The notes under the pieces were generated by a model, which saw only the letters and a list, made by a program, of their open reading frames with translations, was not told the origin of the DNA and searched no databases. From positions 2,304,001-2,368,000 of the forward strand of contig OY730476.1 in assembly GCA_963422735.1 (NCBI GenBank): a DNA stretch of 64,000 nt. Direction: 5' to 3'. Every line of letters begins with the position of its first letter. Within the stretch, counting starts at the first letter, position 1. The DNA is from Candidatus Latescibacterota bacterium (GTDB lineage Bacteria > Latescibacterota > UBA2968 > UBA8231). The position numbers and the translations under genes are program-made. This document shows, in pieces, positions 1-64,000 of the stretch.

Positions 1-1
1 T

Positions 2-166
2 CTGGCTACCAAAGCCGATATTGCCGAACTCAAAGCCGATTTAGGCAAGGATTTTACTGGTCAGTTATAGGAAGTCAAAAAGAGCTTGAACCGATTACAA
101 GGGGGCATAGCGATATTGGGTATTATGGTGATTATCCTTCAATTGTGGATCAAGTTTACTAGCTAA
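2..166 (+). pseudogene. 3' part of DUF1640/CCDC90-like coiled-coil protein with in-frame stop
   Basis: Reads LATKADIAELKADLGKDFTGQL*EVKKSLNRLQGGIAILGIMVIILQLWIKFTS*. LATKAD motif and C-terminal hydrophobic helix; TAG at 68-70; truncated by the window edge. Confidence 0.5.
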
Positions 167-279
167 AAATTCCATACCTAAGCTAGAATTACAAAAGACG
201 CCTTCGGCCCTAATTGGTCGCCTCCACGCCGTAAGTCTGATTCAGTGGCTCGGTGTGCGCTGGATCAACCGCTCAACAC

Positions 280-312
280 AAACGCCCTGCTCCCAAAGGA
301 AGCAGGGCGTTT
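280..312 (-). terminator. Intrinsic terminator hairpin downstream of 341..1243
   Basis: AAACGCCCTGCT (280-291) pairs with AGCAGGGCGTTT (301-312), 28 bp past the stop codon. Confidence 0.7.
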
Positions 313-340
313 CCATACCCTGAAGAAGCTGTCGTAGCTC

Positions 341-1243
341 TTAGTAAGCGGCCTTGATCTGGCCCCAACTCACGTCCTCAACGGCGGTCATAGACGCCAG
401 CGAGGGCTCCATCTCGGCCAGCACCACGTCGTTGGTAGCCGTGCAGCAGCTTTCCGGCGACATAGTCCAGAACCCCTGATAGCTTTCAAGCGCACACTCG
501 GTGCAGGGCTCGTCGAAGTCGCCCACGGTCACGGACGTGTGGATGATCTCATTTTCCGCGAGGTCGAAAACCACAGCTTGATCGGGGGTAGCCGACGCGT
601 CGTTGGGCAGCGAGGTGATCGGCGTGAGGGCCAATTCGTAATAATAAGTGCTCTCGCCGAACTGCTCGCCGTCGTAGCTCCAGCCAAAGTCCACCCATTC
701 GCTGCCATCTACCAGCCACTCAAGTGCGCTCACCGGGCGGTAGAACTGATAGGCCCCTTCCACCGGCGGCACAGCCCACTTGTAACTGAAGTTGTTGGCC
801 GGCTCGCCTTCGAGGTTGTGCTCCTCGGTCGGCGTGTGGTCCGGGTTGACCTCTACTTCCCAAGCGTCGTCCTGCCAAAAGGCCGAGGGGTTCTCGCGGT
901 CCAGGTTGTGAACATTGTCGAACACCTCAGTCATGTAGTAAAGCTTGTTCGCGCTGTCATTCCAGCCGATGAGATGGCGGATGTTAATGTCGCTGACATC
1001 AATCTCGCCGCGGCCCACGGGCTGGATGTCGGCCACCGGCGAGTAGAGGCGGTCGTTGCGGATCGTGTACGGATCAATCGGCACGACATCCCAATCCGAC
1101 AGGTCACCGTCCATGGTGGGGACGAGATTGTCGGGGAACTGCACGGCGAAGTAGAGCTCGCCGGGAGGCGCGTGGCCAAAGGACGTACCGCACAAGCCCA
1201 TGACCAAAGCTGTGGCTAAGATGAATTTGGTCCGCTCTTGCAT
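341..1243 (-). CDS. Secreted acidic protein, CBM9/DOMON-like, with C-terminal 'TAVEDVSWGQIK' motif
   Basis: Signal peptide ending SFG|H; PTMDGDLSDW, DNVHN and WQDDAWEV motifs resemble CBM9-like folds; AGGAGG RBS upstream. Confidence 0.7.
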   Translation of the reverse strand: MQERTKFILATALVMGLCGTSFGHAPPGELYFAVQFPDNLVPTMDGDLSDWDVVPIDPYTIRNDRLYSPVADIQPVGRGEIDVSDINIRHLIGWNDSANKLYYMTEVFDNVHNLDRENPSAFWQDDAWEVEVNPDHTPTEEHNLEGEPANNFSYKWAVPPVEGAYQFYRPVSALEWLVDGSEWVDFGWSYDGEQFGESTYYYELALTPITSLPNDASATPDQAVVFDLAENEIIHTSVTVGDFDEPCTECALESYQGFWTMSPESCCTATNDVVLAEMEPSLASMTAVEDVSWGQIKAAY

Positions 1244-1359
1244 AGCGAAAAACCCTCCTTAGGAGAAATGAGAAATGCTGTATAATAAATGTGTACAAAA
1301 ATACAGCGCGCTCGGCACGCGCTTAATGTCCCAATGAATAAGCAACTCAACGCCGTTTG

Positions 1360-3480
1360 TCAATAAGCGACCGAGAGGATGCCAGCGCGTTCCTCTTTCG
1401 CTTCTAATTGCAGCCGCCAGATATAGGTCCCCGGCGGTACGAGCTGCCCAGCGGCGTCGCGGCCGTCCCAGCGATGGACGAATTCTCCGCTGCGAGTGGT
1501 GATAGGTGGCAGCTCGACTACGAGCTGGCTGGCGAGATTGTAGATCGCTAGTCGCACCGGGCGGCTAGCCGTGACTTCGCGCAACTTGTAGGCGATTTCC
1601 AAGGTCTCGTTCAGTCCGTCGCCATTCGGCGTGAGCGGGTTGGAAGTCACTGCAATATCGACGAGGAGCCGGCCGCCGACGGGCGTGTTGACGGCGAGGG
1701 CGTCGCCCGAAAAGCGAAAGGTGGCGTTGCCCGGCCGAATTTGCTGTTTGATTTGGTCGGGGTCGTTGCTATCAAAGGCCCAGCCCGAAAATTCAGTGCC
1801 AAAGCGCAAGACCGGCACCACAAAGCGCACTTCGAGTTGTTTGAAGCTGTCGTCTTCGCCTCGCAGGCGAGGGAAGGACACCACGAAGCGGTCGGCTTGG
1901 ATATCTGGGACAAAGGCGTTTAAGTCGAGTTCGGTGCCGTCGCGTTTGACCGCAGAGACGGCTTGGACTTGGGCGTGGGTGAGGATCTCCAGCCGGTCAA
2001 ACCCGGTGTCATCGGCACTGAATTCCGGTCGGACGATGTACGTAAATTCTGTGGGCGCGAAGGAATTGACGGCAATAGGCCACACCTCGCCGAGGATTTC
2101 GCGGGCGGCCGGTGCATCGCCGAATTGGAGCGCGAATGAGCGAATGCGGGGCGCGGTGGTAAAGGTGGAAAACAGGCGAAAGGCAAACTGGATGTAGCGG
2201 CTCGGCCCGGGCGACAAAAGCGGCGTACCGTCGCGCCATGCCTCAGCCGGTGCGTCGCTGTCGCGCAAGCCCGCGGCAAAGTCGTAGGGCGGCGACCAGA
2301 AGCTCCAGTTGTCGGGGTCGTACACGGTGGGCAGGCGGCCGGACGGGTCGATCTTTTCGTAGGCGGCCAAGGTGATGGGGCGGATGTCGCCGTTAATGTT
2401 TTCGGCGAAGTAGAGGCTGGGATCGGAGGTGTCGCCAGTGCGGGTGCGGACCTCGATGCGAGTGCCCTTGGGCACGTCGGCGTCCCAGCGGATTTTGCTC
2501 CAGTTGATCGGCTGGCCAAAGTCGAGGATCTGGGAGACGAGGACGGTCTCCTCGACAAAGCCCTCGCCGTACACCTCGAATTCGGCGACCTCCCAGTCGC
2601 GCAAGGGAAAGGCTTGGGCCGTGATCCAGCGGATCGACTCGGTGGGAAAGCGCAGTTCGACTACTGGATCGAGATTTTCGCGGTTGGATTCGAGCACAGT
2701 GAGCTGGGGATCTTGGTTGCGGACCCAGTGCAGGCCGTAGAGATTGGCACTGACCTTGTCACAGGGGCTTTTGGCAAAGCGCGCACTATTGTCGCCGACG
2801 CGGATTTCATACCAAGCGAGAAAGTTGCTGGCAAAGCTATCTATGCCAAAGGTTTCCAAGGGTGGATGAGGCGCGGTGAATTCGTTGATGAGCAATAGGT
2901 CGTCCTCTTGGCCGAGGCGAGGAAAGAAGCGGATGCGGTTGACGGGCACGGCCGCACGAAAATCTATGACCACGGAGTTTTTCCAGCCTTCGCCAGTAAC
3001 CCCTGCGATGATCGTGCCGCCGCTGAAGATGCCTTGGCCTGGGGTGAAGCGGCGAAAGTGGGCGGTAGTCACATCGCCATCGAATTGCTTCTTGACTACG
3101 GGAGTATGGTTGTCGACGGCACCACAGCCATCGGTGGTCTGAGCCTCGCCGCCGATATAGGGCAGGGGAATCTTGATGGTCGAAGAATTGGGATCGGTCA
3201 GGGTCAAGTTGACCGATGGGTCGATGAAGCGCGGCCTTATAGAGTTGTCGGCAAAGTTGATGAGGGTGTCGGCGGCTACGCCGTGGGGCGTGACGCCCAC
3301 GGGTTCGGTGCTTACAAGCTGGCCTTCGGAATCAAAGAGCCAGTACTCGCCAGCCCCTTCTTCAGACAGCAGGCTGGGCCAAGGGTTACCGTCGGTTCCC
3401 CCGATGCGAAATTCCCCGCGGCTATGCGCCGGCGCAATCGACAAAACGAGCAGGAAACACGAAACAATGATGCGCTGCAT
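1360..3480 (-). CDS. Secreted discoidin/Ig-like protein with C-terminal FlgD-like domain
   Basis: Signal peptide; SQILDFG..WSKIRW, RTRTG and WSFWSPP motifs; C-terminus NPLTPNGDGLNE...WDGRD...PPGTY...ILSVAY. Confidence 0.8.
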   Translation of the reverse strand: MQRIIVSCFLLVLSIAPAHSRGEFRIGGTDGNPWPSLLSEEGAGEYWLFDSEGQLVSTEPVGVTPHGVAADTLINFADNSIRPRFIDPSVNLTLTDPNSSTIKIPLPYIGGEAQTTDGCGAVDNHTPVVKKQFDGDVTTAHFRRFTPGQGIFSGGTIIAGVTGEGWKNSVVIDFRAAVPVNRIRFFPRLGQEDDLLLINEFTAPHPPLETFGIDSFASNFLAWYEIRVGDNSARFAKSPCDKVSANLYGLHWVRNQDPQLTVLESNRENLDPVVELRFPTESIRWITAQAFPLRDWEVAEFEVYGEGFVEETVLVSQILDFGQPINWSKIRWDADVPKGTRIEVRTRTGDTSDPSLYFAENINGDIRPITLAAYEKIDPSGRLPTVYDPDNWSFWSPPYDFAAGLRDSDAPAEAWRDGTPLLSPGPSRYIQFAFRLFSTFTTAPRIRSFALQFGDAPAAREILGEVWPIAVNSFAPTEFTYIVRPEFSADDTGFDRLEILTHAQVQAVSAVKRDGTELDLNAFVPDIQADRFVVSFPRLRGEDDSFKQLEVRFVVPVLRFGTEFSGWAFDSNDPDQIKQQIRPGNATFRFSGDALAVNTPVGGRLLVDIAVTSNPLTPNGDGLNETLEIAYKLREVTASRPVRLAIYNLASQLVVELPPITTRSGEFVHRWDGRDAAGQLVPPGTYIWRLQLEAKEERAGILSVAY

Positions 3481-3723
3481 GGGTTTCTTCCTTGAGATAT
3501 CGGTAATATAAAGAAAGAAGAGGGCGGTTTAGCAAGCTTGGATATGCACATGGCGGGCCGCGTACAACTTGATTTATGCTTGCTCTTTGGTTGTTTTATG
3601 CGGCAAGCAGAGCGGCTGCCGTGCCTTCCGCGCTGGCTCCCCGTAGGCACGATGTTTCCTGAGTAGCCACCTCCACGCGCCGGGGTCTTGTATCTTGGCC
3701 CACACCCGAAGGAGATCGAGACC

Positions 3724-3978
3724 ATGAGCGAACACTCCGAACTTCGGCAAGGCCGAGTCGAAGGCATCCTTGAGCAGGTCGCCGCCCGACTGGAGAGCAT
3801 GGAAGCCACGCACCGGCAAGAGCTATCCAATTTGCGGCAAGACATGCGGCAGGACATGGCAACCATCCACCACCGCCTTGAGACTATTGAGATCAACCAC
3901 CGCCGAGACTTCCGCTTGTTGGGCGTGATGAGCGCACAAATCGTCCTTGCGCTGAAGCGGTGGCAATTCGCCGGCTAA
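3724..3978 (+). CDS. Small coiled-coil hypothetical protein
   Basis: AAGGAG RBS before the ATG at 3724; heptad-like LRQDMRQDM; hydrophobic C-terminus. Confidence 0.5.
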   Translation: MSEHSELRQGRVEGILEQVAARLESMEATHRQELSNLRQDMRQDMATIHHRLETIEINHRRDFRLLGVMSAQIVLALKRWQFAG

Positions 3979-3985
3979 ACACCCC

Positions 3986-4020
3986 CACTAACCATTAGCC
4001 ACTGACTCCTGACCACTGAG
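3986..4020. repeat. Five degenerate tandem heptamers (consensus CACTGAC), STRR-like
   Basis: CACTAAC CATTAGC CACTGAC TCCTGAC CACTGAG. Confidence 0.55.
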
Positions 4021-4029
4021 GAAATTCTT

Positions 4030-6114
4030 ATGCAAGCGCATTGTGTCGCCGCTAGCCTCGTCTTAGTGCTCTGGCTGCCGCGCGGCAGTTTGGCTCTCGA
4101 CGCGGTCTCGATTGGGGAGGGCGGCGACTTGGACTGGCGGGGCGAAGGCGAGGCGGCCGTCATTGCCATTGACGCTGAGCACCGCTCGCCCTTAAACCCC
4201 AACAACCTGCTGGTGGGCAACGCGCCCGGCGACTTAATCGAATTCGCACGCGACGATTTTCCCCACAGTATCCTGCCCCTGCGCATTGCCGAGGGGGAGA
4301 ACGTGGCCGTCGGCACCATTGAGCGCGGCGGCGACATCGAGTCTCCCAATGTCTTCGACTTCAGCGGCACGTTTAAGCCGCTCGACTTGGAGATGATGCT
4401 AAAGGAATTGCTCTCGGACGAGCCGGGCGGCGAGTTGTTGGCCTTTGAGCGCAAGAATCAGAACTCCCTCGGCATCCTAGTCCTGCTCAATTTAGGGGCG
4501 CGCTTCGGGGTGGAGCGGATACGCATCTATCCGCGCAACACGGTCGTGTCCTCGCCCTCGACCCCCTTCCAAAACGACTACCTGCGGGCGTATGAGTTGT
4601 TTACCAACGACGGCCTGAACCTGACCGGCGAGAACACGCCCATTTGGGATCCGCTGATCGCTGAGACCGACAACCAAGTCGCGGTTATCGACGTACCGCT
4701 CGACCCGCCGCGCTACGTCCAGCACCTGCGCTTGCGGGCGACGTCGCCGGTGGACTTTGAGATCGACGAGATCGAGATTTTCGGCAAGGGCTTCCTGTCG
4801 CGGGCCCAGTACGTGTCGGACATTTTCGACGCTGGGCAACCAGCCGTGTGGGGCACGCTGCGCTGGGTGGAAGAGGTGTTGGGCGATCCACGCTTCTCCA
4901 GCGCGCAGATCCGCACGCGCACGGGCACGGACACCTCGCCCTTTGTGTACACCCGCCGGTTGCGCGGCAAGCAAGACGCCGAGGATATTCCTTTTTCGCT
5001 GGAAAACCCCGGGGAGGAGATGGGCCTAGCCGAGTACCGGATCTTTCCCCAAAAGGCCGGTCAGACCCCCATTACCGACGCTGCGGGCCGCGAGTGGATG
5101 GCCGGGGCCGTAACCGACGACCTGATCAATTGGAGTCCTTTTAGCACACCTTATCCGGCGGACGCGGCCAACGGCCCGGGCCTGCCCATTGTTTCGCCCA
5201 GCCCGCGTCGCTACATGCAGTTCGAGGTAACTTTTAATAGCAGCGACCTAGAGGCGGCGCGAGTGATCAAGTCGCTGAGCTTCGACCTGTTGACGCCGCC
5301 GTTTGCCGACACCTTGGTCGGCGAGGTCTTTCCGCGCGAGGTAGAGGTATCTGAGGAAGTGTCCTTTACCTTTGCCGTGCGCGCCGCCATGGGCACGGAC
5401 GGCCTACGCGGCTTCGACGCCATTGAGATCGACACGCCGACGCGAGTGTCGAGCATCGACGCAGTGCAGATTATCAATGGCGATGGCGCGGTCGTGGCCG
5501 AGCACCAGAACCTCAACGCGGCCAGCGGGGACTTCGCCATTGCCGAGGTTGCCGACGACCGCTTTTCCGTGCGCTTCCCCGCGGTGACCGACGACCAGAC
5601 GCAGGTGCATATTCGCTTCCAGACCAACGTGCTGACGTACAGCACTAACTTCACTGCTGCGGTGCGGCTCACCACCGATCCGGGTGCCGCCCAAGTCATC
5701 GACCCGGGCAATGTGACCTTTTTGGGCGCAGGGGACGAGGGCGCCTTTTCCGGCACCACGGTACTCAGCCCGTCCGTATTGATCGAGGGGCAGCTATTGG
5801 ACCAAGTGGAGGCTGCGCCCAATCCCTTTACCCCCAATGGCGACGGCATCAACGACGAGGCGATCATCCACTACAACCTGCTGTCGCTGAGTACCTCGCG
5901 GCCGGTTGAGGTCGCGCTCTACGACTTGAGCGGTCGGCGCGTGCGCATCCTCTTCGCCGGCGAAGAGGCCAACGGCCGCTACACAGACAAAGTGTGGGAC
6001 GGTCGCGACGATCAAGGCCAAGCAGTTCCTCCGGGCCTGTACGTGGCCCGCATCTTTGTCTCCGGGGATTCGGGCGACGCCGAGCAGAGCCGCGTCGTGG
6101 CCGTCGCGTACTAA
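4030..6114 (+). CDS. Secreted discoidin/Ig-like protein with C-terminal FlgD-like domain
   Basis: Signal peptide; YVSDIFDAG..WGTLRW, RTRTG and WSPFS motifs; PNPFTPNGDGINDE...WDGRDD...PPGLY...VVAVAY. Confidence 0.8.
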   Translation: MQAHCVAASLVLVLWLPRGSLALDAVSIGEGGDLDWRGEGEAAVIAIDAEHRSPLNPNNLLVGNAPGDLIEFARDDFPHSILPLRIAEGENVAVGTIERGGDIESPNVFDFSGTFKPLDLEMMLKELLSDEPGGELLAFERKNQNSLGILVLLNLGARFGVERIRIYPRNTVVSSPSTPFQNDYLRAYELFTNDGLNLTGENTPIWDPLIAETDNQVAVIDVPLDPPRYVQHLRLRATSPVDFEIDEIEIFGKGFLSRAQYVSDIFDAGQPAVWGTLRWVEEVLGDPRFSSAQIRTRTGTDTSPFVYTRRLRGKQDAEDIPFSLENPGEEMGLAEYRIFPQKAGQTPITDAAGREWMAGAVTDDLINWSPFSTPYPADAANGPGLPIVSPSPRRYMQFEVTFNSSDLEAARVIKSLSFDLLTPPFADTLVGEVFPREVEVSEEVSFTFAVRAAMGTDGLRGFDAIEIDTPTRVSSIDAVQIINGDGAVVAEHQNLNAASGDFAIAEVADDRFSVRFPAVTDDQTQVHIRFQTNVLTYSTNFTAAVRLTTDPGAAQVIDPGNVTFLGAGDEGAFSGTTVLSPSVLIEGQLLDQVEAAPNPFTPNGDGINDEAIIHYNLLSLSTSRPVEVALYDLSGRRVRILFAGEEANGRYTDKVWDGRDDQGQAVPPGLYVARIFVSGDSGDAEQSRVVAVAY

Positions 6115-6142
6115 GAAGCTGCCTGAAAACCCCTCGCGGCCG

Positions 6143-6190
6143 GTCACGCCTGCTCCACCCTGCCTTTAGGCGGGACAGGCGCGGTGAAGT
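6143..6190. repeat. 25-bp palindromic unit with a second, inverted copy nested in its loop
   Basis: GTCACGCCT[GCTCCACCCTGCCTTTAGGCGGGAC]AGGCGCGGTGAAGT. The outer part matches 59471-59494; the inner part matches 48432-48456 at 23/25. Confidence 0.8.
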
Positions 6191-6318
6191 GCGCGGCTGC
6201 GAAAGCAAGAGCCGCATTCAGGTGATTTGATAGATCAGGGCGCAAGACCCAAAAAAAAGAACAGCCCGAAAACTGCCCAGCGGCTCGCGTTATGCATCGA
6301 GAAGTCGCTTTCTGCGGA

Positions 6319-8532
6319 TCAACCCCCGAAAATTTGTTCGATCTGGGCTTCCATTTCCCGGCGCCCCACCTTTTCCATGCGGTAGGCGCGTTGGCTGCGG
6401 CTAAAGGCCGCGAATTGGGCGTCCGCGTCGGCTTGGCGTCCGGTGCGTTGGTAGAGGTGCCCGAGGAACAGATGGGCTTGATAGTCGCGGGGAGCGATCT
6501 GGAGCAAATGCTCAAACAGGGGCACGGCCTCTGCATAGCGCCCTTGGCGGGCGTAGAGCATACCCAAGCTCCAATGGGGATGCGCGGCCTTGGGGTCAAG
6601 CGCAATAGCGCGGCGCAAGAGTTTTTCGGCCTCCTCTAGCTGGCCCGTTTGCCCGAGAGCCATGCCCGTTCCTTGTCCGAGTTGGATGAGCAGGTCGGCA
6701 AGGCGGGTCGGGTACTCGGGGGTGTGCGGCTCGCGCCGCACGAGCTGCTCAAACTCGGCGATGGCCTCGCGGTTTTGCCCCTGCTCCGCGTACAGGCGGG
6801 CCAGTTGATAGCGCACGAGCGTCGAGTCTGGGTTCAGTTTGAGCGTACGGCTATAAGATTGGGCAGCGCGCTGGGGTTGGCCTGTTATCAAGAGGGCGTA
6901 GCCGAGGCCGCCGTGCGCGGCCGCCCAGTTGGGACGCGCCGCTGTGACCTCGGAGTACGCGGCCGCGGCCTCGTCGTAGCGCCGAGCGAGTAGCGCGGTG
7001 TGGCCAAGGAGAAAGCGCACGTTCGCGTCGTTGGGCTGCGTTTTAAGGTAGTGCCTATAGAGGTCAATAGCCTTGCCGTAGCGCTTGGCCTCGCCGTGGA
7101 GCGCGGCGAGCGCGAGGAGTGGCTCGGCGAAGTTGGGGTCGCGGGCAATGGCGCGGCGGTAGTGGCGGGCGGCGTGGGCCGGCATGTCCCGTTCCTCGTA
7201 GGCGTAGCCGAGATAGTAATGCTCGTGGGCATTGCCTTCTTGGTCCATCGCGCCCGTGGCCGCATTGCAAAAGACTAGGAGGGCGGCAAAGGCGGAGAGA
7301 GCGGGCCAAGGCCGGTGCCACAGGGTACACACCCCACAAGCCGCAAACAGCAGCAGCACCGGGACAGCCGGCAGGCGATAGCGCCCGGTAACAAAAAACA
7401 GGACTACGGAAAGCGCGTAGCAAGCCACAAAGAGCGCGAGCAAGCGCCCCTCGGGATGCCCGGAGGAACGCAGAAAGGCAAAAAGCCCCACTAGGGCCAG
7501 CGGGGTGACCAAGCCGAAGGGAAACGCCAGCCCCTTTTTCCACAGCAGGATCGACAAGAGCGAAGAGTCGTTGCGGGCGAAGTAGAGGTCGCGGTTGCGC
7601 GGGATTTCGTCGCCGCGCAGGAACAGGTAGCCCTTGTAGGCCAACAAGCCCAAAAAATCGAGCGGCTCGGAAGTTATGTATTGCCAAGATTGGGCAAAGA
7701 AATAGCGCGACTTGGCCGAAGGCTGCTCAATGCCGGCGCGGCGCTCGGGCATTTCCACCAGCTCGGCCCAAGCCCGTCCCGGGCGAATGCGGGTCGTTTG
7801 CGCGTAGTCGGCGTTGTTGCCGATGTAAAAGTTGATGCCCGCGTTGTGCGAGATGAGCACTAGATCGCCGCCGACCGCCCAGTTGCGATACGCGACCGGC
7901 GCAATGACTAGCGCACAGCCCAAAAGCAGGAGAGCCGGCGGGCGGAGCCGCCGCTGCCGCCAGTAGAGATAGCCCAACAGCACGGGCGCGAAGAGCAGCA
8001 CATTGGCCACGGCAAGTGCGGACAGGCCCAGTAGCAAGCCGGCTGCCAACGCACGCGCCCAGCCGCCCGCGCCGCCCGCGAGCAACAGCACGAGCAAGTT
8101 GAGGCAACAAGCCAGCAGGGTTGGCAGCAACTCGCCGCCAAAGTAGATGAGGGGACCGTACAACGCCGCGGCAAAACCCGCGCCTAGGCCGACTCCCGTG
8201 CCAAAGACCCGGTGTCCCAATAGGCAGATGAGGACGCAGACGAACGCGCCGATGACGGCTTGGATGAGTCGCAGCAGGTAGAGGTCGTCCCCGGCGAGGG
8301 CAAAGAGGACGCCGATGAGCACGGGGTAGAGCGGCGGTTGCCAGAAGGGCGCGGGCTGACCCGCAAAGGAGACGTCGCTTAGGTAGCGCGCTTCCTCGGT
8401 ATAGGTGCGGGCATCGACGACGGGGGCGGTGAAAAGCGGGCTATCGCGTATTTCGTGGAGGTAGTAAAGGCGCGCTGAGAGAGCGAGCGCGAAGACGGCC
8501 ACAACCCCCATGAACATCCAGCGTCTAGCCAT
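6319..8532 (-). CDS. GT-C fold (GT39/PMT_2-like) membrane glycosyltransferase with C-terminal TPR repeats
   Basis: N-terminal TM then D-A-x-x-Y, PFWQPPLYP, many TM helices, NAGINFYIGN, FFVTGRYRLP; TPR repeats in the last ~300 aa. Confidence 0.8.
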   Translation of the reverse strand: MARRWMFMGVVAVFALALSARLYYLHEIRDSPLFTAPVVDARTYTEEARYLSDVSFAGQPAPFWQPPLYPVLIGVLFALAGDDLYLLRLIQAVIGAFVCVLICLLGHRVFGTGVGLGAGFAAALYGPLIYFGGELLPTLLACCLNLLVLLLAGGAGGWARALAAGLLLGLSALAVANVLLFAPVLLGYLYWRQRRLRPPALLLLGCALVIAPVAYRNWAVGGDLVLISHNAGINFYIGNNADYAQTTRIRPGRAWAELVEMPERRAGIEQPSAKSRYFFAQSWQYITSEPLDFLGLLAYKGYLFLRGDEIPRNRDLYFARNDSSLLSILLWKKGLAFPFGLVTPLALVGLFAFLRSSGHPEGRLLALFVACYALSVVLFFVTGRYRLPAVPVLLLFAACGVCTLWHRPWPALSAFAALLVFCNAATGAMDQEGNAHEHYYLGYAYEERDMPAHAARHYRRAIARDPNFAEPLLALAALHGEAKRYGKAIDLYRHYLKTQPNDANVRFLLGHTALLARRYDEAAAAYSEVTAARPNWAAAHGGLGYALLITGQPQRAAQSYSRTLKLNPDSTLVRYQLARLYAEQGQNREAIAEFEQLVRREPHTPEYPTRLADLLIQLGQGTGMALGQTGQLEEAEKLLRRAIALDPKAAHPHWSLGMLYARQGRYAEAVPLFEHLLQIAPRDYQAHLFLGHLYQRTGRQADADAQFAAFSRSQRAYRMEKVGRREMEAQIEQIFGG

Positions 8533-8633
8533 ATAGCAATCCTACATCATTCATAAGATGATCCGCAGATGGACTCAGACAGACGCAGAATAGTAGGAAC
8601 AAGACGATCTACCGCTGCCGGATTGCTATATCA

Positions 8634-11294
8634 CTACAAGCCCGCGTAGATAGAAATAAAGATCTGGTTAATAATCACGGCGTCCTCGCCTCGGGGCTGG
8701 CGGCGGTCGATTTTCATGCCCGCATGAGTCGTGACCTTGTAGCCGAGATAATCGGAGATATTGGCCAACTGCAAGGCCCAGACTAGGCCGTTGAAGTCGT
8801 TGGAATCGCGCTTCATGTCGTTGAGGAAGGTCATCTCCAGCCCGCTGAGCAGGGTCGTGTGGCTGAGCAGGGGAAAGCCGAGGACGAAGCCGCCAATCTC
8901 GGCCAGCTCGGTGCGCTCGTCGGCCGAAATTAGGTCGCGGCTCTGGCGGCGATACTCGCTCTTCCAGCGCGGCTCCATCCACAGGTGCCCAAAGTCGAAG
9001 CGGTAGCTGATTTTGTTGATTAAGCCCAAGAAAAAGTCGCGCTCGCGCAGGCCCAACAGCGCGCGCTCATTGGTGCTGAGCCGCTGGTAATACAGGTCGT
9101 ATTTGAGGTAATTGGCCGTCAGCAGGCCGCGTAGCTCGTAGTCGTGGCCGATCCACAGGCTGTTGATCCAAGCGTCGCGAGCAATGAGGGGATCCTCGAC
9201 TTTGGTCGGTTCGCCGGTGCGGATATTGGCGTTGGGCAGCCACTGCAAGAGGTCGTCGGGAATGTCGTCGGTGGTGGATTTGAGCATCTCAAAGACGCGG
9301 AAGCGACCCCAAGCAGGAGTGTGGTGGTCGAGAGTCAGCAGAGCGTAGTTGGAGTGGTTTTTCTGGTTGGAAGAAATGAGGCCCTCGCGCAAGACGCCGA
9401 CCATCAGCCGCACCTCCGGGGTGAGGTGGATGCCGCCGTAGGCATTGTACCCGCGGTGATCTTTCTTGTAGGGGTAGTCTGGCAGTTCGTCGTTTTCAAA
9501 GCGATCGACCCACAGGTTGTTATTCAGGTCGATGCCGAAGAGGAATTCGGGCCGATCGACGTTGTGGCGCAGGAACGGCTCCTCGTAGTCCGGGATGAGG
9601 TTGCTCAAGAAGCGGTTGTCGTTCTGGTTGAAATCCGAGATGAAGTCGTTGTTCTCGTCCCAGCCGGGGAAGACGCTCGGGTCGCCGATCTGCCAATCCT
9701 TGCGCACAGTATCGGGAAATTCGTCTTGGTCGTCGTTGTCCTCAACCAACTCGACGACGTGGATGCGTTCGTCCTCGTAGTCGATAAAGCCATCGCCTTG
9801 GGCGGTGAACGTGCGGGTGGAGTAGCGAGGATCCATGCTATATGCCTCGCCGAAGAAGAAAAAGGGAAACGCGACCCGCGAGAGGTTCATCATCCACGCA
9901 GCGGCGGCGCGGTCGCCGCGGATACCCGAGAAGGTGGTGTGGGTCTTGGCGACCACATTGGGATACTTGGTGTAGTTGTAGCTGAGGTCGTACTCGCCGT
10001 AGAAGTCGAAGCCGAGGACTTTTTGCAACTCTAATGTTCCTCCCCAGATCTGGGTGGAGGTCGGCAGGCCGTAATCGAAGCTGACGATCTGCAAATTGGT
10101 GTTGTCTTGGACGTTGCCCTCGGCTTGGGAGACGAGCAAGAGCACGGACTCACCACTGGCGTTAAGCTGATTGTTGGAGGTGACCCACACCTGATAGTCG
10201 TTGCCCAACACGAGGCGGAACTCGATCTTTTTAATCTCTTCTTTGGTGCCCGAGGCGCGGTTGACAAAGGCCGGGCTGTCAAAGTCGTAGCGCAGGCGGA
10301 TTTCCTCGACGCCGTTGGCCGAAAGGAAGCCCTCTCCCACGAGGCCGCCCTCGATGATCGGCTCAAAGCGAATGGCTTTGCCGTTGTCTTGGGTTCCGTC
10401 GAGATAGGTGATGACGATGTCCGAACCGGCGCTGAAGAAGGCCGCGCCGCCGACGCCGTCCTCCGGGCTGTCGTCGCGCAAGACGATCTCAATGATCGAG
10501 ACGGTCTGGTTCTGATCGACCGATAGCTCGCCGGTGAAGGGATTGCCGGTAAAGCCGTCGATGAGGGTGTTGGACTGATGGGCGTTGACCATGGTCAGCC
10601 CTATGGTGGCGAAGTCGCCCACCTGCGCGGTGGTGCGGCTGCCGAACATGGATGTGGCGTTGGTAACTAAGCTCTCTTGATCGTTGGTTGACGTGCCGCC
10701 GGGTCGGCTGATGCGCGAGTAGATCAGGCTGCCTTGATATTTGTCGGCGGCGTAGTCGAATTGGATGCCGTCCCAGCGCGGCTTGGAGAAGGTCATCGGC
10801 GTCAGGGTCGAGCGGATCTTGGTTCCGGCCGTCAGGGCATAGTGGTGCTGGCCCTTGGAGTCGGCCGAGATGACCAAGCCGCTAAACCAACCCTCGAAAT
10901 TTCTGGACTTCAGCACGGAAGAGCCAAACTGCCGGGGCTGGGTCTGCGCGTTGTTGAAAACCAACCAACCCCGGGTGATGAGGTTGCCGTAGAGGTCGTA
11001 GTAGTAATCGCCCTCGCGGATGGCGCTGACGTAGCGCTGGTAGTGATCGCGGGCGTAGTTGGAGTATTCCCACTGTCGCCACTGGTACTCGTTAAAAAGC
11101 TCCTGTGGCACATACCACCTGCGCTTGGCCGGGTCGAGGGCACCGAACAGGACGCCGGGCCCCTGTGGCTCAAAGGAAACCACCCCGCCTCTTTTGACCG
11201 TGCCGATGCGAGGGCCATAAGACTGGGCCTCAGCAGCAGTGCTGCCTAGCCACAGAATGGCTATTGCCGTCCAGAATATCCATCTCCGGTTCAC
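8634..11294 (-). CDS. Large exported putative outer-membrane beta-barrel protein (family paralog P1)
   Basis: GTG at 11294 after AAGGAGG; signal peptide; shares IRSTLTPMT, VEDNDD.D.FPD, FPG.D, DYPY..DHRG and N.S.Y.GY motifs with 20570, 23226 and 26020. Confidence 0.7.
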   Translation of the reverse strand: MNRRWIFWTAIAILWLGSTAAEAQSYGPRIGTVKRGGVVSFEPQGPGVLFGALDPAKRRWYVPQELFNEYQWRQWEYSNYARDHYQRYVSAIREGDYYYDLYGNLITRGWLVFNNAQTQPRQFGSSVLKSRNFEGWFSGLVISADSKGQHHYALTAGTKIRSTLTPMTFSKPRWDGIQFDYAADKYQGSLIYSRISRPGGTSTNDQESLVTNATSMFGSRTTAQVGDFATIGLTMVNAHQSNTLIDGFTGNPFTGELSVDQNQTVSIIEIVLRDDSPEDGVGGAAFFSAGSDIVITYLDGTQDNGKAIRFEPIIEGGLVGEGFLSANGVEEIRLRYDFDSPAFVNRASGTKEEIKKIEFRLVLGNDYQVWVTSNNQLNASGESVLLLVSQAEGNVQDNTNLQIVSFDYGLPTSTQIWGGTLELQKVLGFDFYGEYDLSYNYTKYPNVVAKTHTTFSGIRGDRAAAAWMMNLSRVAFPFFFFGEAYSMDPRYSTRTFTAQGDGFIDYEDERIHVVELVEDNDDQDEFPDTVRKDWQIGDPSVFPGWDENNDFISDFNQNDNRFLSNLIPDYEEPFLRHNVDRPEFLFGIDLNNNLWVDRFENDELPDYPYKKDHRGYNAYGGIHLTPEVRLMVGVLREGLISSNQKNHSNYALLTLDHHTPAWGRFRVFEMLKSTTDDIPDDLLQWLPNANIRTGEPTKVEDPLIARDAWINSLWIGHDYELRGLLTANYLKYDLYYQRLSTNERALLGLRERDFFLGLINKISYRFDFGHLWMEPRWKSEYRRQSRDLISADERTELAEIGGFVLGFPLLSHTTLLSGLEMTFLNDMKRDSNDFNGLVWALQLANISDYLGYKVTTHAGMKIDRRQPRGEDAVIINQIFISIYAGL

Positions 11295-11407
11295 CTGCAG
11301 TCCCTCCTTAGTGGATGCACATGGTGCGTCAATGATAATCGGCTCTGTGCGTTCCAGCAATAACTGACTAATGGTGCTAGTGATTTACAAGCTGAATTCA
11401 GCGGTGG

Positions 11408-11500
11408 TCAACTTGACAATCCTCGGTCGCTGAGGAGGATCAACTGCTCTCCCCATCGGCGAGTCATCGGGTGAAAGACCGTATCGTGGACATGGGGACG
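11408..11500 (-). mobile_element. Short DDE transposase-like remnant
   Basis: Reads HVHDTVFHPMTRRWGEQLILLSDRG, resembling the 'VHD...D.G' segment of DDE_Tnp_1 transposases. Confidence 0.3.
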
Positions 11501-11619
11501 CTCCTAAGTTTAGAGCCTATACGGAAATCATCCTAAACGGTCGGCAATTCGAAAAATGATAAGAACAGAAGCTAACTGTTAATGCTTGGTAATGGGGAAA
11601 GCGAGACAGGTTTAGGCAC

Positions 11620-11895
11620 TCGAACAGGCGGCCCTGCTGAGCGGGGCTAGCTTACCTGCGGGCCGACAGCTTAGTGGCCGCTGCTGCCGCTTTTAGAAGT
11701 GCGGCCCGGCGCACGCCTTGGGATCAATCTGGCCCAGTTGTACGCAAGCAAGGGACAGCATGAACAAGCCGTCAAAGAGCAGGCGCTGTTTGAGCGTTTA
11801 AGTCTGGTGCAGAATCGGGTGGATCTCTATGAGAAAAAGGTCGGCGGCTGGCAGGACAGCACTAGAGGAAGGCTACACTTGGGGACGCTGCAAAG
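11620..11895 (+). pseudogene. Degenerate TPR protein fragment
   Basis: INLAQLYASKGQHEQAVKEQALFERL and GRLHLGTL are TPR-like; upstream frame disrupted; no clean start. Confidence 0.4.
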
Positions 11896-12005
11896 TTCTT
11901 GCGACTCTACCGCTTTCCACAATGCAGCGGCCGTGGCACGTGCATTCAGATGGTATGGGCTTCTGTGGGTGTTTGCAGAGGAGCTGTTCGCGATCCGATT
12001 CCAAA

Positions 12006-12422
12006 CTATTTTTTTCGAAGGTCTTCCGTAGCCAACGGTATTTTTTCAATCCCCACGCGCTTGGCCACCTCTAAGAGATCCAGTAGGTACTTATGCGGGG
12101 TCTCCCGATCGGTCCGCACTACCAGCGTCAGACTCCGGGTGCCTTCTTTTTCTCGCAAAAGGACCTGCTCCAGATTGTCCAATGTCACGAGCTGGCGGTT
12201 GATCTCCATGCGGCCGTCCTGTGTGATCGTCGCCACCAGTTTCTTCTCTTCGATAATCTGCGCCTGTTGCGCTTCGGGTAATGCGACTTGGAGGCTGTAG
12301 GGTTGCTTAAACACCGTGGTTACCATAAAGAAGATCAGCAGCAAAAAGACGCAGTCGATCAACGGCGTCATATTCAATTCTTGTTCTTCGTACAGAGATT
12401 TGCGCCTAGGCATCGGACTCAT
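12006..12422 (-). CDS. exbD: ExbD/TolR family protein
   Basis: LNMTPLIDCVFLLLIFFMVTT with the conserved TM Asp; periplasmic domain VVRTDRETPH. Confidence 0.92.
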   Translation of the reverse strand: MSPMPRRKSLYEEQELNMTPLIDCVFLLLIFFMVTTVFKQPYSLQVALPEAQQAQIIEEKKLVATITQDGRMEINRQLVTLDNLEQVLLREKEGTRSLTLVVRTDRETPHKYLLDLLEVAKRVGIEKIPLATEDLRKK

Positions 12423-12835
12423 TCCTCCTGTTCCCGCACAAAAGCGATGCCCTCAACCCCGACTTCTTTGGCTTCATCCACCACAAACACTACGTGTTTC
12501 TGGGCGCACTCGCCGTCTGCCTGAATGATGATATTCTCATTGTTGGCCTCTTCCATGGCCGTGACCAGCCGAGCCGCCAATACCGCCGGTGCCACGTCCT
12601 CACCCTTGATTTGAATCTCGCCATCGCGGTCCAGCAAGACGTTGATATCTTTCTTCTTTTTTTCCGTCGCTTCGCTTTCGGCCGGCATGTCCACTTCCAG
12701 CCCTTTGGTGTGTAGAAACACCGTGGTTACCATGAAGAAGATTAGCAGCAAAAAGACGCAGTCAATCAGCGGAGTCATGTCCGGGCCGCCTTCTGCGAGA
12801 AAGCTCTCGGACCGATGTTTTCGGTGTCTGGCCAT
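12419..12835 (-). CDS. exbD: ExbD/TolR family protein
   Basis: DMTPLIDCVFLLLIFFMVTT; IIIQADGE; overlaps the next gene by 4 bp. Confidence 0.92.
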   Translation of the reverse strand: MARHRKHRSESFLAEGGPDMTPLIDCVFLLLIFFMVTTVFLHTKGLEVDMPAESEATEKKKKDINVLLDRDGEIQIKGEDVAPAVLAARLVTAMEEANNENIIIQADGECAQKHVVFVVDEAKEVGVEGIAFVREQEE

Positions 12836-12859
12836 GGGGTTAACTCCTCCCAGCAGGAG

Positions 12860-13606
12860 CTAGTCTGTCGTGCCGTATTGTTGGCGCTGTCCCGCAGTGA
12901 TCAGAGCATTGGCAAAGGCATGCCCGTACATCTCGGCTTCTTCCAGTAAATGGTCTGCTTTGCGTGCCAGATAGCGGTACAATACAATCGTTGGGATGGC
13001 GACGATCAACCCCGAAGCGGTAGTGACCAACGCTTGGGAAATACCGCCAGCAACCACTTTCGGATCCCCTGCACCAGCTATGGCGATAGACTCAAAGGCG
13101 ATGATCATCCCCATAATGGTGCCAAGCAAGCCTAACAAAGGGCTTATATTGCCGATGGTATTCAAAATCGCCAGATTTTTGCCCAGATAGGCCCGGGCGG
13201 CTCCCTCCGTCTGCATGATCAGCTCTTCTTTGAGATCGGCCAGTTCCCGTTGCATCACCATAAACCGGCCCACTTGGCCCCCGCCGCTGGCGTCCGCTAG
13301 ACGAATGATCTCCTCGTTTGTCTCTTTGAATTCCCGCTGTTCGATCATCAGCGTATCGTATCGTTTCAACAGCGAAGCAAATACATAATTGAGCAGGCCC
13401 TTGCCTTGGTTGCACTCTTCCACGACCGCCTGTTCCCCGCCGTTGTGCAGCGCGTTTTCGAGCCGGTCTAGCTCACTTTGGGCTTCTTCCGGCGTGGGTA
13501 ATTGCTTGAAGATCCACAGGCGTTCAATCGAATAGGCAATGGCCAGAATAGCACAGCCGATTAGGGGCACCATCATCGGTCCGCCACTTTGAATTATTTC
13601 CCACAT
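12860..13606 (-). CDS. exbB: MotA/TolQ/ExbB proton channel protein
   Basis: GGPMMVPL; ISPLLGLLGTIMGMIIAF; VAGGISQALVTTASGLIVAIP. Confidence 0.92.
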   Translation of the reverse strand: MWEIIQSGGPMMVPLIGCAILAIAYSIERLWIFKQLPTPEEAQSELDRLENALHNGGEQAVVEECNQGKGLLNYVFASLLKRYDTLMIEQREFKETNEEIIRLADASGGGQVGRFMVMQRELADLKEELIMQTEGAARAYLGKNLAILNTIGNISPLLGLLGTIMGMIIAFESIAIAGAGDPKVVAGGISQALVTTASGLIVAIPTIVLYRYLARKADHLLEEAEMYGHAFANALITAGQRQQYGTTD

Positions 13607-13637
13607 GCTACTGCTCCTTGTTGGCGAGAGAAGAGGT

Positions 13638-14558
13638 CTAGTCGTCTTCTTTGGCGTTTCTAGATAACCGCTGTCCTATGCGCAAACCGGTATCGATGAC
13701 ACCGAATCTCTCAACGACCTCGGCCTTGCACAAGTGCGGCCCGATAATCTGATACACCCTGACTAGAGCGATTCGAACTTCTTTATCATATAGCGGCAGG
13801 ACATCGCCGTACTCGACGCGATCCAAGACACCGATGCCCAGATATACTTCGTCGGCCTCGACCGCTAGGACTTGGGCCTGCTCGCCGGAAAGGTCGATGG
13901 GGGGGCGCTCCGTCAGACTCGTAATCATTTGGCTGCTGAGGTCTCTGAAAGCGACATCAACGAGTTTGCCAAAGGCCAATTCAAAAAAACGCTCGGAACC
14001 GAAGTCAACCTTGAAGAGTTCGCGGAATTCCCGATCCTGTTTGCGCGGCCGTCCGAACAGATCCAAGCCGAACGGCTTTTCCGTGGAGTCTCTGAGCGTT
14101 TCAAAGGTCTCGACTATTTCTCCGGTCGCTACTCTGATTAGCTGCACTTGGCTGAGGTGGATCACTGAATTGTAGGATTTATAGCCGATCAGATTGGGGT
14201 TTCCCACTGTCGTACGACGCATGCCCAATTTCTCCACGACGCCGGTAATGACCACATCGGCATCCAAGAACTGCCCCAGCCGCACGGCCCAGTCAATGCC
14301 CTGGTATTTTTCGAACTGTTTGTTCAGTTGAACGGCCTTGACCTCTTTTGTAGGAATGACAAAGACCGCATCGTCTGCGTCCAGATATCGACCTAGCAAA
14401 TCGGGCACATCCCTAGACAAGTACCATTTCCCCTGAAAACCGGCTCGGTCCTCAAAATCGAGCAGGGCAAGGCGCAGGGTCGGCAGCGGCCCCTCGGTCG
14501 CGACCGCCATGTCGGCACCTGCCCAGGTGCAAAAGAATAAAATGGTTAGCGAACGCAA
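13638..14558 (-). CDS. CsgG/HfaB-like domain plus FlgT-C-like domain exported protein
   Basis: LALLDFED, LGQFLDADVVITGVV and LIRVATGEIV (CsgG/TolB-N-like fold); C-terminal VLAVEADEVYLGIG...GD.L (FlgT-C-like). Confidence 0.6.
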   Translation of the reverse strand: MRSLTILFFCTWAGADMAVATEGPLPTLRLALLDFEDRAGFQGKWYLSRDVPDLLGRYLDADDAVFVIPTKEVKAVQLNKQFEKYQGIDWAVRLGQFLDADVVITGVVEKLGMRRTTVGNPNLIGYKSYNSVIHLSQVQLIRVATGEIVETFETLRDSTEKPFGLDLFGRPRKQDREFRELFKVDFGSERFFELAFGKLVDVAFRDLSSQMITSLTERPPIDLSGEQAQVLAVEADEVYLGIGVLDRVEYGDVLPLYDKEVRIALVRVYQIIGPHLCKAEVVERFGVIDTGLRIGQRLSRNAKEDD

Positions 14559-14566
14559 TGGGCCGC

Positions 14567-15306
14567 CTACCTGTCCGCTGCCTCCGCTTGCCGCACTTCC
14601 TCGATTGCGATCTTTTGCTCGAACTCGAGGGCGATATCCACGGTTTCCAGCGGCTGCCCGGAGGTGTCGAATTTCAGGACAAAATTTTTGAGCACCAGGC
14701 GGACCTGGCGCACTTTCTCGTTCAGTGGCTCGAAGGCGATGATCCCCGAAAATTTCTCTCCTTTGAACACTTTTTGGTTTTCCATGTAGGCCGTACTACG
14801 CGCATTGCCCATGCACAGGTCAATGCGATAAAACTTGTTGCCGCTCTGCCCCCGAATGGCCCGGTAGTAGCACTCAAAACTTTTGTACGGCGAAAAAGAC
14901 GGCAGACCATAGGAATGGACCTCGCCCTGACCGGTATAGAGCAACGCTTTGATCGGATCGAGCAGGACTTTGGCGTAGATATCGTTGATAACCGTAACGC
15001 GAAAAACCGTAAGACGCTTGGGTCTGTAACTCAACAGCGGATCAATCCAATTGCCGTAGGTGTACTCCCCTTTGCGCGAATCCTCGGGCAACAGTGCATT
15101 CAGTTGATCGTCCGTCATAGGTTCGACCTTGACGCGCAGTCCTCTATGGCATACGCGACCGACCCGTCTTCACCCACGATATACTGTTCCTTCCCGCCTT
15201 GGGAAGTACGGGGTATCAGCTCATTTTTGTACAGAATAGTCGGCGGAATGAGAAAACTACAGCCGGACGCGAATGACATTAGGATAATTCCCAAGTGCAT
15301 GGCCAT
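14567..15306 (-). pseudogene. Lipoprotein, frameshifted paralog of 34672..35439
   Basis: Lipobox ASGC. One base is missing near 15141 (TAT GCC ATA GAG GA CTG CGC GTC versus paralog YAIEGLRV). Could be a sequencing error. Confidence 0.75.
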
Positions 15307-15314
15307 TACCTCTC

Positions 15315-16016
15315 TTATTGGCCCCGCTGGCTGAAGAAATCGATTTGCTGCTGGGCAATACATCCTTCCTGCGTCAGGGCAAAAATAACGGCGCTGATGC
15401 CAAATCGCAGCTGTGGCTCATTGCCGTAATTGCCTACCCAAGTATGGACATATCCCTCGTCGGAGTACATGGCTACTATGCGATCGCCTAGGAAAACCCC
15501 CTCTAGGTAATACGATTGCTCGGCGATGACTAAGTGATCAAGGCTACGCTGTTCGGAAAAGGTGGGAATCTCCAGTTCAGAACCGGCCGGCGGGCCGTCA
15601 AAATCGTAAAAGGTATGGTAGATCGGATGGTTGTTGGAAGTGGGCCGCAATTGGCCTTGCGCCCCCAAGGCACCGCGAAAGGTGCATCGCAAAGATGCTT
15701 CTCCCTGACTGAATTCTGTGGTGGGATTGGCATTATCGGCTAAGATGAACCCGCCTTGCCGCAAGTATTCTCCCAGGTTCTCTAGTTCGCGTTCCGTCAG
15801 TTCAAAAGCCTCAGTAGAGGTGATGTACACAAAAGGTGTGCGAAACAGTTCTTGGGAATCGAGAAATAAATGCACATCTACTCTGGCCGAGATGCCCGTC
15901 TGTTCATTGAGGGCGTCGACTAGATTGGGGATGGCCTTAGCGGTGCTGTCAAACGTTGGCTCCAGGTCATTTGCCCAGGCCGTGCCCAGATAGACGAGTA
16001 AGGACATATTTGTCAT
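15315..16016 (-). pseudogene. 5'-truncated DUF4159 protein (paralog of 33440..34675)
   Basis: Homology begins abruptly at VYLGTAW (~15998); the N-terminal TM and linker are absent; the remaining frame is open. Confidence 0.75.
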
Positions 16017-16019
16017 GAG

Positions 16020-17170
16020 TCAATCTCCACTCAACCGGTACACCACATTACCTGTCATACCGGTAAAATAATCTATAATCAGCCAGCACCCCATACAGGC
16101 AAACTGGCCGATGACCAAGCCGATAAAAAATGGCTTGCCTCGGTCGTAGATGTACCCCAAGGCCGTCACCCCGCTCGCCCCCAGCGTCTCGACCCCGAAT
16201 CCGGACACCATGAAATTCCCCGGGTTCATGGGTGCCCGCGTGGTAAAGAACCCCCCTTCCGTCACCATCCGGGTCAGTCCCAGAAAGAGCACAAACGCGA
16301 TGAACAGAACCATGCCTGTCACCCACAGTGCTAGACCCGACATCCACAGCCACCACATCATAAACCCGTTGCCACCCAGGACCAGGAAGACCGCGGTCCG
16401 GTACGACATCACCTCGTCCGTATCTTGCACCGACGCGTCATCCCTGAACGCCTTGCGCACCACCACCCTCAGATGGGAGCGGCCCATCCATAGACCGAAG
16501 AGCACGAAGACAATCATGGCCCCGATATTCTGATGCGCCAGGATAGGCACCGTAACCCACTCCATATGTTCGGTGCTGGAAACCCCCAGAAGGTTGAACG
16601 ACCCTTCCTGAAGCTTGGCCAGCAGGTTAAAACCAGATCCCCAGAGAGATGTCCCGACTCAAAAAATAAGTAAAACCGATGGTTGTAAAGTAGAGACCGG
16701 GTCGAAGTAGAGTGCTGCTGCGGAAAATTGGCAGGAGCGTATAGAGTTCGATCTTCGGAAAGACAGGATAATAGGCGTGCAGGGCCGTGATACTGCCAAT
16801 GGTGAAGGGAATGCCCACTCCAAACTAGAATAAGGCCGAGCGCAAGAGTGGCGGCAGCAAGCGTCCCTTTTCTTGCGCGATCAGGGCTAGGGAGGGCTGC
16901 ATCAGCGGGTAGAGCAAGCGCTCGTGCGTCATCCACTGGCGGCGCAGGATTACCATAGAAGCGATCATGACTAGGTAGAGTGCCAGCAGAAAGGGCAGCC
17001 ACGCCAGTAAAGACGGTAACCAAGCCTTCCAAGGGATGCCACCCGCCCCCTGCGGATTGCCCTCGTAGAAGTTCTTGATGGCCTGCTGATCCTGCACGAT
17101 CAACCAGTCCGGGGTGTAGTGCATAAACAGCTCCGCCCAGCCATTCTCCGGACTGGCATAATACTGGGCA
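16020..17170 (-). pseudogene. Fragmented DUF6785/DUF6784-like polytopic membrane (peptide transporter-like) gene
   Basis: YYASPENGW, FYEG...IPWKAW, ILRRQWMTHERLLYPL, RMVTEGG, KPFFIGLVIG; in-frame stop at ~16825, frameshifts, internal deletion, 5' end missing. Confidence 0.6.
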
Positions 17171-17790
17171 CCGCTACGTACGTATCCGCGCCCGTGCCAA
17201 GGAGCCTGCACGGCATCTCGTTTATCGACTCGACACCGTTGGCCGTATGCAATCCCCATCGTAATCATCAGCACCGACTCTTTGCCGGGCGGGCGCAACG
17301 GGGCAAAAGCTCGACCGGCTGGTTTTTCGGTTTCAAGCTGCCTCGGGTGTTCAATGATCGAGGCCAATTGCTCAACCTGGCATTAACCCCAGAAAACGTC
17401 AATGATCGGAAACCCGTACTCGGTCTGGTGCGAGACCTGTTTGGCAATCCCTGCTTTCGCAGGGACAACGAGGCTGCATTTCCAAAAAGTTGGGCAACCC
17501 ATTGAGAAAGCTATTCGACCTACTGTTGATTACCAAGCTCCGATCCAACATGAAAAATCAACGCCTGCCGATCTCAGACAAACTCCTGCTGCACAAACGA
17601 TCCTTGATCGAAACCATCATCGATCAACTCAAAAGTATCTCCCCAATTGAACACACCATACATCGCAGCCTGGTCAACTTCAGGGTCAATCTCCTATGTG
17701 GGTTGATTGCCTATTGCCACCAACCTAAAAAACCAGCTCTAAAGATCGATGGACGACTCCAAATCGAGGCCGCTTAACCCGAACTCACGT
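17170..17790 (+). mobile_element. IS982-family transposase remnant with right end
   Basis: GISFIDSTPLAVC, RGKSSTGWFFGFKL, NDRKPV, KRSLIETIIDQLK; frameshifts; terminal ACCCGAACTCACGT at 17777-17790. Confidence 0.85.
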
Positions 17791-18045
17791 TAATCCTAAA
17801 TACAACAGGTTTAGATCGGTGCGACCGAACTGCCAATGGATCCTATCCAAGACCAACACCTGTTGTTGGCTGGGTCGAACCAGCTTCGATACTACGATCA
17901 ACTGGGTAAACACCACCGGGGATACCTCGCTGCTGAAAAAACGCTGTACGCGTCGATACTGACTTTCAATTTGGGTCCTGCCCGACAGGCTACACGCCAT
18001 TTTCTTCATACTTGATGGAGCGAACGTTAGATCAGCGCACACCAA
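17791..18045 (-). mobile_element. IS4-family transposase fragment
   Basis: ESQYRRVQRFF and LVLDRIHWQFGRTDLNLLYLG; cut by the IS982 end. Confidence 0.65.
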
Positions 18046-18250
18046 GCGGCTGACTAGGTCAATACGGTGGTGGGTGAGGGGTATCTTCCCTTATTGTGAG
18101 GGCCTTTTAATTTATTGTACTTATAAGCATGGTGCTGCTCTTGTATGTAGGGTTTATTTGCAATCTTGGCGATTACAAATAAACCTAAATCGGGGCTGCA
18201 CCACAACTTAGATTACTGTCGTGTACTTAGGTCGTTTCCCTCAAATTTGT

Positions 18251-18279
18251 TTGACATCTACTTCTCGAGAGCGTAACTT
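18251..18279 (+). promoter_or_regulatory. Sigma70-like promoter candidate for the 18312-35741 operon
   Basis: TTGACA (18251-18256), 17-bp spacer, TAACTT (18274-18279), in an AT-rich intergenic region. Confidence 0.5.
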
Positions 18280-18311
18280 AGCGCCCTCATCGAGAGGATG
18301 CAGATGCATTA

Positions 18312-20513
18312 TTGCGGGCGATATTGTCGCGATTAAAGTCCGCGTCCGTCTGTATTTTACCCGAAAAAACGAGGCAGTCCAACGTGGGCATAACACAAGC
18401 GAAGAGTTTAAAGTGGCTCGTAGTCGGAGCGGCCTTGTTGATGCTACCAGGACATCTCGCCGCGCAAGAACGCACTACCATCAGTAATTTTCCCGCTACT
18501 TCCTATTATCTGGGCTACACTGAATTCGCCGCCAATACAGATGGCGAGATTCGCATTGCCGCCGGCGGTAAGTACGCCCTGTACCTCAATGGCGATCTGG
18601 TGGGCACTGACGACGATCCGACGACCGTGGAGATGTGGGATGCTTCTTTTAAGCGGCGGGCCAATACCATTGCGGTGGCGGTGGAGTACAGCGGTACGCG
18701 GCCCGAATACGGTTTTTTCTTGGCGATCGATGCAGAGGACGCGCAGTTCGTCAGTTCGCCCACGGATCGCATAACGCCGTGGTTCTGGACGGGTTTCCCG
18801 CTGCCCAACGAAGAAGGAGCCGATTGGACCGAGATCAAGCAGAACAAACTGGCCCAACACGAGGAGGACGGTCTGGAGGTGAGGTGGTTGCCCTCCCAAG
18901 CCGGCAGCCTCGACCCGAGCGATTTCGCCGAATTTGCCGACCTCGACCTGACGCGGGCCCAGAGTCTAGCCGGTTTTCCCGGCGATATGGATCCCAGCAG
19001 GGGCGGTTTGCAGCTACGCTCGCTAGAGGGCGAGAATCTCGCCTTCAACACCTTCTCGGACGAACCCAAGCTCGTTGATGGAAACGTCAACACCCCGGTG
19101 ACGTTCCGCAAAGGGGTCAGCGCCCTGCTGCAGAACGTCGAGATCGATATGGGCCGCCTCTTCCCGGTCAACCGGGTGCGAGTGCTCACCCAGCCGCCGT
19201 CGCGGCTGACCTGGGAGGAACACTCTTTGCGCGGGTACAGCATCTTGGTGAGCAAGGATGGGGTCAGCTTCCTCGATGTGGCGGCGCGCAACCAGATCGC
19301 CGAATTCCAAGAGACCGAGGTCTTATTTCCCACCACGCCGGTGCGCTTTGTACGCCTAGTGGTGACCGAGTTTGCCAACCGCAACTCAAACCCCCGGGTA
19401 GGCGAGATCGAAGTCTTCGGCGAAGGCGTGGTTGAGCAGGGGACGTACCTGTCGCCGCCGCTAGATTTTGGCCTAGAGGACAAAAAGGACTTCGGGCGAG
19501 TGCGCTGGTACGGGGATATCCCGCCCAGAGCCGAGATGGATCTGCGCTTCCGCAGTGGCAGCAACGGGGAGACTTGGAGCGATTGGTCGCCCTGGAGCCG
19601 GGAGCGGGAGATTCTGCCCAATGTTCCCGAACCGCGGCGCTTCTTCCAGTACCAGGTGCGCATGTCGACCGGCGAACTGGCCAGCGGTCCGCGCCTCGAC
19701 AGCCTAGAGGTGTCTTTCAATACGGGCAATTTGGCTGCAGCCGAGGCCCTGGCCGCAGTGGTACCGCTGGAAGTGCCCATTGGCGTAGATACGACCTTCA
19801 CTTATTCGCTCGTGCTCCGCTTTGGCGATGACGACGCGGGAGTGTCGCGTCTGGCCATCCTGACGCCGTGGCCGGCGCGCTTGGACATGGACGGCATAGA
19901 GGGGGTAGACAGAGCCGCCCTTGACGCGGCCAATACTTACGCGACTAACGATTCCCTGATCATAGCCTTTGACCCGCCCATCGGCACCGACGCCGATCTA
20001 CTCATTCCCTTCACCACCCGCATGCTGGCTGCTACCCACAATTTCCAGGGACTGGTTTTCGCCCCTGAGTCCACTTCGCCCTTTTTGGTGCAGCCGCTCG
20101 AGGGCGTTGATCCCGACACTGAACGCGAATATTCGCTGACCGCGGTGACTACTGACTTCAAATTGCCCATTCTCGCCGATGTCGAGGCCCATCCTAGGGT
20201 ATTCACCCCCAACGGCGATGGAATCAATGACGAGGTGGTGCTGGGCTTCACCCTGGCACGCGTCAAGGGGGGCCGAGTCGACATCGAATTGTATGATTTG
20301 GGCGGTAGGTTGGTGCGCACCTTACCCGGCCAGTCGTTGGACGCCGGTCTGTACGCCCCGATCAGGAGTGGGGGGAGGCCGTTGCCGGGCTGCTGGGATG
20401 GACACTCGGACAGCGGGGAATTGTTGCCGCCAGGGCTGTATCTCTATCGCGTCATCGTCGATCTGGACCCCGACGATGAAATTGTCACCGGAGTGGTGGG
20501 ATTGGCCTATTAG
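18312..20513 (+). CDS. Secreted F5/8-discoidin plus Ig protein with C-terminal FlgD-like domain (true start probably downstream)
   Basis: Hydrophobic signal WLVVGAALL..LAA; IDMGRLFPVNRVRV, SKDGVSF, RFVRLVV, GEIEVFG; WSDWSPW; RVFTPNGDGINDE...VVGLAY. Confidence 0.8.
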   Translation: MRAILSRLKSASVCILPEKTRQSNVGITQAKSLKWLVVGAALLMLPGHLAAQERTTISNFPATSYYLGYTEFAANTDGEIRIAAGGKYALYLNGDLVGTDDDPTTVEMWDASFKRRANTIAVAVEYSGTRPEYGFFLAIDAEDAQFVSSPTDRITPWFWTGFPLPNEEGADWTEIKQNKLAQHEEDGLEVRWLPSQAGSLDPSDFAEFADLDLTRAQSLAGFPGDMDPSRGGLQLRSLEGENLAFNTFSDEPKLVDGNVNTPVTFRKGVSALLQNVEIDMGRLFPVNRVRVLTQPPSRLTWEEHSLRGYSILVSKDGVSFLDVAARNQIAEFQETEVLFPTTPVRFVRLVVTEFANRNSNPRVGEIEVFGEGVVEQGTYLSPPLDFGLEDKKDFGRVRWYGDIPPRAEMDLRFRSGSNGETWSDWSPWSREREILPNVPEPRRFFQYQVRMSTGELASGPRLDSLEVSFNTGNLAAAEALAAVVPLEVPIGVDTTFTYSLVLRFGDDDAGVSRLAILTPWPARLDMDGIEGVDRAALDAANTYATNDSLIIAFDPPIGTDADLLIPFTTRMLAATHNFQGLVFAPESTSPFLVQPLEGVDPDTEREYSLTAVTTDFKLPILADVEAHPRVFTPNGDGINDEVVLGFTLARVKGGRVDIELYDLGGRLVRTLPGQSLDAGLYAPIRSGGRPLPGCWDGHSDSGELLPPGLYLYRVIVDLDPDDEIVTGVVGLAY

Positions 20514-20569
20514 CGGATGTGTTTGGTACAACAGCTATTGGTGCCGCAACTGAGAGATTTGTCGAGCCT

Positions 20570-23224
20570 ATGCGCGCTTTCTCTGTCTTTCTGCTCTGTC
20601 TGATTCTGACCGCCGAGGAGGCTCGCGGTCAGTTCCTGTCGCGGGATTTTCGCTCGCTATGGGCCAACGAGGTATTTGAGAACTACGGCGGGGCCGGGTA
20701 CCGGAACTACGACTTCGAGGAGGAGAACCGCCGCTTTGACCTCTTTGGCGATTTGCTCATCGACGGCGTCGATATCCTCGAATTCAGCGAAGTGCGCCGC
20801 GACGCGCTTGGAGTCAGGGGCAGCTTTGAATCGCGCAGCGGTCGGTACGACGGCTTTTTCAACAAGCTCGTCATGGCCGAAGAGGGCTTTGGCCGCTGGT
20901 CGACGCGCCTGATCATCGGCGACCACGTGCGGACATATTTCACGCCCATGACCCTGAACCTGCCCCGCTTCAACGGCATCCGCTGGGACGGCTCGTCGCG
21001 CAAGAGCAGCTTTAGCGTGGTCGCCGCCCACCTGACCAACCCCCTCGAATTTCGCACTGGTGCCTTGGGCCCCGACGACGCCGTACAGAATTTCCGCGCT
21101 TTCGGCACTTCGCTTTTTGGCGGACATTGGCAGAGCCGCATAGGCGATTTTCTGCGCTTGGGCACGACCTTTGTCAATACGCACCGCTTTGATTCGGAAG
21201 CTTCGGACAAGATCAACGGCTTGAAAGGCGCGGTCCCCGGGCTGGTCCAGGGCGGCTTGAAAACCGTATTTGTCTTCTTTGCCGACGACGCGCCCAACGA
21301 TTCTTTCGAAGGGGCAGAGATCCACCAAGTGGTCATGCGAGCCGACGGCGTCCTAGTCGAGCCGCTGCGGGTGGGGCGTATCGACAAGCTCATCGACAAG
21401 CTCACCATAACGCCGGACCTGACCAGCACGATCCAGATCAAGCCCAACGAAATCGACTATCTGCGGCGCAACCAGTCCTGGCTGCAACCCGTGGTTGAGG
21501 CCAGCAATCGGCCCTTTTTCTCCGCCGTGTTGGAAGACATAGCCCGAGAGGTGCTCCCGCCCACCCGAGGTGCGCCGCTGCGGGCCAGTGGTGCCGATGT
21601 GGTCTTTTACCAATTCGCTGTGCCGGATACGGTCTCTGACATCGAATTTGAGGCCCTCCTAGCCGACGACTACAGCGTTGATGTGGTCGGTGCCGTGCAG
21701 GTGCCCTTCTTGGCCTCGGGCGAGGAAGACTTCTACTACGATTGGCACCACGCTCTGCGGGCGGAGGGTCATCCGAGCAATAGGTCGAATCTGAGCCAGG
21801 TGCGCTTCGGCTACGGTTTTCCTACGGGTTTGAGCATTATGGGTCTGGATTTCGATGTCCAGATCCTTGGCTTTGAGATCAAGGGCGAATTTGCCCGCAG
21901 CACGAACTACCTCAAAATGCCCACAGACCGGGGCAAGCGCCGGGAGCGCGACTCTTCGGTCTTTTACTTCAATGTGCTCAAGTCCCTGCACGACCGGGTC
22001 GACGCCGGCGGCGAGTGGTTCGACATTCCGGAAGACTACAATACGGAATTCCCCATATTCCAGAGTTCGGGCGTGGGGCCGACTGTGGGCGGCAGGCTGT
22101 ACCAGCCTTTTGCCCTGGTCGAGGACAACGACGATCTCGACGATTGGCCCGACGAGTTGGAGCACAACGATCCCTTTGATCCCTACTTCGATTCCCAAGG
22201 CGTGGGCCACGGCGTTTTTCCGGGCTTGGATCTCGACGGCGACGGCATTCTCGATTTTGCGGCCACGGGTTCGGACTCGTCTTTCCTGCAGTACCACGTG
22301 GAGTCACCCGACCTGTCCTTTGGCGACGACTTCAACAACAACGGCATGCCCGACCTCAGGGAGAACGACAATCTCGCGGACTATATGTACCCGCTCGACC
22401 ACCGCGGTTTCCACGCTTTTCTCAGGTATAATCCCACCTCACACGCCCAATTGCGCTTGGGCGCGTACCGGATGGAACAGCCCACCCTGGGGTTGGACAG
22501 CGACGCCGAATACATAGAGGGCCAGTACCAGCGCGACTGGCAGGATCTGGGTTATGTGTGCGCCAACCACCGGATCAAGTGGGTGAAAGACGGCATCCCC
22601 AATACGGTTTTCAACTTTGGCAGCCAGAGTTCGCTGCAGCAGGATCTGCTCGAGAACCGCGATGCAATCGACAATCTGACCTATGTCGAGTGGGGCCTAT
22701 GGACCGTGCCCGGGATGAACATCCGCACTATCGCCACCTTCAAGCATACCGATCTGAGCGACAGAGCTGCGGCCGATCCCCTGCTGGCAGCGCCGGGGAC
22801 CATTACACACTTTGCCATGGCCAACAAGATAGACTACACCTGGAACTGGAAGCGCTTTGAAATTGTGCCGCGCTTTAAGCACACGTACCGGCGCAGCAAA
22901 TTTCCCGATCGCCAGATCCCCGACAGACAGACGCGCCGGCTGATCCCGATTTTGCAAGTCGCCTACAGCATAACGCCCAATACCGTCCTCAAGACGGGCG
23001 TCCAGGGCGTCCCCTTGCTGCCCGAGCGCTCTATTGATCCGGCCAACCCCGAACGCGATTTCCGCAAAAACACCTATACTGGTTTTCTGCAGAACAGGAG
23101 CAATTACAGCGGCTATGACCTCACCATTCTCATGGGATTTTTTCGGACTTTTACCGAATTCTCCGGCTCGTTGCGTCCGTCGACGGGCTATATAGAGTAC
23201 TTTTTAAAGGTGTATATTGGTTGA
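20570..23224 (+). CDS. Large exported putative beta-barrel protein (paralog P2)
   Basis: Signal peptide; VRTYFTPMT, VEDNDDLDDWPD, FPGLDLDGDG, NRSNYSGY; ends YFLKVYIG. Confidence 0.7.
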   Translation: MRAFSVFLLCLILTAEEARGQFLSRDFRSLWANEVFENYGGAGYRNYDFEEENRRFDLFGDLLIDGVDILEFSEVRRDALGVRGSFESRSGRYDGFFNKLVMAEEGFGRWSTRLIIGDHVRTYFTPMTLNLPRFNGIRWDGSSRKSSFSVVAAHLTNPLEFRTGALGPDDAVQNFRAFGTSLFGGHWQSRIGDFLRLGTTFVNTHRFDSEASDKINGLKGAVPGLVQGGLKTVFVFFADDAPNDSFEGAEIHQVVMRADGVLVEPLRVGRIDKLIDKLTITPDLTSTIQIKPNEIDYLRRNQSWLQPVVEASNRPFFSAVLEDIAREVLPPTRGAPLRASGADVVFYQFAVPDTVSDIEFEALLADDYSVDVVGAVQVPFLASGEEDFYYDWHHALRAEGHPSNRSNLSQVRFGYGFPTGLSIMGLDFDVQILGFEIKGEFARSTNYLKMPTDRGKRRERDSSVFYFNVLKSLHDRVDAGGEWFDIPEDYNTEFPIFQSSGVGPTVGGRLYQPFALVEDNDDLDDWPDELEHNDPFDPYFDSQGVGHGVFPGLDLDGDGILDFAATGSDSSFLQYHVESPDLSFGDDFNNNGMPDLRENDNLADYMYPLDHRGFHAFLRYNPTSHAQLRLGAYRMEQPTLGLDSDAEYIEGQYQRDWQDLGYVCANHRIKWVKDGIPNTVFNFGSQSSLQQDLLENRDAIDNLTYVEWGLWTVPGMNIRTIATFKHTDLSDRAAADPLLAAPGTITHFAMANKIDYTWNWKRFEIVPRFKHTYRRSKFPDRQIPDRQTRRLIPILQVAYSITPNTVLKTGVQGVPLLPERSIDPANPERDFRKNTYTGFLQNRSNYSGYDLTILMGFFRTFTEFSGSLRPSTGYIEYFLKVYIG

Positions 23225-23225
23225 T

Positions 23226-26018
23226 ATGCGCGGCGCGAACCGGCATCTAGCCTTCCTAGCCTTGGCCCTGGCGTACGGCGCGGCAGTGGATGCCCAGTTG
23301 ATCATCCGCAACACCGAGCCGTACCGCAACTATGCGTACGAGGGATACCGGCCGTATGAGAGTCTGGTATTCGGCCGCGATCGCACACCTCAGTTCGACA
23401 ATATGGGGCAGTTCGTGATGAACGGGGTCAATGTCTTTGAACTGCAGGAATTCCGCACCTTGCAGACCACGCCCGGAAGCATCATCGGCAAGGAGCGGCA
23501 GTACGGTGACTTTCTCAATCGCCTGGTCATTGCCAACGACTCGTACAAAGGCGTGGACACCCGCCTGATTGTCGGCGATCGCATCCGCACCAAATTCACT
23601 CCGCTGACCCTCGACTTGGCGGCTATGAACGGGCTCCGGGTGGACAGCAACCTCAAGGACGCCTCGCTGGTGCTGGCTGTATCGCGCGTCGATCGACCCA
23701 TTTTCGAGGCCATCAGAAATGCCGACTTCGTGGTCCACGGCCGCGAGGGTTCGCAGTTCAGGCCGTCGTGGAGTACCTATTTGCTGGGCGCCGACCTGCG
23801 CACCAAGCGGCCGGGCCTAGACCTGGGCGTGAGCTGGGTCAACCAGTACCGCACCGACAGTTTTAAGACTCTTGGCGAGAACAGCTTCAAAGGGACCCTG
23901 CCCACCACCGGGGCTCCCCCCCTATGGCTGGTGTTGCGCGTGGCCGACCAAGACCCCAACGACGCCATCGGCGTACGGGTCCGCAGGACGGCCGTCGCGC
24001 TCAACGGCCGCCGCTTGATGCACGTGCCCGGGCCCTACAACAAACTCGACACGGGCGCGTTGCGGCTCACGGTCACCGAACACCCGGACCGCACCATCAT
24101 TCCGCCGATTTTCCGCGATTCAAGCAACGACCTAGCCATCAACTTTCCACACGTCGAGCCGACCCCGCAGGGAGTTTATGAAACTCGGGGCGAGGGGTCG
24201 CTGCTGTTCTGGTTCGAGGTACCTTCCTCCTTTGTCGACGGGCTCGATACCCTCATCGTCAACAAAGCCGATATAGAGATCGATGTGGCCGGGGATTATC
24301 TGCTCGAATTGTCGGAGATATTCGATGGGGCCTCTTTCAACCCAGCAACATATTTCTACACCGCCGGGCAGGCGCGGGGCAAGCCCGACAACCTCGACAA
24401 TTTTCGCCGAGTGCGAGTGCGCTACGGCCGGGAGACCGGGCGCACCCTAGCTAGCGTACATGCCAATATAGACATCAAGGGGTACTCGCTGCGGACTGAG
24501 TACGTGCGCAATTTCTCGTACCGCGCCTATCCGGCCCTGCTGGGCACCTTGGGCCGGTACCAGCTCGATCAGAGCCAGGCTTGGTTCGCCGTACTGCGGC
24601 GCGATCTCGGGCGCTTCAGTTTGGGCGGCGAAGCCTTTAACATAGACGCAGAGTACACCACCCGCCTGTCCGTGCAGGATGATTCGTACCAGACCTATTT
24701 CCAGTTGATCAACAGCCCCTTCCAGTTCCCAACCAATTTCCAAGAGCCCAGACTGCCGGATTTCCTCGGCCCCAACCGGGCCGACGCCACCCGCACCCTC
24801 GAATTTGATACAGTGGACGACAACGACGACAAAGACCCCTTCCCCGACACCTTTTTCCTGCGTAAAACCACCAGTCTGGAGGGCGGACATTTCATCGAGG
24901 ATCCCGACGGCATCTTCCCTGGACTCGACGCCGATTTGAATGGCCGGCCCGATATCAACGAGAACAACAACCGCATCCCAGACTACTACGAAGCCTTCCT
25001 GCTCTACGAGGTCAATCCCGACGCGTACGACTACGGCGAAGATACCAATAACAACGGCGTCATCGACGATCGCGAAGACGATTTGAAGCCCGATTACCCG
25101 TACGACCAGGACCGACGAGGGCTGCACGGCTTTGGCAGCTACCGGCCGCGTTCGGGCATGAAAGTGACCTTGGGCTACCACCGGACTTGGGCGCCCTTTG
25201 ACGGCGACCAAGCCGAAGTGTACTACGGCCGCTACGAGTACGAACGCCGCCTGCCCTTCCTAGTTGAGATCTACGCCGTCGAGCGGCTCAAGAGGGTGCG
25301 GGACGGGATTGCGGACGAAGTCTTTGGCCTGGGGCGCGATCCCATATACTTCACCCCGGATATAATCCCCTTGCGCCTGCCCACCGAGGAGGAATTGCGC
25401 CATCCGCTGGGCACATCGCGGCTGCTGGTCGATCCACTGCTGATGCGCGATAGTTGGGTCAATACCTTCTATATACGCACCCTCTTCATCCGCGTACCCA
25501 ATCTCAATGTCGAGGTGAGCCTGAAGTCGGAAAATAACTTCCAGCACCGTACGCCCCTCCAGCCGGACAACCGCATCGCCGATCTGGCCACGGTCTTCAA
25601 GGCCGATTATCTGTGGATGCCGTGGAAGCAGTTGCGGGTGATGCTGCAGTTCAAGTGGTTGCGCCAGCGCCTCGGCGACGAGGGCCAGGTACTGCCGATT
25701 GAAGAGGACTTCGTCTATCCCATCTTGCGGATGGAGTACCCGATTTCGAACCGCACCGCCGTGAAGGTGGGTGCCCAGGGGTTGCCTTTCCTCAAGAGCC
25801 TGTACCGCAACAACGCGGCCCCGGGAGTGGATTTCGACGGGGAGGACTACGTGGCCTTGGTGACCAACAAATCCTCGTACACGGGCTACCAGATCAATGT
25901 CGAAGTGGGTTATCAGAAGAGCACACGCAAGTTCAAGGACCGGTCGCGCCACGACCAGGATATCGACTTTTCGCGCGTTTTCCTGCGCATGATCGCCGGC
26001 CTGAGCCCCCTGTTTTGA
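23226..26018 (+). CDS. Large exported putative beta-barrel protein (paralog P3)
   Basis: Signal peptide; IRTKFTPLT, VDDNDDKDPFPD, FPGLDADLNG, NKSSYTGY; starts 1 bp after the P2 stop. Confidence 0.7.
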   Translation: MRGANRHLAFLALALAYGAAVDAQLIIRNTEPYRNYAYEGYRPYESLVFGRDRTPQFDNMGQFVMNGVNVFELQEFRTLQTTPGSIIGKERQYGDFLNRLVIANDSYKGVDTRLIVGDRIRTKFTPLTLDLAAMNGLRVDSNLKDASLVLAVSRVDRPIFEAIRNADFVVHGREGSQFRPSWSTYLLGADLRTKRPGLDLGVSWVNQYRTDSFKTLGENSFKGTLPTTGAPPLWLVLRVADQDPNDAIGVRVRRTAVALNGRRLMHVPGPYNKLDTGALRLTVTEHPDRTIIPPIFRDSSNDLAINFPHVEPTPQGVYETRGEGSLLFWFEVPSSFVDGLDTLIVNKADIEIDVAGDYLLELSEIFDGASFNPATYFYTAGQARGKPDNLDNFRRVRVRYGRETGRTLASVHANIDIKGYSLRTEYVRNFSYRAYPALLGTLGRYQLDQSQAWFAVLRRDLGRFSLGGEAFNIDAEYTTRLSVQDDSYQTYFQLINSPFQFPTNFQEPRLPDFLGPNRADATRTLEFDTVDDNDDKDPFPDTFFLRKTTSLEGGHFIEDPDGIFPGLDADLNGRPDINENNNRIPDYYEAFLLYEVNPDAYDYGEDTNNNGVIDDREDDLKPDYPYDQDRRGLHGFGSYRPRSGMKVTLGYHRTWAPFDGDQAEVYYGRYEYERRLPFLVEIYAVERLKRVRDGIADEVFGLGRDPIYFTPDIIPLRLPTEEELRHPLGTSRLLVDPLLMRDSWVNTFYIRTLFIRVPNLNVEVSLKSENNFQHRTPLQPDNRIADLATVFKADYLWMPWKQLRVMLQFKWLRQRLGDEGQVLPIEEDFVYPILRMEYPISNRTAVKVGAQGLPFLKSLYRNNAAPGVDFDGEDYVALVTNKSSYTGYQINVEVGYQKSTRKFKDRSRHDQDIDFSRVFLRMIAGLSPLF

Positions 26019-26019
26019 T

Positions 26020-29000
26020 ATGAAACGGCAAGTGATCATCGACATTGACCAATTGGCCAAGCTCGCCTGTGCGTGGCTGGGGGCGACCCTGCTGCTGGCC
26101 GGGGGTTTGGGGGCCCAGTCGGCAGCAGACACGCCGGAGCAGCCCACCTTGGGGCCGCAGCGGCTCATGCCCAACCAGAGCTTTGTGGGGCGCTACAGCG
26201 AGACGCTCTACCAGAATTACGGCTTTGCCGAATACCCCCGGCTACCGCCCTTTACCAATACGCTGCGGCCCTTTTACAGCGATTTAGGGGATTTCCTCAT
26301 CTACGGCTCGAATTCGGTCAACTGGCGGGAGCGCCGGGGATTGGGTGCCCAGCGCGGATTCTCCTCCATAGGCGAACGGGGGAGCCACGGTCAGGCCGGG
26401 GTCTCCTTTGAACGGCTGTTCAACAATGTCATCGTGGGTACGGACGGCACCGACGCTTGGCAGGCCAAGGTCATCTGGGCCAATGAGATCCGCACTAAGT
26501 TTACGCCCCTGACCTTCAAGATGGCCAATCTCGACGGTTTGCGATTCGACATGGGCACCGAGCGGGACAGTTTTTCGGCCCTGATTTCGAGAAACCGCCA
26601 CACGGGCGGCGGCGGGGTCATCCCCGGTGCTCTCATCGGCGGGGCGCACTACGAGCGCCAAGTGGGTTTTCTCCACTTTGGCGGCACTTTTGTCAACGCC
26701 CACCAATTCGAGCCGCTGATGTCGAGCAAAGACCTGTCCTTCAAAGGGGTTGCTGGGGCGGCCCAGAACGCCCCAGCTCTGCTGGCCATCCGCATTGCCG
26801 ACGACGCTCCCGGCCTAGGGGCGACTGGGGCGGTGCTGCACCGAGTGGACGTATATGTCAACGGCGAGTTGCTGCCGGCACTCGAGCCCTTTATCGTCCG
26901 CTTGGATACGCGTGGGGACGAGCGCCAGCCCTACAGCCAAGATCTGCTCCGTTCAGGCGAGCGCAAGCCCCTTCCCCGCACCGGCAACGACTACCAGTCG
27001 ATCAACCGGGGCGCCATCGCTAGCACGTACGACCCGTACATTAATTACGCGGCCTTTGACGCGGATGTCTATTACCGGGGCTACGAGTTCCCCTTCTGGA
27101 TCGGCCATCTCTACTACCGCGACTTCAAGTTGTTCGGCCCGGATTACGTGATCAACGCCGACCGCAAGGGCGAAGACCCCATCACCGTGCACGAGGAGTT
27201 CGCCCACGAAGTGGCCGAGCGCAGCGCGGAAAACCCCGACGGACAGTTTCTCGGTCTGTACACCCGGGCCGATCTGCCGCAAGCCTTTGACGGCCGGGAG
27301 TACGGTATTCTCTACGTCGATCTGGAGCCCTTTGGCGAGTGGATCGAGTCGGTTGACGTCGACCTGTTCATCTCGGGCGATTACCACGTCGAACTGTCGG
27401 AGATCGATATCGGGGGTATACAGCCCAACGAGCCCGAGTCGAATTACCGCGACAAGTACCGCTATGCCTCCTTCTTCCGCACGGTGGCGCGGGCCGACGG
27501 TACGCCATCGCCGCAGGAGCCGGTCGAGCGGGTGCGGGTCAAGGCCGGTACGCCCACAGGGGTGCGCCTGTACAGCGCCAATGTATACGGCGTGCTCAAA
27601 GGTTTTGAGATCAACGCCGAATTCGCCCGCAGCAACAGCTATTCCCAATACGTGAGCGGTCCTCCCGGGGTGCGGGTGCCCGGGGACGCGCTCAGCATCA
27701 ACGCCCTCGACCGCGAGGCGCGTCCCGGCAAGCGCGGCACTATCAGCGACAACGCCTTCTACGTCACGGTGAAGCGCGACTTTCCTCTGTGGGGCTTCGG
27801 CGGCGAATACTTTTCCATGGGGCCGCACTACAATACTGAGCTGCGCTCTTTTATCGGCCGCGACGAAGGTTGTTGTACGGGGAGTCTGATCACCCAAAAC
27901 GACGCCCTCATCCACCGGTTGGTCGAGGACAACGACGACAACGATCGCTTCCCCGATAGCTGGTACACCAACCACGCCAGTCCGGGCATGTTCTTCTTGG
28001 GCCAGTCCGACATTGACGGCATTTTCCCGGGCCTAGACGAGGACAACGACGGCTATCCAGACCAGAACAAGAACATCAACGGCACGCCGGACGATATCGA
28101 GCCCTTCCTCATGTACGATGTCGACGCCCAGGTCTACGACTACGACCTCGACATGAACCACAACGACTTCCTCGACGCGCGAGAGAACGACACCGACCCG
28201 GATTATCCGTACGATCCCGACTTGCGCGGGCTGCACGTGTACGGCCAGTTCAACCCAGTGCCCGGTCTGACTTGGTCAGTGGGCTTGATGAATGCCGAAC
28301 AGAATGCCGGCGGGGGGCCCAGCGACGTACTCTACACCCGCTTGACCTACTGGCGTACAGTACCGGCGGTGGGCCAGTTTTTTGCCGTTGCCTCGCTGGA
28401 GGAAGTGGAGGATGGCGTGGAGGATCCGCTGAGCGTGTACAGCGACCGGGTGCTGACCACGGCCGAACTATTCGAACTCGATTTCCCGGGCTTCCAGCGC
28501 AATATCCAGCTCGCCCCCTTTGTCGAAGAGGAGCGCGATGACCCACTGCTCTTCAAGGACAGCAGATACTTGCGCTTTTTCACTGACGCCCGTTGGAATG
28601 CGATCCCCCGGCTCAATATGCACAATAAAGTCAAGTACGAGATTAATGCCCAGCGCGAGGGCGAACTCTTCGATGGCACCTTCCAGGAGAGCGAGCGTCT
28701 GAGCCGCTGGGCCATGATGCACAAGGTTGACTACACTTGGCCGCTGGCCGATCAGTTGACCCTTTTCGCCGGTTTCAAATTCCGCTACCTCAAGGAGTGG
28801 CGACGCAGCCTGGAGTTGCCCACCTTGCACGAGCGCAATCTGATCCCGCTGACCAAGCTGGAGTACCGCCTGACCAGCCGAACCCGATTCCAGCTAGGCG
28901 TCCAGGGACTGGGGTCGCTTCTCCCCTATAGCGTGAACGATCTGGCCGACGCACGCCGGGACTTCGATCAGAGCGATATTGTGTTTATGCTGACCAACGA

Positions 29001-29148
29001 TTCAAAGTACTTCGGCTATCTGATCTCGACCAATATGGGTCTCCGCCGCCGCGTCAAGGAGTTCGACGATCTGGATGTGGCTGGCGAGGCCAATGTGGAA
29101 TTTATCGCCGCCTATATAAATGTGATTCTGGGATTTGAACACGAGTGA
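26020..29148 (+). CDS. Large exported putative beta-barrel protein (paralog P4)
   Basis: Signal peptide; IRTKFTPLT, VEDNDDNDRFPD, FPGLDEDNDG, NDSKYFGY; starts 1 bp after the P3 stop. Confidence 0.7.
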   Translation: MKRQVIIDIDQLAKLACAWLGATLLLAGGLGAQSAADTPEQPTLGPQRLMPNQSFVGRYSETLYQNYGFAEYPRLPPFTNTLRPFYSDLGDFLIYGSNSVNWRERRGLGAQRGFSSIGERGSHGQAGVSFERLFNNVIVGTDGTDAWQAKVIWANEIRTKFTPLTFKMANLDGLRFDMGTERDSFSALISRNRHTGGGGVIPGALIGGAHYERQVGFLHFGGTFVNAHQFEPLMSSKDLSFKGVAGAAQNAPALLAIRIADDAPGLGATGAVLHRVDVYVNGELLPALEPFIVRLDTRGDERQPYSQDLLRSGERKPLPRTGNDYQSINRGAIASTYDPYINYAAFDADVYYRGYEFPFWIGHLYYRDFKLFGPDYVINADRKGEDPITVHEEFAHEVAERSAENPDGQFLGLYTRADLPQAFDGREYGILYVDLEPFGEWIESVDVDLFISGDYHVELSEIDIGGIQPNEPESNYRDKYRYASFFRTVARADGTPSPQEPVERVRVKAGTPTGVRLYSANVYGVLKGFEINAEFARSNSYSQYVSGPPGVRVPGDALSINALDREARPGKRGTISDNAFYVTVKRDFPLWGFGGEYFSMGPHYNTELRSFIGRDEGCCTGSLITQNDALIHRLVEDNDDNDRFPDSWYTNHASPGMFFLGQSDIDGIFPGLDEDNDGYPDQNKNINGTPDDIEPFLMYDVDAQVYDYDLDMNHNDFLDARENDTDPDYPYDPDLRGLHVYGQFNPVPGLTWSVGLMNAEQNAGGGPSDVLYTRLTYWRTVPAVGQFFAVASLEEVEDGVEDPLSVYSDRVLTTAELFELDFPGFQRNIQLAPFVEEERDDPLLFKDSRYLRFFTDARWNAIPRLNMHNKVKYEINAQREGELFDGTFQESERLSRWAMMHKVDYTWPLADQLTLFAGFKFRYLKEWRRSLELPTLHERNLIPLTKLEYRLTSRTRFQLGVQGLGSLLPYSVNDLADARRDFDQSDIVFMLTNDSKYFGYLISTNMGLRRRVKEFDDLDVAGEANVEFIAAYINVILGFEHE

Positions 29149-29182
29149 TGAGCTTTTACTTTTCCACAGGAGGCGTCGGCAC

Positions 29183-32100
29183 ATGAATCTCGTCTTTGTC
29201 CTGGCTCTGGTCACGGTCCTCGGGACGCAGTTTGCCGCGCGCACCCCGAACCGGGACGATTTGGTGGCTTCCTTCCGCGACGCCCAGGCATTTTACGCCG
29301 AGGGCGCGTACGATCAGGCCATTGTCCGCTATGAGGAAGTCCTGCAGGTGCGCAGCCGCTTGCTCGATACACAGAATATCTCGGTGAGCGTGGGATCGGA
29401 GAGTTTTCCCGTGCTGGAAGCCGCCAATTACCAGATTGGCAATGCTTACAGCAAGCTCTTCACCGATTTTTCCCGCTTTGCCGGGGAGGCGCGCGATCCG
29501 GAGCGCCGAGGGGGCTTTCAGGCGCAGGCCGACAGCGCCTTTGCCCGCTCGGTGAGGGCCTTCCGCCAGGTCAGCGAAACGGCCGCCAACCAGGTGTTGC
29601 GCGTCCAAGCCTTTGGCCGGCTGGTCGATCTGTACTTTGAAGCCGGGCGCTACCTCGAGGTGATTGCGGCCGCCGACGCCATGATCGCGGCCTATCCGGG
29701 CGATCCGCGAGCCGTGGGCGGTTATTATAGCCGGGGCTGGGCCTTTTACGAAATGCAGAACTACACCCGGGCTATTGCCGCCTTCAAAGAGTTGCTCGAA
29801 CTCTATCCCACGGGTTACCAAGCCGACCGCAGCCTCTTTCAGATAGGTGAATCCTATCAGGAACAGGGCGAGTACTTACAGGCCATTGAACACTACCGCC
29901 GCCTAGTCAAAGGCCAGCGCATCGAGGAACTCACCGAAGAGCAACTCAATCAGATGCGGCGGGAGAAACTGGCCGGTCTGGTCGACGAAACCGCGCTGGA
30001 GCTGGCGGCCAAGGCCGAGATTCGCGTGGGCAATTGTTTCACCAATCTGGGGCGGTACGACGAGGGGCTGGCGGCCTATCGGCGGGTGATCGCCCTCTTT
30101 AGCACGGAGCGCCGTCTGGTCGAAGAGGCCTATTTGCGCATGGCCGATCTCTACCAAGAGCAGGGCGATCTGGCGATGGCCCTGCAGACGTACCGCGAGG
30201 CCATTGACCAATCGACCGATCGCACCCTGAGGGCTCGCATTCAATATGCCTTGGCCGAGCGCATCTTCGCCCGCGGCCAATATGAGCAGGCGATCCAGGA
30301 ATACCGCATCTATCTCCGGGGCTATGGCGATATTGCCGGTGGCGCGGGTTTTTCGCTCGAACGGGTGCGCTATCGCATCGGCAGCGCGTACCAGCAAATG
30401 GCCCAGGCGCGGCTGGGCGAGGACGACCGAGTCGGTGCCAGCGACTTGCTCAATCGGGCCATCGCCCAATACGATACCGTGCTGAGCAATGAGGGCTCAC
30501 CCTATGGCTTGGATGCTCGTTTCAACCGCGCCTTGGCGCACCAGTCGCAGGGCGGGCAGGAGGCTCTCGACCGGGCCCAGAGTACTTTTGAAGCCATTGT
30601 CGGGGAAGGGCACGACCGGGGCTATGTGCAGCGCGCCTTGGTGCAATTGGGCGAACTGTACTACGACCGCGGCGAATACGAGGCGTCGGCACAGCGGGCG
30701 CGGCAATTGTTGGACCGCTTCCCGGAAAGCGATTACGACGCCGACGCCTATATGCGCTTGGCCTTGGCTCGCCAAGCTTTGGGCGATCCAGACGGAGCCA
30801 TCCGGGCTTTTTTGGCCGTTGACCCAGAGTCGCCCCACTTTGCCCGAGCGCGGCTGGGAAGCGGCCACACCCTGGTGACCCAAGGCCAGTTAACCGAGGC
30901 CATTCCAGTACTAACAGCGGGTCTGGAGCGGGCCGACGATGGCCAGCGAGCTAGTTTCCACTATCTGATAGGACAGGCGCATATAGGCGAGGGGGCGTAC
31001 CAGCGGTCCATCGACCACTTTTCGCAGGCCCTCGAGCACATCCGGGGCGGCAGCAGACTGGAAGAAGCGTTGCGCTTCAGCCGAGGGAATACGGCCTTTG
31101 TGGTGGAAAACTACGCCCTGGCCGAGGAGGACTTCAGATGGATCATTGACCATGTCGAAGACCCAGAGAAAGTGCGCTCGGCGGAAAACGCTCTGTCCCG
31201 GTCCTACCTGAAGCAGGACCGGGGCGGCGAGGCCATACAGGTCCTCGACGATATGGTGCCTAATGCCGAGAGCCCGGAGGAGCAGGCCGAAATCTTGGGC
31301 CGCATGATGGATCTGTACTACGAGCGAGATGACTACGGGCAGACCGTCCGCTTTGCCCAGCGAGTACTCAGTTTGTCCTTTGCCGACGAATTGGGGCCCG
31401 GTCAGACCATCCTACTCAGGGAGCGTACGTACTTTGTTTTGGGGGATGCCCTGTCGCGTTTGGGCCGAGGAAATGAAGCGGTCGAGGTATTTGGCCGAGC
31501 CCTAGACCAGTATCCCGAATCGGAATTCGCCACGGATATGCGCTTGGCGATGGGCATCCACTACTTCGACTGGGACCAGCTCGACCGGGCCAAGGAGGTC
31601 TTTGGCGCCCTGCGCCAGGCTGACCTCGAGCCTAGTCAGGACCTACTGGTGCGTTTCTACTTGGCCAACGCGCACTACAGCATGCGCGAATTCGAGGATG
31701 CCCAGCGCGAGTTCCTCGGGCTGTTGAGCGATTACCCTCGGGTGCGCGAATTGCCGGATATGCTCTTTGGCGCGGCCGAAAGTTATTATCAGCTCGGGGA
31801 GTTCGCCGCCGCGCTCGGTCTGTACGACCGCATCCTCGCCGAGTTCCCCGCCGAGACAGCGGCGGACAACTCCCAGTACAACAAGGCTTGGTGCCTCATC
31901 GAGTTAAAGCGCGATGGAGAGGCCATGGAGGCTATGGCCGAATTGCTGCGCCGCTATCCCGAGAGCGAATTCGCCGCCTCGGCGCAGTTTACGCTGGGCG
32001 ATTACGCGTACAACCGCCAAGCATATCAGGAGGCCATAGACGCGTACAATAAGGTGCGAGAATGCTACGCCGATGCGCCGGTGGCCGAACAGGTCCCCCG

Positions 32101-32431
32101 CCTGATCGCCGAGTTGGAGGAGTCGGTGGCCTACGAATTCTACGAGCGGGGCCTAGCCCTGATGGATTCGGCCGATGTGACCAAAGAGCAGCACTATTTC
32201 AAGGAGGCGATAGAGATTTTCGAGGAGGTGATGGAGCGCTACCCCGAGACCGAGAGCGCCTTGGGATCTCTCAGCAACTTGGGCGTGTGTCTGGAGGGAC
32301 TGAACAAGTGGAAAGACGCCGTCGAAGTATACGACCAAGTCATCGGCCTGTACGAAGACAAACGGGCTTCGCGAGAAGCTTTCCAATTTGCCAAGTCGCA
32401 CCGGGATTGGATCGTCAGTACGCGCTTGTGA
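29183..32431 (+). CDS. Large exported TPR protein (CpoB/BamD-like repeats)
   Basis: AGGAGG RBS; signal-like N-terminus; many TPRs ending (F/Y)P.S, e.g. LLDRFPESDY and LLRRYPESEFA. Confidence 0.85.
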   Translation: MNLVFVLALVTVLGTQFAARTPNRDDLVASFRDAQAFYAEGAYDQAIVRYEEVLQVRSRLLDTQNISVSVGSESFPVLEAANYQIGNAYSKLFTDFSRFAGEARDPERRGGFQAQADSAFARSVRAFRQVSETAANQVLRVQAFGRLVDLYFEAGRYLEVIAAADAMIAAYPGDPRAVGGYYSRGWAFYEMQNYTRAIAAFKELLELYPTGYQADRSLFQIGESYQEQGEYLQAIEHYRRLVKGQRIEELTEEQLNQMRREKLAGLVDETALELAAKAEIRVGNCFTNLGRYDEGLAAYRRVIALFSTERRLVEEAYLRMADLYQEQGDLAMALQTYREAIDQSTDRTLRARIQYALAERIFARGQYEQAIQEYRIYLRGYGDIAGGAGFSLERVRYRIGSAYQQMAQARLGEDDRVGASDLLNRAIAQYDTVLSNEGSPYGLDARFNRALAHQSQGGQEALDRAQSTFEAIVGEGHDRGYVQRALVQLGELYYDRGEYEASAQRARQLLDRFPESDYDADAYMRLALARQALGDPDGAIRAFLAVDPESPHFARARLGSGHTLVTQGQLTEAIPVLTAGLERADDGQRASFHYLIGQAHIGEGAYQRSIDHFSQALEHIRGGSRLEEALRFSRGNTAFVVENYALAEEDFRWIIDHVEDPEKVRSAENALSRSYLKQDRGGEAIQVLDDMVPNAESPEEQAEILGRMMDLYYERDDYGQTVRFAQRVLSLSFADELGPGQTILLRERTYFVLGDALSRLGRGNEAVEVFGRALDQYPESEFATDMRLAMGIHYFDWDQLDRAKEVFGALRQADLEPSQDLLVRFYLANAHYSMREFEDAQREFLGLLSDYPRVRELPDMLFGAAESYYQLGEFAAALGLYDRILAEFPAETAADNSQYNKAWCLIELKRDGEAMEAMAELLRRYPESEFAASAQFTLGDYAYNRQAYQEAIDAYNKVRECYADAPVAEQVPRLIAELEESVAYEFYERGLALMDSADVTKEQHYFKEAIEIFEEVMERYPETESALGSLSNLGVCLEGLNKWKDAVEVYDQVIGLYEDKRASREAFQFAKSHRDWIVSTRL

Positions 32432-32479
32432 ATTTGTTTTGCACCGCCGGAGGTAGAGACAACAAATGAGGATTTGGCT

Positions 32480-33013
32480 ATGTTGATACGACCCCTGACG
32501 GCCATTTTGGGCAGTGCCGTGTTGCTCCTCGCCAGCCAAGGGCTCTGGGCCCAGGAGGTGCGTCAGAGCGGCGTCTCGCGCCTGCAGGCTGTTAGTCTAT
32601 CCCTGATCTTTCCCGGATTGGGCCAGTTGGCCACCGGCCGCAAGCCCAAGGGCACGACCCTGATGGTCGCCGAGATGGGCTGTCTGGTGATCTGGTTGAC
32701 GTCGCACGAGGACTTCAATACCCAGGAAGTACAATTCGAACTGGAAAAGGAGCGCTACCAAGCGTTGCGGGATGCCGGCACTTTTGCCCAGGCCGAGGAG
32801 AGTTGGCAACGACTGGCGGACAAGAAAGACGATCTTGGCCGGTCCCATCTGTTGCGTCGAGTCTTTGGCGTCCTGAGCTTGGCGACGTACAGCTACAATG
32901 TGCTAGATGTGCTGTTCTACGGCGGTGCCGCGTCCGTGGCGGGCAAAGGCGTCAATCTAGTGCCCATGGCCGCTGCCAACGCCCCGGGCATGGGCTTAGT
33001 GGCCCGTTTTTAA
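32480..33013 (+). CDS. DUF5683-like membrane protein
   Basis: SLSLIFPGLGQLATG...KG; YSYNVLDV; C-terminal GLVARF. Confidence 0.6.
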   Translation: MLIRPLTAILGSAVLLLASQGLWAQEVRQSGVSRLQAVSLSLIFPGLGQLATGRKPKGTTLMVAEMGCLVIWLTSHEDFNTQEVQFELEKERYQALRDAGTFAQAEESWQRLADKKDDLGRSHLLRRVFGVLSLATYSYNVLDVLFYGGAASVAGKGVNLVPMAAANAPGMGLVARF

Positions 33014-33038
33014 CAGCATCCTTGTAAGGAGTTCGGGC

Positions 33039-33422
33039 ATGTATAGAGCGATACGCCTTTTCGCGGGAACGGCACTGGTGGCCCTAGTCGCCTGCAGTAA
33101 CGACACGGAGATGCCTTCCCAGTACCATCGAGGTCTCCTCGCCCAACCTACCGATGTGCAGGCGGGGGTAGAGGGAGGGCTCGTGAGCGTGTCTTGGCAG
33201 ATGGCCACCGCGGAGAATGTCGCCGGTTTCGTCGTCAGCTTCACGGACGCCAGCGGCGGCATGGAGACTAAGGCAGTAGCAGATCTGGACGCCCGCGCCT
33301 TTGTTGACGATGGATCGTTGAGTACCGAATCGGGGACCGTTTGGCAGATTCGCGTGTGGGCGGCCGACGCCCGCGATTTTTTCGGGCCACAATCCGAGCC
33401 CTTTATCTTAGAAGTGCCCTAG
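33039..33422 (+). CDS. Lipoprotein with FN3-like domain
   Basis: Lipobox LVAC; PTDVQA..VSVSW...GFVV...IRVWAAD...GPQSEP. Confidence 0.65.
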   Translation: MYRAIRLFAGTALVALVACSNDTEMPSQYHRGLLAQPTDVQAGVEGGLVSVSWQMATAENVAGFVVSFTDASGGMETKAVADLDARAFVDDGSLSTESGTVWQIRVWAADARDFFGPQSEPFILEVP

Positions 33423-33439
33423 AATAGGGATAGGATCCC

Positions 33440-34675
33440 ATGCCGCTAGACCGAAGTCGTTTCAGGGCACCGGGCGACGAACTGCGCTTGAGTCGCCTGC
33501 TCAAGACCTATCGCGCCACCATTTGGGGATTGGCCATCGCTCTAGTGTCATCGTCGGGGGGGATAGCCTATTTCATCGTGGTGGCCAAGGAGCGGGCCGC
33601 GCCTCCGCCGGCGGTCACCCGGCTCATCATCCGCAAGCCCAAATCGACCAAGCCGTTTGCCCTCAAACGCCAGCGCCTGCGCCCCCGGGCCATGACCAAG
33701 CAGGTGACCACCATGAAACCCCGACTGGCTGCGCCCACGACCCGCCGCTTGCCCGGTGCCTCGGTGTTCGGCCGCATTGAGGCTTTCGAATATGCCGTGG
33801 AAGCCGACGTGCAGATCGATTTGCAGACCACTCCCATCGAGCTGTCGGCCGCCCGGGTCAAGGGTACCAAGGAACCGGAGAAGCGCATTGCCATGCGCGA
33901 AGAATTGCTCGACCTCGATGCGCTGGACACGGGCAAGTACAAGGGCCTGATCATCCAAGACCCGACGGACAAAAAAAACGTCAAGGGCTTCGTCTATCTG
34001 GGCACGGCTTGGGCCACGGACCTGGAGCCGATCTTTGACAGCGCCGCCAAGGCCGTGCCCAATCTGGTCGATGCGCTCAATGAGCAGACGGGCATCACCG
34101 CCAAGGTCGACGAGCACCTCTTCCTCGATTCGCAGGAACTCTTCCGCACACCTTTTGTGTACATCACCGCGAACGAGGCTTTTGAACTAACCGAGCGCGA
34201 AATGCACAACTTGGGTGATTACCTGCGCAACGGGGGTTTTGTTTTTGTCGACAACGCCACCCCCACGCTCGAGTTCAGCCAGGCCGAGGCCTCGCTGCGG
34301 CAGATTTTCCGCGATGCCTTGGGTGCCCAGGGGACCCTGCGGCCCATTCACAATACGCATCCCATTTACCACACGTTCTACGATTTCGACGGTCCGCCCG
34401 TCGGTTCGGAATTGCAGGTCGACTCCTTTGCCGATCAGCGAGGCCAGAATTTCCAGACTATTGCCGAGTCGGTGTACAACCTCGAGGGGATCTTCTTGGA
34501 CAACCGCTTGGTGGGAATTTATTCGGACAAGGGATACGTGCACAACTGGGCTCAGCTATACGGCAACGAGCCGCAATTGCGCTTTGGCATCAACGCCGTT
34601 ATTTTCGCCCTCACCCAAGCGGGATCCATCGCCCAGCAGCAAATCGACTTTTACAGTCAGGTCAGTAGCCAATGA
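33440..34675 (+). CDS. Membrane-anchored DUF4159 domain protein with Pro/Lys/Arg-rich linker
   Basis: Single TM; basic linker; PFVYIT, YLRNGGFVFVDN, HPIYHTFYDF, RFGINAVIFALT (DUF4159). Confidence 0.8.
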   Translation: MPLDRSRFRAPGDELRLSRLLKTYRATIWGLAIALVSSSGGIAYFIVVAKERAAPPPAVTRLIIRKPKSTKPFALKRQRLRPRAMTKQVTTMKPRLAAPTTRRLPGASVFGRIEAFEYAVEADVQIDLQTTPIELSAARVKGTKEPEKRIAMREELLDLDALDTGKYKGLIIQDPTDKKNVKGFVYLGTAWATDLEPIFDSAAKAVPNLVDALNEQTGITAKVDEHLFLDSQELFRTPFVYITANEAFELTEREMHNLGDYLRNGGFVFVDNATPTLEFSQAEASLRQIFRDALGAQGTLRPIHNTHPIYHTFYDFDGPPVGSELQVDSFADQRGQNFQTIAESVYNLEGIFLDNRLVGIYSDKGYVHNWAQLYGNEPQLRFGINAVIFALTQAGSIAQQQIDFYSQVSSQ

Positions 34676-35439
34676 GGTACGCGATCATGCGTTTTGCCGC
34701 CGTACTGTTGGTTTTCAGCGGGTGCAGTTTCTTCACGCCACCCAATATCCAGTACAGCAACGACTTGGTCCCCAGTGCCCAGCAGGCCAGCCCGAAGGAC
34801 TATGTGGTGGAGGTGGAGGGATCCGTCACCTACGCCATCGAAGGCTTGCGCGTCAAAGTCGAGTCCATGACAGACGCGAAATTGAACGCTATATTCCCCG
34901 AGGACTCGCACCGGGGTTTCTTCTCCACCAACCCCTATACGTACGGGGACTGGATCGACCCGCTCGTGGGCCATACGCCCAAGCGCTTCACTGTATTCCG
35001 CATCAGCGTCACCAACGATGTGTACGCCAAGGTCATGCTGGACCCCATCAAGGCCCTGCTCTACACTGATCGGGGCGAGGTGCTACATTCCTTTGGCCTG
35101 CCGTCTTTCTCGCCGCACAATAGTTTTGAGCGCTACTATCGGGCCATCCGGGGCCAGAGCGGCAACGAGTTCTACCGTTTCGACCTGCGCATGGGCAATG
35201 TGCGCAGCACCGCTTATATAGAGGACCAGAAAGTGTTCAAGGGAGAAAACTACACTGGTTTGCTGGCCTTTGAACCGCTCGACGAGGAAGTGCGGCAGGT
35301 GCGCTTGGCACTCAAGGATTTCGTCCTGAAATTCGACGCTTCCGAACAGCCCATAGAAACAGTGGACATCGTCCTCGAATTCGAGCAACAAATCGAAAGG
35401 GACGCAGTGCAACAGGCGACCACCGCGTCCCAGGGATAG
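34672..35439 (+). CDS. Conserved lipoprotein
   Basis: Lipobox FSGC; intact paralog of 14567..15306; ATGA overlap with the DUF4159 gene. Confidence 0.75.
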   Translation: MRYAIMRFAAVLLVFSGCSFFTPPNIQYSNDLVPSAQQASPKDYVVEVEGSVTYAIEGLRVKVESMTDAKLNAIFPEDSHRGFFSTNPYTYGDWIDPLVGHTPKRFTVFRISVTNDVYAKVMLDPIKALLYTDRGEVLHSFGLPSFSPHNSFERYYRAIRGQSGNEFYRFDLRMGNVRSTAYIEDQKVFKGENYTGLLAFEPLDEEVRQVRLALKDFVLKFDASEQPIETVDIVLEFEQQIERDAVQQATTASQG

Positions 35440-35672
35440 GCCCGATGGGCGCTCCTCTGCATCTGCGCCGCGATCCTCGCCGCTGGAGCGGCCCGGGGGC
35501 GGCAAGAGAGTGCGTATTTTATCGTGCGCGTCGCCGTTCTCGACTCTGAAGACAAGACGGGCTTTCAGGGGAAGTGGAAATTGGCCGGGGATGTTCCCGC
35601 GCTCTTTGGGAAAATACCTCGCGGCGGACGAGACCATTGCCGTAGTGTCTAGGGACAGCGTAGAGGAGGTAC
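35440..35672 (+). pseudogene. 5' remnant of CsgG/FlgT-like gene (paralog of 13638..14558)
   Basis: VAVLDSEDKTGFQGKWKLAGDVPAL / GKYLAADETI versus LALLDFEDRAGFQGKWYLSRDVPDLLGRYLDADDAV; frameshift near 35606, then deletion. Confidence 0.8.
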
Positions 35673-35741
35673 ATGGTGCTGCAACAGGAGTTGGCCGACC
35701 TGAAGGCGGAACTGGTGATTCAGACCGAGGAGTCGGCGCGG
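35673..35741 (+). pseudogene. exbB: Internal fragment of a second exbB copy
   Basis: MVLQQELADLKAELVIQTEESAR versus MVMQRELADLKEELIMQTEGAAR in 12860..13606. Confidence 0.75.
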
Positions 35742-36118
35742 GGGCCGCCCATTCGGCCGATCATTCCGCCCCGCAAGGATGCCAAGATTGAGCAACATGG
35801 TAATCGAAAGGCCGAACCGTTGACCCGCGATGCGACGATTCGGGCGATCCGCCAGCGGGGCCGTCGAGGCTGAAAACAGGCCAGTGGTTATCCTCGCCGC
35901 TCATTGGCTGAAACGCAGATGGCTCACTGCAAGAGACTCATTGGGGCCATCTTACATGCGCGGCCTAGCAAACCAACAGAGTGAAACGCGGTTGGGAGGG
36001 ACCCTGCTCAACCGGCTGCTCCATCTGGGGGAACCGGAGTCCTATTCGGTAGATAACGACGCTTAAACATCGGGGGTTGGGGCCAACAGGTCCCGGCCGG
36101 TTTTCATGCAACAAAGCC
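35742..36118 (+). mobile_element. IS5-family (IS903 group) transposase 3' remnant with right terminal repeat
   Basis: IIPPRKDA, RD..IRAI..RGR, GY.RRSLAET, LLNRLLHLG.PES; TTCATGCAACAAAGCC at 36103-36118 is the reverse complement of GGCTTTGTTGCATGAA (IS903-like). Confidence 0.85.
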
Positions 36119-36150
36119 ATGCATAACTAAAACTTAAAAAGCGAGGAAAT

Positions 36151-38061
36151 GTGATGAAAGTATTGCACATTTTGGGAATGGCCGTCATGGCTCTATTCCT
36201 CTCTGTGGGGTCTGCCAGTGCTTTTCTGCACGCCGGTAGTGCCGACGTCGGCTTGGCCGATATGACCAGCGGCGGCAGACCTCCCACCATCCTCAACATC
36301 GAAGGGCTAAGCGACATCGAAGACTACACCTTTGATGGTTCGGATCTGGAGATCAATTTCACCCTCGATGGCACCGGCGCCACCGTGTGGCTCATCATCT
36401 ACACCACGGGCGAGAATCCGCCCCTGACCATTGAGGGCGAAGGGCCGCCCCCGTACCAGGACGCCGAGCACGGCGATCCGGGTTGGCACGTGTACGACGG
36501 CGTCGATTTTCTGGTCTTCAAATCCGAAGGCCAGCGCTTTGAAGAAGGCTCCAACACCATCGTGTGGAACGGCCGAGACATGCACGGCAATGTAGTGGAG
36601 GCCGGCGAGTACCACCTGTACTTGGCCGCGTACGACGACGAGGCCACGCCCCATCTCGTCGGTCCGGTGAAGCGGACCACGGGTTCGTATCGCTTTGTCG
36701 CCATCGACCCGAGCCGCGACCTACTGTACGGCGCCCTGTACAAGGCGACCATGACCGACGACTGGATCGAGCACGACTGGTCCGCTCAGACGGATGCACT
36801 CGACGCCTTTGATTTTACCTCCCTGAGCGCTGCCTGCGGCGAGCGCTGCAGCGGCGATGCCCTCAGGACTGTCAACCTGCTCAGTGGAAATGACTGGATC
36901 GGTAATATCCAGTCTGGGACGGGTTTTATGCTGCGCGGTTCCATCGACTGGGATTCCAACCAACTCATCGTCAACGAGGACTGGGGCTTGGACGCCGGCG
37001 CCGAGAACGGCATCATCGAGAACGGTATGCCCGGCCGTTCCTACGGCTCATACCTCAATTCGGACAAGACCATCTTGCTGACTACCGGCGGGGTCTCCGG
37101 CACCCAGAGTTCCATGGCCGGCTGGTCGGTCGAGACCGGCGAAAAGCTCTTCGAGTGGAATCAGTCGGATCTGTGGCTCTACGATAACAAGGGCAGCGAC
37201 CGTAGCAGCGGCCCCGGTTGGGTGGCCAAGCAGTACAACGGCGAGCCCGATCCCTTTGGCATTGCTGCCACTGGCCACCACACCTCGTTGATAACGCGCC
37301 ACGACTGGGACGGCAACTTGAAATGGATCAACCGCAACGGCGACGGCTTTGGCGACCAGCGGCCTTGGAGCGCGGAAGCCGGATTTGCCGACTTGATCTA
37401 CGGCCACACCGAGGCACCCAACTTCAAGTACTCGATCTACGTCACCGACTGGGGCTGGGTCTCGCTGCCGGCCAACGGTCTCGACAATGTCAACTTCGGA
37501 TATGTCTTGGGCCAGGACGGCTCGGGTCTGTTCAATTTCCAACCCAAGCAAGCCCCCCTGACCTGGCCGCAGTTTACCATCATCGTCAACGACGACACCA
37601 ACTGGGACGGCGTGTACTTAGCCGTGGGCGGCATTCAGGACGAAGCCGCCGCCAACGACTGGATACCCGCTGATACGCCTTTCCCCAATACCTATCCCAT
37701 CGCGCACTGGCCCTATGACCAGAAGAGGGTCAACCTAGGTACGATGATGACGGCGGTTATCGAGCATGAAGGGAACACGCCAGACGCCTACGAGTTGGGC
37801 AATGCCTATCCCAACCCGTTCAACCCCGAGACGACCATTCGCTTCTCCCTGCCTTGGAGCGTTGACGTCAAGGTCGACGTCTTCAACGACCAGGGTCAGC
37901 TCGTCCGCACATTGGTTGACGATACGTTGAATGCGGGGCAGTTCGAGGTGACTTGGGACGGCACGGACGACGCGGGCCATCAGGTCGCCAGCGGAGTGTA
38001 CATCTATAAGATCAATGCGCCAAACCTGAGTTTGAGCAAGAAGGTGACTTTCCTCAAATGA
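36151..38061 (+). CDS. Secreted protein with N-terminal FlgD-like domain and C-terminal T9SS type-A-like/FlgD domain
   Basis: Signal peptide; IVWNGRDMHGNVVEAGEY; C-terminus NAYPNPFNPETTIRF...GQLVRTLV...WDG..VASGVYIY...KKVTFLK. Confidence 0.8.
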   Translation: MMKVLHILGMAVMALFLSVGSASAFLHAGSADVGLADMTSGGRPPTILNIEGLSDIEDYTFDGSDLEINFTLDGTGATVWLIIYTTGENPPLTIEGEGPPPYQDAEHGDPGWHVYDGVDFLVFKSEGQRFEEGSNTIVWNGRDMHGNVVEAGEYHLYLAAYDDEATPHLVGPVKRTTGSYRFVAIDPSRDLLYGALYKATMTDDWIEHDWSAQTDALDAFDFTSLSAACGERCSGDALRTVNLLSGNDWIGNIQSGTGFMLRGSIDWDSNQLIVNEDWGLDAGAENGIIENGMPGRSYGSYLNSDKTILLTTGGVSGTQSSMAGWSVETGEKLFEWNQSDLWLYDNKGSDRSSGPGWVAKQYNGEPDPFGIAATGHHTSLITRHDWDGNLKWINRNGDGFGDQRPWSAEAGFADLIYGHTEAPNFKYSIYVTDWGWVSLPANGLDNVNFGYVLGQDGSGLFNFQPKQAPLTWPQFTIIVNDDTNWDGVYLAVGGIQDEAAANDWIPADTPFPNTYPIAHWPYDQKRVNLGTMMTAVIEHEGNTPDAYELGNAYPNPFNPETTIRFSLPWSVDVKVDVFNDQGQLVRTLVDDTLNAGQFEVTWDGTDDAGHQVASGVYIYKINAPNLSLSKKVTFLK

Positions 38062-38097
38062 GGTTCTCGCTGCCAATCGCCTAGATGGATCTGCACC

Positions 38098-38130
38098 AAG
38101 TGCCGCCGGTTTTGCCGGCGGCACTTTTTT
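38098..38130 (+). terminator. Intrinsic terminator
   Basis: AAGTGCCGCCGG-TTTTG-CCGGCGGCACTT followed by a T run. Confidence 0.85.
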
Positions 38131-38339
38131 GCTCAAAGAGGTGATTGTCGCCGATCTCGCACGGTTCAGGTGGGTGGCAGTACGACGCGGTATTATAGAG
38201 AGACGCCGCTGGCCAACTGGCGTCTCTCGGCTTCCGGCTTCTCGAACCTATCAGCGCGGTCATTTCTTGCCCAACAGACTGCATACCGCGAATGTTGTGC
38301 AGACGGTCTGGGGCCCTAACACTCAAAGGATACAGCATA

Positions 38340-39065
38340 TCAGCCTTCGTCGTATCCCTTCACGGGCCGCGCCCAGATATTGCGATAGCGCACTAGGTCG
38401 CCGTGATCTTGCAGGCGAAGTGGGCCAGCGGGGGGATGTGCTTCGTAGCGATAGACGCCTCGGTGGCCCGTGGGGCCTAAGACCTCGACGTGGTGGTGGA
38501 CCAAGACTCCGTTGTGGAGCAAAGTGAGATAGGCCGGGCCGACCAGTTCGGTGCCGCTAAAGCGCGGGGCCGTCCAGAAGATGTCGTAGGTCTGCCATTG
38601 GCCGGGCGGGCGGCAGGCGTTGACCAGCGGCGGATACTCGCCATAGACGGCGGCCGTGGTGCCGTCGGCATACGTGGGGTTGTCGTACCCGTCGAGGACT
38701 TGGATCTCGTATAGGCTCATGAGGAAGACGCCGCTGTTACCGCGCCCCTGGCTCTCGCCTTTGACCTCGCTGGGGCAGGCGAATTCTAGATGGTACTGGA
38801 CATTGCCAAAGCGCACCCTGCTCACGATGTCCCCAGACCGGGGCACGACCTCCATATATCCGTCGGCCACCTGCCAAGGGGCGTCGCCACCGTTTGCGCT
38901 CTGCCAGCCGTCGAGGCTGGTCCCGTCGAAGAGGACGACCGCGTCTGAGGGGGGGCTGTTGTGGCTGCCGGGCGTCACGACCGCCGGGGCGGGCCGCCGG
39001 CGATCATGGACGCAATAGGGTGAGTTGGGTAGCAGGGGGGTATCGTCGTACCCTGATTTGCCCAT
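38340..39065 (-). CDS. DUF1080 (3-keto-disaccharide hydrolase) family protein
   Basis: PPSDAVVLFDG, GRGNSGVF, YEIQVLD, WQTYDI, LQDHGDLVRYRNIW; AAGGAG RBS. Confidence 0.9.
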   Translation of the reverse strand: MGKSGYDDTPLLPNSPYCVHDRRRPAPAVVTPGSHNSPPSDAVVLFDGTSLDGWQSANGGDAPWQVADGYMEVVPRSGDIVSRVRFGNVQYHLEFACPSEVKGESQGRGNSGVFLMSLYEIQVLDGYDNPTYADGTTAAVYGEYPPLVNACRPPGQWQTYDIFWTAPRFSGTELVGPAYLTLLHNGVLVHHHVEVLGPTGHRGVYRYEAHPPAGPLRLQDHGDLVRYRNIWARPVKGYDEG

Positions 39066-39183
39066 TAGACGAGCTCCTTGTTGGGGTTGGATAGATTGGC
39101 ATATAAAGGGAGTAGGGTGCGCTCGCGTCAATAGCCCGCCCTTGAGCATCGCATTATATTGACACGCCATTCAACGGGAGGGC

Positions 39184-41181
39184 GTGATGGTACGCGCACC
39201 GATGTACAGAATTGCACTAATCGCGCTCGCGCTGTGCCCTTCGGCGGAGGCGCAAATATCGCTGTGGCAAATCGGCGGGGCCGGGCTGGGGTGGGACGAA
39301 AGCGACACCACGCGGGTCATCATGGCCATCGACGCGAATCGCATCCGGCCCGTGTATTTTGCCGATGGCGACAACATGTTCCTGTCGGTGGCGGGTTGGT
39401 CCGAGCTGATCGCCCCGCGTGAGTTGGGGTACATCGACGGGCATCAGCCGCGGCTGTGGTATGGCGACGGCACGAACGTCAACCAGACCTCGTACTACGA
39501 CAGCCCGCTCTACGTGGATGGGCTGCGGAGTACGTACAACACGGCCCGCGACGGCTGGTGGACCCTAGACATTGGCGTACCCTTGCCGGCCATGCGCTTT
39601 GGGTTTGCCACGCCGACCGAGGGGATCCGCTCCGACGGTGTGCCGCTCAACCAGGACCCAGTGCCGGCCTTTGAGGTGAGCATTGCCGCCGAGACGAGCG
39701 ATATTCTCGCGCAAAAGGGCTATCACCGCTTAAATACCCTCATCGCCGATGTGCCGGTCAACTTTGACCCAGATGTCGAGATCGATTTTCCCCAGCAATA
39801 CGTGCGTTTTGTGCGCTATCAGCGCAAAGCATCCGCGCTCGACGAGCAGCGCACCCCCGACAGCAATACGGTGCGCGGCACCATTGCCGAGTTTGTACTC
39901 ACTGGCCGCGGCGTACCCAAGCGGGCTGTTTACCGCAGCAAAGTTCTCGACTTGGGGGCCGAGGTAAACTTTGGCCGCTTGGCGTGGGCAGCGCGTACCA
40001 TGCGGATGGTCGGCGAAGAGGCCGTGGCCGCGCCAGATGCCGAGGCATGGGTCGAAGTGGAGGTGCGAGCTGGCCGCGACGGCGACCCCAATATCTACTA
40101 CGAGTACACGGACTCGGGCCGGGAGTTTGTGGTGACGCGTGAGCGCTACGAAGGCGAATTGCGCCTGCCCGAGACCGAGGGAATCCTGCAAATTGACCGC
40201 CAGCCCGGCATCCGCGCTTCCATTGGGTACGACAGCGAGAGTTGGTCTTTTTGGTCTAGCCCCATCACTGAATCCGGTACGCGGCTCGACCTGCGCAATG
40301 GCTCGCATTTGCAGCTCCAAGTCACCCTGCAAAGCCGGGCTTTTGGCGACTGGGTGGAGCTCGACTCGCTGTGGATTGAAACCTCGCCGCCGCTGGCCGA
40401 TCAGATCGTGGGCGAAGTCGCACGCGCAGCCGACATGCAGCCCGCCCTGGGTTTTGTCCAAGTTGAGTTGGGGGCACGGGAGACGTTTGTGTACGATGTG
40501 CGTGCCTTGTTTGCCAGCACCGTCGAAGGCGGCTTTGACCGGGTGCGGATTCACACGGGGATTGCGCCCGAGTTTGCGCGCTTGGAAATGGGCGAGCCGC
40601 TCGCGGCCGTCGAGCCGTTCGCCGTGGTCGAAGGCGACACACGCTTGGAGGTACTCCTGCCGCAGAAAGTGACTGCCGAGTCCAACGAGCCGCTGCGGAT
40701 AGTCTTTGACGCGGAGGTCTTTGCGCGTGCGACGACCTTTACCGGCGAAGTGTTGGCCGAGGGAGAGAGCCGCCTGCCGCAGCCGATTGAGCCGGGCGAC
40801 GCCAGTGCCGCCATCTCTACCAATAGCCTGCGGGTGCTCGGGACTGCGGACACGGCCGCGGAGATCATTCGGCGCGTGCGCCTGTCGAGCGGGGTTATCA
40901 CGCCCAACGGCGACGGGGTCAACGACCGCTTAGCTATAGAGTACGCGCTCTTCCTTCTGCCCGCGCCCGTGCCGGTGGTGCTCGATGTGTACGACTTGGC
41001 AGGCAACCGCCGCGCCCACGTGGAAGTCGGCATGCAGGGCACCGGCCCGCAGCGGGTTTTTTGGGACGGCCGCGACGAGTTGGGCGCGTTCCTGCTCCCG
41101 GGTTTGTACTTATTGGACTTGGCACTGGTGACCGAGGCCAAGCACGGGCGCGCGCTGCAGCCGGTTGGCTTGGCCTATTAA
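39184..41181 (+). CDS. Secreted FlgD-tailed protein, type A of gene pair
   Basis: WQIGG..W, YRSKVLDLG..NFGRL, RAGRDGDP, WSFWSSP; VITPNGDGVND...PVGLAY. Confidence 0.8.
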   Translation: MMVRAPMYRIALIALALCPSAEAQISLWQIGGAGLGWDESDTTRVIMAIDANRIRPVYFADGDNMFLSVAGWSELIAPRELGYIDGHQPRLWYGDGTNVNQTSYYDSPLYVDGLRSTYNTARDGWWTLDIGVPLPAMRFGFATPTEGIRSDGVPLNQDPVPAFEVSIAAETSDILAQKGYHRLNTLIADVPVNFDPDVEIDFPQQYVRFVRYQRKASALDEQRTPDSNTVRGTIAEFVLTGRGVPKRAVYRSKVLDLGAEVNFGRLAWAARTMRMVGEEAVAAPDAEAWVEVEVRAGRDGDPNIYYEYTDSGREFVVTRERYEGELRLPETEGILQIDRQPGIRASIGYDSESWSFWSSPITESGTRLDLRNGSHLQLQVTLQSRAFGDWVELDSLWIETSPPLADQIVGEVARAADMQPALGFVQVELGARETFVYDVRALFASTVEGGFDRVRIHTGIAPEFARLEMGEPLAAVEPFAVVEGDTRLEVLLPQKVTAESNEPLRIVFDAEVFARATTFTGEVLAEGESRLPQPIEPGDASAAISTNSLRVLGTADTAAEIIRRVRLSSGVITPNGDGVNDRLAIEYALFLLPAPVPVVLDVYDLAGNRRAHVEVGMQGTGPQRVFWDGRDELGAFLLPGLYLLDLALVTEAKHGRALQPVGLAY

Positions 41182-41192
41182 GGGAGTAACGC

Positions 41193-43544
41193 GTGGCGAT
41201 CTTTTTCTTGTGTGCGAATCTCGGCCTGTGGGCCGGCCCCCTCGCGGCCGAGGTGTTTACCTTTGACAGCGCCGAAGAGTGGCAGACTTGGCAACTCCCG
41301 CAGGGGCTGGTGCAACTTGGCGCGTCTGGGCACCTAGAGCTGGTCAAGTTCCGCAAGGCCATCGATCCAGTACGCGATGCGGGCGACTTTTTCCACGATA
41401 CGATGACGCGGAAAGCCGTGCAGGGCGGCATCTTTCGGGCTGGGTCCAATCGAGGAGATGCCTTCAAGATCATCGATGGCGATTATAACACCTTTTGGCA
41501 GCCCGATTCGGCCGATCCGCTGGCCAAGTGGGAGGTCGAGATTGACTTGGGTCGGGCGGTGTTGGCCCAAGAGCTGTGCCTGCGCTTCCCCAATCAAGAG
41601 GGCGCGCGCCCCTTGCGGCAGTTTACGGTCTATGTGGCCACCGGGGCGACGATCGACCCCCGCAAGGATCTCTTCCGCTTCGAGTCGGTGTATCAGACGA
41701 CCTTGCCCAACGAAGAGACCGAGATCCGCATCGGGCTGAGCGGGCGCAACGACACCACGCGGGTCCTAGATCCCGGCCTGGATGTGGTGCTTGCGGACGC
41801 GGCGCGTTTCCGGGTCATCCAGTACATTCGCATCGGCGTCGATGCACAGAGCGCAGACGCGGCCCTCGCCGAGGTCGAGGTGAGCGCCGTCGGCGACAAC
41901 CTCAGCCTCGGCGTCATAGAACGCGGCGGAACCTTCGCAACAGGCCTAGTCGTCCGCGATGTGGTGGGCTTAGTTGACGGCGACATGAATACCTATGCCA
42001 ACAAGTTCACTACCTATCGAGCCACCTCTGGCTGGCGCAACGAAGGGCTGTGGTGGGAGCTGGATCTAGGGGCCCAGTTCTGGATTGACGAGATCTTCCT
42101 CTACTTCAACAACCAAGGCGAGGGGGCTTCCGGCTCTTCGGTGCGCAACGGGGGCACGGGATTCGCCTTCTTGGTTTCGGACGGACGGCGCACGACCTCG
42201 GGCGAGGTGGACTACGATCGACTGGTGGGCCACGGCAACGAGCAAGACCCCGCCGCCGGTCCCGAGCGGCACTATCGCTACTTGTTCGAGCCGCGCAAAG
42301 TGCGCTACCTGTTCTGGCACGGCTTCCTGCGGGGCTTACCGACTTCGTTGGAGTGGCACGCGCGCGCGGCGGAACTAATGCTGTTTTCGCCCGGCTACCC
42401 TGCCCAAGTAGTGCTGCGCTCGGGCTTTATCGACTTGGGCCAAATAGTCGGCGACGGCCGCCCCAAAGCCATCAAGCACCTGTCGTGGGATGCAGATTTG
42501 CCAGTGGGAACGCGGATGCAGTTGCGTTCCCGCTCAGGTGTTGCGCTCAGCGAGGAGTACACGTTTCACAACAAGATCGGCGAAGTGGTCACCGAAGAGA
42601 AGTGGCTCAGCTCGCCCAAGGTGCTGCGCGGCCGGGTGGATACCGCACTGGTCGTCGGCGAAGATTGGGGCGAGTGGAGCAATGTCTATCAAATCTCGGG
42701 CGAAGCCTTCCAGTCAGATAGCCCGCGCCGCTTCGTTCAGCTAGAGGCCCTGCTTTCGACCGAGGATCCGCGGGTTGCGCCCGTGTTGCGCTCGCTATCG
42801 ATCGAGTTTGAGGACGCTTTGGTGACCGAGGCCAAGGGGCAGATATGGCCGCGCGAGGCCCAACCCAACGCCGACACGCGCTTTACCTATACGCTGTGGC
42901 CTACGGCTGCCGAGGACGACAGCGGCTTCGACCGGCTACGGCTCATCGTTCCTAGCGGCTGGCTGGAGGCTGGAGCGGTAGAGGTGACCCTCGCTGGCGA
43001 GACCATCGCCCCGGAAGAGGTCGCGTTGCGGGGCGACTCCCTTTTCGTGACCTTGGGCCAGCGCGTCGGCGGCGACTCGCTGGAAGTCCACTTCGCGGCG
43101 CGCCTATGGCGCAATGCCACGGTCTTCAGCGCGGAGCTCGGCGATGGAGAGCGGCCGGGCCTTTGGCAGTCGGTGGAGGCCGCTTTTCGGCGCGCCAACG
43201 TGGTGCTCCTGCCGGCTCTAGCTGGCAGCGATCAGCTCATCGGTGATCTGCAAGTCGCCCCAGCCACCGTTACGCCCAACGGCGACGGCATCAACGACCA
43301 AGTGCATATCCACTTCGTGGTCTTCAAGGTGGAGACCGCAACGCCACGGGTGCGGGTATTCGACTTGGCAGGCCGCGTGGTGGCCGAGTTGGCCGGAGTG
43401 GGCGGAGACTTTGTTTCCTACAGATGGTCTGGGCGCAATGCCCAAGGAGCGCTGGTGCCGCCGGGACTGTATTTGTGCCACATTGATCTCGACGCCGCAG
43501 CAGGGCAGGGCGTGGCTATGCGCCCCGTTGCTGTCATGTACTAA
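41193..43544 (+). CDS. Secreted FlgD-tailed protein with discoidin-like domains, type B of gene pair
   Basis: IIDGDYNTFW, EIDLGRAV, DGDMNT, WELDLGA, RSRSG, WGEWS; VTPNGDGIND...PVAVMY. Confidence 0.8.
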   Translation: MAIFFLCANLGLWAGPLAAEVFTFDSAEEWQTWQLPQGLVQLGASGHLELVKFRKAIDPVRDAGDFFHDTMTRKAVQGGIFRAGSNRGDAFKIIDGDYNTFWQPDSADPLAKWEVEIDLGRAVLAQELCLRFPNQEGARPLRQFTVYVATGATIDPRKDLFRFESVYQTTLPNEETEIRIGLSGRNDTTRVLDPGLDVVLADAARFRVIQYIRIGVDAQSADAALAEVEVSAVGDNLSLGVIERGGTFATGLVVRDVVGLVDGDMNTYANKFTTYRATSGWRNEGLWWELDLGAQFWIDEIFLYFNNQGEGASGSSVRNGGTGFAFLVSDGRRTTSGEVDYDRLVGHGNEQDPAAGPERHYRYLFEPRKVRYLFWHGFLRGLPTSLEWHARAAELMLFSPGYPAQVVLRSGFIDLGQIVGDGRPKAIKHLSWDADLPVGTRMQLRSRSGVALSEEYTFHNKIGEVVTEEKWLSSPKVLRGRVDTALVVGEDWGEWSNVYQISGEAFQSDSPRRFVQLEALLSTEDPRVAPVLRSLSIEFEDALVTEAKGQIWPREAQPNADTRFTYTLWPTAAEDDSGFDRLRLIVPSGWLEAGAVEVTLAGETIAPEEVALRGDSLFVTLGQRVGGDSLEVHFAARLWRNATVFSAELGDGERPGLWQSVEAAFRRANVVLLPALAGSDQLIGDLQVAPATVTPNGDGINDQVHIHFVVFKVETATPRVRVFDLAGRVVAELAGVGGDFVSYRWSGRNAQGALVPPGLYLCHIDLDAAAGQGVAMRPVAVMY

Positions 43545-43573
43545 CCCTTTCGCATATATACCGGAGACCGTTC

Positions 43574-44986
43574 ATGCCTCGTCCCAATATCCTCTTCACT
43601 ATGACCGATGACCACGCAGCCCATGCCATGAGTTGCTATGGCAGCCGCATCAATAGAACGCCCAACCTCGACCGCATTGCCCAAGGCGGCATGCGCTTTG
43701 ACAACTGCTTTTGCACCAATTCCATTTGCGGCCCCTCCCGCGCCACCATCCTCACCGGCACGTACAATCACGTCAACGGCATGACCACCTTGGACTCGCG
43801 CCACGACAACCGCCAACTCAACTTCGCCAAGCTCTTGCAGGGCGTCGGCTACCAGACAGCTATCGTCGGCAAATGGCACCTAGGCCAAGGGCCGGCCCAC
43901 TGGCCCACCGGCTTCGACTACTACAATATCCTCCAGGGCCAAGGCCCCTATTTCAACCCGGAAATGGTGTGCAACGGCGACAAGGCCCAATACCAAGGCT
44001 ACACCACCGATATTATCACCGACCTGTCGCTCGATTGGCTCAGGGCGCGCGACAAGGACCGGCCCTTCTGCCTGATGTACCACCACAAGGCCCCGCACCG
44101 TCCTTGGGAGCCGGACGAAAAACACGCCCATCTGTACGAAGACGAGGATATCCTCGAGCCAGAGACCTTTGACGATGACTATCAGAATCGGGCAGCGGCA
44201 GCCGGGGTCGCCAAAATGCGGATTGACCGCGACCTCAACGCCACCGATCTCAAGCGGCCCGTACCCGCAGGGCTGACCCCGGAAGAAGAAAAGAGGTGGA
44301 AGTACCAGTGCTACATAAAGGATTATCTGCGCTGCGTCGCCGCAGTCGATGACAACGTCGGCCGCGTACTCGACTATCTCGAGGCCGAGGGCATTGCCGA
44401 CGACACCATCGTCGTCTATACCTCGGACCAAGGCTTTTTCCTCGGCGACCACGGCTGGTACGACAAGCGCTTCATGTACGAGGAATCGCTGCGCATGCCC
44501 TTCCTCATCCGCTATCCCCGCGCCATTGCCGCCGGTAGTGTCAGCACCGACATGATCCTCAACGTTGACTTTGCCCCCACCTTCCTCGACTACGCCGGCG
44601 TCGCCATTCCCGACTCATTCCAGGGCCGCTCCATGCGTCCCGTGCTGGAAGAACGAACCCCGGACGACTGGCAGACCGCGATGTACTACCGCTACTGGAT
44701 GCACTTAGCACACCACCACGTGTACGCACACTACGGAGTCCGCACCCTGCGCTACAAGCTCATCTACTACTATGCCGACGCCTTAGGCCAGCCCGGTGCC
44801 CTAGACGAGAGCAAAGAGCCGGAGTGGGAATTGTTCGATTTGGAGAAAGACCCGTGCGAACTGGTCAATGTGTACCACGACCCGGCCTACGCCGAAATGG
44901 TACGCCAATTGCGCGGAGAATTGCGCCGCCTCCAAGAAAAAGTGGGCGACCAGCCCTATGTGGGGGAAGATTCGCTGTCTGATTGA
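43574..44986 (+). CDS. Formylglycine-dependent sulfatase (GlcNAc-6-sulfatase-like)
   Basis: PNILF..DDH, CGPSRATILTG (CxPxR), GKWHLG, SDQGFFLGDHGWYDKR. Confidence 0.93.
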   Translation: MPRPNILFTMTDDHAAHAMSCYGSRINRTPNLDRIAQGGMRFDNCFCTNSICGPSRATILTGTYNHVNGMTTLDSRHDNRQLNFAKLLQGVGYQTAIVGKWHLGQGPAHWPTGFDYYNILQGQGPYFNPEMVCNGDKAQYQGYTTDIITDLSLDWLRARDKDRPFCLMYHHKAPHRPWEPDEKHAHLYEDEDILEPETFDDDYQNRAAAAGVAKMRIDRDLNATDLKRPVPAGLTPEEEKRWKYQCYIKDYLRCVAAVDDNVGRVLDYLEAEGIADDTIVVYTSDQGFFLGDHGWYDKRFMYEESLRMPFLIRYPRAIAAGSVSTDMILNVDFAPTFLDYAGVAIPDSFQGRSMRPVLEERTPDDWQTAMYYRYWMHLAHHHVYAHYGVRTLRYKLIYYYADALGQPGALDESKEPEWELFDLEKDPCELVNVYHDPAYAEMVRQLRGELRRLQEKVGDQPYVGEDSLSD

Positions 44987-44990
44987 ATAG

Positions 44991-45152
44991 CTGTCTTATG
45001 TCGCTTATTATCCGACCCTGTATTCGTTGGGCAAGAGCGAGGCCGATGGCCATTGGGGCATGTTCTCGCCGCTGGTGGCGGCCCTGCTGTTTGCGGCGAC
45101 CTACCAGTTTTGGAAGCTAGGGATCAGGTCGTATCAAGGTACGGGGTCGTAG
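44991..45152 (+). pseudogene. 3' remnant of ABC-2 permease (DUF990-like)
   Basis: LSYVAYYPTLYSLGK...SPLVAALLF...FWKLGIRSYQGTGS*; no upstream part. Confidence 0.65.
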
Positions 45153-45225
45153 TCTCAAACGAGAGGTGGATTACGCGGAACCTCTGCTACCACAATGCGT
45201 CGGGCTGCACACAACAGGAGACAGC

Positions 45226-45264
45226 CGGCAGGGTGCGCAGTGTCGCCATCGGGCCGCGTTCTGT
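45226..45264. repeat. 39-bp dispersed repeat (partial REP-like copy)
   Basis: 35/39 identical to 60950-60988. Confidence 0.65.
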
Positions 45265-45390
45265 TAATTTGGAGAAACGTTCAACCGTGCTAATTGACGA
45301 CAACCCGCACTGCGTGGCCCGCGACGCCGCAAATACCGCATGCGAGTTAGCCGAAATCTTGGACAGTAAAAATCGCGTGTAGAACGGGAT

Positions 45391-46197
45391 TCAGATGTTC
45401 TCCACCAGCCACTGATAGCACTTTTCGTATCCCACCTGCCCCTCGGTCTCCGGCCCCTCGTATTCAGCCGTCCAAGCCCCGTCGTAGCCAGCCGCCTTGA
45501 GGCACTCGACCGCGTGGGCGAGGTGGATTTCGCCCTCGCCCAGTGCCGCCCCCTTGTAGTTTTGCCGCGAGCCGGTTCCGTCCTTTATATGGGTATGGAA
45601 AACGTGCGGTGCCAGTATTTTATAGAAGCGGTCAATTTGGTCCAACTCGTGCCCGAACCAGCGGTAGTTCATGGTATCCAAATTGACGCCGAGCCGGTCC
45701 GAGCCAACCCGCTCGATCAGGCTTAACTGCCAGTCGCCGTCGTTGGTGGAAACCCCGTGGTTGTCGAGGGCGATCCGCACGTCGCATTCCTCGAGAAAGT
45801 CGGCGCAGCACTTGAAGGCTTCGAGCAGCATCCCGTCCCATTGGCCTTCCGGCACCGTGCCGTTGCGGTTCCAGCCCCCATCCGAGCGCACGATGTCCGT
45901 GCCGGTTATGGGAATGATCTGGCAGACGTAGCGGTAGCGCTCGATTTGCGCGTCCAAGTCGCGGCGGTCGGCTTGCAAAAAGTCGTTGCCAGCCGCTACG
46001 GCCGAGGCTTGCATCCCGTATTTGGCCAATAACTCGCGCGTGGCTTCGGCCGTCTGCTCACCGTTTTTGGACTCGCCATCCCAAATATCGCCGATCTGCA
46101 ACTCGCAGTACCGATAGCCGATTTCGCTTGCCCGCCGGGCGAAGCCTTCGAGATCGCAGCCGGGCCAGTTGTAGTGAATCGCGCCGATTTTGCTCAT
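45391..46197 (-). CDS. Sugar phosphate isomerase/epimerase (xylose isomerase-like TIM barrel)
   Basis: IALDNHG, GVNLDTMN, HTHIKD, LGEGEI, GYDGAWTAEYEG. Confidence 0.88.
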   Translation of the reverse strand: MSKIGAIHYNWPGCDLEGFARRASEIGYRYCELQIGDIWDGESKNGEQTAEATRELLAKYGMQASAVAAGNDFLQADRRDLDAQIERYRYVCQIIPITGTDIVRSDGGWNRNGTVPEGQWDGMLLEAFKCCADFLEECDVRIALDNHGVSTNDGDWQLSLIERVGSDRLGVNLDTMNYRWFGHELDQIDRFYKILAPHVFHTHIKDGTGSRQNYKGAALGEGEIHLAHAVECLKAAGYDGAWTAEYEGPETEGQVGYEKCYQWLVENI

Positions 46198-46214
46198 GTT
46201 CCTACTCCTCTCGT

Positions 46215-48347
46215 TTAGGTCCAATAAAGTCGCCACACCTGCGTCTGTAGCGGCATGAGGCGGATCTCCGAGATCTCGTCGCTAGCGGGTATAGCCTCAA
46301 TCGCAAGGGCCTCGTACGTGTCGAAGCACTTTTGGCGCGATGTGGGCGGCTGCGGCAGGTACTCGAAGCGGTAGAACGCCTTCCGCACGGTGCGCGGATC
46401 GAAGTTGTGCGCCACCAATAGCGCATTCCGCTCGGTATAGCGCACGTACGCCAGAATGCGGTCGTCCGGATCGCCGCCCGCGAATTCGTTGCGGTAAAAA
46501 TAAACCTCCCCGTCGCAAAATTCCGGCCATTCCTTTTGCAGCGCGAAGAGACGCCCGTAGGCTCTCACTAGGCTGGCGTGCGGCTCGCGCTCGGCTTGGT
46601 CGAAGTGCAGGAGGGTTTCGTTCTCAAAGTCGGTGCGCGTTTCCTCGCCCCACTCGCTGCCCAGCTCCAAACCCCGCGTCAGATTGCACCCAGAAGCCGA
46701 GCCGGCCGAGCAATCGATCAGGGCAGCCTGCAGATTTTTGAGCAATGCCATCAGCAGCGCACGGTCTCCTCGCTGGATGGAACAGGTGAGGCTCTGCCAG
46801 TAGCTCCGCGCCTGCTCGTCGCAGCGCAAAAGTTCCCGGAACCGCTCGTGCCACACCTGAGTGGCGCGCGGGCTGTCGTGGTTTTCAAAATAGGCCATTG
46901 CCACAGTGCCCGCCGCGAAGGTGCGATTCATCTCCTCTAGAAAATCAATGAGGGGTTGGGCGTACTCGACATCGCGGTGAAAGTCAACTAAGAGCGCGTA
47001 AATCGCATCTGCCGGGACGTCCACTGCCTCCGTCAGCGGGCACAGCGTCTCGCCCAGCACCAGCGCCTCGGGCGCGGCCGCTTGAATGCGGTTCTTGAGC
47101 TTTTTGAGGAAGGGTCGGTCAATGGTCTGACTGGCGTCGATCCGCACCCCGTCGAATCCGCACTGCTCGATCCAATACAGGGCAATCTCCAGCAGGTACT
47201 CCTGCAAGGGCTGATTGTAAACCAAGTCGAAGAGTGCCACGTCCGAATAAACTAGCCAAGCGATCTGGTGAATTTGCGGCACCCCGCGTTCGTCGCGCAA
47301 ATACCACTCGGGATGCTCGGCGATCAGCGGGCAGTCGCGGCTGCTCTGCATCAGCACCAAGTCGAATATGACCTTTTTGCCGAGGGCGTGCGCCCGCCGA
47401 GTAAGGGCGCGCAATTCGGCGCGACCGACGAGCTGGACGAAGGTTTCGCAGCCGAGTGCCTTTTCCGCTTGAGCAGCCGACAGCTTGGCGAGACCTTCCA
47501 TCTCACTTGAGCGCTCGAGACCCTCCACCACGAGCGCTCCCCAGTCCACTTCCTCGGTTGGCGAAACTAGCTCAGCGTCAACTTGGAAAAAGTCCTGTAC
47601 CGCATAGACGCTGCCGAGGGCACCTTTGCGTACATCCGCGCCGGTGTGTAGGTCTGCAAAACCCGGGCGAAAAAAGGGCAGCAAGTAAATCACATCGGCC
47701 GGAATGGCGTCTAGACGCCGCGTCAGTTCGGCGAGCCGGCCCGAGCGGAAGCGGCCCCCCTCGACCTCGGCACCGACCTTGCGTACGCACACCTCGACAA
47801 TCGTCGGTCCCTTGCACACCCACTCCGGGCTGACGACGACGACCCCGTCGCGGTTTTCGGCCAGATCGTTGAGGCTGACCCACTCCTTGCGCCCAGCCTC
47901 GGCGTAGCTATCGGCGGAAAACTCCACCGCGTAGTTGAAGGCCCCGGTGCGCCCAAGCGCGAAAGCGGTTGACTCAAAGACAAGGTTGTTGCCGGCGAGG
48001 ACGGGAGTGCCTTCCTCGCCGACAAGCAGCCGCATCTCCACATACGCGTTGGTCCCGCTGGCATCGGTCCATAGCCGCGCATCCACATCTCCCGGCTGGA
48101 CTTGGTGTGGGTCTATGGCAGCGACGAAAAGCTCGCACCGCACCCGGGCGTGGGCCGCTGTTTTGCCGGGTTCGATATAGGCCCTAGCGAGGAGCGGCTC
48201 GCAAACCCGACCGTCGATTTCAATGGTCAGGTTACCGCCCCAGACCTGCCAGTTATCAAACTCGCGGCGCTGGTAGCGACAGTGCAATTGTTCGTAGAAC
48301 GCGGCGCGTAAACCTAAGATAGCCGTAGCGGTCAAAGAAATCTCCAA
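46215..48347 (-). CDS. GH13 alpha-amylase-family protein (start uncertain)
   Basis: GSVYAVQDF, GFDGVRIDASQ, LGETL and FENHDSPR, giving the D/E/D catalytic triad. Confidence 0.75.
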   Translation of the reverse strand: MEISLTATAILGLRAAFYEQLHCRYQRREFDNWQVWGGNLTIEIDGRVCEPLLARAYIEPGKTAAHARVRCELFVAAIDPHQVQPGDVDARLWTDASGTNAYVEMRLLVGEEGTPVLAGNNLVFESTAFALGRTGAFNYAVEFSADSYAEAGRKEWVSLNDLAENRDGVVVVSPEWVCKGPTIVEVCVRKVGAEVEGGRFRSGRLAELTRRLDAIPADVIYLLPFFRPGFADLHTGADVRKGALGSVYAVQDFFQVDAELVSPTEEVDWGALVVEGLERSSEMEGLAKLSAAQAEKALGCETFVQLVGRAELRALTRRAHALGKKVIFDLVLMQSSRDCPLIAEHPEWYLRDERGVPQIHQIAWLVYSDVALFDLVYNQPLQEYLLEIALYWIEQCGFDGVRIDASQTIDRPFLKKLKNRIQAAAPEALVLGETLCPLTEAVDVPADAIYALLVDFHRDVEYAQPLIDFLEEMNRTFAAGTVAMAYFENHDSPRATQVWHERFRELLRCDEQARSYWQSLTCSIQRGDRALLMALLKNLQAALIDCSAGSASGCNLTRGLELGSEWGEETRTDFENETLLHFDQAEREPHASLVRAYGRLFALQKEWPEFCDGEVYFYRNEFAGGDPDDRILAYVRYTERNALLVAHNFDPRTVRKAFYRFEYLPQPPTSRQKCFDTYEALAIEAIPASDEISEIRLMPLQTQVWRLYWT

Positions 48348-48363
48348 AAGAATTAAGAATTGA

Positions 48364-48600
48364 CCTTACGCAACCTCTGCCTTCGCAGGGGCCGACTCGT
48401 ACTGGATATGCAGCCCTAATGTCATGCCTGCGCTTCACCCTGCCTTTAGGCAGGACAAGCAGGCATCCAGCGTACCCTCAGAGACAATGCCCGTTTGAGG
48501 CCAGTGCGGGGCTGGATGCCACGCCTAAAAGCCTGCGCCCGTGAAAGTGTGCGCGGGAAGGACGACGGACAGGGCAGCAAGCGGCAGGCGCTGCGTAAGG
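48364..48600. repeat. Nested REP/MITE-like composite
   Basis: Outer inverted repeat CCTTACGCA / TGCGTAAGG; inner GTCATGCCTGC..GCAGGCATCCAG with inverted CTGGATGCC copy; 25-bp unit at 48432-48456. Confidence 0.7.
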
Positions 48601-48652
48601 CTGCGTAACATCACTTAGGAATTGGTCCATTGCTCAATTCGCAATTCGTAAA

Positions 48653-49624
48653 CTATCTATGGCTCTGCCGATAGTGTCGCCTGAGCATATCCTCGCCAAA
48701 GTCGTTGTTCAAGTCGCGCCAGACCGCGTGGATGTGGTTGGCGTCGTTTTGGGTGTTGTCGTACTCGGCTAGAAAACTCGGCCCCTGCACCCGGTAGTAG
48801 TGCGGTCCCCCTCGTTCCTCCGCGCCGGCCCAAGCAAAGTGCGCTGCCTGTAAATCTGCTGCTCCGAGCCGCGCCCATTCGGCCTCGGCCACTATCTCGG
48901 GCAGGCGCCGGACGTACACTTCGATCAAGGCGTCTAGAATCTGGCGCTGCGCGCCGCTCATATCCGCGCTGCCCAAGCCCTCCGGAGCGACCTCGCCGCG
49001 CACGTGGGGCACGTTGGTCGTGAGGATGTCTCTTGGGGCCTCCGCACGGACGACAGCCATTGCTTTCTGCTCGCCGTCCAACTCGTGCAAAAGCTGCCGC
49101 CCCAGATCTTCCTCCTCCCGCAAAGCCCGCAGCCCAGCTTGCTCGCCGTGGCGCACCTCGGCGGGGTTTGAGCCAAAAAACAACGGCGTCGATCCCAGTA
49201 TCCGACCTTCTATTACCGTGTGATTGAGCGAGACGTGGTGGCCCTCAAAGCGCCAGCCCCAGGGCGTGCCTCCGCTAGGCTCGCCGAAAATGCTCACGTA
49301 GTACAGCTCGGGGTCGCGTCGGAAGCGCCGCCCCGCCCCCTCCAACTCGGCCAGTATTGGCTCCAGCGAAATGATCGTCGAGACTTTTTCGTACCCCGAC
49401 GCGCTGACTCCGGTTGCTACCAGCGCGTGCGCTAGCTCCCGCTGTAGCCCGTCCATTTCCTTTAGCGGCAATCCGGCTCGCTCCCTCGGCACGTAGTGCC
49501 AATTTTTGCGCTCCGTGCTGGCGGCAAAATCGATCACCACCTTCTGCCGCCTGGCCGCATCTAAGGATGCGAGGAAATTGCTGGCGGCCTCAGCCATGCG
49601 CTGTGCTGTATTGGTTTGGTCCAT
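48653..49624 (-). CDS. DUF3500 family protein
   Basis: WHYVPRER.GL, WGWRFEGHHVSLN, PHYYRVQGP, EYDNTQNDANHIHAVWRD. Confidence 0.9.
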   Translation of the reverse strand: MDQTNTAQRMAEAASNFLASLDAARRQKVVIDFAASTERKNWHYVPRERAGLPLKEMDGLQRELAHALVATGVSASGYEKVSTIISLEPILAELEGAGRRFRRDPELYYVSIFGEPSGGTPWGWRFEGHHVSLNHTVIEGRILGSTPLFFGSNPAEVRHGEQAGLRALREEEDLGRQLLHELDGEQKAMAVVRAEAPRDILTTNVPHVRGEVAPEGLGSADMSGAQRQILDALIEVYVRRLPEIVAEAEWARLGAADLQAAHFAWAGAEERGGPHYYRVQGPSFLAEYDNTQNDANHIHAVWRDLNNDFGEDMLRRHYRQSHR

Positions 49625-49635
49625 GATTTCCTTTC

Positions 49636-50439
49636 TCAAGTCGGCCGGCGCACCGACAAATCGTCGTGCAAGTCGATGGTAGTGTACTCTTTGTATGCTT
49701 GCTTCACGGCGATGCGCACAAACTCCAGCTTTTCCGGCCCGGGATTGTAGATGCCGTGCCCCTGCCCAATACCCTGCCAAGTAACCGATCCCGGCCTCAC
49801 CGCAAAGGTCTCGTCGGCAATCGTCATCAGCCCTTGTCCTGTCAGCACCACAAAGCTCTCTTCGAGAAAGTCGTGATAGTGATACCCTACCGATCCCCCT
49901 GCGTCGAGGATCGCGTGGTCGAGAAAGGTCCAGTCGCTGTAGAAATCATCGAGCGAGAGCACGTGCCGGGTGGCAATCTGTCCACAGCCGCCGTGGATTG
50001 CATTGCGCCATTTTAGTGCTTGCTCGTCAAAGGTACCAGCCTTGGGCTGCAGATCTGGCGTCTCGTCCATTTTGACGCCCTCAAACCAGTCGGCTAGGCG
50101 TTGTTGCGTCTCTGCATCCACGGCCCTCGCAACGCGTACGCGCAGCACATGCACAAACGTGTTGGTCAAGTTTTTCAGTGCGTGATCGCACCCGGTAGGT
50201 TCGACGATAAACCCAAGCTCTGCTCCGCTTTCTACTCGCTGCTGCCGTACGGTCAACTCCACCGGTCCGCCCGCAAAAATATAACCCTGTTCACAAGCTA
50301 TTCCTATACTTTCCACCGAGCGCGTTTCCCTAGGTGCCAATGCCCAATAGTCGAATGCGAACCACGGCGTCTGTCGCTGCAACCCCGAAAAGACCGGGCC
50401 ACCCTCTTGGTCCAACTCATTGAGACGGATGTGCTTCAT
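49636..50439 (-). CDS. Bicupin protein
   Basis: HGGCG; GYHYHDFLEESF...HGIYN cupin motifs. Confidence 0.8.
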   Translation of the reverse strand: MKHIRLNELDQEGGPVFSGLQRQTPWFAFDYWALAPRETRSVESIGIACEQGYIFAGGPVELTVRQQRVESGAELGFIVEPTGCDHALKNLTNTFVHVLRVRVARAVDAETQQRLADWFEGVKMDETPDLQPKAGTFDEQALKWRNAIHGGCGQIATRHVLSLDDFYSDWTFLDHAILDAGGSVGYHYHDFLEESFVVLTGQGLMTIADETFAVRPGSVTWQGIGQGHGIYNPGPEKLEFVRIAVKQAYKEYTTIDLHDDLSVRRPT

Positions 50440-50565
50440 GCTTTTCTCTCGCTATCCTCCTCTGCGCCACGTAAACTACGCATCTCAATCCCCCTTCACA
50501 AACCCTTGACGCCCTCCCTTTCAACCCCCAACATAAACGTCTATCCCTACACGGAGCCACCTAGA

Positions 50566-51666
50566 TTGCCTACACAAAAAGAACCCATCCGCGTCGCCGT
50601 TCTCGGCCAAGGCCGCTCCGGCCTCGACATCCACTGCCGCTACTTCAAAACCGTCCCGCACAAATACCAAATAGTCGCCATCGCTGACCTCTTAGACGAC
50701 CGTCGCCAGCGCGCCCAAAGCGAAATGGGCTGCGACACCTACGCCGACTACCACGACCTCCTCACACGCGGCGACATCGACTTGGTCGTCAACGCTCTAC
50801 CTAGTCATCTCCATCCTCAAGCCACCATCGATTCGCTCAGCACCGGCCACCACACCATCTGCGAAAAACCCCTCGCCTCGAGCGTGGCCGAACTCGACAA
50901 CATGATCGCCGCCAGCCGCAAGGCCGGCCGCCTACTTCTACCCTTCCAGCAGTCGCGCAACGCGCCCCAATTCCAAAAGATGATCCAAGTCATTGAGTCG
51001 GGCGTCCTCGGCCGCATCGTCCAAATCTCGATCTCCTTCAGCGGCTTTGCCCGCCGATGGGACTGGCAGACCTTGCAGGAATACCGGGGCGGCAACCTGC
51101 TCAACACCGGCCCGCACCCCATCGACCAAGCCATGCGCCTGCTCGACTTCAAAAAGCCGGATCACATCCTCTGCGCCATGGATCGCGCTAACACCTTTGG
51201 CGACGCCGAGGACTACGTCAAAATTCTGCTGCGCACCAAAGGCAAACCCGTTATCGACGTCGAAATCTCCTCCTGCACCACCATCCCGCAGCCCATGTAC
51301 ACCGTCCACGGCGAGCGCGGCGGCCTCTCCGGCGGCCCTGCGGGCCTGACTTGGCACTACTACGATCCGCAAACAGCACCCAAGCAAACGCTCACCCGTA
51401 GCCCATTGCCCGGCCCGAGCTATTGCCGCGAAGATCTAGCAATGATCGAGCGGTCTTGGACTCCGGACAAGGCCGAGCAAAACGCATTTGCCTATATGTC
51501 CAACGCCTATTACGACGGCGTATTCGCCGTGTTGTGGGAAGAAGCCCAACCCGAGATCACGCTGCAACAGGTGCGCGTCCAGATTGCCGTCATCGAAGAG
51601 TGTCACCGCCAAAACCGCCTCTCCCAACTGCCGCCCCAAGGTTGGCCAAAGGAATGCGCAACATGA
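50566..51666 (+). CDS. Gfo/Idh/MocA oxidoreductase
   Basis: LGQGRSG, CEKP, GGNLLNTGPHPIDQ; TTG start at 50566 after GGAG. Confidence 0.88.
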   Translation: MPTQKEPIRVAVLGQGRSGLDIHCRYFKTVPHKYQIVAIADLLDDRRQRAQSEMGCDTYADYHDLLTRGDIDLVVNALPSHLHPQATIDSLSTGHHTICEKPLASSVAELDNMIAASRKAGRLLLPFQQSRNAPQFQKMIQVIESGVLGRIVQISISFSGFARRWDWQTLQEYRGGNLLNTGPHPIDQAMRLLDFKKPDHILCAMDRANTFGDAEDYVKILLRTKGKPVIDVEISSCTTIPQPMYTVHGERGGLSGGPAGLTWHYYDPQTAPKQTLTRSPLPGPSYCREDLAMIERSWTPDKAEQNAFAYMSNAYYDGVFAVLWEEAQPEITLQQVRVQIAVIEECHRQNRLSQLPPQGWPKECAT

Positions 51667-52688
51667 ACGCCGCCAAAGCAAACGCCCTCACCGCAGCCTG
51701 CGCCAAGCTACCCCGCGTCCAGCTAGCCTCAATCCGCCCCACCCCGCTAGAGCCGCTGCCGCGCCTAACCGCCCACCTCGACAGCCCTGCACTCTACATC
51801 AAGCGCGACGACCTGACCGGTTTGGCCTTTGGCGGCAACAAGACGCGGATGTTCGAGTTTGCCTTGGCCGACGCCTTGGCCAAAGGCGCCGACACCATCG
51901 TCTCGGGCGCGGCCGTGCAGTCCAACTACTGTCGCCAACTCGCCGCGGCCTGCGCCAAGCTGGACTTGGAACTCCACCTGATTCTCCGGCCGGTGCGCGC
52001 AATTGACCAAACCCAATCGCAAGGCAACAACCTGCTACAGCACCTGCTTGGCGCACAGATCACCGTCCTAGCGGAAGGCGATCCGCGCGGCCAACAAGGC
52101 GCTCTCCAAGCCAAGGTCGAGGAGCTTTCCGCACAGGGGAAAAACGCGTACTGGCCGCGCCGAGAAGATACTATCGACCTCGACGCCATCGCCTATGCCG
52201 AAGTGGGTGTGGAGATTGCCCACCAATGCCAAGAGCAAGGCATCAATCCGTCCTACCTTTATCTCAGTGCCCTCGACACCACCCAGGCTGGCGTGGCATT
52301 GGGCCTAGCCTATATCGAGTCGCCAATTCAAGTGCGCGGCTTCTGCCCAATCGCCAAAGTCGAGAACCGCCACGCGGACATGGCCACTATCGCCAACCAA
52401 GCCGCCCGCCGCCTCGGCCTCGACTTTGCCATGAGCATTGCCGACTTTGACAACGACGATTCCTTCGTCGGCGAGGGGTACGGCATCCCCACTCCCGCCG
52501 GCTTGGATGCCCTGCACACCTTGGCGCGCAAAGAGGGCATTCTCCTCGATCCTGTGTACACCAGCAAGGCCCTCGCCGGCCTTTTTGCCCACGCACGCGA
52601 CGGCAGGCTTGACGGCGAGGCGATCTTCCTGCACACCGGCGGCAACCCCGCCCTGTTCGCCTATGCTCAAGAAGTGCTCGCCGACTGA
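51663..52688 (+). CDS. PLP-dependent D-cysteine desulfhydrase / ACC deaminase / cysteate sulfo-lyase family enzyme
   Basis: KRDDLTGLAFGGNKTR, QSN, EGILLDPVYTSKA, FLHTGG. Confidence 0.88.
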   Translation: MNAAKANALTAACAKLPRVQLASIRPTPLEPLPRLTAHLDSPALYIKRDDLTGLAFGGNKTRMFEFALADALAKGADTIVSGAAVQSNYCRQLAAACAKLDLELHLILRPVRAIDQTQSQGNNLLQHLLGAQITVLAEGDPRGQQGALQAKVEELSAQGKNAYWPRREDTIDLDAIAYAEVGVEIAHQCQEQGINPSYLYLSALDTTQAGVALGLAYIESPIQVRGFCPIAKVENRHADMATIANQAARRLGLDFAMSIADFDNDDSFVGEGYGIPTPAGLDALHTLARKEGILLDPVYTSKALAGLFAHARDGRLDGEAIFLHTGGNPALFAYAQEVLAD

Positions 52689-53408
52689 ATGGATCCCTTT
52701 TTCCTGATCGGCGTCTCCTTCCTGACCTCGACCTTTACCGCCATCATCGGCGTGGGCGGCGGTATTGCGCTGATCTCGGTTATGCCGGGCTTTCTGCCCG
52801 CCGCTGCCATCATTCCCGTCCACGGTGCTGTGCAGCTAGCCTCCAACGCCAGCCGCGTATTCTTTGGCCTGCGCCACATCGAATGGCGCATCTTTTGGCC
52901 CTTCTCGGGCGGTGCAGTCCTCGGAACCGTCGTGGGAGCGCAGATCGTCGGTGTCTTTAGCTTTGACAACCTCCCCCTGTACCTAGGTGTCTTCATCCTC
53001 CTCGTCACTTGGGTTCCCGTGCCCAAACGCGCTTTTCGCCTCCCCGGCCACTTTGCCATCTTCGGTGCCCTTCAGACCTTCCTCGCCCTCTTCGTCGGCG
53101 TCGCTGGGCCCCTGACCGGTGCCTTCTTAGCCAGCGCGGGTTTGCCCAAGGACCGCTTGGTCATCACCCACGGTACGGTCATGGCCGTCACCCATTTGTG
53201 CAAAATTTTGGCCTTCGGCTTTGTCGGCTTCGCCTTCGCGCCCTACTTGCCGCTCATCGCCGGGATGCTTGGCACGGCGACGCTTGGCTCGTGGTGCGGG
53301 ACGCGCTTGCGCGACCAGGTTTCCGAAAGCCTCTTCCGCAAGATCTTCCGCATAGTGATCACGCTCCTTTCGCTGCGCATGATCGCAGAGGCGCTCTGTT
53401 CAGTGTAA
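52689..53408 (+). CDS. TauE/SafE sulfite exporter family protein
   Basis: GVGGG, AIIPVHGAVQLASN.SR, GVAGP; multiple TM helices. Confidence 0.85.
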   Translation: MDPFFLIGVSFLTSTFTAIIGVGGGIALISVMPGFLPAAAIIPVHGAVQLASNASRVFFGLRHIEWRIFWPFSGGAVLGTVVGAQIVGVFSFDNLPLYLGVFILLVTWVPVPKRAFRLPGHFAIFGALQTFLALFVGVAGPLTGAFLASAGLPKDRLVITHGTVMAVTHLCKILAFGFVGFAFAPYLPLIAGMLGTATLGSWCGTRLRDQVSESLFRKIFRIVITLLSLRMIAEALCSV

Positions 53409-53513
53409 TCTCCGCTTCTTATTGGACACTTGCGCCTTGCCAGTTAGCAGCGGTCGTTTGCAGAAGCAAACTTTGCGGGCTTATCTTAAATATCCTTTGT
53501 AAAGGAGGCCCCT

Positions 53514-54254
53514 ATGAACGAACTCGAACAAGCCATCCAAGAAATCGAACTCTACGGCTTCACCCTGCTCGAAAGCGTCCTCGACACCGATACCGCCACC
53601 GCTATGCGCCAAGCCCTAATCCGCTGCGAACAAGAGCACGGCACTGAACACACTCACCGCGGCCCGGCCCGCCATGTGGCCAACCTCCCGGTCATGGATC
53701 GCATCTTCCACCAGTGTATTGACCACCCTCGCGTCTTGCCCATCCTCGAACACTTTCTCGAGCCCTCGCTGATTTTGGGTAGCCTCAACTCGCGCATTGT
53801 ACGCCCCGGCGACGGCTACCAAGACCTGCACAGCGACATCCCGGCCTACATGCTCAATATGAACACGCCGGTGATGATGAATACCGTGTGGATGCTCGAC
53901 GACTTCAGCCCCGCGATCGGCGGCACTCGCGTGGTGCCTGGCTCGCACAAGCGCGGCCTCGCCGCTCCCCCGGAGGGATTTGCGGTACAGCACGAGGTGC
54001 AGCCCACAGCCCCGGCCGGCTCGGTGATTGTCTTCAACGGCCAGTGCTGGCACGGCGGCGGTGCCAACACCAGTGACCGCAACCGCCACGCCCTCTTCGG
54101 ACACTATAGAAAGCACATGTTGGTCTTCCAGCTCGACCCGCACGACGGCTTCCCGCCGGAATGGTACGATGGCTTGAGCCAGCGTCAGCGCCAGCTAATG
54201 CGGATGCAGCACGGCCCCGGTGTCCCCCACGCGGCCGACGTTCATTTCCGCTAG
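53514..54254 (+). CDS. PhyH-family Fe(II)/2-oxoglutarate dioxygenase
   Basis: LHSD (HxD), WMLDDF, VVPGSH, WHGGGAN..R. Confidence 0.9.
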   Translation: MNELEQAIQEIELYGFTLLESVLDTDTATAMRQALIRCEQEHGTEHTHRGPARHVANLPVMDRIFHQCIDHPRVLPILEHFLEPSLILGSLNSRIVRPGDGYQDLHSDIPAYMLNMNTPVMMNTVWMLDDFSPAIGGTRVVPGSHKRGLAAPPEGFAVQHEVQPTAPAGSVIVFNGQCWHGGGANTSDRNRHALFGHYRKHMLVFQLDPHDGFPPEWYDGLSQRQRQLMRMQHGPGVPHAADVHFR

Positions 54255-54264
54255 GAGACAGGAC

Positions 54265-56316
54265 ATGCTGAGCACCCGCAGCTTCGCGCTCACCGTTGGT
54301 ATCGGGCTTCTGGCACCGGCCGCCCTAAAAGCCGAGGTGACGACCTGGCAACTCGGCGGCAGCCAGCCTTGGGCCGGCCAAGACACGGTCAGCATTATGA
54401 TCGACTTTGAGCGCGTCTCGGGTGCCATCCAGCCGGTGCGCGTCGAGCCGGGCGCCAACATCATCTCCCTGCTCGACAACTGGACGGCCTTCCGCCAGCC
54501 CAAAGAACTGGGCTATATCGACGGCGAGCGACCCCGCATCTGGAAGTGGAACGAGGGCAACGGCGATCCAACCGAAAACGGCGTCGCGCTCATCGATGCC
54601 GACAGCACCACGTACAACTCCTCCAAAGCCGAGGGCGTCGACAAGCAGTTTTTCACCATCGACTTGGCCGTGCCTATGCCGGCGCACATCTTCGGCTTCC
54701 ACACTCCTTCGGGCGGCTTCCGCTCCGACGGTACGCCGCTGCGCACAGACTCGACGCCGGCCTTCCAAGTTTCGATCCAAGAGGAAAACAGCGAGATTTT
54801 CGCCATCAAAGGGCCGCAGCCCCTCGCCAGGATCGTCGCCGAGCCGACGCAAAATTTTGCGCCTGACGTGCGCATTGGTTTCGACCAGCAATACGTGCGC
54901 TTCTTCCGCTGGGCGCGCAAATTCTCCATCATTGACGAGACGGCCTTGACCCGCGTTAGCGGCACGGCCGGTGGCCAAGGCAATCAAGCCCGCTCGCTCT
55001 TGGGCACCATTAGCGAATTTGAGGTCTATGGCGCGGGCTTTCCCAAGCGAGCCACGTACCGCTCCAAAATCATCGACCTCGGAGCTGAGCAAAACTTTGG
55101 TCGGCTATTCTTTACCGCCACGCCGATGCGCTTTGTCGATGGCGAGGCCGTCGAAACACCCGATGCACGGGCTTTCGTCGAGGTCGAGGTTCGCACGGGA
55201 CGAGACGACGACCCGAACATTTATCGCGAATACACGGTCACCGGCAAAGAGAAGGTCGTCTCCCGTGCCCGCTACGAGAATGATCTCCGCACTGGGTTCG
55301 CACGCACGTGCGCTTCCTGTGATTTCGTCCAGCGCAGTCCCCGGCCTGGAATGCGAGCCGGAGTTACCTACGACAGCGATAACTGGACCTTCTGGTCGAC
55401 GCCCACGGCCCAGTCGGGCCTGCCGCTCAACCTCGACAGTGGCTCCTTCATCCAAGTGTTCATCACTTTTCACAGCACCCGCTTTGAGGATTTTGTGCGC
55501 TTGGACTCACTGTGGGTTGAGCGGGCACCGCTGTTGGCAGCGCGCGTCCTCGGCGAAGTGGCCCCGCTCGCCAACCCGCGGCCCGCGCACGGATTCGGCG
55601 AGGTGTCCCTGGGCGAAATGGTCGAGTTTGCGTACGACCTGTCGGCCTCCTTCTCAGGGGGGAATCAGCGCGGCTTCGACCAAGTGCATATCCACACGGG
55701 TGCCCAGCCCGAGTTCAAAGAGTTGCTCGTCGGCGGCCAAGCGACCGATCCAGCCGCCGTCTGCGAAGAGGACGACGGGCTAACGTTGATTCTGCCTGAG
55801 CGCGTCACTCGCGCCAACAACGCGCCGTTGCGCATCGTCTTTGCAGCGGAAGTCTTTGAGCTAGCCACCACGTTCTTGGGCACAATCACCGATTCAGAGG
55901 CCGCGACCCTGCCCCAACCCATCGTCTCTGGCGACGCCAGCGAATTGCTCTCTACCAATAGCCTGCGCGTCCTCAGCTCTTCGGATCAGCAACCTGCTCT
56001 GTTGCAAAACTTGCGCTTTTCAACACCGGTGTTGACGCCCAATGGCGACGGCGTTCACGACGAGCTCCGCACGGCCTATGCCCTCTATGGCCTGCCGGAA
56101 GAAGTGCCCGTCGAATTGGCGGTCTATGCGCTCGACGGACGCCGCGTGGCGACCCTGTCTCAAGGCTGGCAAACGGCCGGCCCGCAAACGGCGCTTTGGG
56201 ACGGACGCGATGCAGAGGGCCGCGTCCTGCCTCCGGGCGTGTACCTAGTCTCCGTAGCCCTACAATCCGAGCGCGGCACTGCCGCCGTACTCCGCCCCTT
56301 GGGCATAGCTTACTAA
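54265..56316 (+). CDS. Secreted FlgD-tailed protein, type A (paralog of 39184..41181)
   Basis: WQLGG..W, ELGYIDG, GFRSDG, RTGRDDDP, WTFWSTP; LTPNGDGVHD...PLGIAY. Confidence 0.8.
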   Translation: MLSTRSFALTVGIGLLAPAALKAEVTTWQLGGSQPWAGQDTVSIMIDFERVSGAIQPVRVEPGANIISLLDNWTAFRQPKELGYIDGERPRIWKWNEGNGDPTENGVALIDADSTTYNSSKAEGVDKQFFTIDLAVPMPAHIFGFHTPSGGFRSDGTPLRTDSTPAFQVSIQEENSEIFAIKGPQPLARIVAEPTQNFAPDVRIGFDQQYVRFFRWARKFSIIDETALTRVSGTAGGQGNQARSLLGTISEFEVYGAGFPKRATYRSKIIDLGAEQNFGRLFFTATPMRFVDGEAVETPDARAFVEVEVRTGRDDDPNIYREYTVTGKEKVVSRARYENDLRTGFARTCASCDFVQRSPRPGMRAGVTYDSDNWTFWSTPTAQSGLPLNLDSGSFIQVFITFHSTRFEDFVRLDSLWVERAPLLAARVLGEVAPLANPRPAHGFGEVSLGEMVEFAYDLSASFSGGNQRGFDQVHIHTGAQPEFKELLVGGQATDPAAVCEEDDGLTLILPERVTRANNAPLRIVFAAEVFELATTFLGTITDSEAATLPQPIVSGDASELLSTNSLRVLSSSDQQPALLQNLRFSTPVLTPNGDGVHDELRTAYALYGLPEEVPVELAVYALDGRRVATLSQGWQTAGPQTALWDGRDAEGRVLPPGVYLVSVALQSERGTAAVLRPLGIAY

Positions 56317-56328
56317 GGGAAGGGAACG

Positions 56329-58674
56329 ATGCGAGTTCTTTTACCGCTCGTCTTCGTCGCGTTTGTCGCCATTACTGCCAGCAGCGAAACCTTGACCTTC
56401 CAAGGCCGAGATGCTTGGGCGACTTGGCAGGTACCCTTCGGCCTGATCGAGGTGGGCGAGAATGGCCAACTACAACTCGTCAAGTTCCGCAAGAACATCA
56501 ACGCGGTCGCTGATGCCCATCGCTTCTCCTACGAAAGCAAGAGCCGCGGTCGAGTTACGGGTGGCATCTGGGAGGCGACCTCCAATCCTGCCGATGCAGA
56601 CTACATCATCGACGGGGATCTCCAGACCTTCTGGCGTCCAGACCCGGCGGACGCCGTTGAGGACTGGGCCATTGAAATAGACTTGGGCCGCGCCGTGCTG
56701 GCCCGGGAGATACGCCTCGTTTTTCCCGACGAGGAGGGGGCGCGTCCCTTTCGTCAATTTACCGTGTACGGCAGCACGGGAACCCGCATCTCGGTCCAAG
56801 ACGACATGGTGCTGCTGGACCCGCTCTTCCGCACAACCCAGCCCAATGCAGCCAGCGAAATCGCTATCCCCTTAGGGTTCACTGCCCGCGACAGTGTATT
56901 TCAGCTCGACGAGGGCTTGGACGTCGATCCGGTGGCCAAAAACAACTATCGAGTGATCCAGCGCATTCGCATTGAGGCCGAAGAGAAGACCCCGGGCGCG
57001 GCCTTGGCCGAAATCGAGGTCCGCGGCATCGGCGACAACATCAGCATTGGCACCATGCAGCGGGGTCGCTTTGTCAACGGGGTCAATTCGGTCGATCCGC
57101 AAAATCTCTTCGACGCCGACATGAACACCAACAACCTAATCGGCTCTTCGTATGGCAGCCTCGGCTGGAAGGAGGGCGGGGTGTGGTTTGGCGTGGATTT
57201 GGGGGCGGTGTTCTTCGTCGATGAGCTCTTTCTCTATTCGTTTAGGCCAGACGAGGGCTTGGTGGGCTTCTCGATCAATGGCACCGGCCCGGGCCATACA
57301 GTGCTCTATTCGGACGGCACCCGCAGCTTCAGCTCTAACTTGCCCGTGCCCGATGCGTTTGACTACACAGAGCTTCTGACCCACATCAACCCCAACGCCG
57401 ACCGCCTGCTCTACATCCGCTATATGTTCAAGCCGCGCAAGATGCGCTACTTCTTCTGGCACGGCATCAGGGACACGGGCTGGGGCATCGTCAAATGGGC
57501 CGAGTTCATGCTCTTCTCCCCAGGCTATCCCGCAGAGGTTGTCTTGCAGTCAGATTTTGTGGACTTGGGCCAGCTCGTGGGCGATGGCCGTCCAAAAGTC
57601 ATCAAAAACCTCTCTTGGGACGCCGAGTTGGCCGCGGGCACCCGCCTGCAGTTGCGCTCGCGCTCGGGCAATTCGCTAGAGCCGGTCTATACCTTTTACA
57701 ACAAGATCGGCGAACAGGTCACCGAGGAGAAGTGGAAGAGTTCGCCCAAGGTGCTGCGCGGCCCGGTCGATACGACACTCGTGGTAGGCGAAGATTGGGG
57801 AGAATGGAGCAATGTCTATCAGTCCTCGAGCGAGGCATTCCAGTCGGAAAGTCCACGTCGCTTTATCCTACTGGAGATGATCCTCTCCACTGATGACCCA
57901 AGCGTGGCGCCGGTGGTCCATTCGCTCTCGGTCGAGTTTGAGGACGCGCTGTTGCAGGGCGCGGTGGGCCGCATTGACCCGCGCCAAGCCATCCCCAACG
58001 AGGACACCCGTTTCACCTATACGCTTTGGCCGCAGATGGAGGCCGAGGACTCGGGTTTCGACTTGTTGCGCTTTATCGTGCCGGGTCGGATTGACGCTGA
58101 GGGACTCGAGCTACACATCGGCTCTGCGCCGGTCGAGCCCGTCCGCGTCGAGCAGCGGGGCGATTCGCTGTTGGTCGCCCTGCCGCACATCGCGACCGAA
58201 GACTCGATTCGGGTGGGTTTCACTACGCGGGTTTTGCACAACGCCGCGGTTTTTTCCCTCGATCTCGGGCTGAGCGAGCGGCCCGGCCTCTGGCAGTCGG
58301 TCGAGCCCGCCGAGCGCCGCGCCCAAGTCGTCATGCTTCCCAAACTAGCCGAGCACGGCCAACTCATCGACGCACTGGGACTGGCCTCGCCCGCGATCAC
58401 GCCCAACGGCGACGGGATCAATGACGCGCTCGACATGCGCTTTGTGGTCTTTAAGTTAGACGCGACAACCCCCATGCTCTCGCTCTACGACCTAGCGGGC
58501 CGCCAAGTCGCCGAGGTCGAGGCCACGCCGACCGCAACAGGCCACCGCTTCACTTGGACGGCTCGCGACGAGTCGGGGGCCTTAGTCGCGCCAGGCATGT
58601 ATCTCTACCGCCTCGATTTGGGGGCCGAGTCCGGGCCGGGGACGCACACAGGACTCATTTCCGTCGTCTATTAG
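56329..58674 (+). CDS. Secreted FlgD-tailed protein, type B (paralog of 41193..43544)
   Basis: LVKFRK, EIDLGRAVLA, NKIGE.VTEEKW.SSPKVLRG; ITPNGDGIND...LISVVY. Confidence 0.8.
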   Translation: MRVLLPLVFVAFVAITASSETLTFQGRDAWATWQVPFGLIEVGENGQLQLVKFRKNINAVADAHRFSYESKSRGRVTGGIWEATSNPADADYIIDGDLQTFWRPDPADAVEDWAIEIDLGRAVLAREIRLVFPDEEGARPFRQFTVYGSTGTRISVQDDMVLLDPLFRTTQPNAASEIAIPLGFTARDSVFQLDEGLDVDPVAKNNYRVIQRIRIEAEEKTPGAALAEIEVRGIGDNISIGTMQRGRFVNGVNSVDPQNLFDADMNTNNLIGSSYGSLGWKEGGVWFGVDLGAVFFVDELFLYSFRPDEGLVGFSINGTGPGHTVLYSDGTRSFSSNLPVPDAFDYTELLTHINPNADRLLYIRYMFKPRKMRYFFWHGIRDTGWGIVKWAEFMLFSPGYPAEVVLQSDFVDLGQLVGDGRPKVIKNLSWDAELAAGTRLQLRSRSGNSLEPVYTFYNKIGEQVTEEKWKSSPKVLRGPVDTTLVVGEDWGEWSNVYQSSSEAFQSESPRRFILLEMILSTDDPSVAPVVHSLSVEFEDALLQGAVGRIDPRQAIPNEDTRFTYTLWPQMEAEDSGFDLLRFIVPGRIDAEGLELHIGSAPVEPVRVEQRGDSLLVALPHIATEDSIRVGFTTRVLHNAAVFSLDLGLSERPGLWQSVEPAERRAQVVMLPKLAEHGQLIDALGLASPAITPNGDGINDALDMRFVVFKLDATTPMLSLYDLAGRQVAEVEATPTATGHRFTWTARDESGALVAPGMYLYRLDLGAESGPGTHTGLISVVY

Positions 58675-58703
58675 CCGCGCTGCCTTGTTCCGCGCCAAAA
58701 CCC

Positions 58704-59378
58704 ATGGTTCAAGCGATCCTTTTTGATTTTGACCTTACACTAGCGGACTCAACAAAGGGCGTTATTGAGTGCGTCAATTTCGCGCTGGAGCGCTTGAACC
58801 TGCCCCGGGCCGACAACCAGCTCATTAGGCGAACCATTGGCTTGTCGCTAGCGGATACTTTGCTGAATTTGACTGGACGAACAGACGAGCGAAATGTCCG
58901 GTTGTTCACCAGTGCCTTTGTCGAAAGAGCCGATCGGGTTATGGCAGAGTGCACACTTTTGTTTGACAGCGTCCCAGAGACGACTCAGCGCTTGCTCGCA
59001 ATGGGTTTTGCATTGGGCATTGTATCGACGAAGTTCCGCTATCGAATCGAGGAGATCTTGGCGCGGCAAGGGCTGTCCAATCGCTTTGGCGTCATCATTG
59101 GTGGAGAGGATGTCGCCGAGCACAAACCACATCCCGGCGGCCTGATAACTGCCCTATCCAGAATGCAGGTGGATGCCGGCGACGCACTGTACGTTGGCGA
59201 TAGTGTGGTCGATGCATTGACGGCCGAGCGGGCCAAGGTGCCTTTTATTGCATCGCTATCTGGCACTACTAGCAGAACCCAATTCGACGAGTTCGCCAAC
59301 ATTGCGGTCATTGACGACATCTCTGCCTTGCCGCAACTGCTCGGTGCCTGCGCTGCGGACGGGCCGGTTGGGCAGTAG
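58704..59378 (+). CDS. HAD-family hydrolase (phosphoglycolate phosphatase-like)
   Basis: FDFDLTLADS, VSTK, KPHP, YVGDSVVD. Confidence 0.88.
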   Translation: MVQAILFDFDLTLADSTKGVIECVNFALERLNLPRADNQLIRRTIGLSLADTLLNLTGRTDERNVRLFTSAFVERADRVMAECTLLFDSVPETTQRLLAMGFALGIVSTKFRYRIEEILARQGLSNRFGVIIGGEDVAEHKPHPGGLITALSRMQVDAGDALYVGDSVVDALTAERAKVPFIASLSGTTSRTQFDEFANIAVIDDISALPQLLGACAADGPVGQ

Positions 59379-59470
59379 CCCGCACACGCGGCTTCGCCCG
59401 CCTAGTCCGCCCCGTTTGCACCGCCTCAAGTCGGCGTATAGGCACTCGCCTCGGGGCGCACCCGGAATTT

Positions 59471-59495
59471 GTCACGCCTAAAGGCGCGGTGAAGC
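59471..59495. repeat. Stand-alone copy of the 25-bp palindromic unit
   Basis: GTCACGCCTAAAGGCGCGGTGAAGC; its reverse complement matches 48432-48456 at 21/25, with the differences in paired stem positions. Confidence 0.75.
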
Positions 59496-59519
59496 AGACC
59501 GCTTCTAAGAAGGAGTCCC

Positions 59520-59769
59520 ATGAAGCGAACGTACATCGGCTTAATTCACAAGGAGCCGAACAGCGACTACGGCGTGAGTTTCCCGCGTCGCCGCTGGCGG
59601 CACCTTGGAGGAGGCCCGAGAGGCCCTATCACTTCATATCGAGGGCATGGAAATTTCCATGCCCAGTTCTGCTGACTCCGTGGTCGCACACCCGGACGCT
59701 TGCGATGCCATCGCCCTACTCGTTGTTAAAGCTCTGCCGGAGTACGCCCGGGTCCAGGAGTCTCCCTGA
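59520..59769 (+). pseudogene. hicB: HicB antitoxin pseudogene
   Basis: MKRTYIGLIHKEPNSDYGVSFP, then out-of-frame AGGTLEEA and EALSLHIEGM; internal deletions; AAGGAG RBS. Confidence 0.75.
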
Positions 59770-59867
59770 TGCCTTCTAGGCGGCCGGTGAGATGTTTTAT
59801 GGGATGGAATCTACTCATTCTTCTCTTCCTCCCGTCCATTGCTCTCACAACCCAAAGGAGTTCCACC

Positions 59868-60941
59868 ATGAGCGATTATCTCGTCTATATCGGCACTTAT
59901 TCCAGCGGCGACGAGGACGGCATCCACGTCTATCGCCTCGACATGGCCACCGGTGCGCTCGCGCATCAAAGCAGCATTGGCGGCATCGACAACCCTTCCT
60001 TCCTCGGCATTGCTCCCAATCGCCGCTTTCTCTACGCCATTGGCGAGGTGGGCGCGGTGGGCGACCGTCCCGGCGGCGCGGTTGCGGCCTTTGCCCTTGA
60101 CCAGCAAAGCGGGGCCCTCACCCACATCAACACCGAATCAACCGTTGGCTCCGGCCCTTGCCACATCAGCATTGACCGCGCTGGCGAGTACGCGCTGGTC
60201 GCCAACTACGGTGGCGGCAGCGTCGCAATCCTACCGATCCGCGAAGATGGCTCGCTCGGCGCGGCCACGGATTTCGTCCAACACGAGGGTTCTTCGGTCA
60301 ACCGAGGCCGCCAGGAGAGACCACACGCCCACTCGATTATGGTGTCCCCCAACAACAAACACGCCTTTGCCCCAGACTTGGGCATTGACAAGGTGCTCAT
60401 CTACGCCATCGACCACGACGAGGGGAAGCTCTGCACACAAACGCCCGCGGAAATCGCCCCCGGTAGCGGCCCGCGCCACCTCGCCTTCCACCCCGACGGC
60501 CAACGCGCCTACGTCATCAACGAGCTGAGCAACACCATCACGGCTTTCGACTACGACGCCGACGCCGGCACCCTCGCCACCATTCAGACCATCTCGACGC
60601 TGCCCGAAGGCTATACAGAGGTCAGCCACACCGCCGACATCCACGTCCACCCCAATGGCCGCTTCCTCTACGGGTCCAACCGAGGCCACGACTCGATTGC
60701 CGTCTATGCGATTGACCAAGACAACGGCCAACTCGCACTCGTCGAGATCGTGCCGACTGGCGGTGCCAACCCGCGCAACTTCGGCCTCGACCCCACGGGC
60801 ACCTACCTAATCGTTGGCAACCACAGTACCAACGACATCTTCACCTTCAACATCGACCAAGACACCGGCCGGCTCACGCCTACTGGCTACAAGGTGGAAG
60901 TGCCCTCGCCGGTGTGCCACAAGTTCATTCCGGTTTTTTGA
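59868..60941 (+). CDS. pgl: 6-phosphogluconolactonase (cycloisomerase-2 beta-propeller) family
   Basis: YIGTY, NPSFL, VANYGGGS, PHAH, DLGID, GSGPRH, SNRGHDSI, PRNF. Confidence 0.88.
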   Translation: MSDYLVYIGTYSSGDEDGIHVYRLDMATGALAHQSSIGGIDNPSFLGIAPNRRFLYAIGEVGAVGDRPGGAVAAFALDQQSGALTHINTESTVGSGPCHISIDRAGEYALVANYGGGSVAILPIREDGSLGAATDFVQHEGSSVNRGRQERPHAHSIMVSPNNKHAFAPDLGIDKVLIYAIDHDEGKLCTQTPAEIAPGSGPRHLAFHPDGQRAYVINELSNTITAFDYDADAGTLATIQTISTLPEGYTEVSHTADIHVHPNGRFLYGSNRGHDSIAVYAIDQDNGQLALVEIVPTGGANPRNFGLDPTGTYLIVGNHSTNDIFTFNIDQDTGRLTPTGYKVEVPSPVCHKFIPVF

Positions 60942-60949
60942 GGAATAGA

Positions 60950-61000
60950 CGGCAGGGTGTGCAATGCTGCCATCGGGCCGCGTTCTGTACGCCCTGCCGG
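60950..61000. repeat. REP-like hairpin after pgl
   Basis: CGGCAGGGTGTGCA...TGTACGCCCTGCCG stem (with G-T pairs); 5' part repeated at 45226. Confidence 0.6.
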
Positions 61001-61369
61001 TCGCCGCACTTAAAGTAGGAGTAGTGTTGGTTGTGTTCCCTCGCTGCCGATCTCAGTGATGAACAATTGGAAACGGATTCGCCATCTCTTTCCCGAAAAA
61101 CAGCGTTCCCCCAGCTATCCAGGACGTAAACCCGTTCTAGCCCGCTAGATTCCCGAATGAGCATACTGTAGTCGGCGTGTGCAGGGGAACCGTGCGTGGC
61201 CGAACTTGTCGGCAACGAGGCAGCGCGAAGGTGCAGGGGGATAGGCTATTGGAGTTGGGACCCGGCCCCACGCGGAATTTCTAATCGGAGCCGCAGGGGA
61301 AGGCATTTTTCTGCTGCGGCTCTACGAGCAGTCGGGCGAGGAGCGTTATTGGGGCGGCACTGTGCAGTG

Positions 61370-61706
61370 GGACGTTGTCGTTGAGATCCTCGAACAGGCG
61401 AGAGAAAGGATGGCGGGACATGCCCGCATGGCGCAGTTGTTCAACAGGGGGAATTTGGGTGCTGTAAAGGGCACAGAGGAGATGCTCGGACTGGTGAACT
61501 TCACGACCGATTATGAACAGTTTCGCGGAGTCGATTTCATAGTTGAGAACGCGACTGAGAAATGGGACAGAAAAAAGATGTCTATGAGCATCTCGACGCC
61601 GTCTGCCCTGAGCATGTCATATTCGCAGCAAATACTTCAGCTATACCGATTGTGCATATCGCTTCAGCGACGGCGCGGGCGGACAGAGTAGTTGGCATCC
61701 ATTTCT
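61370..61706 (+). pseudogene. 3-hydroxyacyl-CoA dehydrogenase internal fragment
   Basis: VDFIVENATEKWD, frameshift, KKDVYEHLDAVC..IFAANTSAIPI...VVGIHF; both ends missing. Confidence 0.75.
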
Positions 61707-61717
61707 ACGGAGATGGG

Positions 61718-61784
61718 GTAGGGATGCCCCTCGTGGGTGCTTTGGGGATCGAAAAACCCATGCGTTGGAACCCATGTACCCTAC
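61718..61784. repeat. Degenerate GTAG-type REP doublet
   Basis: GTAGGGATGCCCCTCGTGGGTGC ... CCCTAC. Confidence 0.45.
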
Positions 61785-61840
61785 GGACACCCGTTGGGCG
61801 GCCGGGCCGGATGCGTATCCGCCAATTCGTCTGGCTGCGC

Positions 61841-62782
61841 CTAAAGCGGCCCATAGGTGCTAAGGGCCGCGTCGTGGAAGAGTGCCCGGCGTTCATCATC
61901 CGAAAAGCCGGTACTCCATTCGAGGAACTTGGCGTAGAGATAACCGATGCCAATGCCCCGCAGTTTATCGACGGGATAGTTGCTGGCGAACATGCAGCGG
62001 CTACAGCCAAAGCACTCGATCAGTTCGTGGACGACCGCGGCGACTTTGGCCTCTTTGACCGCATCCTCGTGGAAGGCGTCCCGTGCAAACCACGCCATAG
62101 ATAGCTTCATATAGACATTGGGCAATGCGGCCAGCGCGGCCATAGCTTCGCGCCAGAGGTCCTCGTGTGCTTGGTCCTCGCCGTCGTGGAGGAAGCCGAG
62201 GTGGTTGGCGACGACGCGGAGGCCGGGGAAGTCGCGGAAAACCGCGACCGCGTCGGCCACTTGGTGGGGATTACAGGACAGATCGAAGGCGAGGTTGTGG
62301 CGCTCTAGGAGGGCTAAACCAGCGCGGAAGCGGTCGCTCTGCAAAATGCCGTCCTCCACTTGCGGCCAAGTTAGATCGGGATTGTCGGGATGGTGATTGA
62401 GAATCATGCGTACGCCGCGCAGACGGCCCCCAGCGGCCTCTAGGTGTTGTTCAATGGTGCGCTCGGCCGCGGCGATGCCGCGCTCCAGATGTACGTACGC
62501 GACGATGCCAAAGGGCTGTTCGGCCGCGGTTGGTTCGAGTTGGTCGCGCACCCAGCGGGTTTCTTCTACAGTATCGACGGGGATGCCGCCAGCGACTTGG
62601 CCGACGACGGTTTCGACGTGGACGCCGCTGACTCGCCGCAATGCAGGGGGCAGCTCGCTCATGTCTTGGGCGTAATCGGCGGCCCGGTACGCCGGCATGA
62701 CTTCACCGAGGTTGGGGTTGGGCCGCTCGGCTAGGTCCCAGAGATGGAAGTGGGGGTCGCACAGGGGAATGGGGGTCTGCAT
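61841..62782 (-). CDS. Amidohydrolase_2 family (L-fuconolactonase-like)
   Basis: DPHFHLWD, VHVE, LRGVR, NHLG, MKLS, MFASNYPVD. Confidence 0.85.
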   Translation of the reverse strand: MQTPIPLCDPHFHLWDLAERPNPNLGEVMPAYRAADYAQDMSELPPALRRVSGVHVETVVGQVAGGIPVDTVEETRWVRDQLEPTAAEQPFGIVAYVHLERGIAAAERTIEQHLEAAGGRLRGVRMILNHHPDNPDLTWPQVEDGILQSDRFRAGLALLERHNLAFDLSCNPHQVADAVAVFRDFPGLRVVANHLGFLHDGEDQAHEDLWREAMAALAALPNVYMKLSMAWFARDAFHEDAVKEAKVAAVVHELIECFGCSRCMFASNYPVDKLRGIGIGYLYAKFLEWSTGFSDDERRALFHDAALSTYGPL

Positions 62783-62807
62783 GGCGAAAGCCTTTCGCTG
62801 ATAAGGG

Positions 62808-63665
62808 TTAAGCAAACGCCGCCTTCACGGCAGCGGGCAGCGGGCAATGGGGCCCTCGGTGTTGCACTGCGCTGGCACCGGCGGCGCAAGCTAATTCTAC
62901 GGCCTGTTGCGGGTCAGTTTCGAGCAGGGTGCTGGCAGCCAGGACCCCGCTAAAGGCGTCGCCAGCTCCGACCGCATCGACGACGGGCGCGGGTGCAGGC
63001 CGTGCGGCGAACGAGGCCCCCGGAATGTGGAGTTGAGCGCCGTCGCCGCCAAAGGTAATCGCCAGGCAATCCAGCGCATAGCGGGCGAGCAAGTCGGCGG
63101 GTGCGGCGATCTCGGCGATGTCTCGCACGGCCTCCCATTCCTCGTCGTTGAGCTTGACAATGGTCGCCGCTTCGAGGCCAAAGCGCACGGTCTGCGGCGT
63201 ATAGCAGTCCTCGCGCAAATTGACGTCGAAAAATCGATGCCGGGGGTTGGCTGCCAGCAAGTGCTCCAACCCCGGACGATTGGCTGGGCTGCGCTGCGCG
63301 GCTGTGCCATAGTAAATCAAGTCGGGGGGCCGGTCCAACGCCGGCTTGCTTTCGATATAGTCCCAAGCTACACCGGCGCGGATGGTGTAGGAGGGTTGCC
63401 CGTCGTCCAGCAATACATCGACCGTGCCCGTAGGCTCCGACCGGTCGATGACCCATTGCTGATCGATGTCGGCGCGCTGAAGAAAGCCCCGCGCTTGCTG
63501 CCCTAACTCGTCGCAGCCCACGGCACTGACCATGGCCACGGAAAAGCCGAGTTGGCGCAGGTTCGAGGCGAAGTTCAGGGAGGCACCCCCCAAGCAGGTG
63601 CGGTCGGGGAAGCAGTCGTAGAGGATCTCGCCGAAAACAATGGAAGTGAGGTTCGCTTTGTCCAT
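62808..63665 (-). CDS. PfkB family carbohydrate kinase (fructokinase-like)
   Basis: FGEILYD, GGASLN, DVNLR, KLNDEE, DAVGAGDAF. Confidence 0.9.
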   Translation of the reverse strand: MDKANLTSIVFGEILYDCFPDRTCLGGASLNFASNLRQLGFSVAMVSAVGCDELGQQARGFLQRADIDQQWVIDRSEPTGTVDVLLDDGQPSYTIRAGVAWDYIESKPALDRPPDLIYYGTAAQRSPANRPGLEHLLAANPRHRFFDVNLREDCYTPQTVRFGLEAATIVKLNDEEWEAVRDIAEIAAPADLLARYALDCLAITFGGDGAQLHIPGASFAARPAPAPVVDAVGAGDAFSGVLAASTLLETDPQQAVELACAAGASAVQHRGPHCPLPAAVKAAFA

Positions 63666-63671
63666 AGTAAA

Positions 63672-63998
63672 TTACAACGGTGGAAAGAGCACGTAGCCCA
63701 CTGCGCTGCGTTCCAACCAGATTTTGCAGAATTCCTCGAGGTCGTACGCCCGTGCGACCTCGGTGGCCGCGGCCGGATCATTGACCAGCACTGTATCCCC
63801 TGTGCAACCCCGTACGACCAGCAGATGCCCAGACGTCCGCTCAATGGCCGCTTGGCTCAACTCGCCCACCTCGTAGCGGACGGAGGCAATAACGGGAAAA
63901 CCCGCGTCGAGCAGCGTGTGCGCTGCCTCCCAAGAGGGAAAGTGCAATAGATAGCCCAAAAGGCCCCGGCGGGCGGCGGCGTGGATATTGGCCGGCCA
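63672..63998 (-). CDS. Peptidase C39-like protein, 3' part (truncated by window)
   Basis: [30 protein letters not shown]. Confidence 0.7.
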
Positions 63999-64000
63999 CA

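Follow-up and report, generated by a model that had tools for sequence, protein, structure and literature searches.

A family of predicted very large outer membrane β-barrels of Latescibacterota, encoded in a conserved locus with surface proteins, a TPR protein and an ExbB/ExbD motor

Among outer membrane barrels of large size, MtrB and LptD, which are 26-stranded, enclose a partner protein (MtrA and LptE, respectively). Sus loci share one TonB system. In Myxococcus, the motor-driven envelope machines Agl-Glt (gliding) and Nfs (spore coat) move surface adhesins or polymers, and are built from one TolQ-like and two TolR-like proteins, a giant periplasmic TPR protein, three paralogous outer membrane barrels, TonB-like bitopic proteins, lipoproteins and a surface adhesin. 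In the type 9 secretion system (T9SS), SprA is a barrel of 36 strands and about 2400 aa, and type-B cargo requires an adjacent gene for PorP/SprF, of about 300-400 aa; the known porins for exopolysaccharide export have 16-18 strands. Finally, SlpA of Deinococcus-Thermus (Pfam SlpA_C; PDB 8ae1, 7zgx, 8agd) is a giant outer membrane β-barrel with insertions, among which the account in PMC9388160 includes metal-binding sites.

Here, we analysed a 64,000-nucleotide stretch of a Latescibacterota genome (hereafter the window), in which four paralogous genes, P1 to P4, had been proposed from the sequence to encode outer membrane barrels. The ORF listing agrees with their placement (Table 1). The ORF of P1 is open back to a first TTG at 11360 (8634-11360), and the GTG at 11294 yields a typical signal peptide; the ORFs of P2 and P3 span 20519-23224 and 23217-26018, with ATG codons at 20570 and 23226. 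The reported 1-bp gaps in the P2-P3-P4 triple are real, because both junctions, P2/P3 and P3/P4, read TGA-t-ATG. All four proteins have a signal peptide and align end to end, with about 25-27% identity in a four-way alignment, and are paralogs as proposed: BLASTP values run from 2e-32 (P1-P3, over 930 columns) to 8e-70 (P3-P4) and 1e-70 (P2-P3), so that their similarity is, at the sequence level, far above chance. An hmmsearch with the family profile over all ORFs of the window returned exactly four members, P1-P4.

Table 1. Features of the window discussed in the text
Feature	Position	Strand	Remarks
TPR protein, 737 aa	6319..8532	-	downstream of P1; weak N-terminal PMT_2 (GT-C glycosyltransferase-like) membrane domain
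P1	8634-11294	-	family member standing alone; 886 aa from GTG 11294
P1 acidic module	9450-9746	-	P1 layout: signal peptide, conserved N-terminal extension, barrel, inserted β domain, acidic module
Motor module	12006..14558	-	exported protein + ExbB + ExbD + ExbD
ExbD	12006-12422	-	Pfam ExbD 5.4e-30; NCBIfam
ExbD	12419-12835	-	Pfam ExbD 1e-27; NCBIfam
ExbB	12860-13606	-	Pfam MotA_ExbB 1.1e-28; NCBIfam
Exported protein of motor module	13638-14558	-	no assigned family
Second DUF4159 + lipoprotein gene copies	14570..16010	-	decayed
DDE transposase fragment	17490..17777	+	adjoins synteny breakpoint
CTD surface protein	18312..20513	+	just 5' of P2; signal peptide; start codon uncertain
P2	20570-23224	+	first barrel of triple; 884 aa from ATG
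P2 acidic module	22118-22408	+	
P3	23226-26018	+	second barrel; 930 aa from ATG
P3 N-terminal extension	23292-23525	+	
P3 inserted β domain	23859-24404	+	
P3 acidic module	24813-25121	+	
P3 C-terminal strands	25113-26003	+	
P4	26020-29148	+	third, longest barrel; 1042 aa; larger insert
P4 acidic module	27922-28230	+	
TPR protein, 1098 aa	29135..32431	+	probable ATG 29183
Small exported or membrane protein	32474..33013	+	weak DUF5683 match; conserved locus member
Small lipoprotein	33039..33422	+	LVAC lipobox; L061 counterpart has weak fn3 match
Bitopic DUF4159 protein	33440..34675	+	Pfam DUF4159 2.1e-28
Lipoprotein	34672..35439	+	FSGC lipobox; no known family; conserved locus member

The motifs listed in the original prediction all fall in conserved or invariant columns of the four-way alignment, but its Y.NY begins with F in P2. 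They are [YF].NY, [FY]..[FYML]G......G and [IV]R[ST].[FL]TP[LM]T......[DN]G, then G...VN and D..P, and, at the C-terminus, N.S.Y.GY and a final [FY][IL]...[AIL]G strand. The variable insert and the acidic module described there were likewise recovered, the former as a gappy block (alignment columns ~330 to 560) and the latter as a conserved VEDNDD...PDY.Y..D.RG module, with 26-29 Asp/Glu in ~100 residues and three DxDxDG-like loops. Each protein also has a conserved, unmodelled N-terminal extension of ~75 residues.

None of P1-P4 gave a match above threshold to Pfam, NCBIfam or PDB sequences, and Pfam and NCBIfam scans found no plug, TonB-dependent-receptor, Omp85, secretin, usher, LptD or SprA signature in them, in line with the earlier report that TonB-box/plug, Omp85 and secretin signatures are absent. 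Pfam SlpA_C was matched recurrently below threshold, in 10 of 52 family members (best E 2e-7), over the four strands preceding the acidic module, which hints at a distant kinship with SlpA. The family comprises 1005 clusters at 50% identity with E ≤ 1e-3, or 309 with E ≤ 1e-30, and comes almost entirely from MAGs of the uncultured phylum Latescibacterota. A genome scan confirmed at least 601 of at least 644 matched stretches; 76 loci were kept, up to four per genome, labelled Latescibacterota (57), Gemmatimonadota (13), Myxococcota (1) and Handelsmaniibacteriota (1), with four unlabelled. Together, these searches make a strong case that P1-P4 belong to an unnamed protein family.

AlphaFold2 models were made for two of the four paralogs, P3 (pLDDT 75.7, pTM 0.78; 646 of 933 residues at pLDDT ≥70) and P1 (pLDDT 81.8, pTM 0.79; 711 of 886 residues), and both are β-rich. 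In Foldseek searches of the PDB (E ≤ 1e-3), every one of the 35 matches of P3 and the 38 of P1 was an outer membrane barrel, including SlpA, MtrB, LptD, ushers and TonB-dependent transporters, with TM ≤0.31 throughout; the best were SlpA (8ae1_A, 7.7e-9) and MtrB (6r2q_B, 3.1e-8 and 1e-6), and neither model had a soluble fold as neighbour. Both models have ~25-26 wall strands, counted from DSSP strings; strand number, barrel closure and lumen content are read from secondary-structure strings alone. In the P1 model, by our own count, tight turns of 2-6 residues alternate with longer connections of 3-159 residues, and the variable β domain and the acidic module both lie on the long-loop side. 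The last ~300 residues, described earlier as alternating strands, hold 15-16 strands in AlphaFold, but a crude hydrophobic-moment test did not support the alternation (z -1.4 to +1.4 against shuffles, P1-P4 not being separated from soluble controls). Because the models are β-rich, the Foldseek matches are outer membrane barrels only and no family was matched above threshold, both the barrel reading and the "unrecognised family" of the original prediction are supported, and P1 and P3 are strongly predicted to be very large transmembrane β-barrels. No curated family covers them, but the term "new barrel class" is overstated for what would be ordinary transmembrane β-barrels, comparable in size to LptD, MtrB and SlpA.

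The genes around P2-P4 recur in a fixed, co-directional order: two T9SS-type CTD surface proteins, P2-like, P3-like and P4-like barrels, a TPR protein of ~1080 aa, then lipoproteins, a bitopic DUF4159 protein and ExbB-ExbD-ExbD. In the window, the genes between 18312 and 35439 all share a strand, and neighbours either overlap or are at most ~60 nt apart; the start of the last lipoprotein gene overlaps the DUF4159 stop by 4 nt. Loci contain one to four barrels, and all 54 of the 54 runs with at least two members side by side follow the P2-P3-P4 order. In a tree of 70 rows, each barrel position forms a separate clade with support 100 (P2-like, 17 rows, all first in their run; P3-like, 20; P4-like, 17), and the P1-like members form another (13 rows, support 100). 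By this phylogeny the P2-, P3- and P4-like clades are each old; the three clades and the fixed order agree with the hetero-oligomer that had been suggested, and P2, P3 and P4 are probably non-redundant and act as one hetero-complex. A CTD protein directly precedes a family member in 48 of the 76 loci and a TPR protein directly follows the last barrel in 40, the smallest loci consisting of a CTD protein, a single barrel and a TPR protein. ExbB/ExbD fall within the available flanks in at least 13 of the 76, a minimum count, since the flanking DNA stops at roughly the point where the motor module starts.

Membership of P1 in one unit with P2-P4 is ruled out, since synteny with five close relatives begins only at ~18171-18248, beside the transposase remnant; this breakpoint divides the P1 side from the P2-P4 operon, and P1 lies close to the triple only because of a genome-specific rearrangement. 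On the P1 side, the decayed DUF4159 copy is 5'-truncated and matches residues 180-407 of its intact counterpart at 73% amino acid identity; the lipoprotein copy (69% identity) has a frameshift near 15142. No ExbB/ExbD genes accompany the P2-P4 operon in cis; the sole copy in the window lies 6 kb off, on the other strand, behind these remnants. In other genomes, the motor module ends the barrel locus (L013, L016, L017, L020, L056, L061, L065, L074), and in L061 and L065 the DUF4159 gene directly follows ExbB-ExbD-ExbD.

The CTD surface protein encoded before P2 combines an F5/8-type-C (galactose-binding-like) domain with a C-terminal T9SS type-B-like sorting domain (FTPNGDGIND); its Pfam matches (F5_F8_type_C_2, 1.6e-5; CHU_C, 1.1e-4) are just below gathering score, which its homologs at other loci pass. 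Across loci, the surface partners carry F5/8-type-C, CBM9, FG-GAP or transglutaminase-like domains and end in FlgD_ig, Por_Secre_tail or CHU_C tails. The 1098-aa TPR protein, whose N-terminus resembles a signal peptide and which has many TPR units of the YbgF/BamD type, is presumably a periplasmic scaffold. In the DUF4159 protein, an N-terminal membrane helix is followed by a P/K/R-rich linker and then, at the C-terminus, by the DUF4159 domain, a build (membrane anchor, linker, globular head) similar to that of TonB/TolA; the hydrophobic helix is present in 47 of 47 homologs, and P+K+R make up 31% of the linker against 18% overall. The window also contains a sulfatase, a 3-keto-disaccharide hydrolase and an amylase-like gene, as well as two more pairs of CTD proteins (39184-43544 and 54220-58674) without an adjoining barrel.

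This cluster of barrels, surface sugar-binding proteins, giant scaffold and motor points to an undescribed cell-envelope machine. We tentatively favour, with a probability of roughly 40%, the reading that the barrels form the outer membrane module of a proton-motive-force-driven apparatus, most likely for substrate uptake. Lectin-like, CTD-sorted surface proteins would capture glycans or other polymers for passage through the barrels into the periplasm, with the loop insertions of the barrels acting as gates. On the periplasmic side, the TPR scaffold would hold on to the conserved N-terminal extension of each barrel, and force from an inner membrane ExbB/ExbD stator would be passed on via the bitopic DUF4159 protein. 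We infer the motor-barrel link from synteny, and import is our preferred guess at the direction of transport rather than a result. The sulfatase, 3-keto-disaccharide hydrolase and amylase-like gene of the window speak for uptake, as does the description of Latescibacteria as saccharolytic in PMC4454575. Counting against uptake, Pfam and NCBIfam scans found no plug, TonB box or TonB_C in the locus proteins scanned, and neither a glycoside hydrolase nor an inner membrane sugar transporter is a fixed locus member; a motor of its own per locus also counts against a Sus-like system, and so does the absence of ExbB/ExbD in cis from the P2-P4 operon of the window. The Latescibacteria SAGs of PMC4454575 are also credited there with ordinary plug-containing TonB-dependent receptors, so that a second uptake system is not required.

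A close rival to uptake, if in our view a doubtful one, is a platform that anchors or exports the co-encoded surface proteins, in which the barrels would play the part of PorP/SprF-like proteins for type-B CTD cargo in Bacteroidota, or of a dedicated translocon, the TPR protein that of PorW/SprE, and ExbB/ExbD that of the GldLM motor. The CTD gene directly before the first barrel, the minimal loci, the second CTD protein of the locus (with the type-B hallmark FTPNGDGIND and a CHU_C match) and SprA among the Foldseek matches of P1 (8gl8_A, E 4.8e-4) all speak for it. So does a PorV/FadL-like barrel of ~320 aa, whose gene separates that of the CTD protein from the family barrel genes at 3 of 76 loci (26.3 bits against a PorV gathering score of 27); this small barrel and the adjacency of T9SS-type cargo suit anchoring or export and uptake equally well. 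However, the barrels have 900-1000 aa against the ~300-400 of PorP/SprF, no Pfam or NCBIfam T9SS model matches them, the two other CTD pairs of the window have no neighbouring barrel, and an anchor would seem to need fewer than the one to four barrels, drawn from three old clades, present at each locus.

By analogy with Agl-Glt and Nfs, the locus might instead encode a motor-driven complex moving surface adhesins or polymers, and its parts list runs parallel: one ExbB/TolQ-like and two ExbD/TolR-like genes, a giant periplasmic TPR protein, three paralogous outer membrane barrels, a bitopic TonB-like protein, lipoproteins and adhesin-like surface proteins. We consider this improbable: the sequence relationship runs only via TPR units, with no Glt match beyond generic TPR similarity (gliding_GltE reaches 43 bits where the cut-off is 225, and the protein it hits is the other TPR protein rather than the giant scaffold), the Glt barrels GltA, GltB and GltH are small, the locus shows no cytoplasmic partners, and there are up to four loci per genome among those kept. 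Equally improbable are abundant passive porins or structural proteins resembling SlpA, with functionally unrelated neighbours. SlpA stands at or near the top of the structural matches, SlpA_C is the sole recurrent Pfam lead, and SlpA too has metal-site insertions in the account of PMC9388160; but P1-P4 carry no SLH domain or coiled coil, gene order retained between paralogous loci at ~35% identity would be difficult to account for if the genes were functionally unconnected, and several differentiated loci per genome are unexpected for a structural protein.

Least probable is exopolysaccharide export through porins that work alongside a TPR protein, on the model of AlgK/AlgE, BcsC, PgaA and PelB. 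In its favour, TPR-barrel adjacency is the rule (40 of 76 loci), a weak GT-C-type PMT_2 domain occurs in the TPR protein next to P1, and glycosyltransferase domains occur in one upstream gene of L064. Against it, a synthase, Wzx/Wzy or OPX gene is never a fixed locus member, PelB_C matched 1 of 52 members (E 0.034), the barrels here have ~25-26 strands, more than the known exopolysaccharide porins, and ExbB/ExbD are not known to be part of such systems. A protein-atlas look-alike of the family (score 0.89-0.90), DUF6029, is put forward as a polysaccharide porin in PMC9603273, but it matched 0 of 52 members at E ≤ 1.

Set against the described systems, SlpA is the best Foldseek match of P3 (7.7e-9) and ranks sixth for P1 with the highest TM (0.30/0.28), and is likewise a giant barrel with insertions. 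It differs in a TM of only 0.19-0.30 to the family models, in 30 strands rather than ~26, in its SLH domain and coiled-coil stalk, and in being a homotrimer of a single protein rather than three old paralogs; a PDB sequence search with the family profile found no SlpA chain. MtrB (6r2q_B) and LptD share the size class of the P1 and P3 models, MtrB being first or second Foldseek match of both (TM 0.24-0.31), and by analogy the N-terminal extension or the CTD proteins could possibly act as an enclosed partner; however, their locus is another one, and the family has no multihaem cytochrome, LptE, OstA-type N-terminal domain or Pfam/NCBIfam match to them. The T9SS resembles the locus in its type-A-like and type-B-like CTD proteins, here adjoining the barrels, and in the occasional PorV/FadL-like barrel, but not in the family barrels themselves. 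TonB-dependent transporters, of which FemA, XusA and others are among the Foldseek matches, and their SusC-SusD loci likewise occur several times per genome in differentiated form, with large barrels that are tied genomically to ExbB/ExbD and have surface glycan-binding proteins as partners. The family differs in its ~26 strands against 22, its lack of plug, TonB box and TonB_C protein, its own motor per locus, its CTD-sorted rather than lipoprotein surface partners, and an exported 1080-aa TPR protein in place of SusD. If the uptake reading is correct, the locus would be an analogue of a Sus/TonB-dependent uptake locus assembled from unrelated parts.

ORF calling across the window found the four long ORFs of the giant outer-membrane barrel family, the paralogs P1 to P4, at the positions originally proposed for them, and a family profile run against all window ORFs returned exactly these four members. 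The stop codon of the preceding gene lies 56 nt before the P2 start, and the P2/P3 and P3/P4 junctions have the same sequence, TGA-t-ATG. The four proteins align over their full length, with an identity of ~25-27% in the four-way alignment (BLASTP E-values of 2e-32 for P1-P3, 1e-70 for P2-P3 and 8e-70 for P3-P4). Every motif listed in the original prediction falls in conserved or invariant columns of this alignment, the sole correction being to Y.NY, which is conserved but has Phe in its first position in P2. Hydrophobic N-termini ending in A/G-Q, putative signal peptides, are visible in all four proteins, and each acidic module, of ~100 residues, has 26-29 Asp/Glu residues and three DxDxDG-like loops, a motif known from calcium-binding repeats of the thrombospondin type 3, dockerin or EF-hand type; the Pfam models TSP_3, Dockerin and EF-hand, at E<=10, did not match the modules. 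The last strand ([FY][IL]x[VIM]x[AIL]G) is conserved, and the chains end in L, G, F and E, with an aromatic end in P3 only. The G+C content of the P1-P4 region, 0.57-0.62, is the same as that of its surroundings. Gln follows every predicted cleavage site in P1-P4 and in the products of 18312-20513 and 32474-33013 (AEA-Q, ARG-Q, VDA-Q, LGA-Q, LAA-Q, LWA-Q), a pattern that recalls the 'Q-rule' (N-terminal pyroglutamate) for exported proteins of Bacteroidota.

Features of the window, in window coordinates; CTD, T9SS-type C-terminal sorting domain
Feature	Position	Strand	Remarks
Secreted T9SS-type CTD protein(s)	1360-3480 (-), 4030-6114 (+), 36151-38061 (+)		FlgD_ig, CHU_C, Por_Secre_tail
TPR protein downstream of P1	6319-8532	-	weak N-terminal PMT_2 (GT-C glycosyltransferase-like) membrane domain, E 5.9e-6
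P1 ORF	8634-11360	-	a start at GTG 11294 yields a typical signal peptide
Decayed DUF4159 copy	within 14570-16010	-	5'-truncated, without first ~180 codons; 73% aa identity to residues 180-407 of intact 33440-34675
Decayed lipoprotein-gene copy (of 34672-35439)	within 14570-16010	-	69% identity; frameshift near 15142
DUF6785 gene split into two ORFs	16020-16565 and 16825-17367	-	
DDE transposase fragment	17490-17777		adjoins the start of synteny
Run, gene 1	run 18312-35439		surface protein; F5/8-type-C domain and type-B-like T9SS sorting domain (FTPNGDGIND)
Run, next genes in order	run 18312-35439		P2, P3, P4, 1098-aa TPR protein, small DUF5683-like protein
Run, last genes in order	run 18312-35439		lipoprotein, bitopic DUF4159 protein, second lipoprotein
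P2 ORF	20519-23224	+	ATG at 20570
P3 ORF	23217-26018	+	ATG at 23226
P4 ORF	26020-29148	+	
Adjacent CTD-protein pairs	39184-43544 and 54220-58674	+	~665+783 aa and ~698+781 aa; resemble barrel-upstream pairs, no barrel alongside

AlphaFold2 models were produced for P3 (55-sequence alignment; mean pLDDT 75.7, pTM 0.78) and for P1 from the 11294 start (48-sequence alignment; mean pLDDT 81.8, pTM 0.79). Both models are nearly all beta, each with 25-26 long wall strands as counted from the DSSP strings, and in that of P1 tight turns of 2-6 residues alternate regularly with longer connections of 3-159 residues. The tight turns of outer-membrane proteins usually face the periplasm. From this rule and the alternation we infer that the strand number is even and close to 26, and that the variable beta domain (P3 ~215-396) and the acidic module (P3 ~488-632) would be extracellular or lumenal. 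Taken together, the N-termini and the two models give a putative Sec signal peptide, an antiparallel beta-meander and predicted periplasmic ends, as in an outer-membrane barrel. Foldseek searches of the PDB at E<=1e-3 gave 35 matches for P3 and 38 for P1, all of them outer-membrane barrels, including SlpA/SDBC, MtrB, LptD, the FimD and PapC ushers, TonB-dependent transporters, porins and SprA, with TM-scores never above 0.31; the match of the predicted structures is to the fold class and not to any one family. At that level, the modelling of P3 and P1 supports the earlier assignment of these proteins as outer-membrane barrels. The beta hydrophobic moment was uninformative, P1-P4 not being separable from shuffles or soluble controls (z -1.4 to +1.4). 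The ~75-100 residues that follow the signal peptide are unstructured in both models (pLDDT below 50), yet across 86 sequences this N-terminal extension is as conserved as the barrel core, with G64 invariant and N38 and G70 nearly invariant, a combination suggesting that it probably needs a partner in order to fold.

An exhaustive profile search of 1.84 billion cluster representatives recovered 1005 family clusters (at 50% identity) at E<=1e-3, 684 at E<=1e-10 and 309 at E<=1e-30, and members that carry a name at source are called 'hypothetical protein'. In two word-indexed homolog searches, the second of which used a 52-sequence alignment, essentially one and the same set of 55 proteins was recovered, and 29 of 30 look-alikes in the protein atlas were unnamed Latescibacterota clusters. 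A scan of genomes matched at least 644 stretches, 601 of which were confirmed; the best 80 collapsed to 76 loci, labelled in their records as Latescibacterota (57), Gemmatimonadota (13), Myxococcota (1), Handelsmaniibacteriota (1) or unlabelled MAGs (4), with up to four loci per genome among the 76. There is strong support for a large, unnamed family of giant outer-membrane barrels that is nearly specific to Latescibacterota; its members carry two big insertions in their loops and a conserved extension on the periplasmic side. It is among the most expanded envelope protein families of Latescibacterota and is without any annotation; in open-access papers, we found no description of either the family or its locus.

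P2-P4 lie inside a co-directional run of genes (18312-35439) separated by short gaps or overlapping. The gene order of the run is repeated in related loci, usually after a second CTD protein (FlgD_ig and Por_Secre_tail), and in more distant orthologous loci the genes for an unknown exported protein, ExbB, ExbD and ExbD come next; ExbB/ExbD were found in at least 13 of the 76 loci, whose flanks end about where this motor module begins. As counted with a greedy ORF caller, plus-strand family members number three in 33 loci, two in 20, one in 18 and four in 3, the 2 loci with none being ORF-calling failures. Apparent P3-P4 fusions of 1840-1850 aa (in loci L025 and L060 of other genomes) and a 1383-aa form (locus L023) were rejected as longest-ORF artefacts, with the family match in the C-terminal half only. 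The order P2-like, P3-like, P4-like is kept in 54 of 54 runs of two or more adjacent members (26 P2-P3-P4, 20 P2-P3, 7 P3-P4 and 1 P2-P3-P4-P4), although many loci are close relatives and the runs are hence not 54 independent events. A tree of 70 rows, built by a fast method (FastTree), resolves five clades with a local support of 100 each: P1-like (13 rows), single-barrel-locus (3), P2-like (17, all first in their run), P3-like (20) and P4-like (17); the join of the P1-like and single-barrel-locus clades is flagged as long-branch. Since each position has its clade, the triplication is older than the duplication of whole loci, and no position can stand in for another. In all 47 of its 47 homologs, the DUF4159 protein combines a membrane helix with a linker rich in P, K and R, and in two loci (L061 and L065) its gene directly follows ExbB-ExbD-ExbD. 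This is the usual place of tonB, in exbB-exbD-tonB operons. Searches of PDB sequences with the DUF4159 protein and two accessory proteins found only an uncharacterised DUF4159 structure (4i66), or nothing. A ~320-aa barrel with sub-threshold PorV and FadL/Toluene_X matches was seen between the CTD protein and the first large barrel in 3 of the 76 loci, all of one divergent subgroup (L053:4410-5384, L056:6144-7103 and L061:8503-9480).

A link of P1 to P2-P4 by nearness was rejected on the basis of DNA synteny with five close relatives (91-96% identity), which starts only at ~18171-18248; the stretch 16020-18250 is therefore a genome-specific rearrangement scar, and the closeness of P1 to P2-P4 is a feature of this genome alone. 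On the minus strand, the order upstream of P1 is a decayed DUF4159 gene, a decayed lipoprotein gene, an intact unknown gene, ExbB, ExbD, ExbD and a 645-nt gap, followed by P1 and the PMT_2-TPR gene. As the decayed copies lie beside ExbB-ExbD-ExbD, the motor module near P1 represents the end of a further canonical locus that has partly decayed (CTD proteins, barrels, TPR protein, lipoproteins, DUF4159 protein, ExbB-ExbD-ExbD). A plus-strand ORF overlapping the decayed copies (14558-15334) is probably spurious. The 645 nt between ExbD and P1 (11361-12005) contain no convincing gene-strand ORF, Rfam match, or promoter-like or terminator-like site; Rfam, tRNA and promoter/terminator scans, with this gap included, found nothing. 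The weak PMT_2 domain encoded downstream hints at a link between the P1 unit and periplasmic glycosylation. On the far side of the P2-P4 run, 38340-63665 is a carbohydrate-metabolism neighbourhood (3-keto-disaccharide hydrolase, sulfatase, xylose-isomerase-like TIM barrel, amylase-like protein, DUF3500, GFO/IDH/MocA oxidoreductase, lactonase, amidohydrolase and PfkB kinase), and GC skew reaches strongly negative values (-0.24 and -0.15) at 50-54 kb.

On the evidence of synteny, the barrels appear to form the outer-membrane part of a larger apparatus, whose other components would be T9SS-sorted lectin-like surface proteins, lipoproteins, a giant TPR scaffold, a bitopic protein resembling TonB and an ExbB/ExbD stator. 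A more specific reading, to which we give a probability of about 0.3, is that P2, P3 and P4 would assemble as a hetero-trimer into a platform of three ~26-stranded barrels, which the 1080-aa TPR protein would hold and ExbB/ExbD would energise via the DUF4159 protein as a 'TonB analogue', and hence into an undescribed, Latescibacterota-specific trans-envelope machine; the original prediction had raised a hetero-oligomeric translocon or receptor. Such a machine might take up, in an energised manner, polymers captured by T9SS-displayed lectins or, alternatively, be a new secretion or surface-transport system; in both cases its parts have no sequence relationship to TonB-dependent transporters, T9SS or Glt components. 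Energised import of surface-captured polymers is preferred, though unproven, because the barrels are linked to ExbB/ExbD, their partners are of carbohydrate-binding kinds, a genome may carry several differentiated loci, and Latescibacteria are described as saccharolytic (PMC4454575). Several points count against import, however: there is no plug or TonB domain, a glycoside hydrolase is not a fixed member of the locus, there is one motor per locus, and the phylum already has ordinary TonB-dependent receptors, again according to PMC4454575. In the closest rival reading, the barrels would be a platform on which the adjacent CTD proteins are anchored or exported; a CTD protein directly precedes a family member in 48 of the 76 loci. 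Less likely are surface transport of the Glt/Nfs kind and polysaccharide export of the TPR-porin kind (a TPR protein directly follows a member in 40 of the 76 loci). Latescibacterota are widespread, uncultured polymer degraders, and the conserved ~14-gene locus of giant barrels, motor, scaffold and surface lectins provides a concrete hypothesis, that of a new energised outer-membrane system. In it the DUF4159 protein may stand in functionally for TonB which, if true, would be a first role for this widespread domain.

Pfam and NCBIfam gave no match at E<=0.01 for any of P1-P4, and the view that the family bears no plug, TonB-box, Omp85 or secretin signature stands, with no such Pfam/NCBIfam match in P1-P4 or in 52 diverse members. 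Plug and TonB_dep_Rec are absent from P1-P4 even at E<=10 and from the 52 members at E<=1. Nor did the POTRA/Bac_surface_Ag, Secretin, Usher or SprA models of these databases match P1-P4 or the 52 members, and the usher and SprA structures match at the level of fold class only (TM <=0.25). The OstA-like N-terminal jellyroll and the C-terminal barrel of LptD had no Pfam/NCBIfam match (Foldseek TM <=0.22), MtrB_PioB had no Pfam match in P1-P4 or the 52 members, and no cytochrome was found among the window ORFs scanned. PDB sequences searched with 4-sequence and 86-sequence family profiles gave no relevant chain. DUF6029 (PF19494), a proposed polysaccharide porin and a weak look-alike in the protein atlas (language-model score 0.89-0.90; 161-162 shared features, against the 170 that mark the same family), was rejected, as 0 of the 52 members match it at E<=1 in Pfam. 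The only Pfam name to recur at E<=10 for P1-P4 and their orthologs was SlpA_C, the barrel of Deinococcus SlpA (14.3 bits for P2, 11.7 for P4 and 20-27 for three P3 orthologs, the best 26.6; gathering score 35); at E<=1 it was found in 10 of the 52 members (best 2e-7), none above threshold, and no other family recurred. The SlpA_C matches cover profile positions ~200-313 of 656 only, the SLH domain had no match in P1-P4, and the P1 and P3 models have no long helix (coiled-coil stalk); a passive SlpA-like porin is among the less likely readings of the barrels.

For every known family considered, then, P1-P4 lack at least one defining feature. MtrB and LptD, which have 26 strands, are together with SlpA the nearest known structures to the barrels. 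SlpA forms homotrimers of 30-stranded barrels with insertions that include metal-binding sites (PMC9388160). The barrels described here would enlarge the small set of known barrels with at least 24 strands by a well-populated family. Their fold is familiar, but the family, its insertions, the fixed three-paralog arrangement and the locus are unfamiliar.
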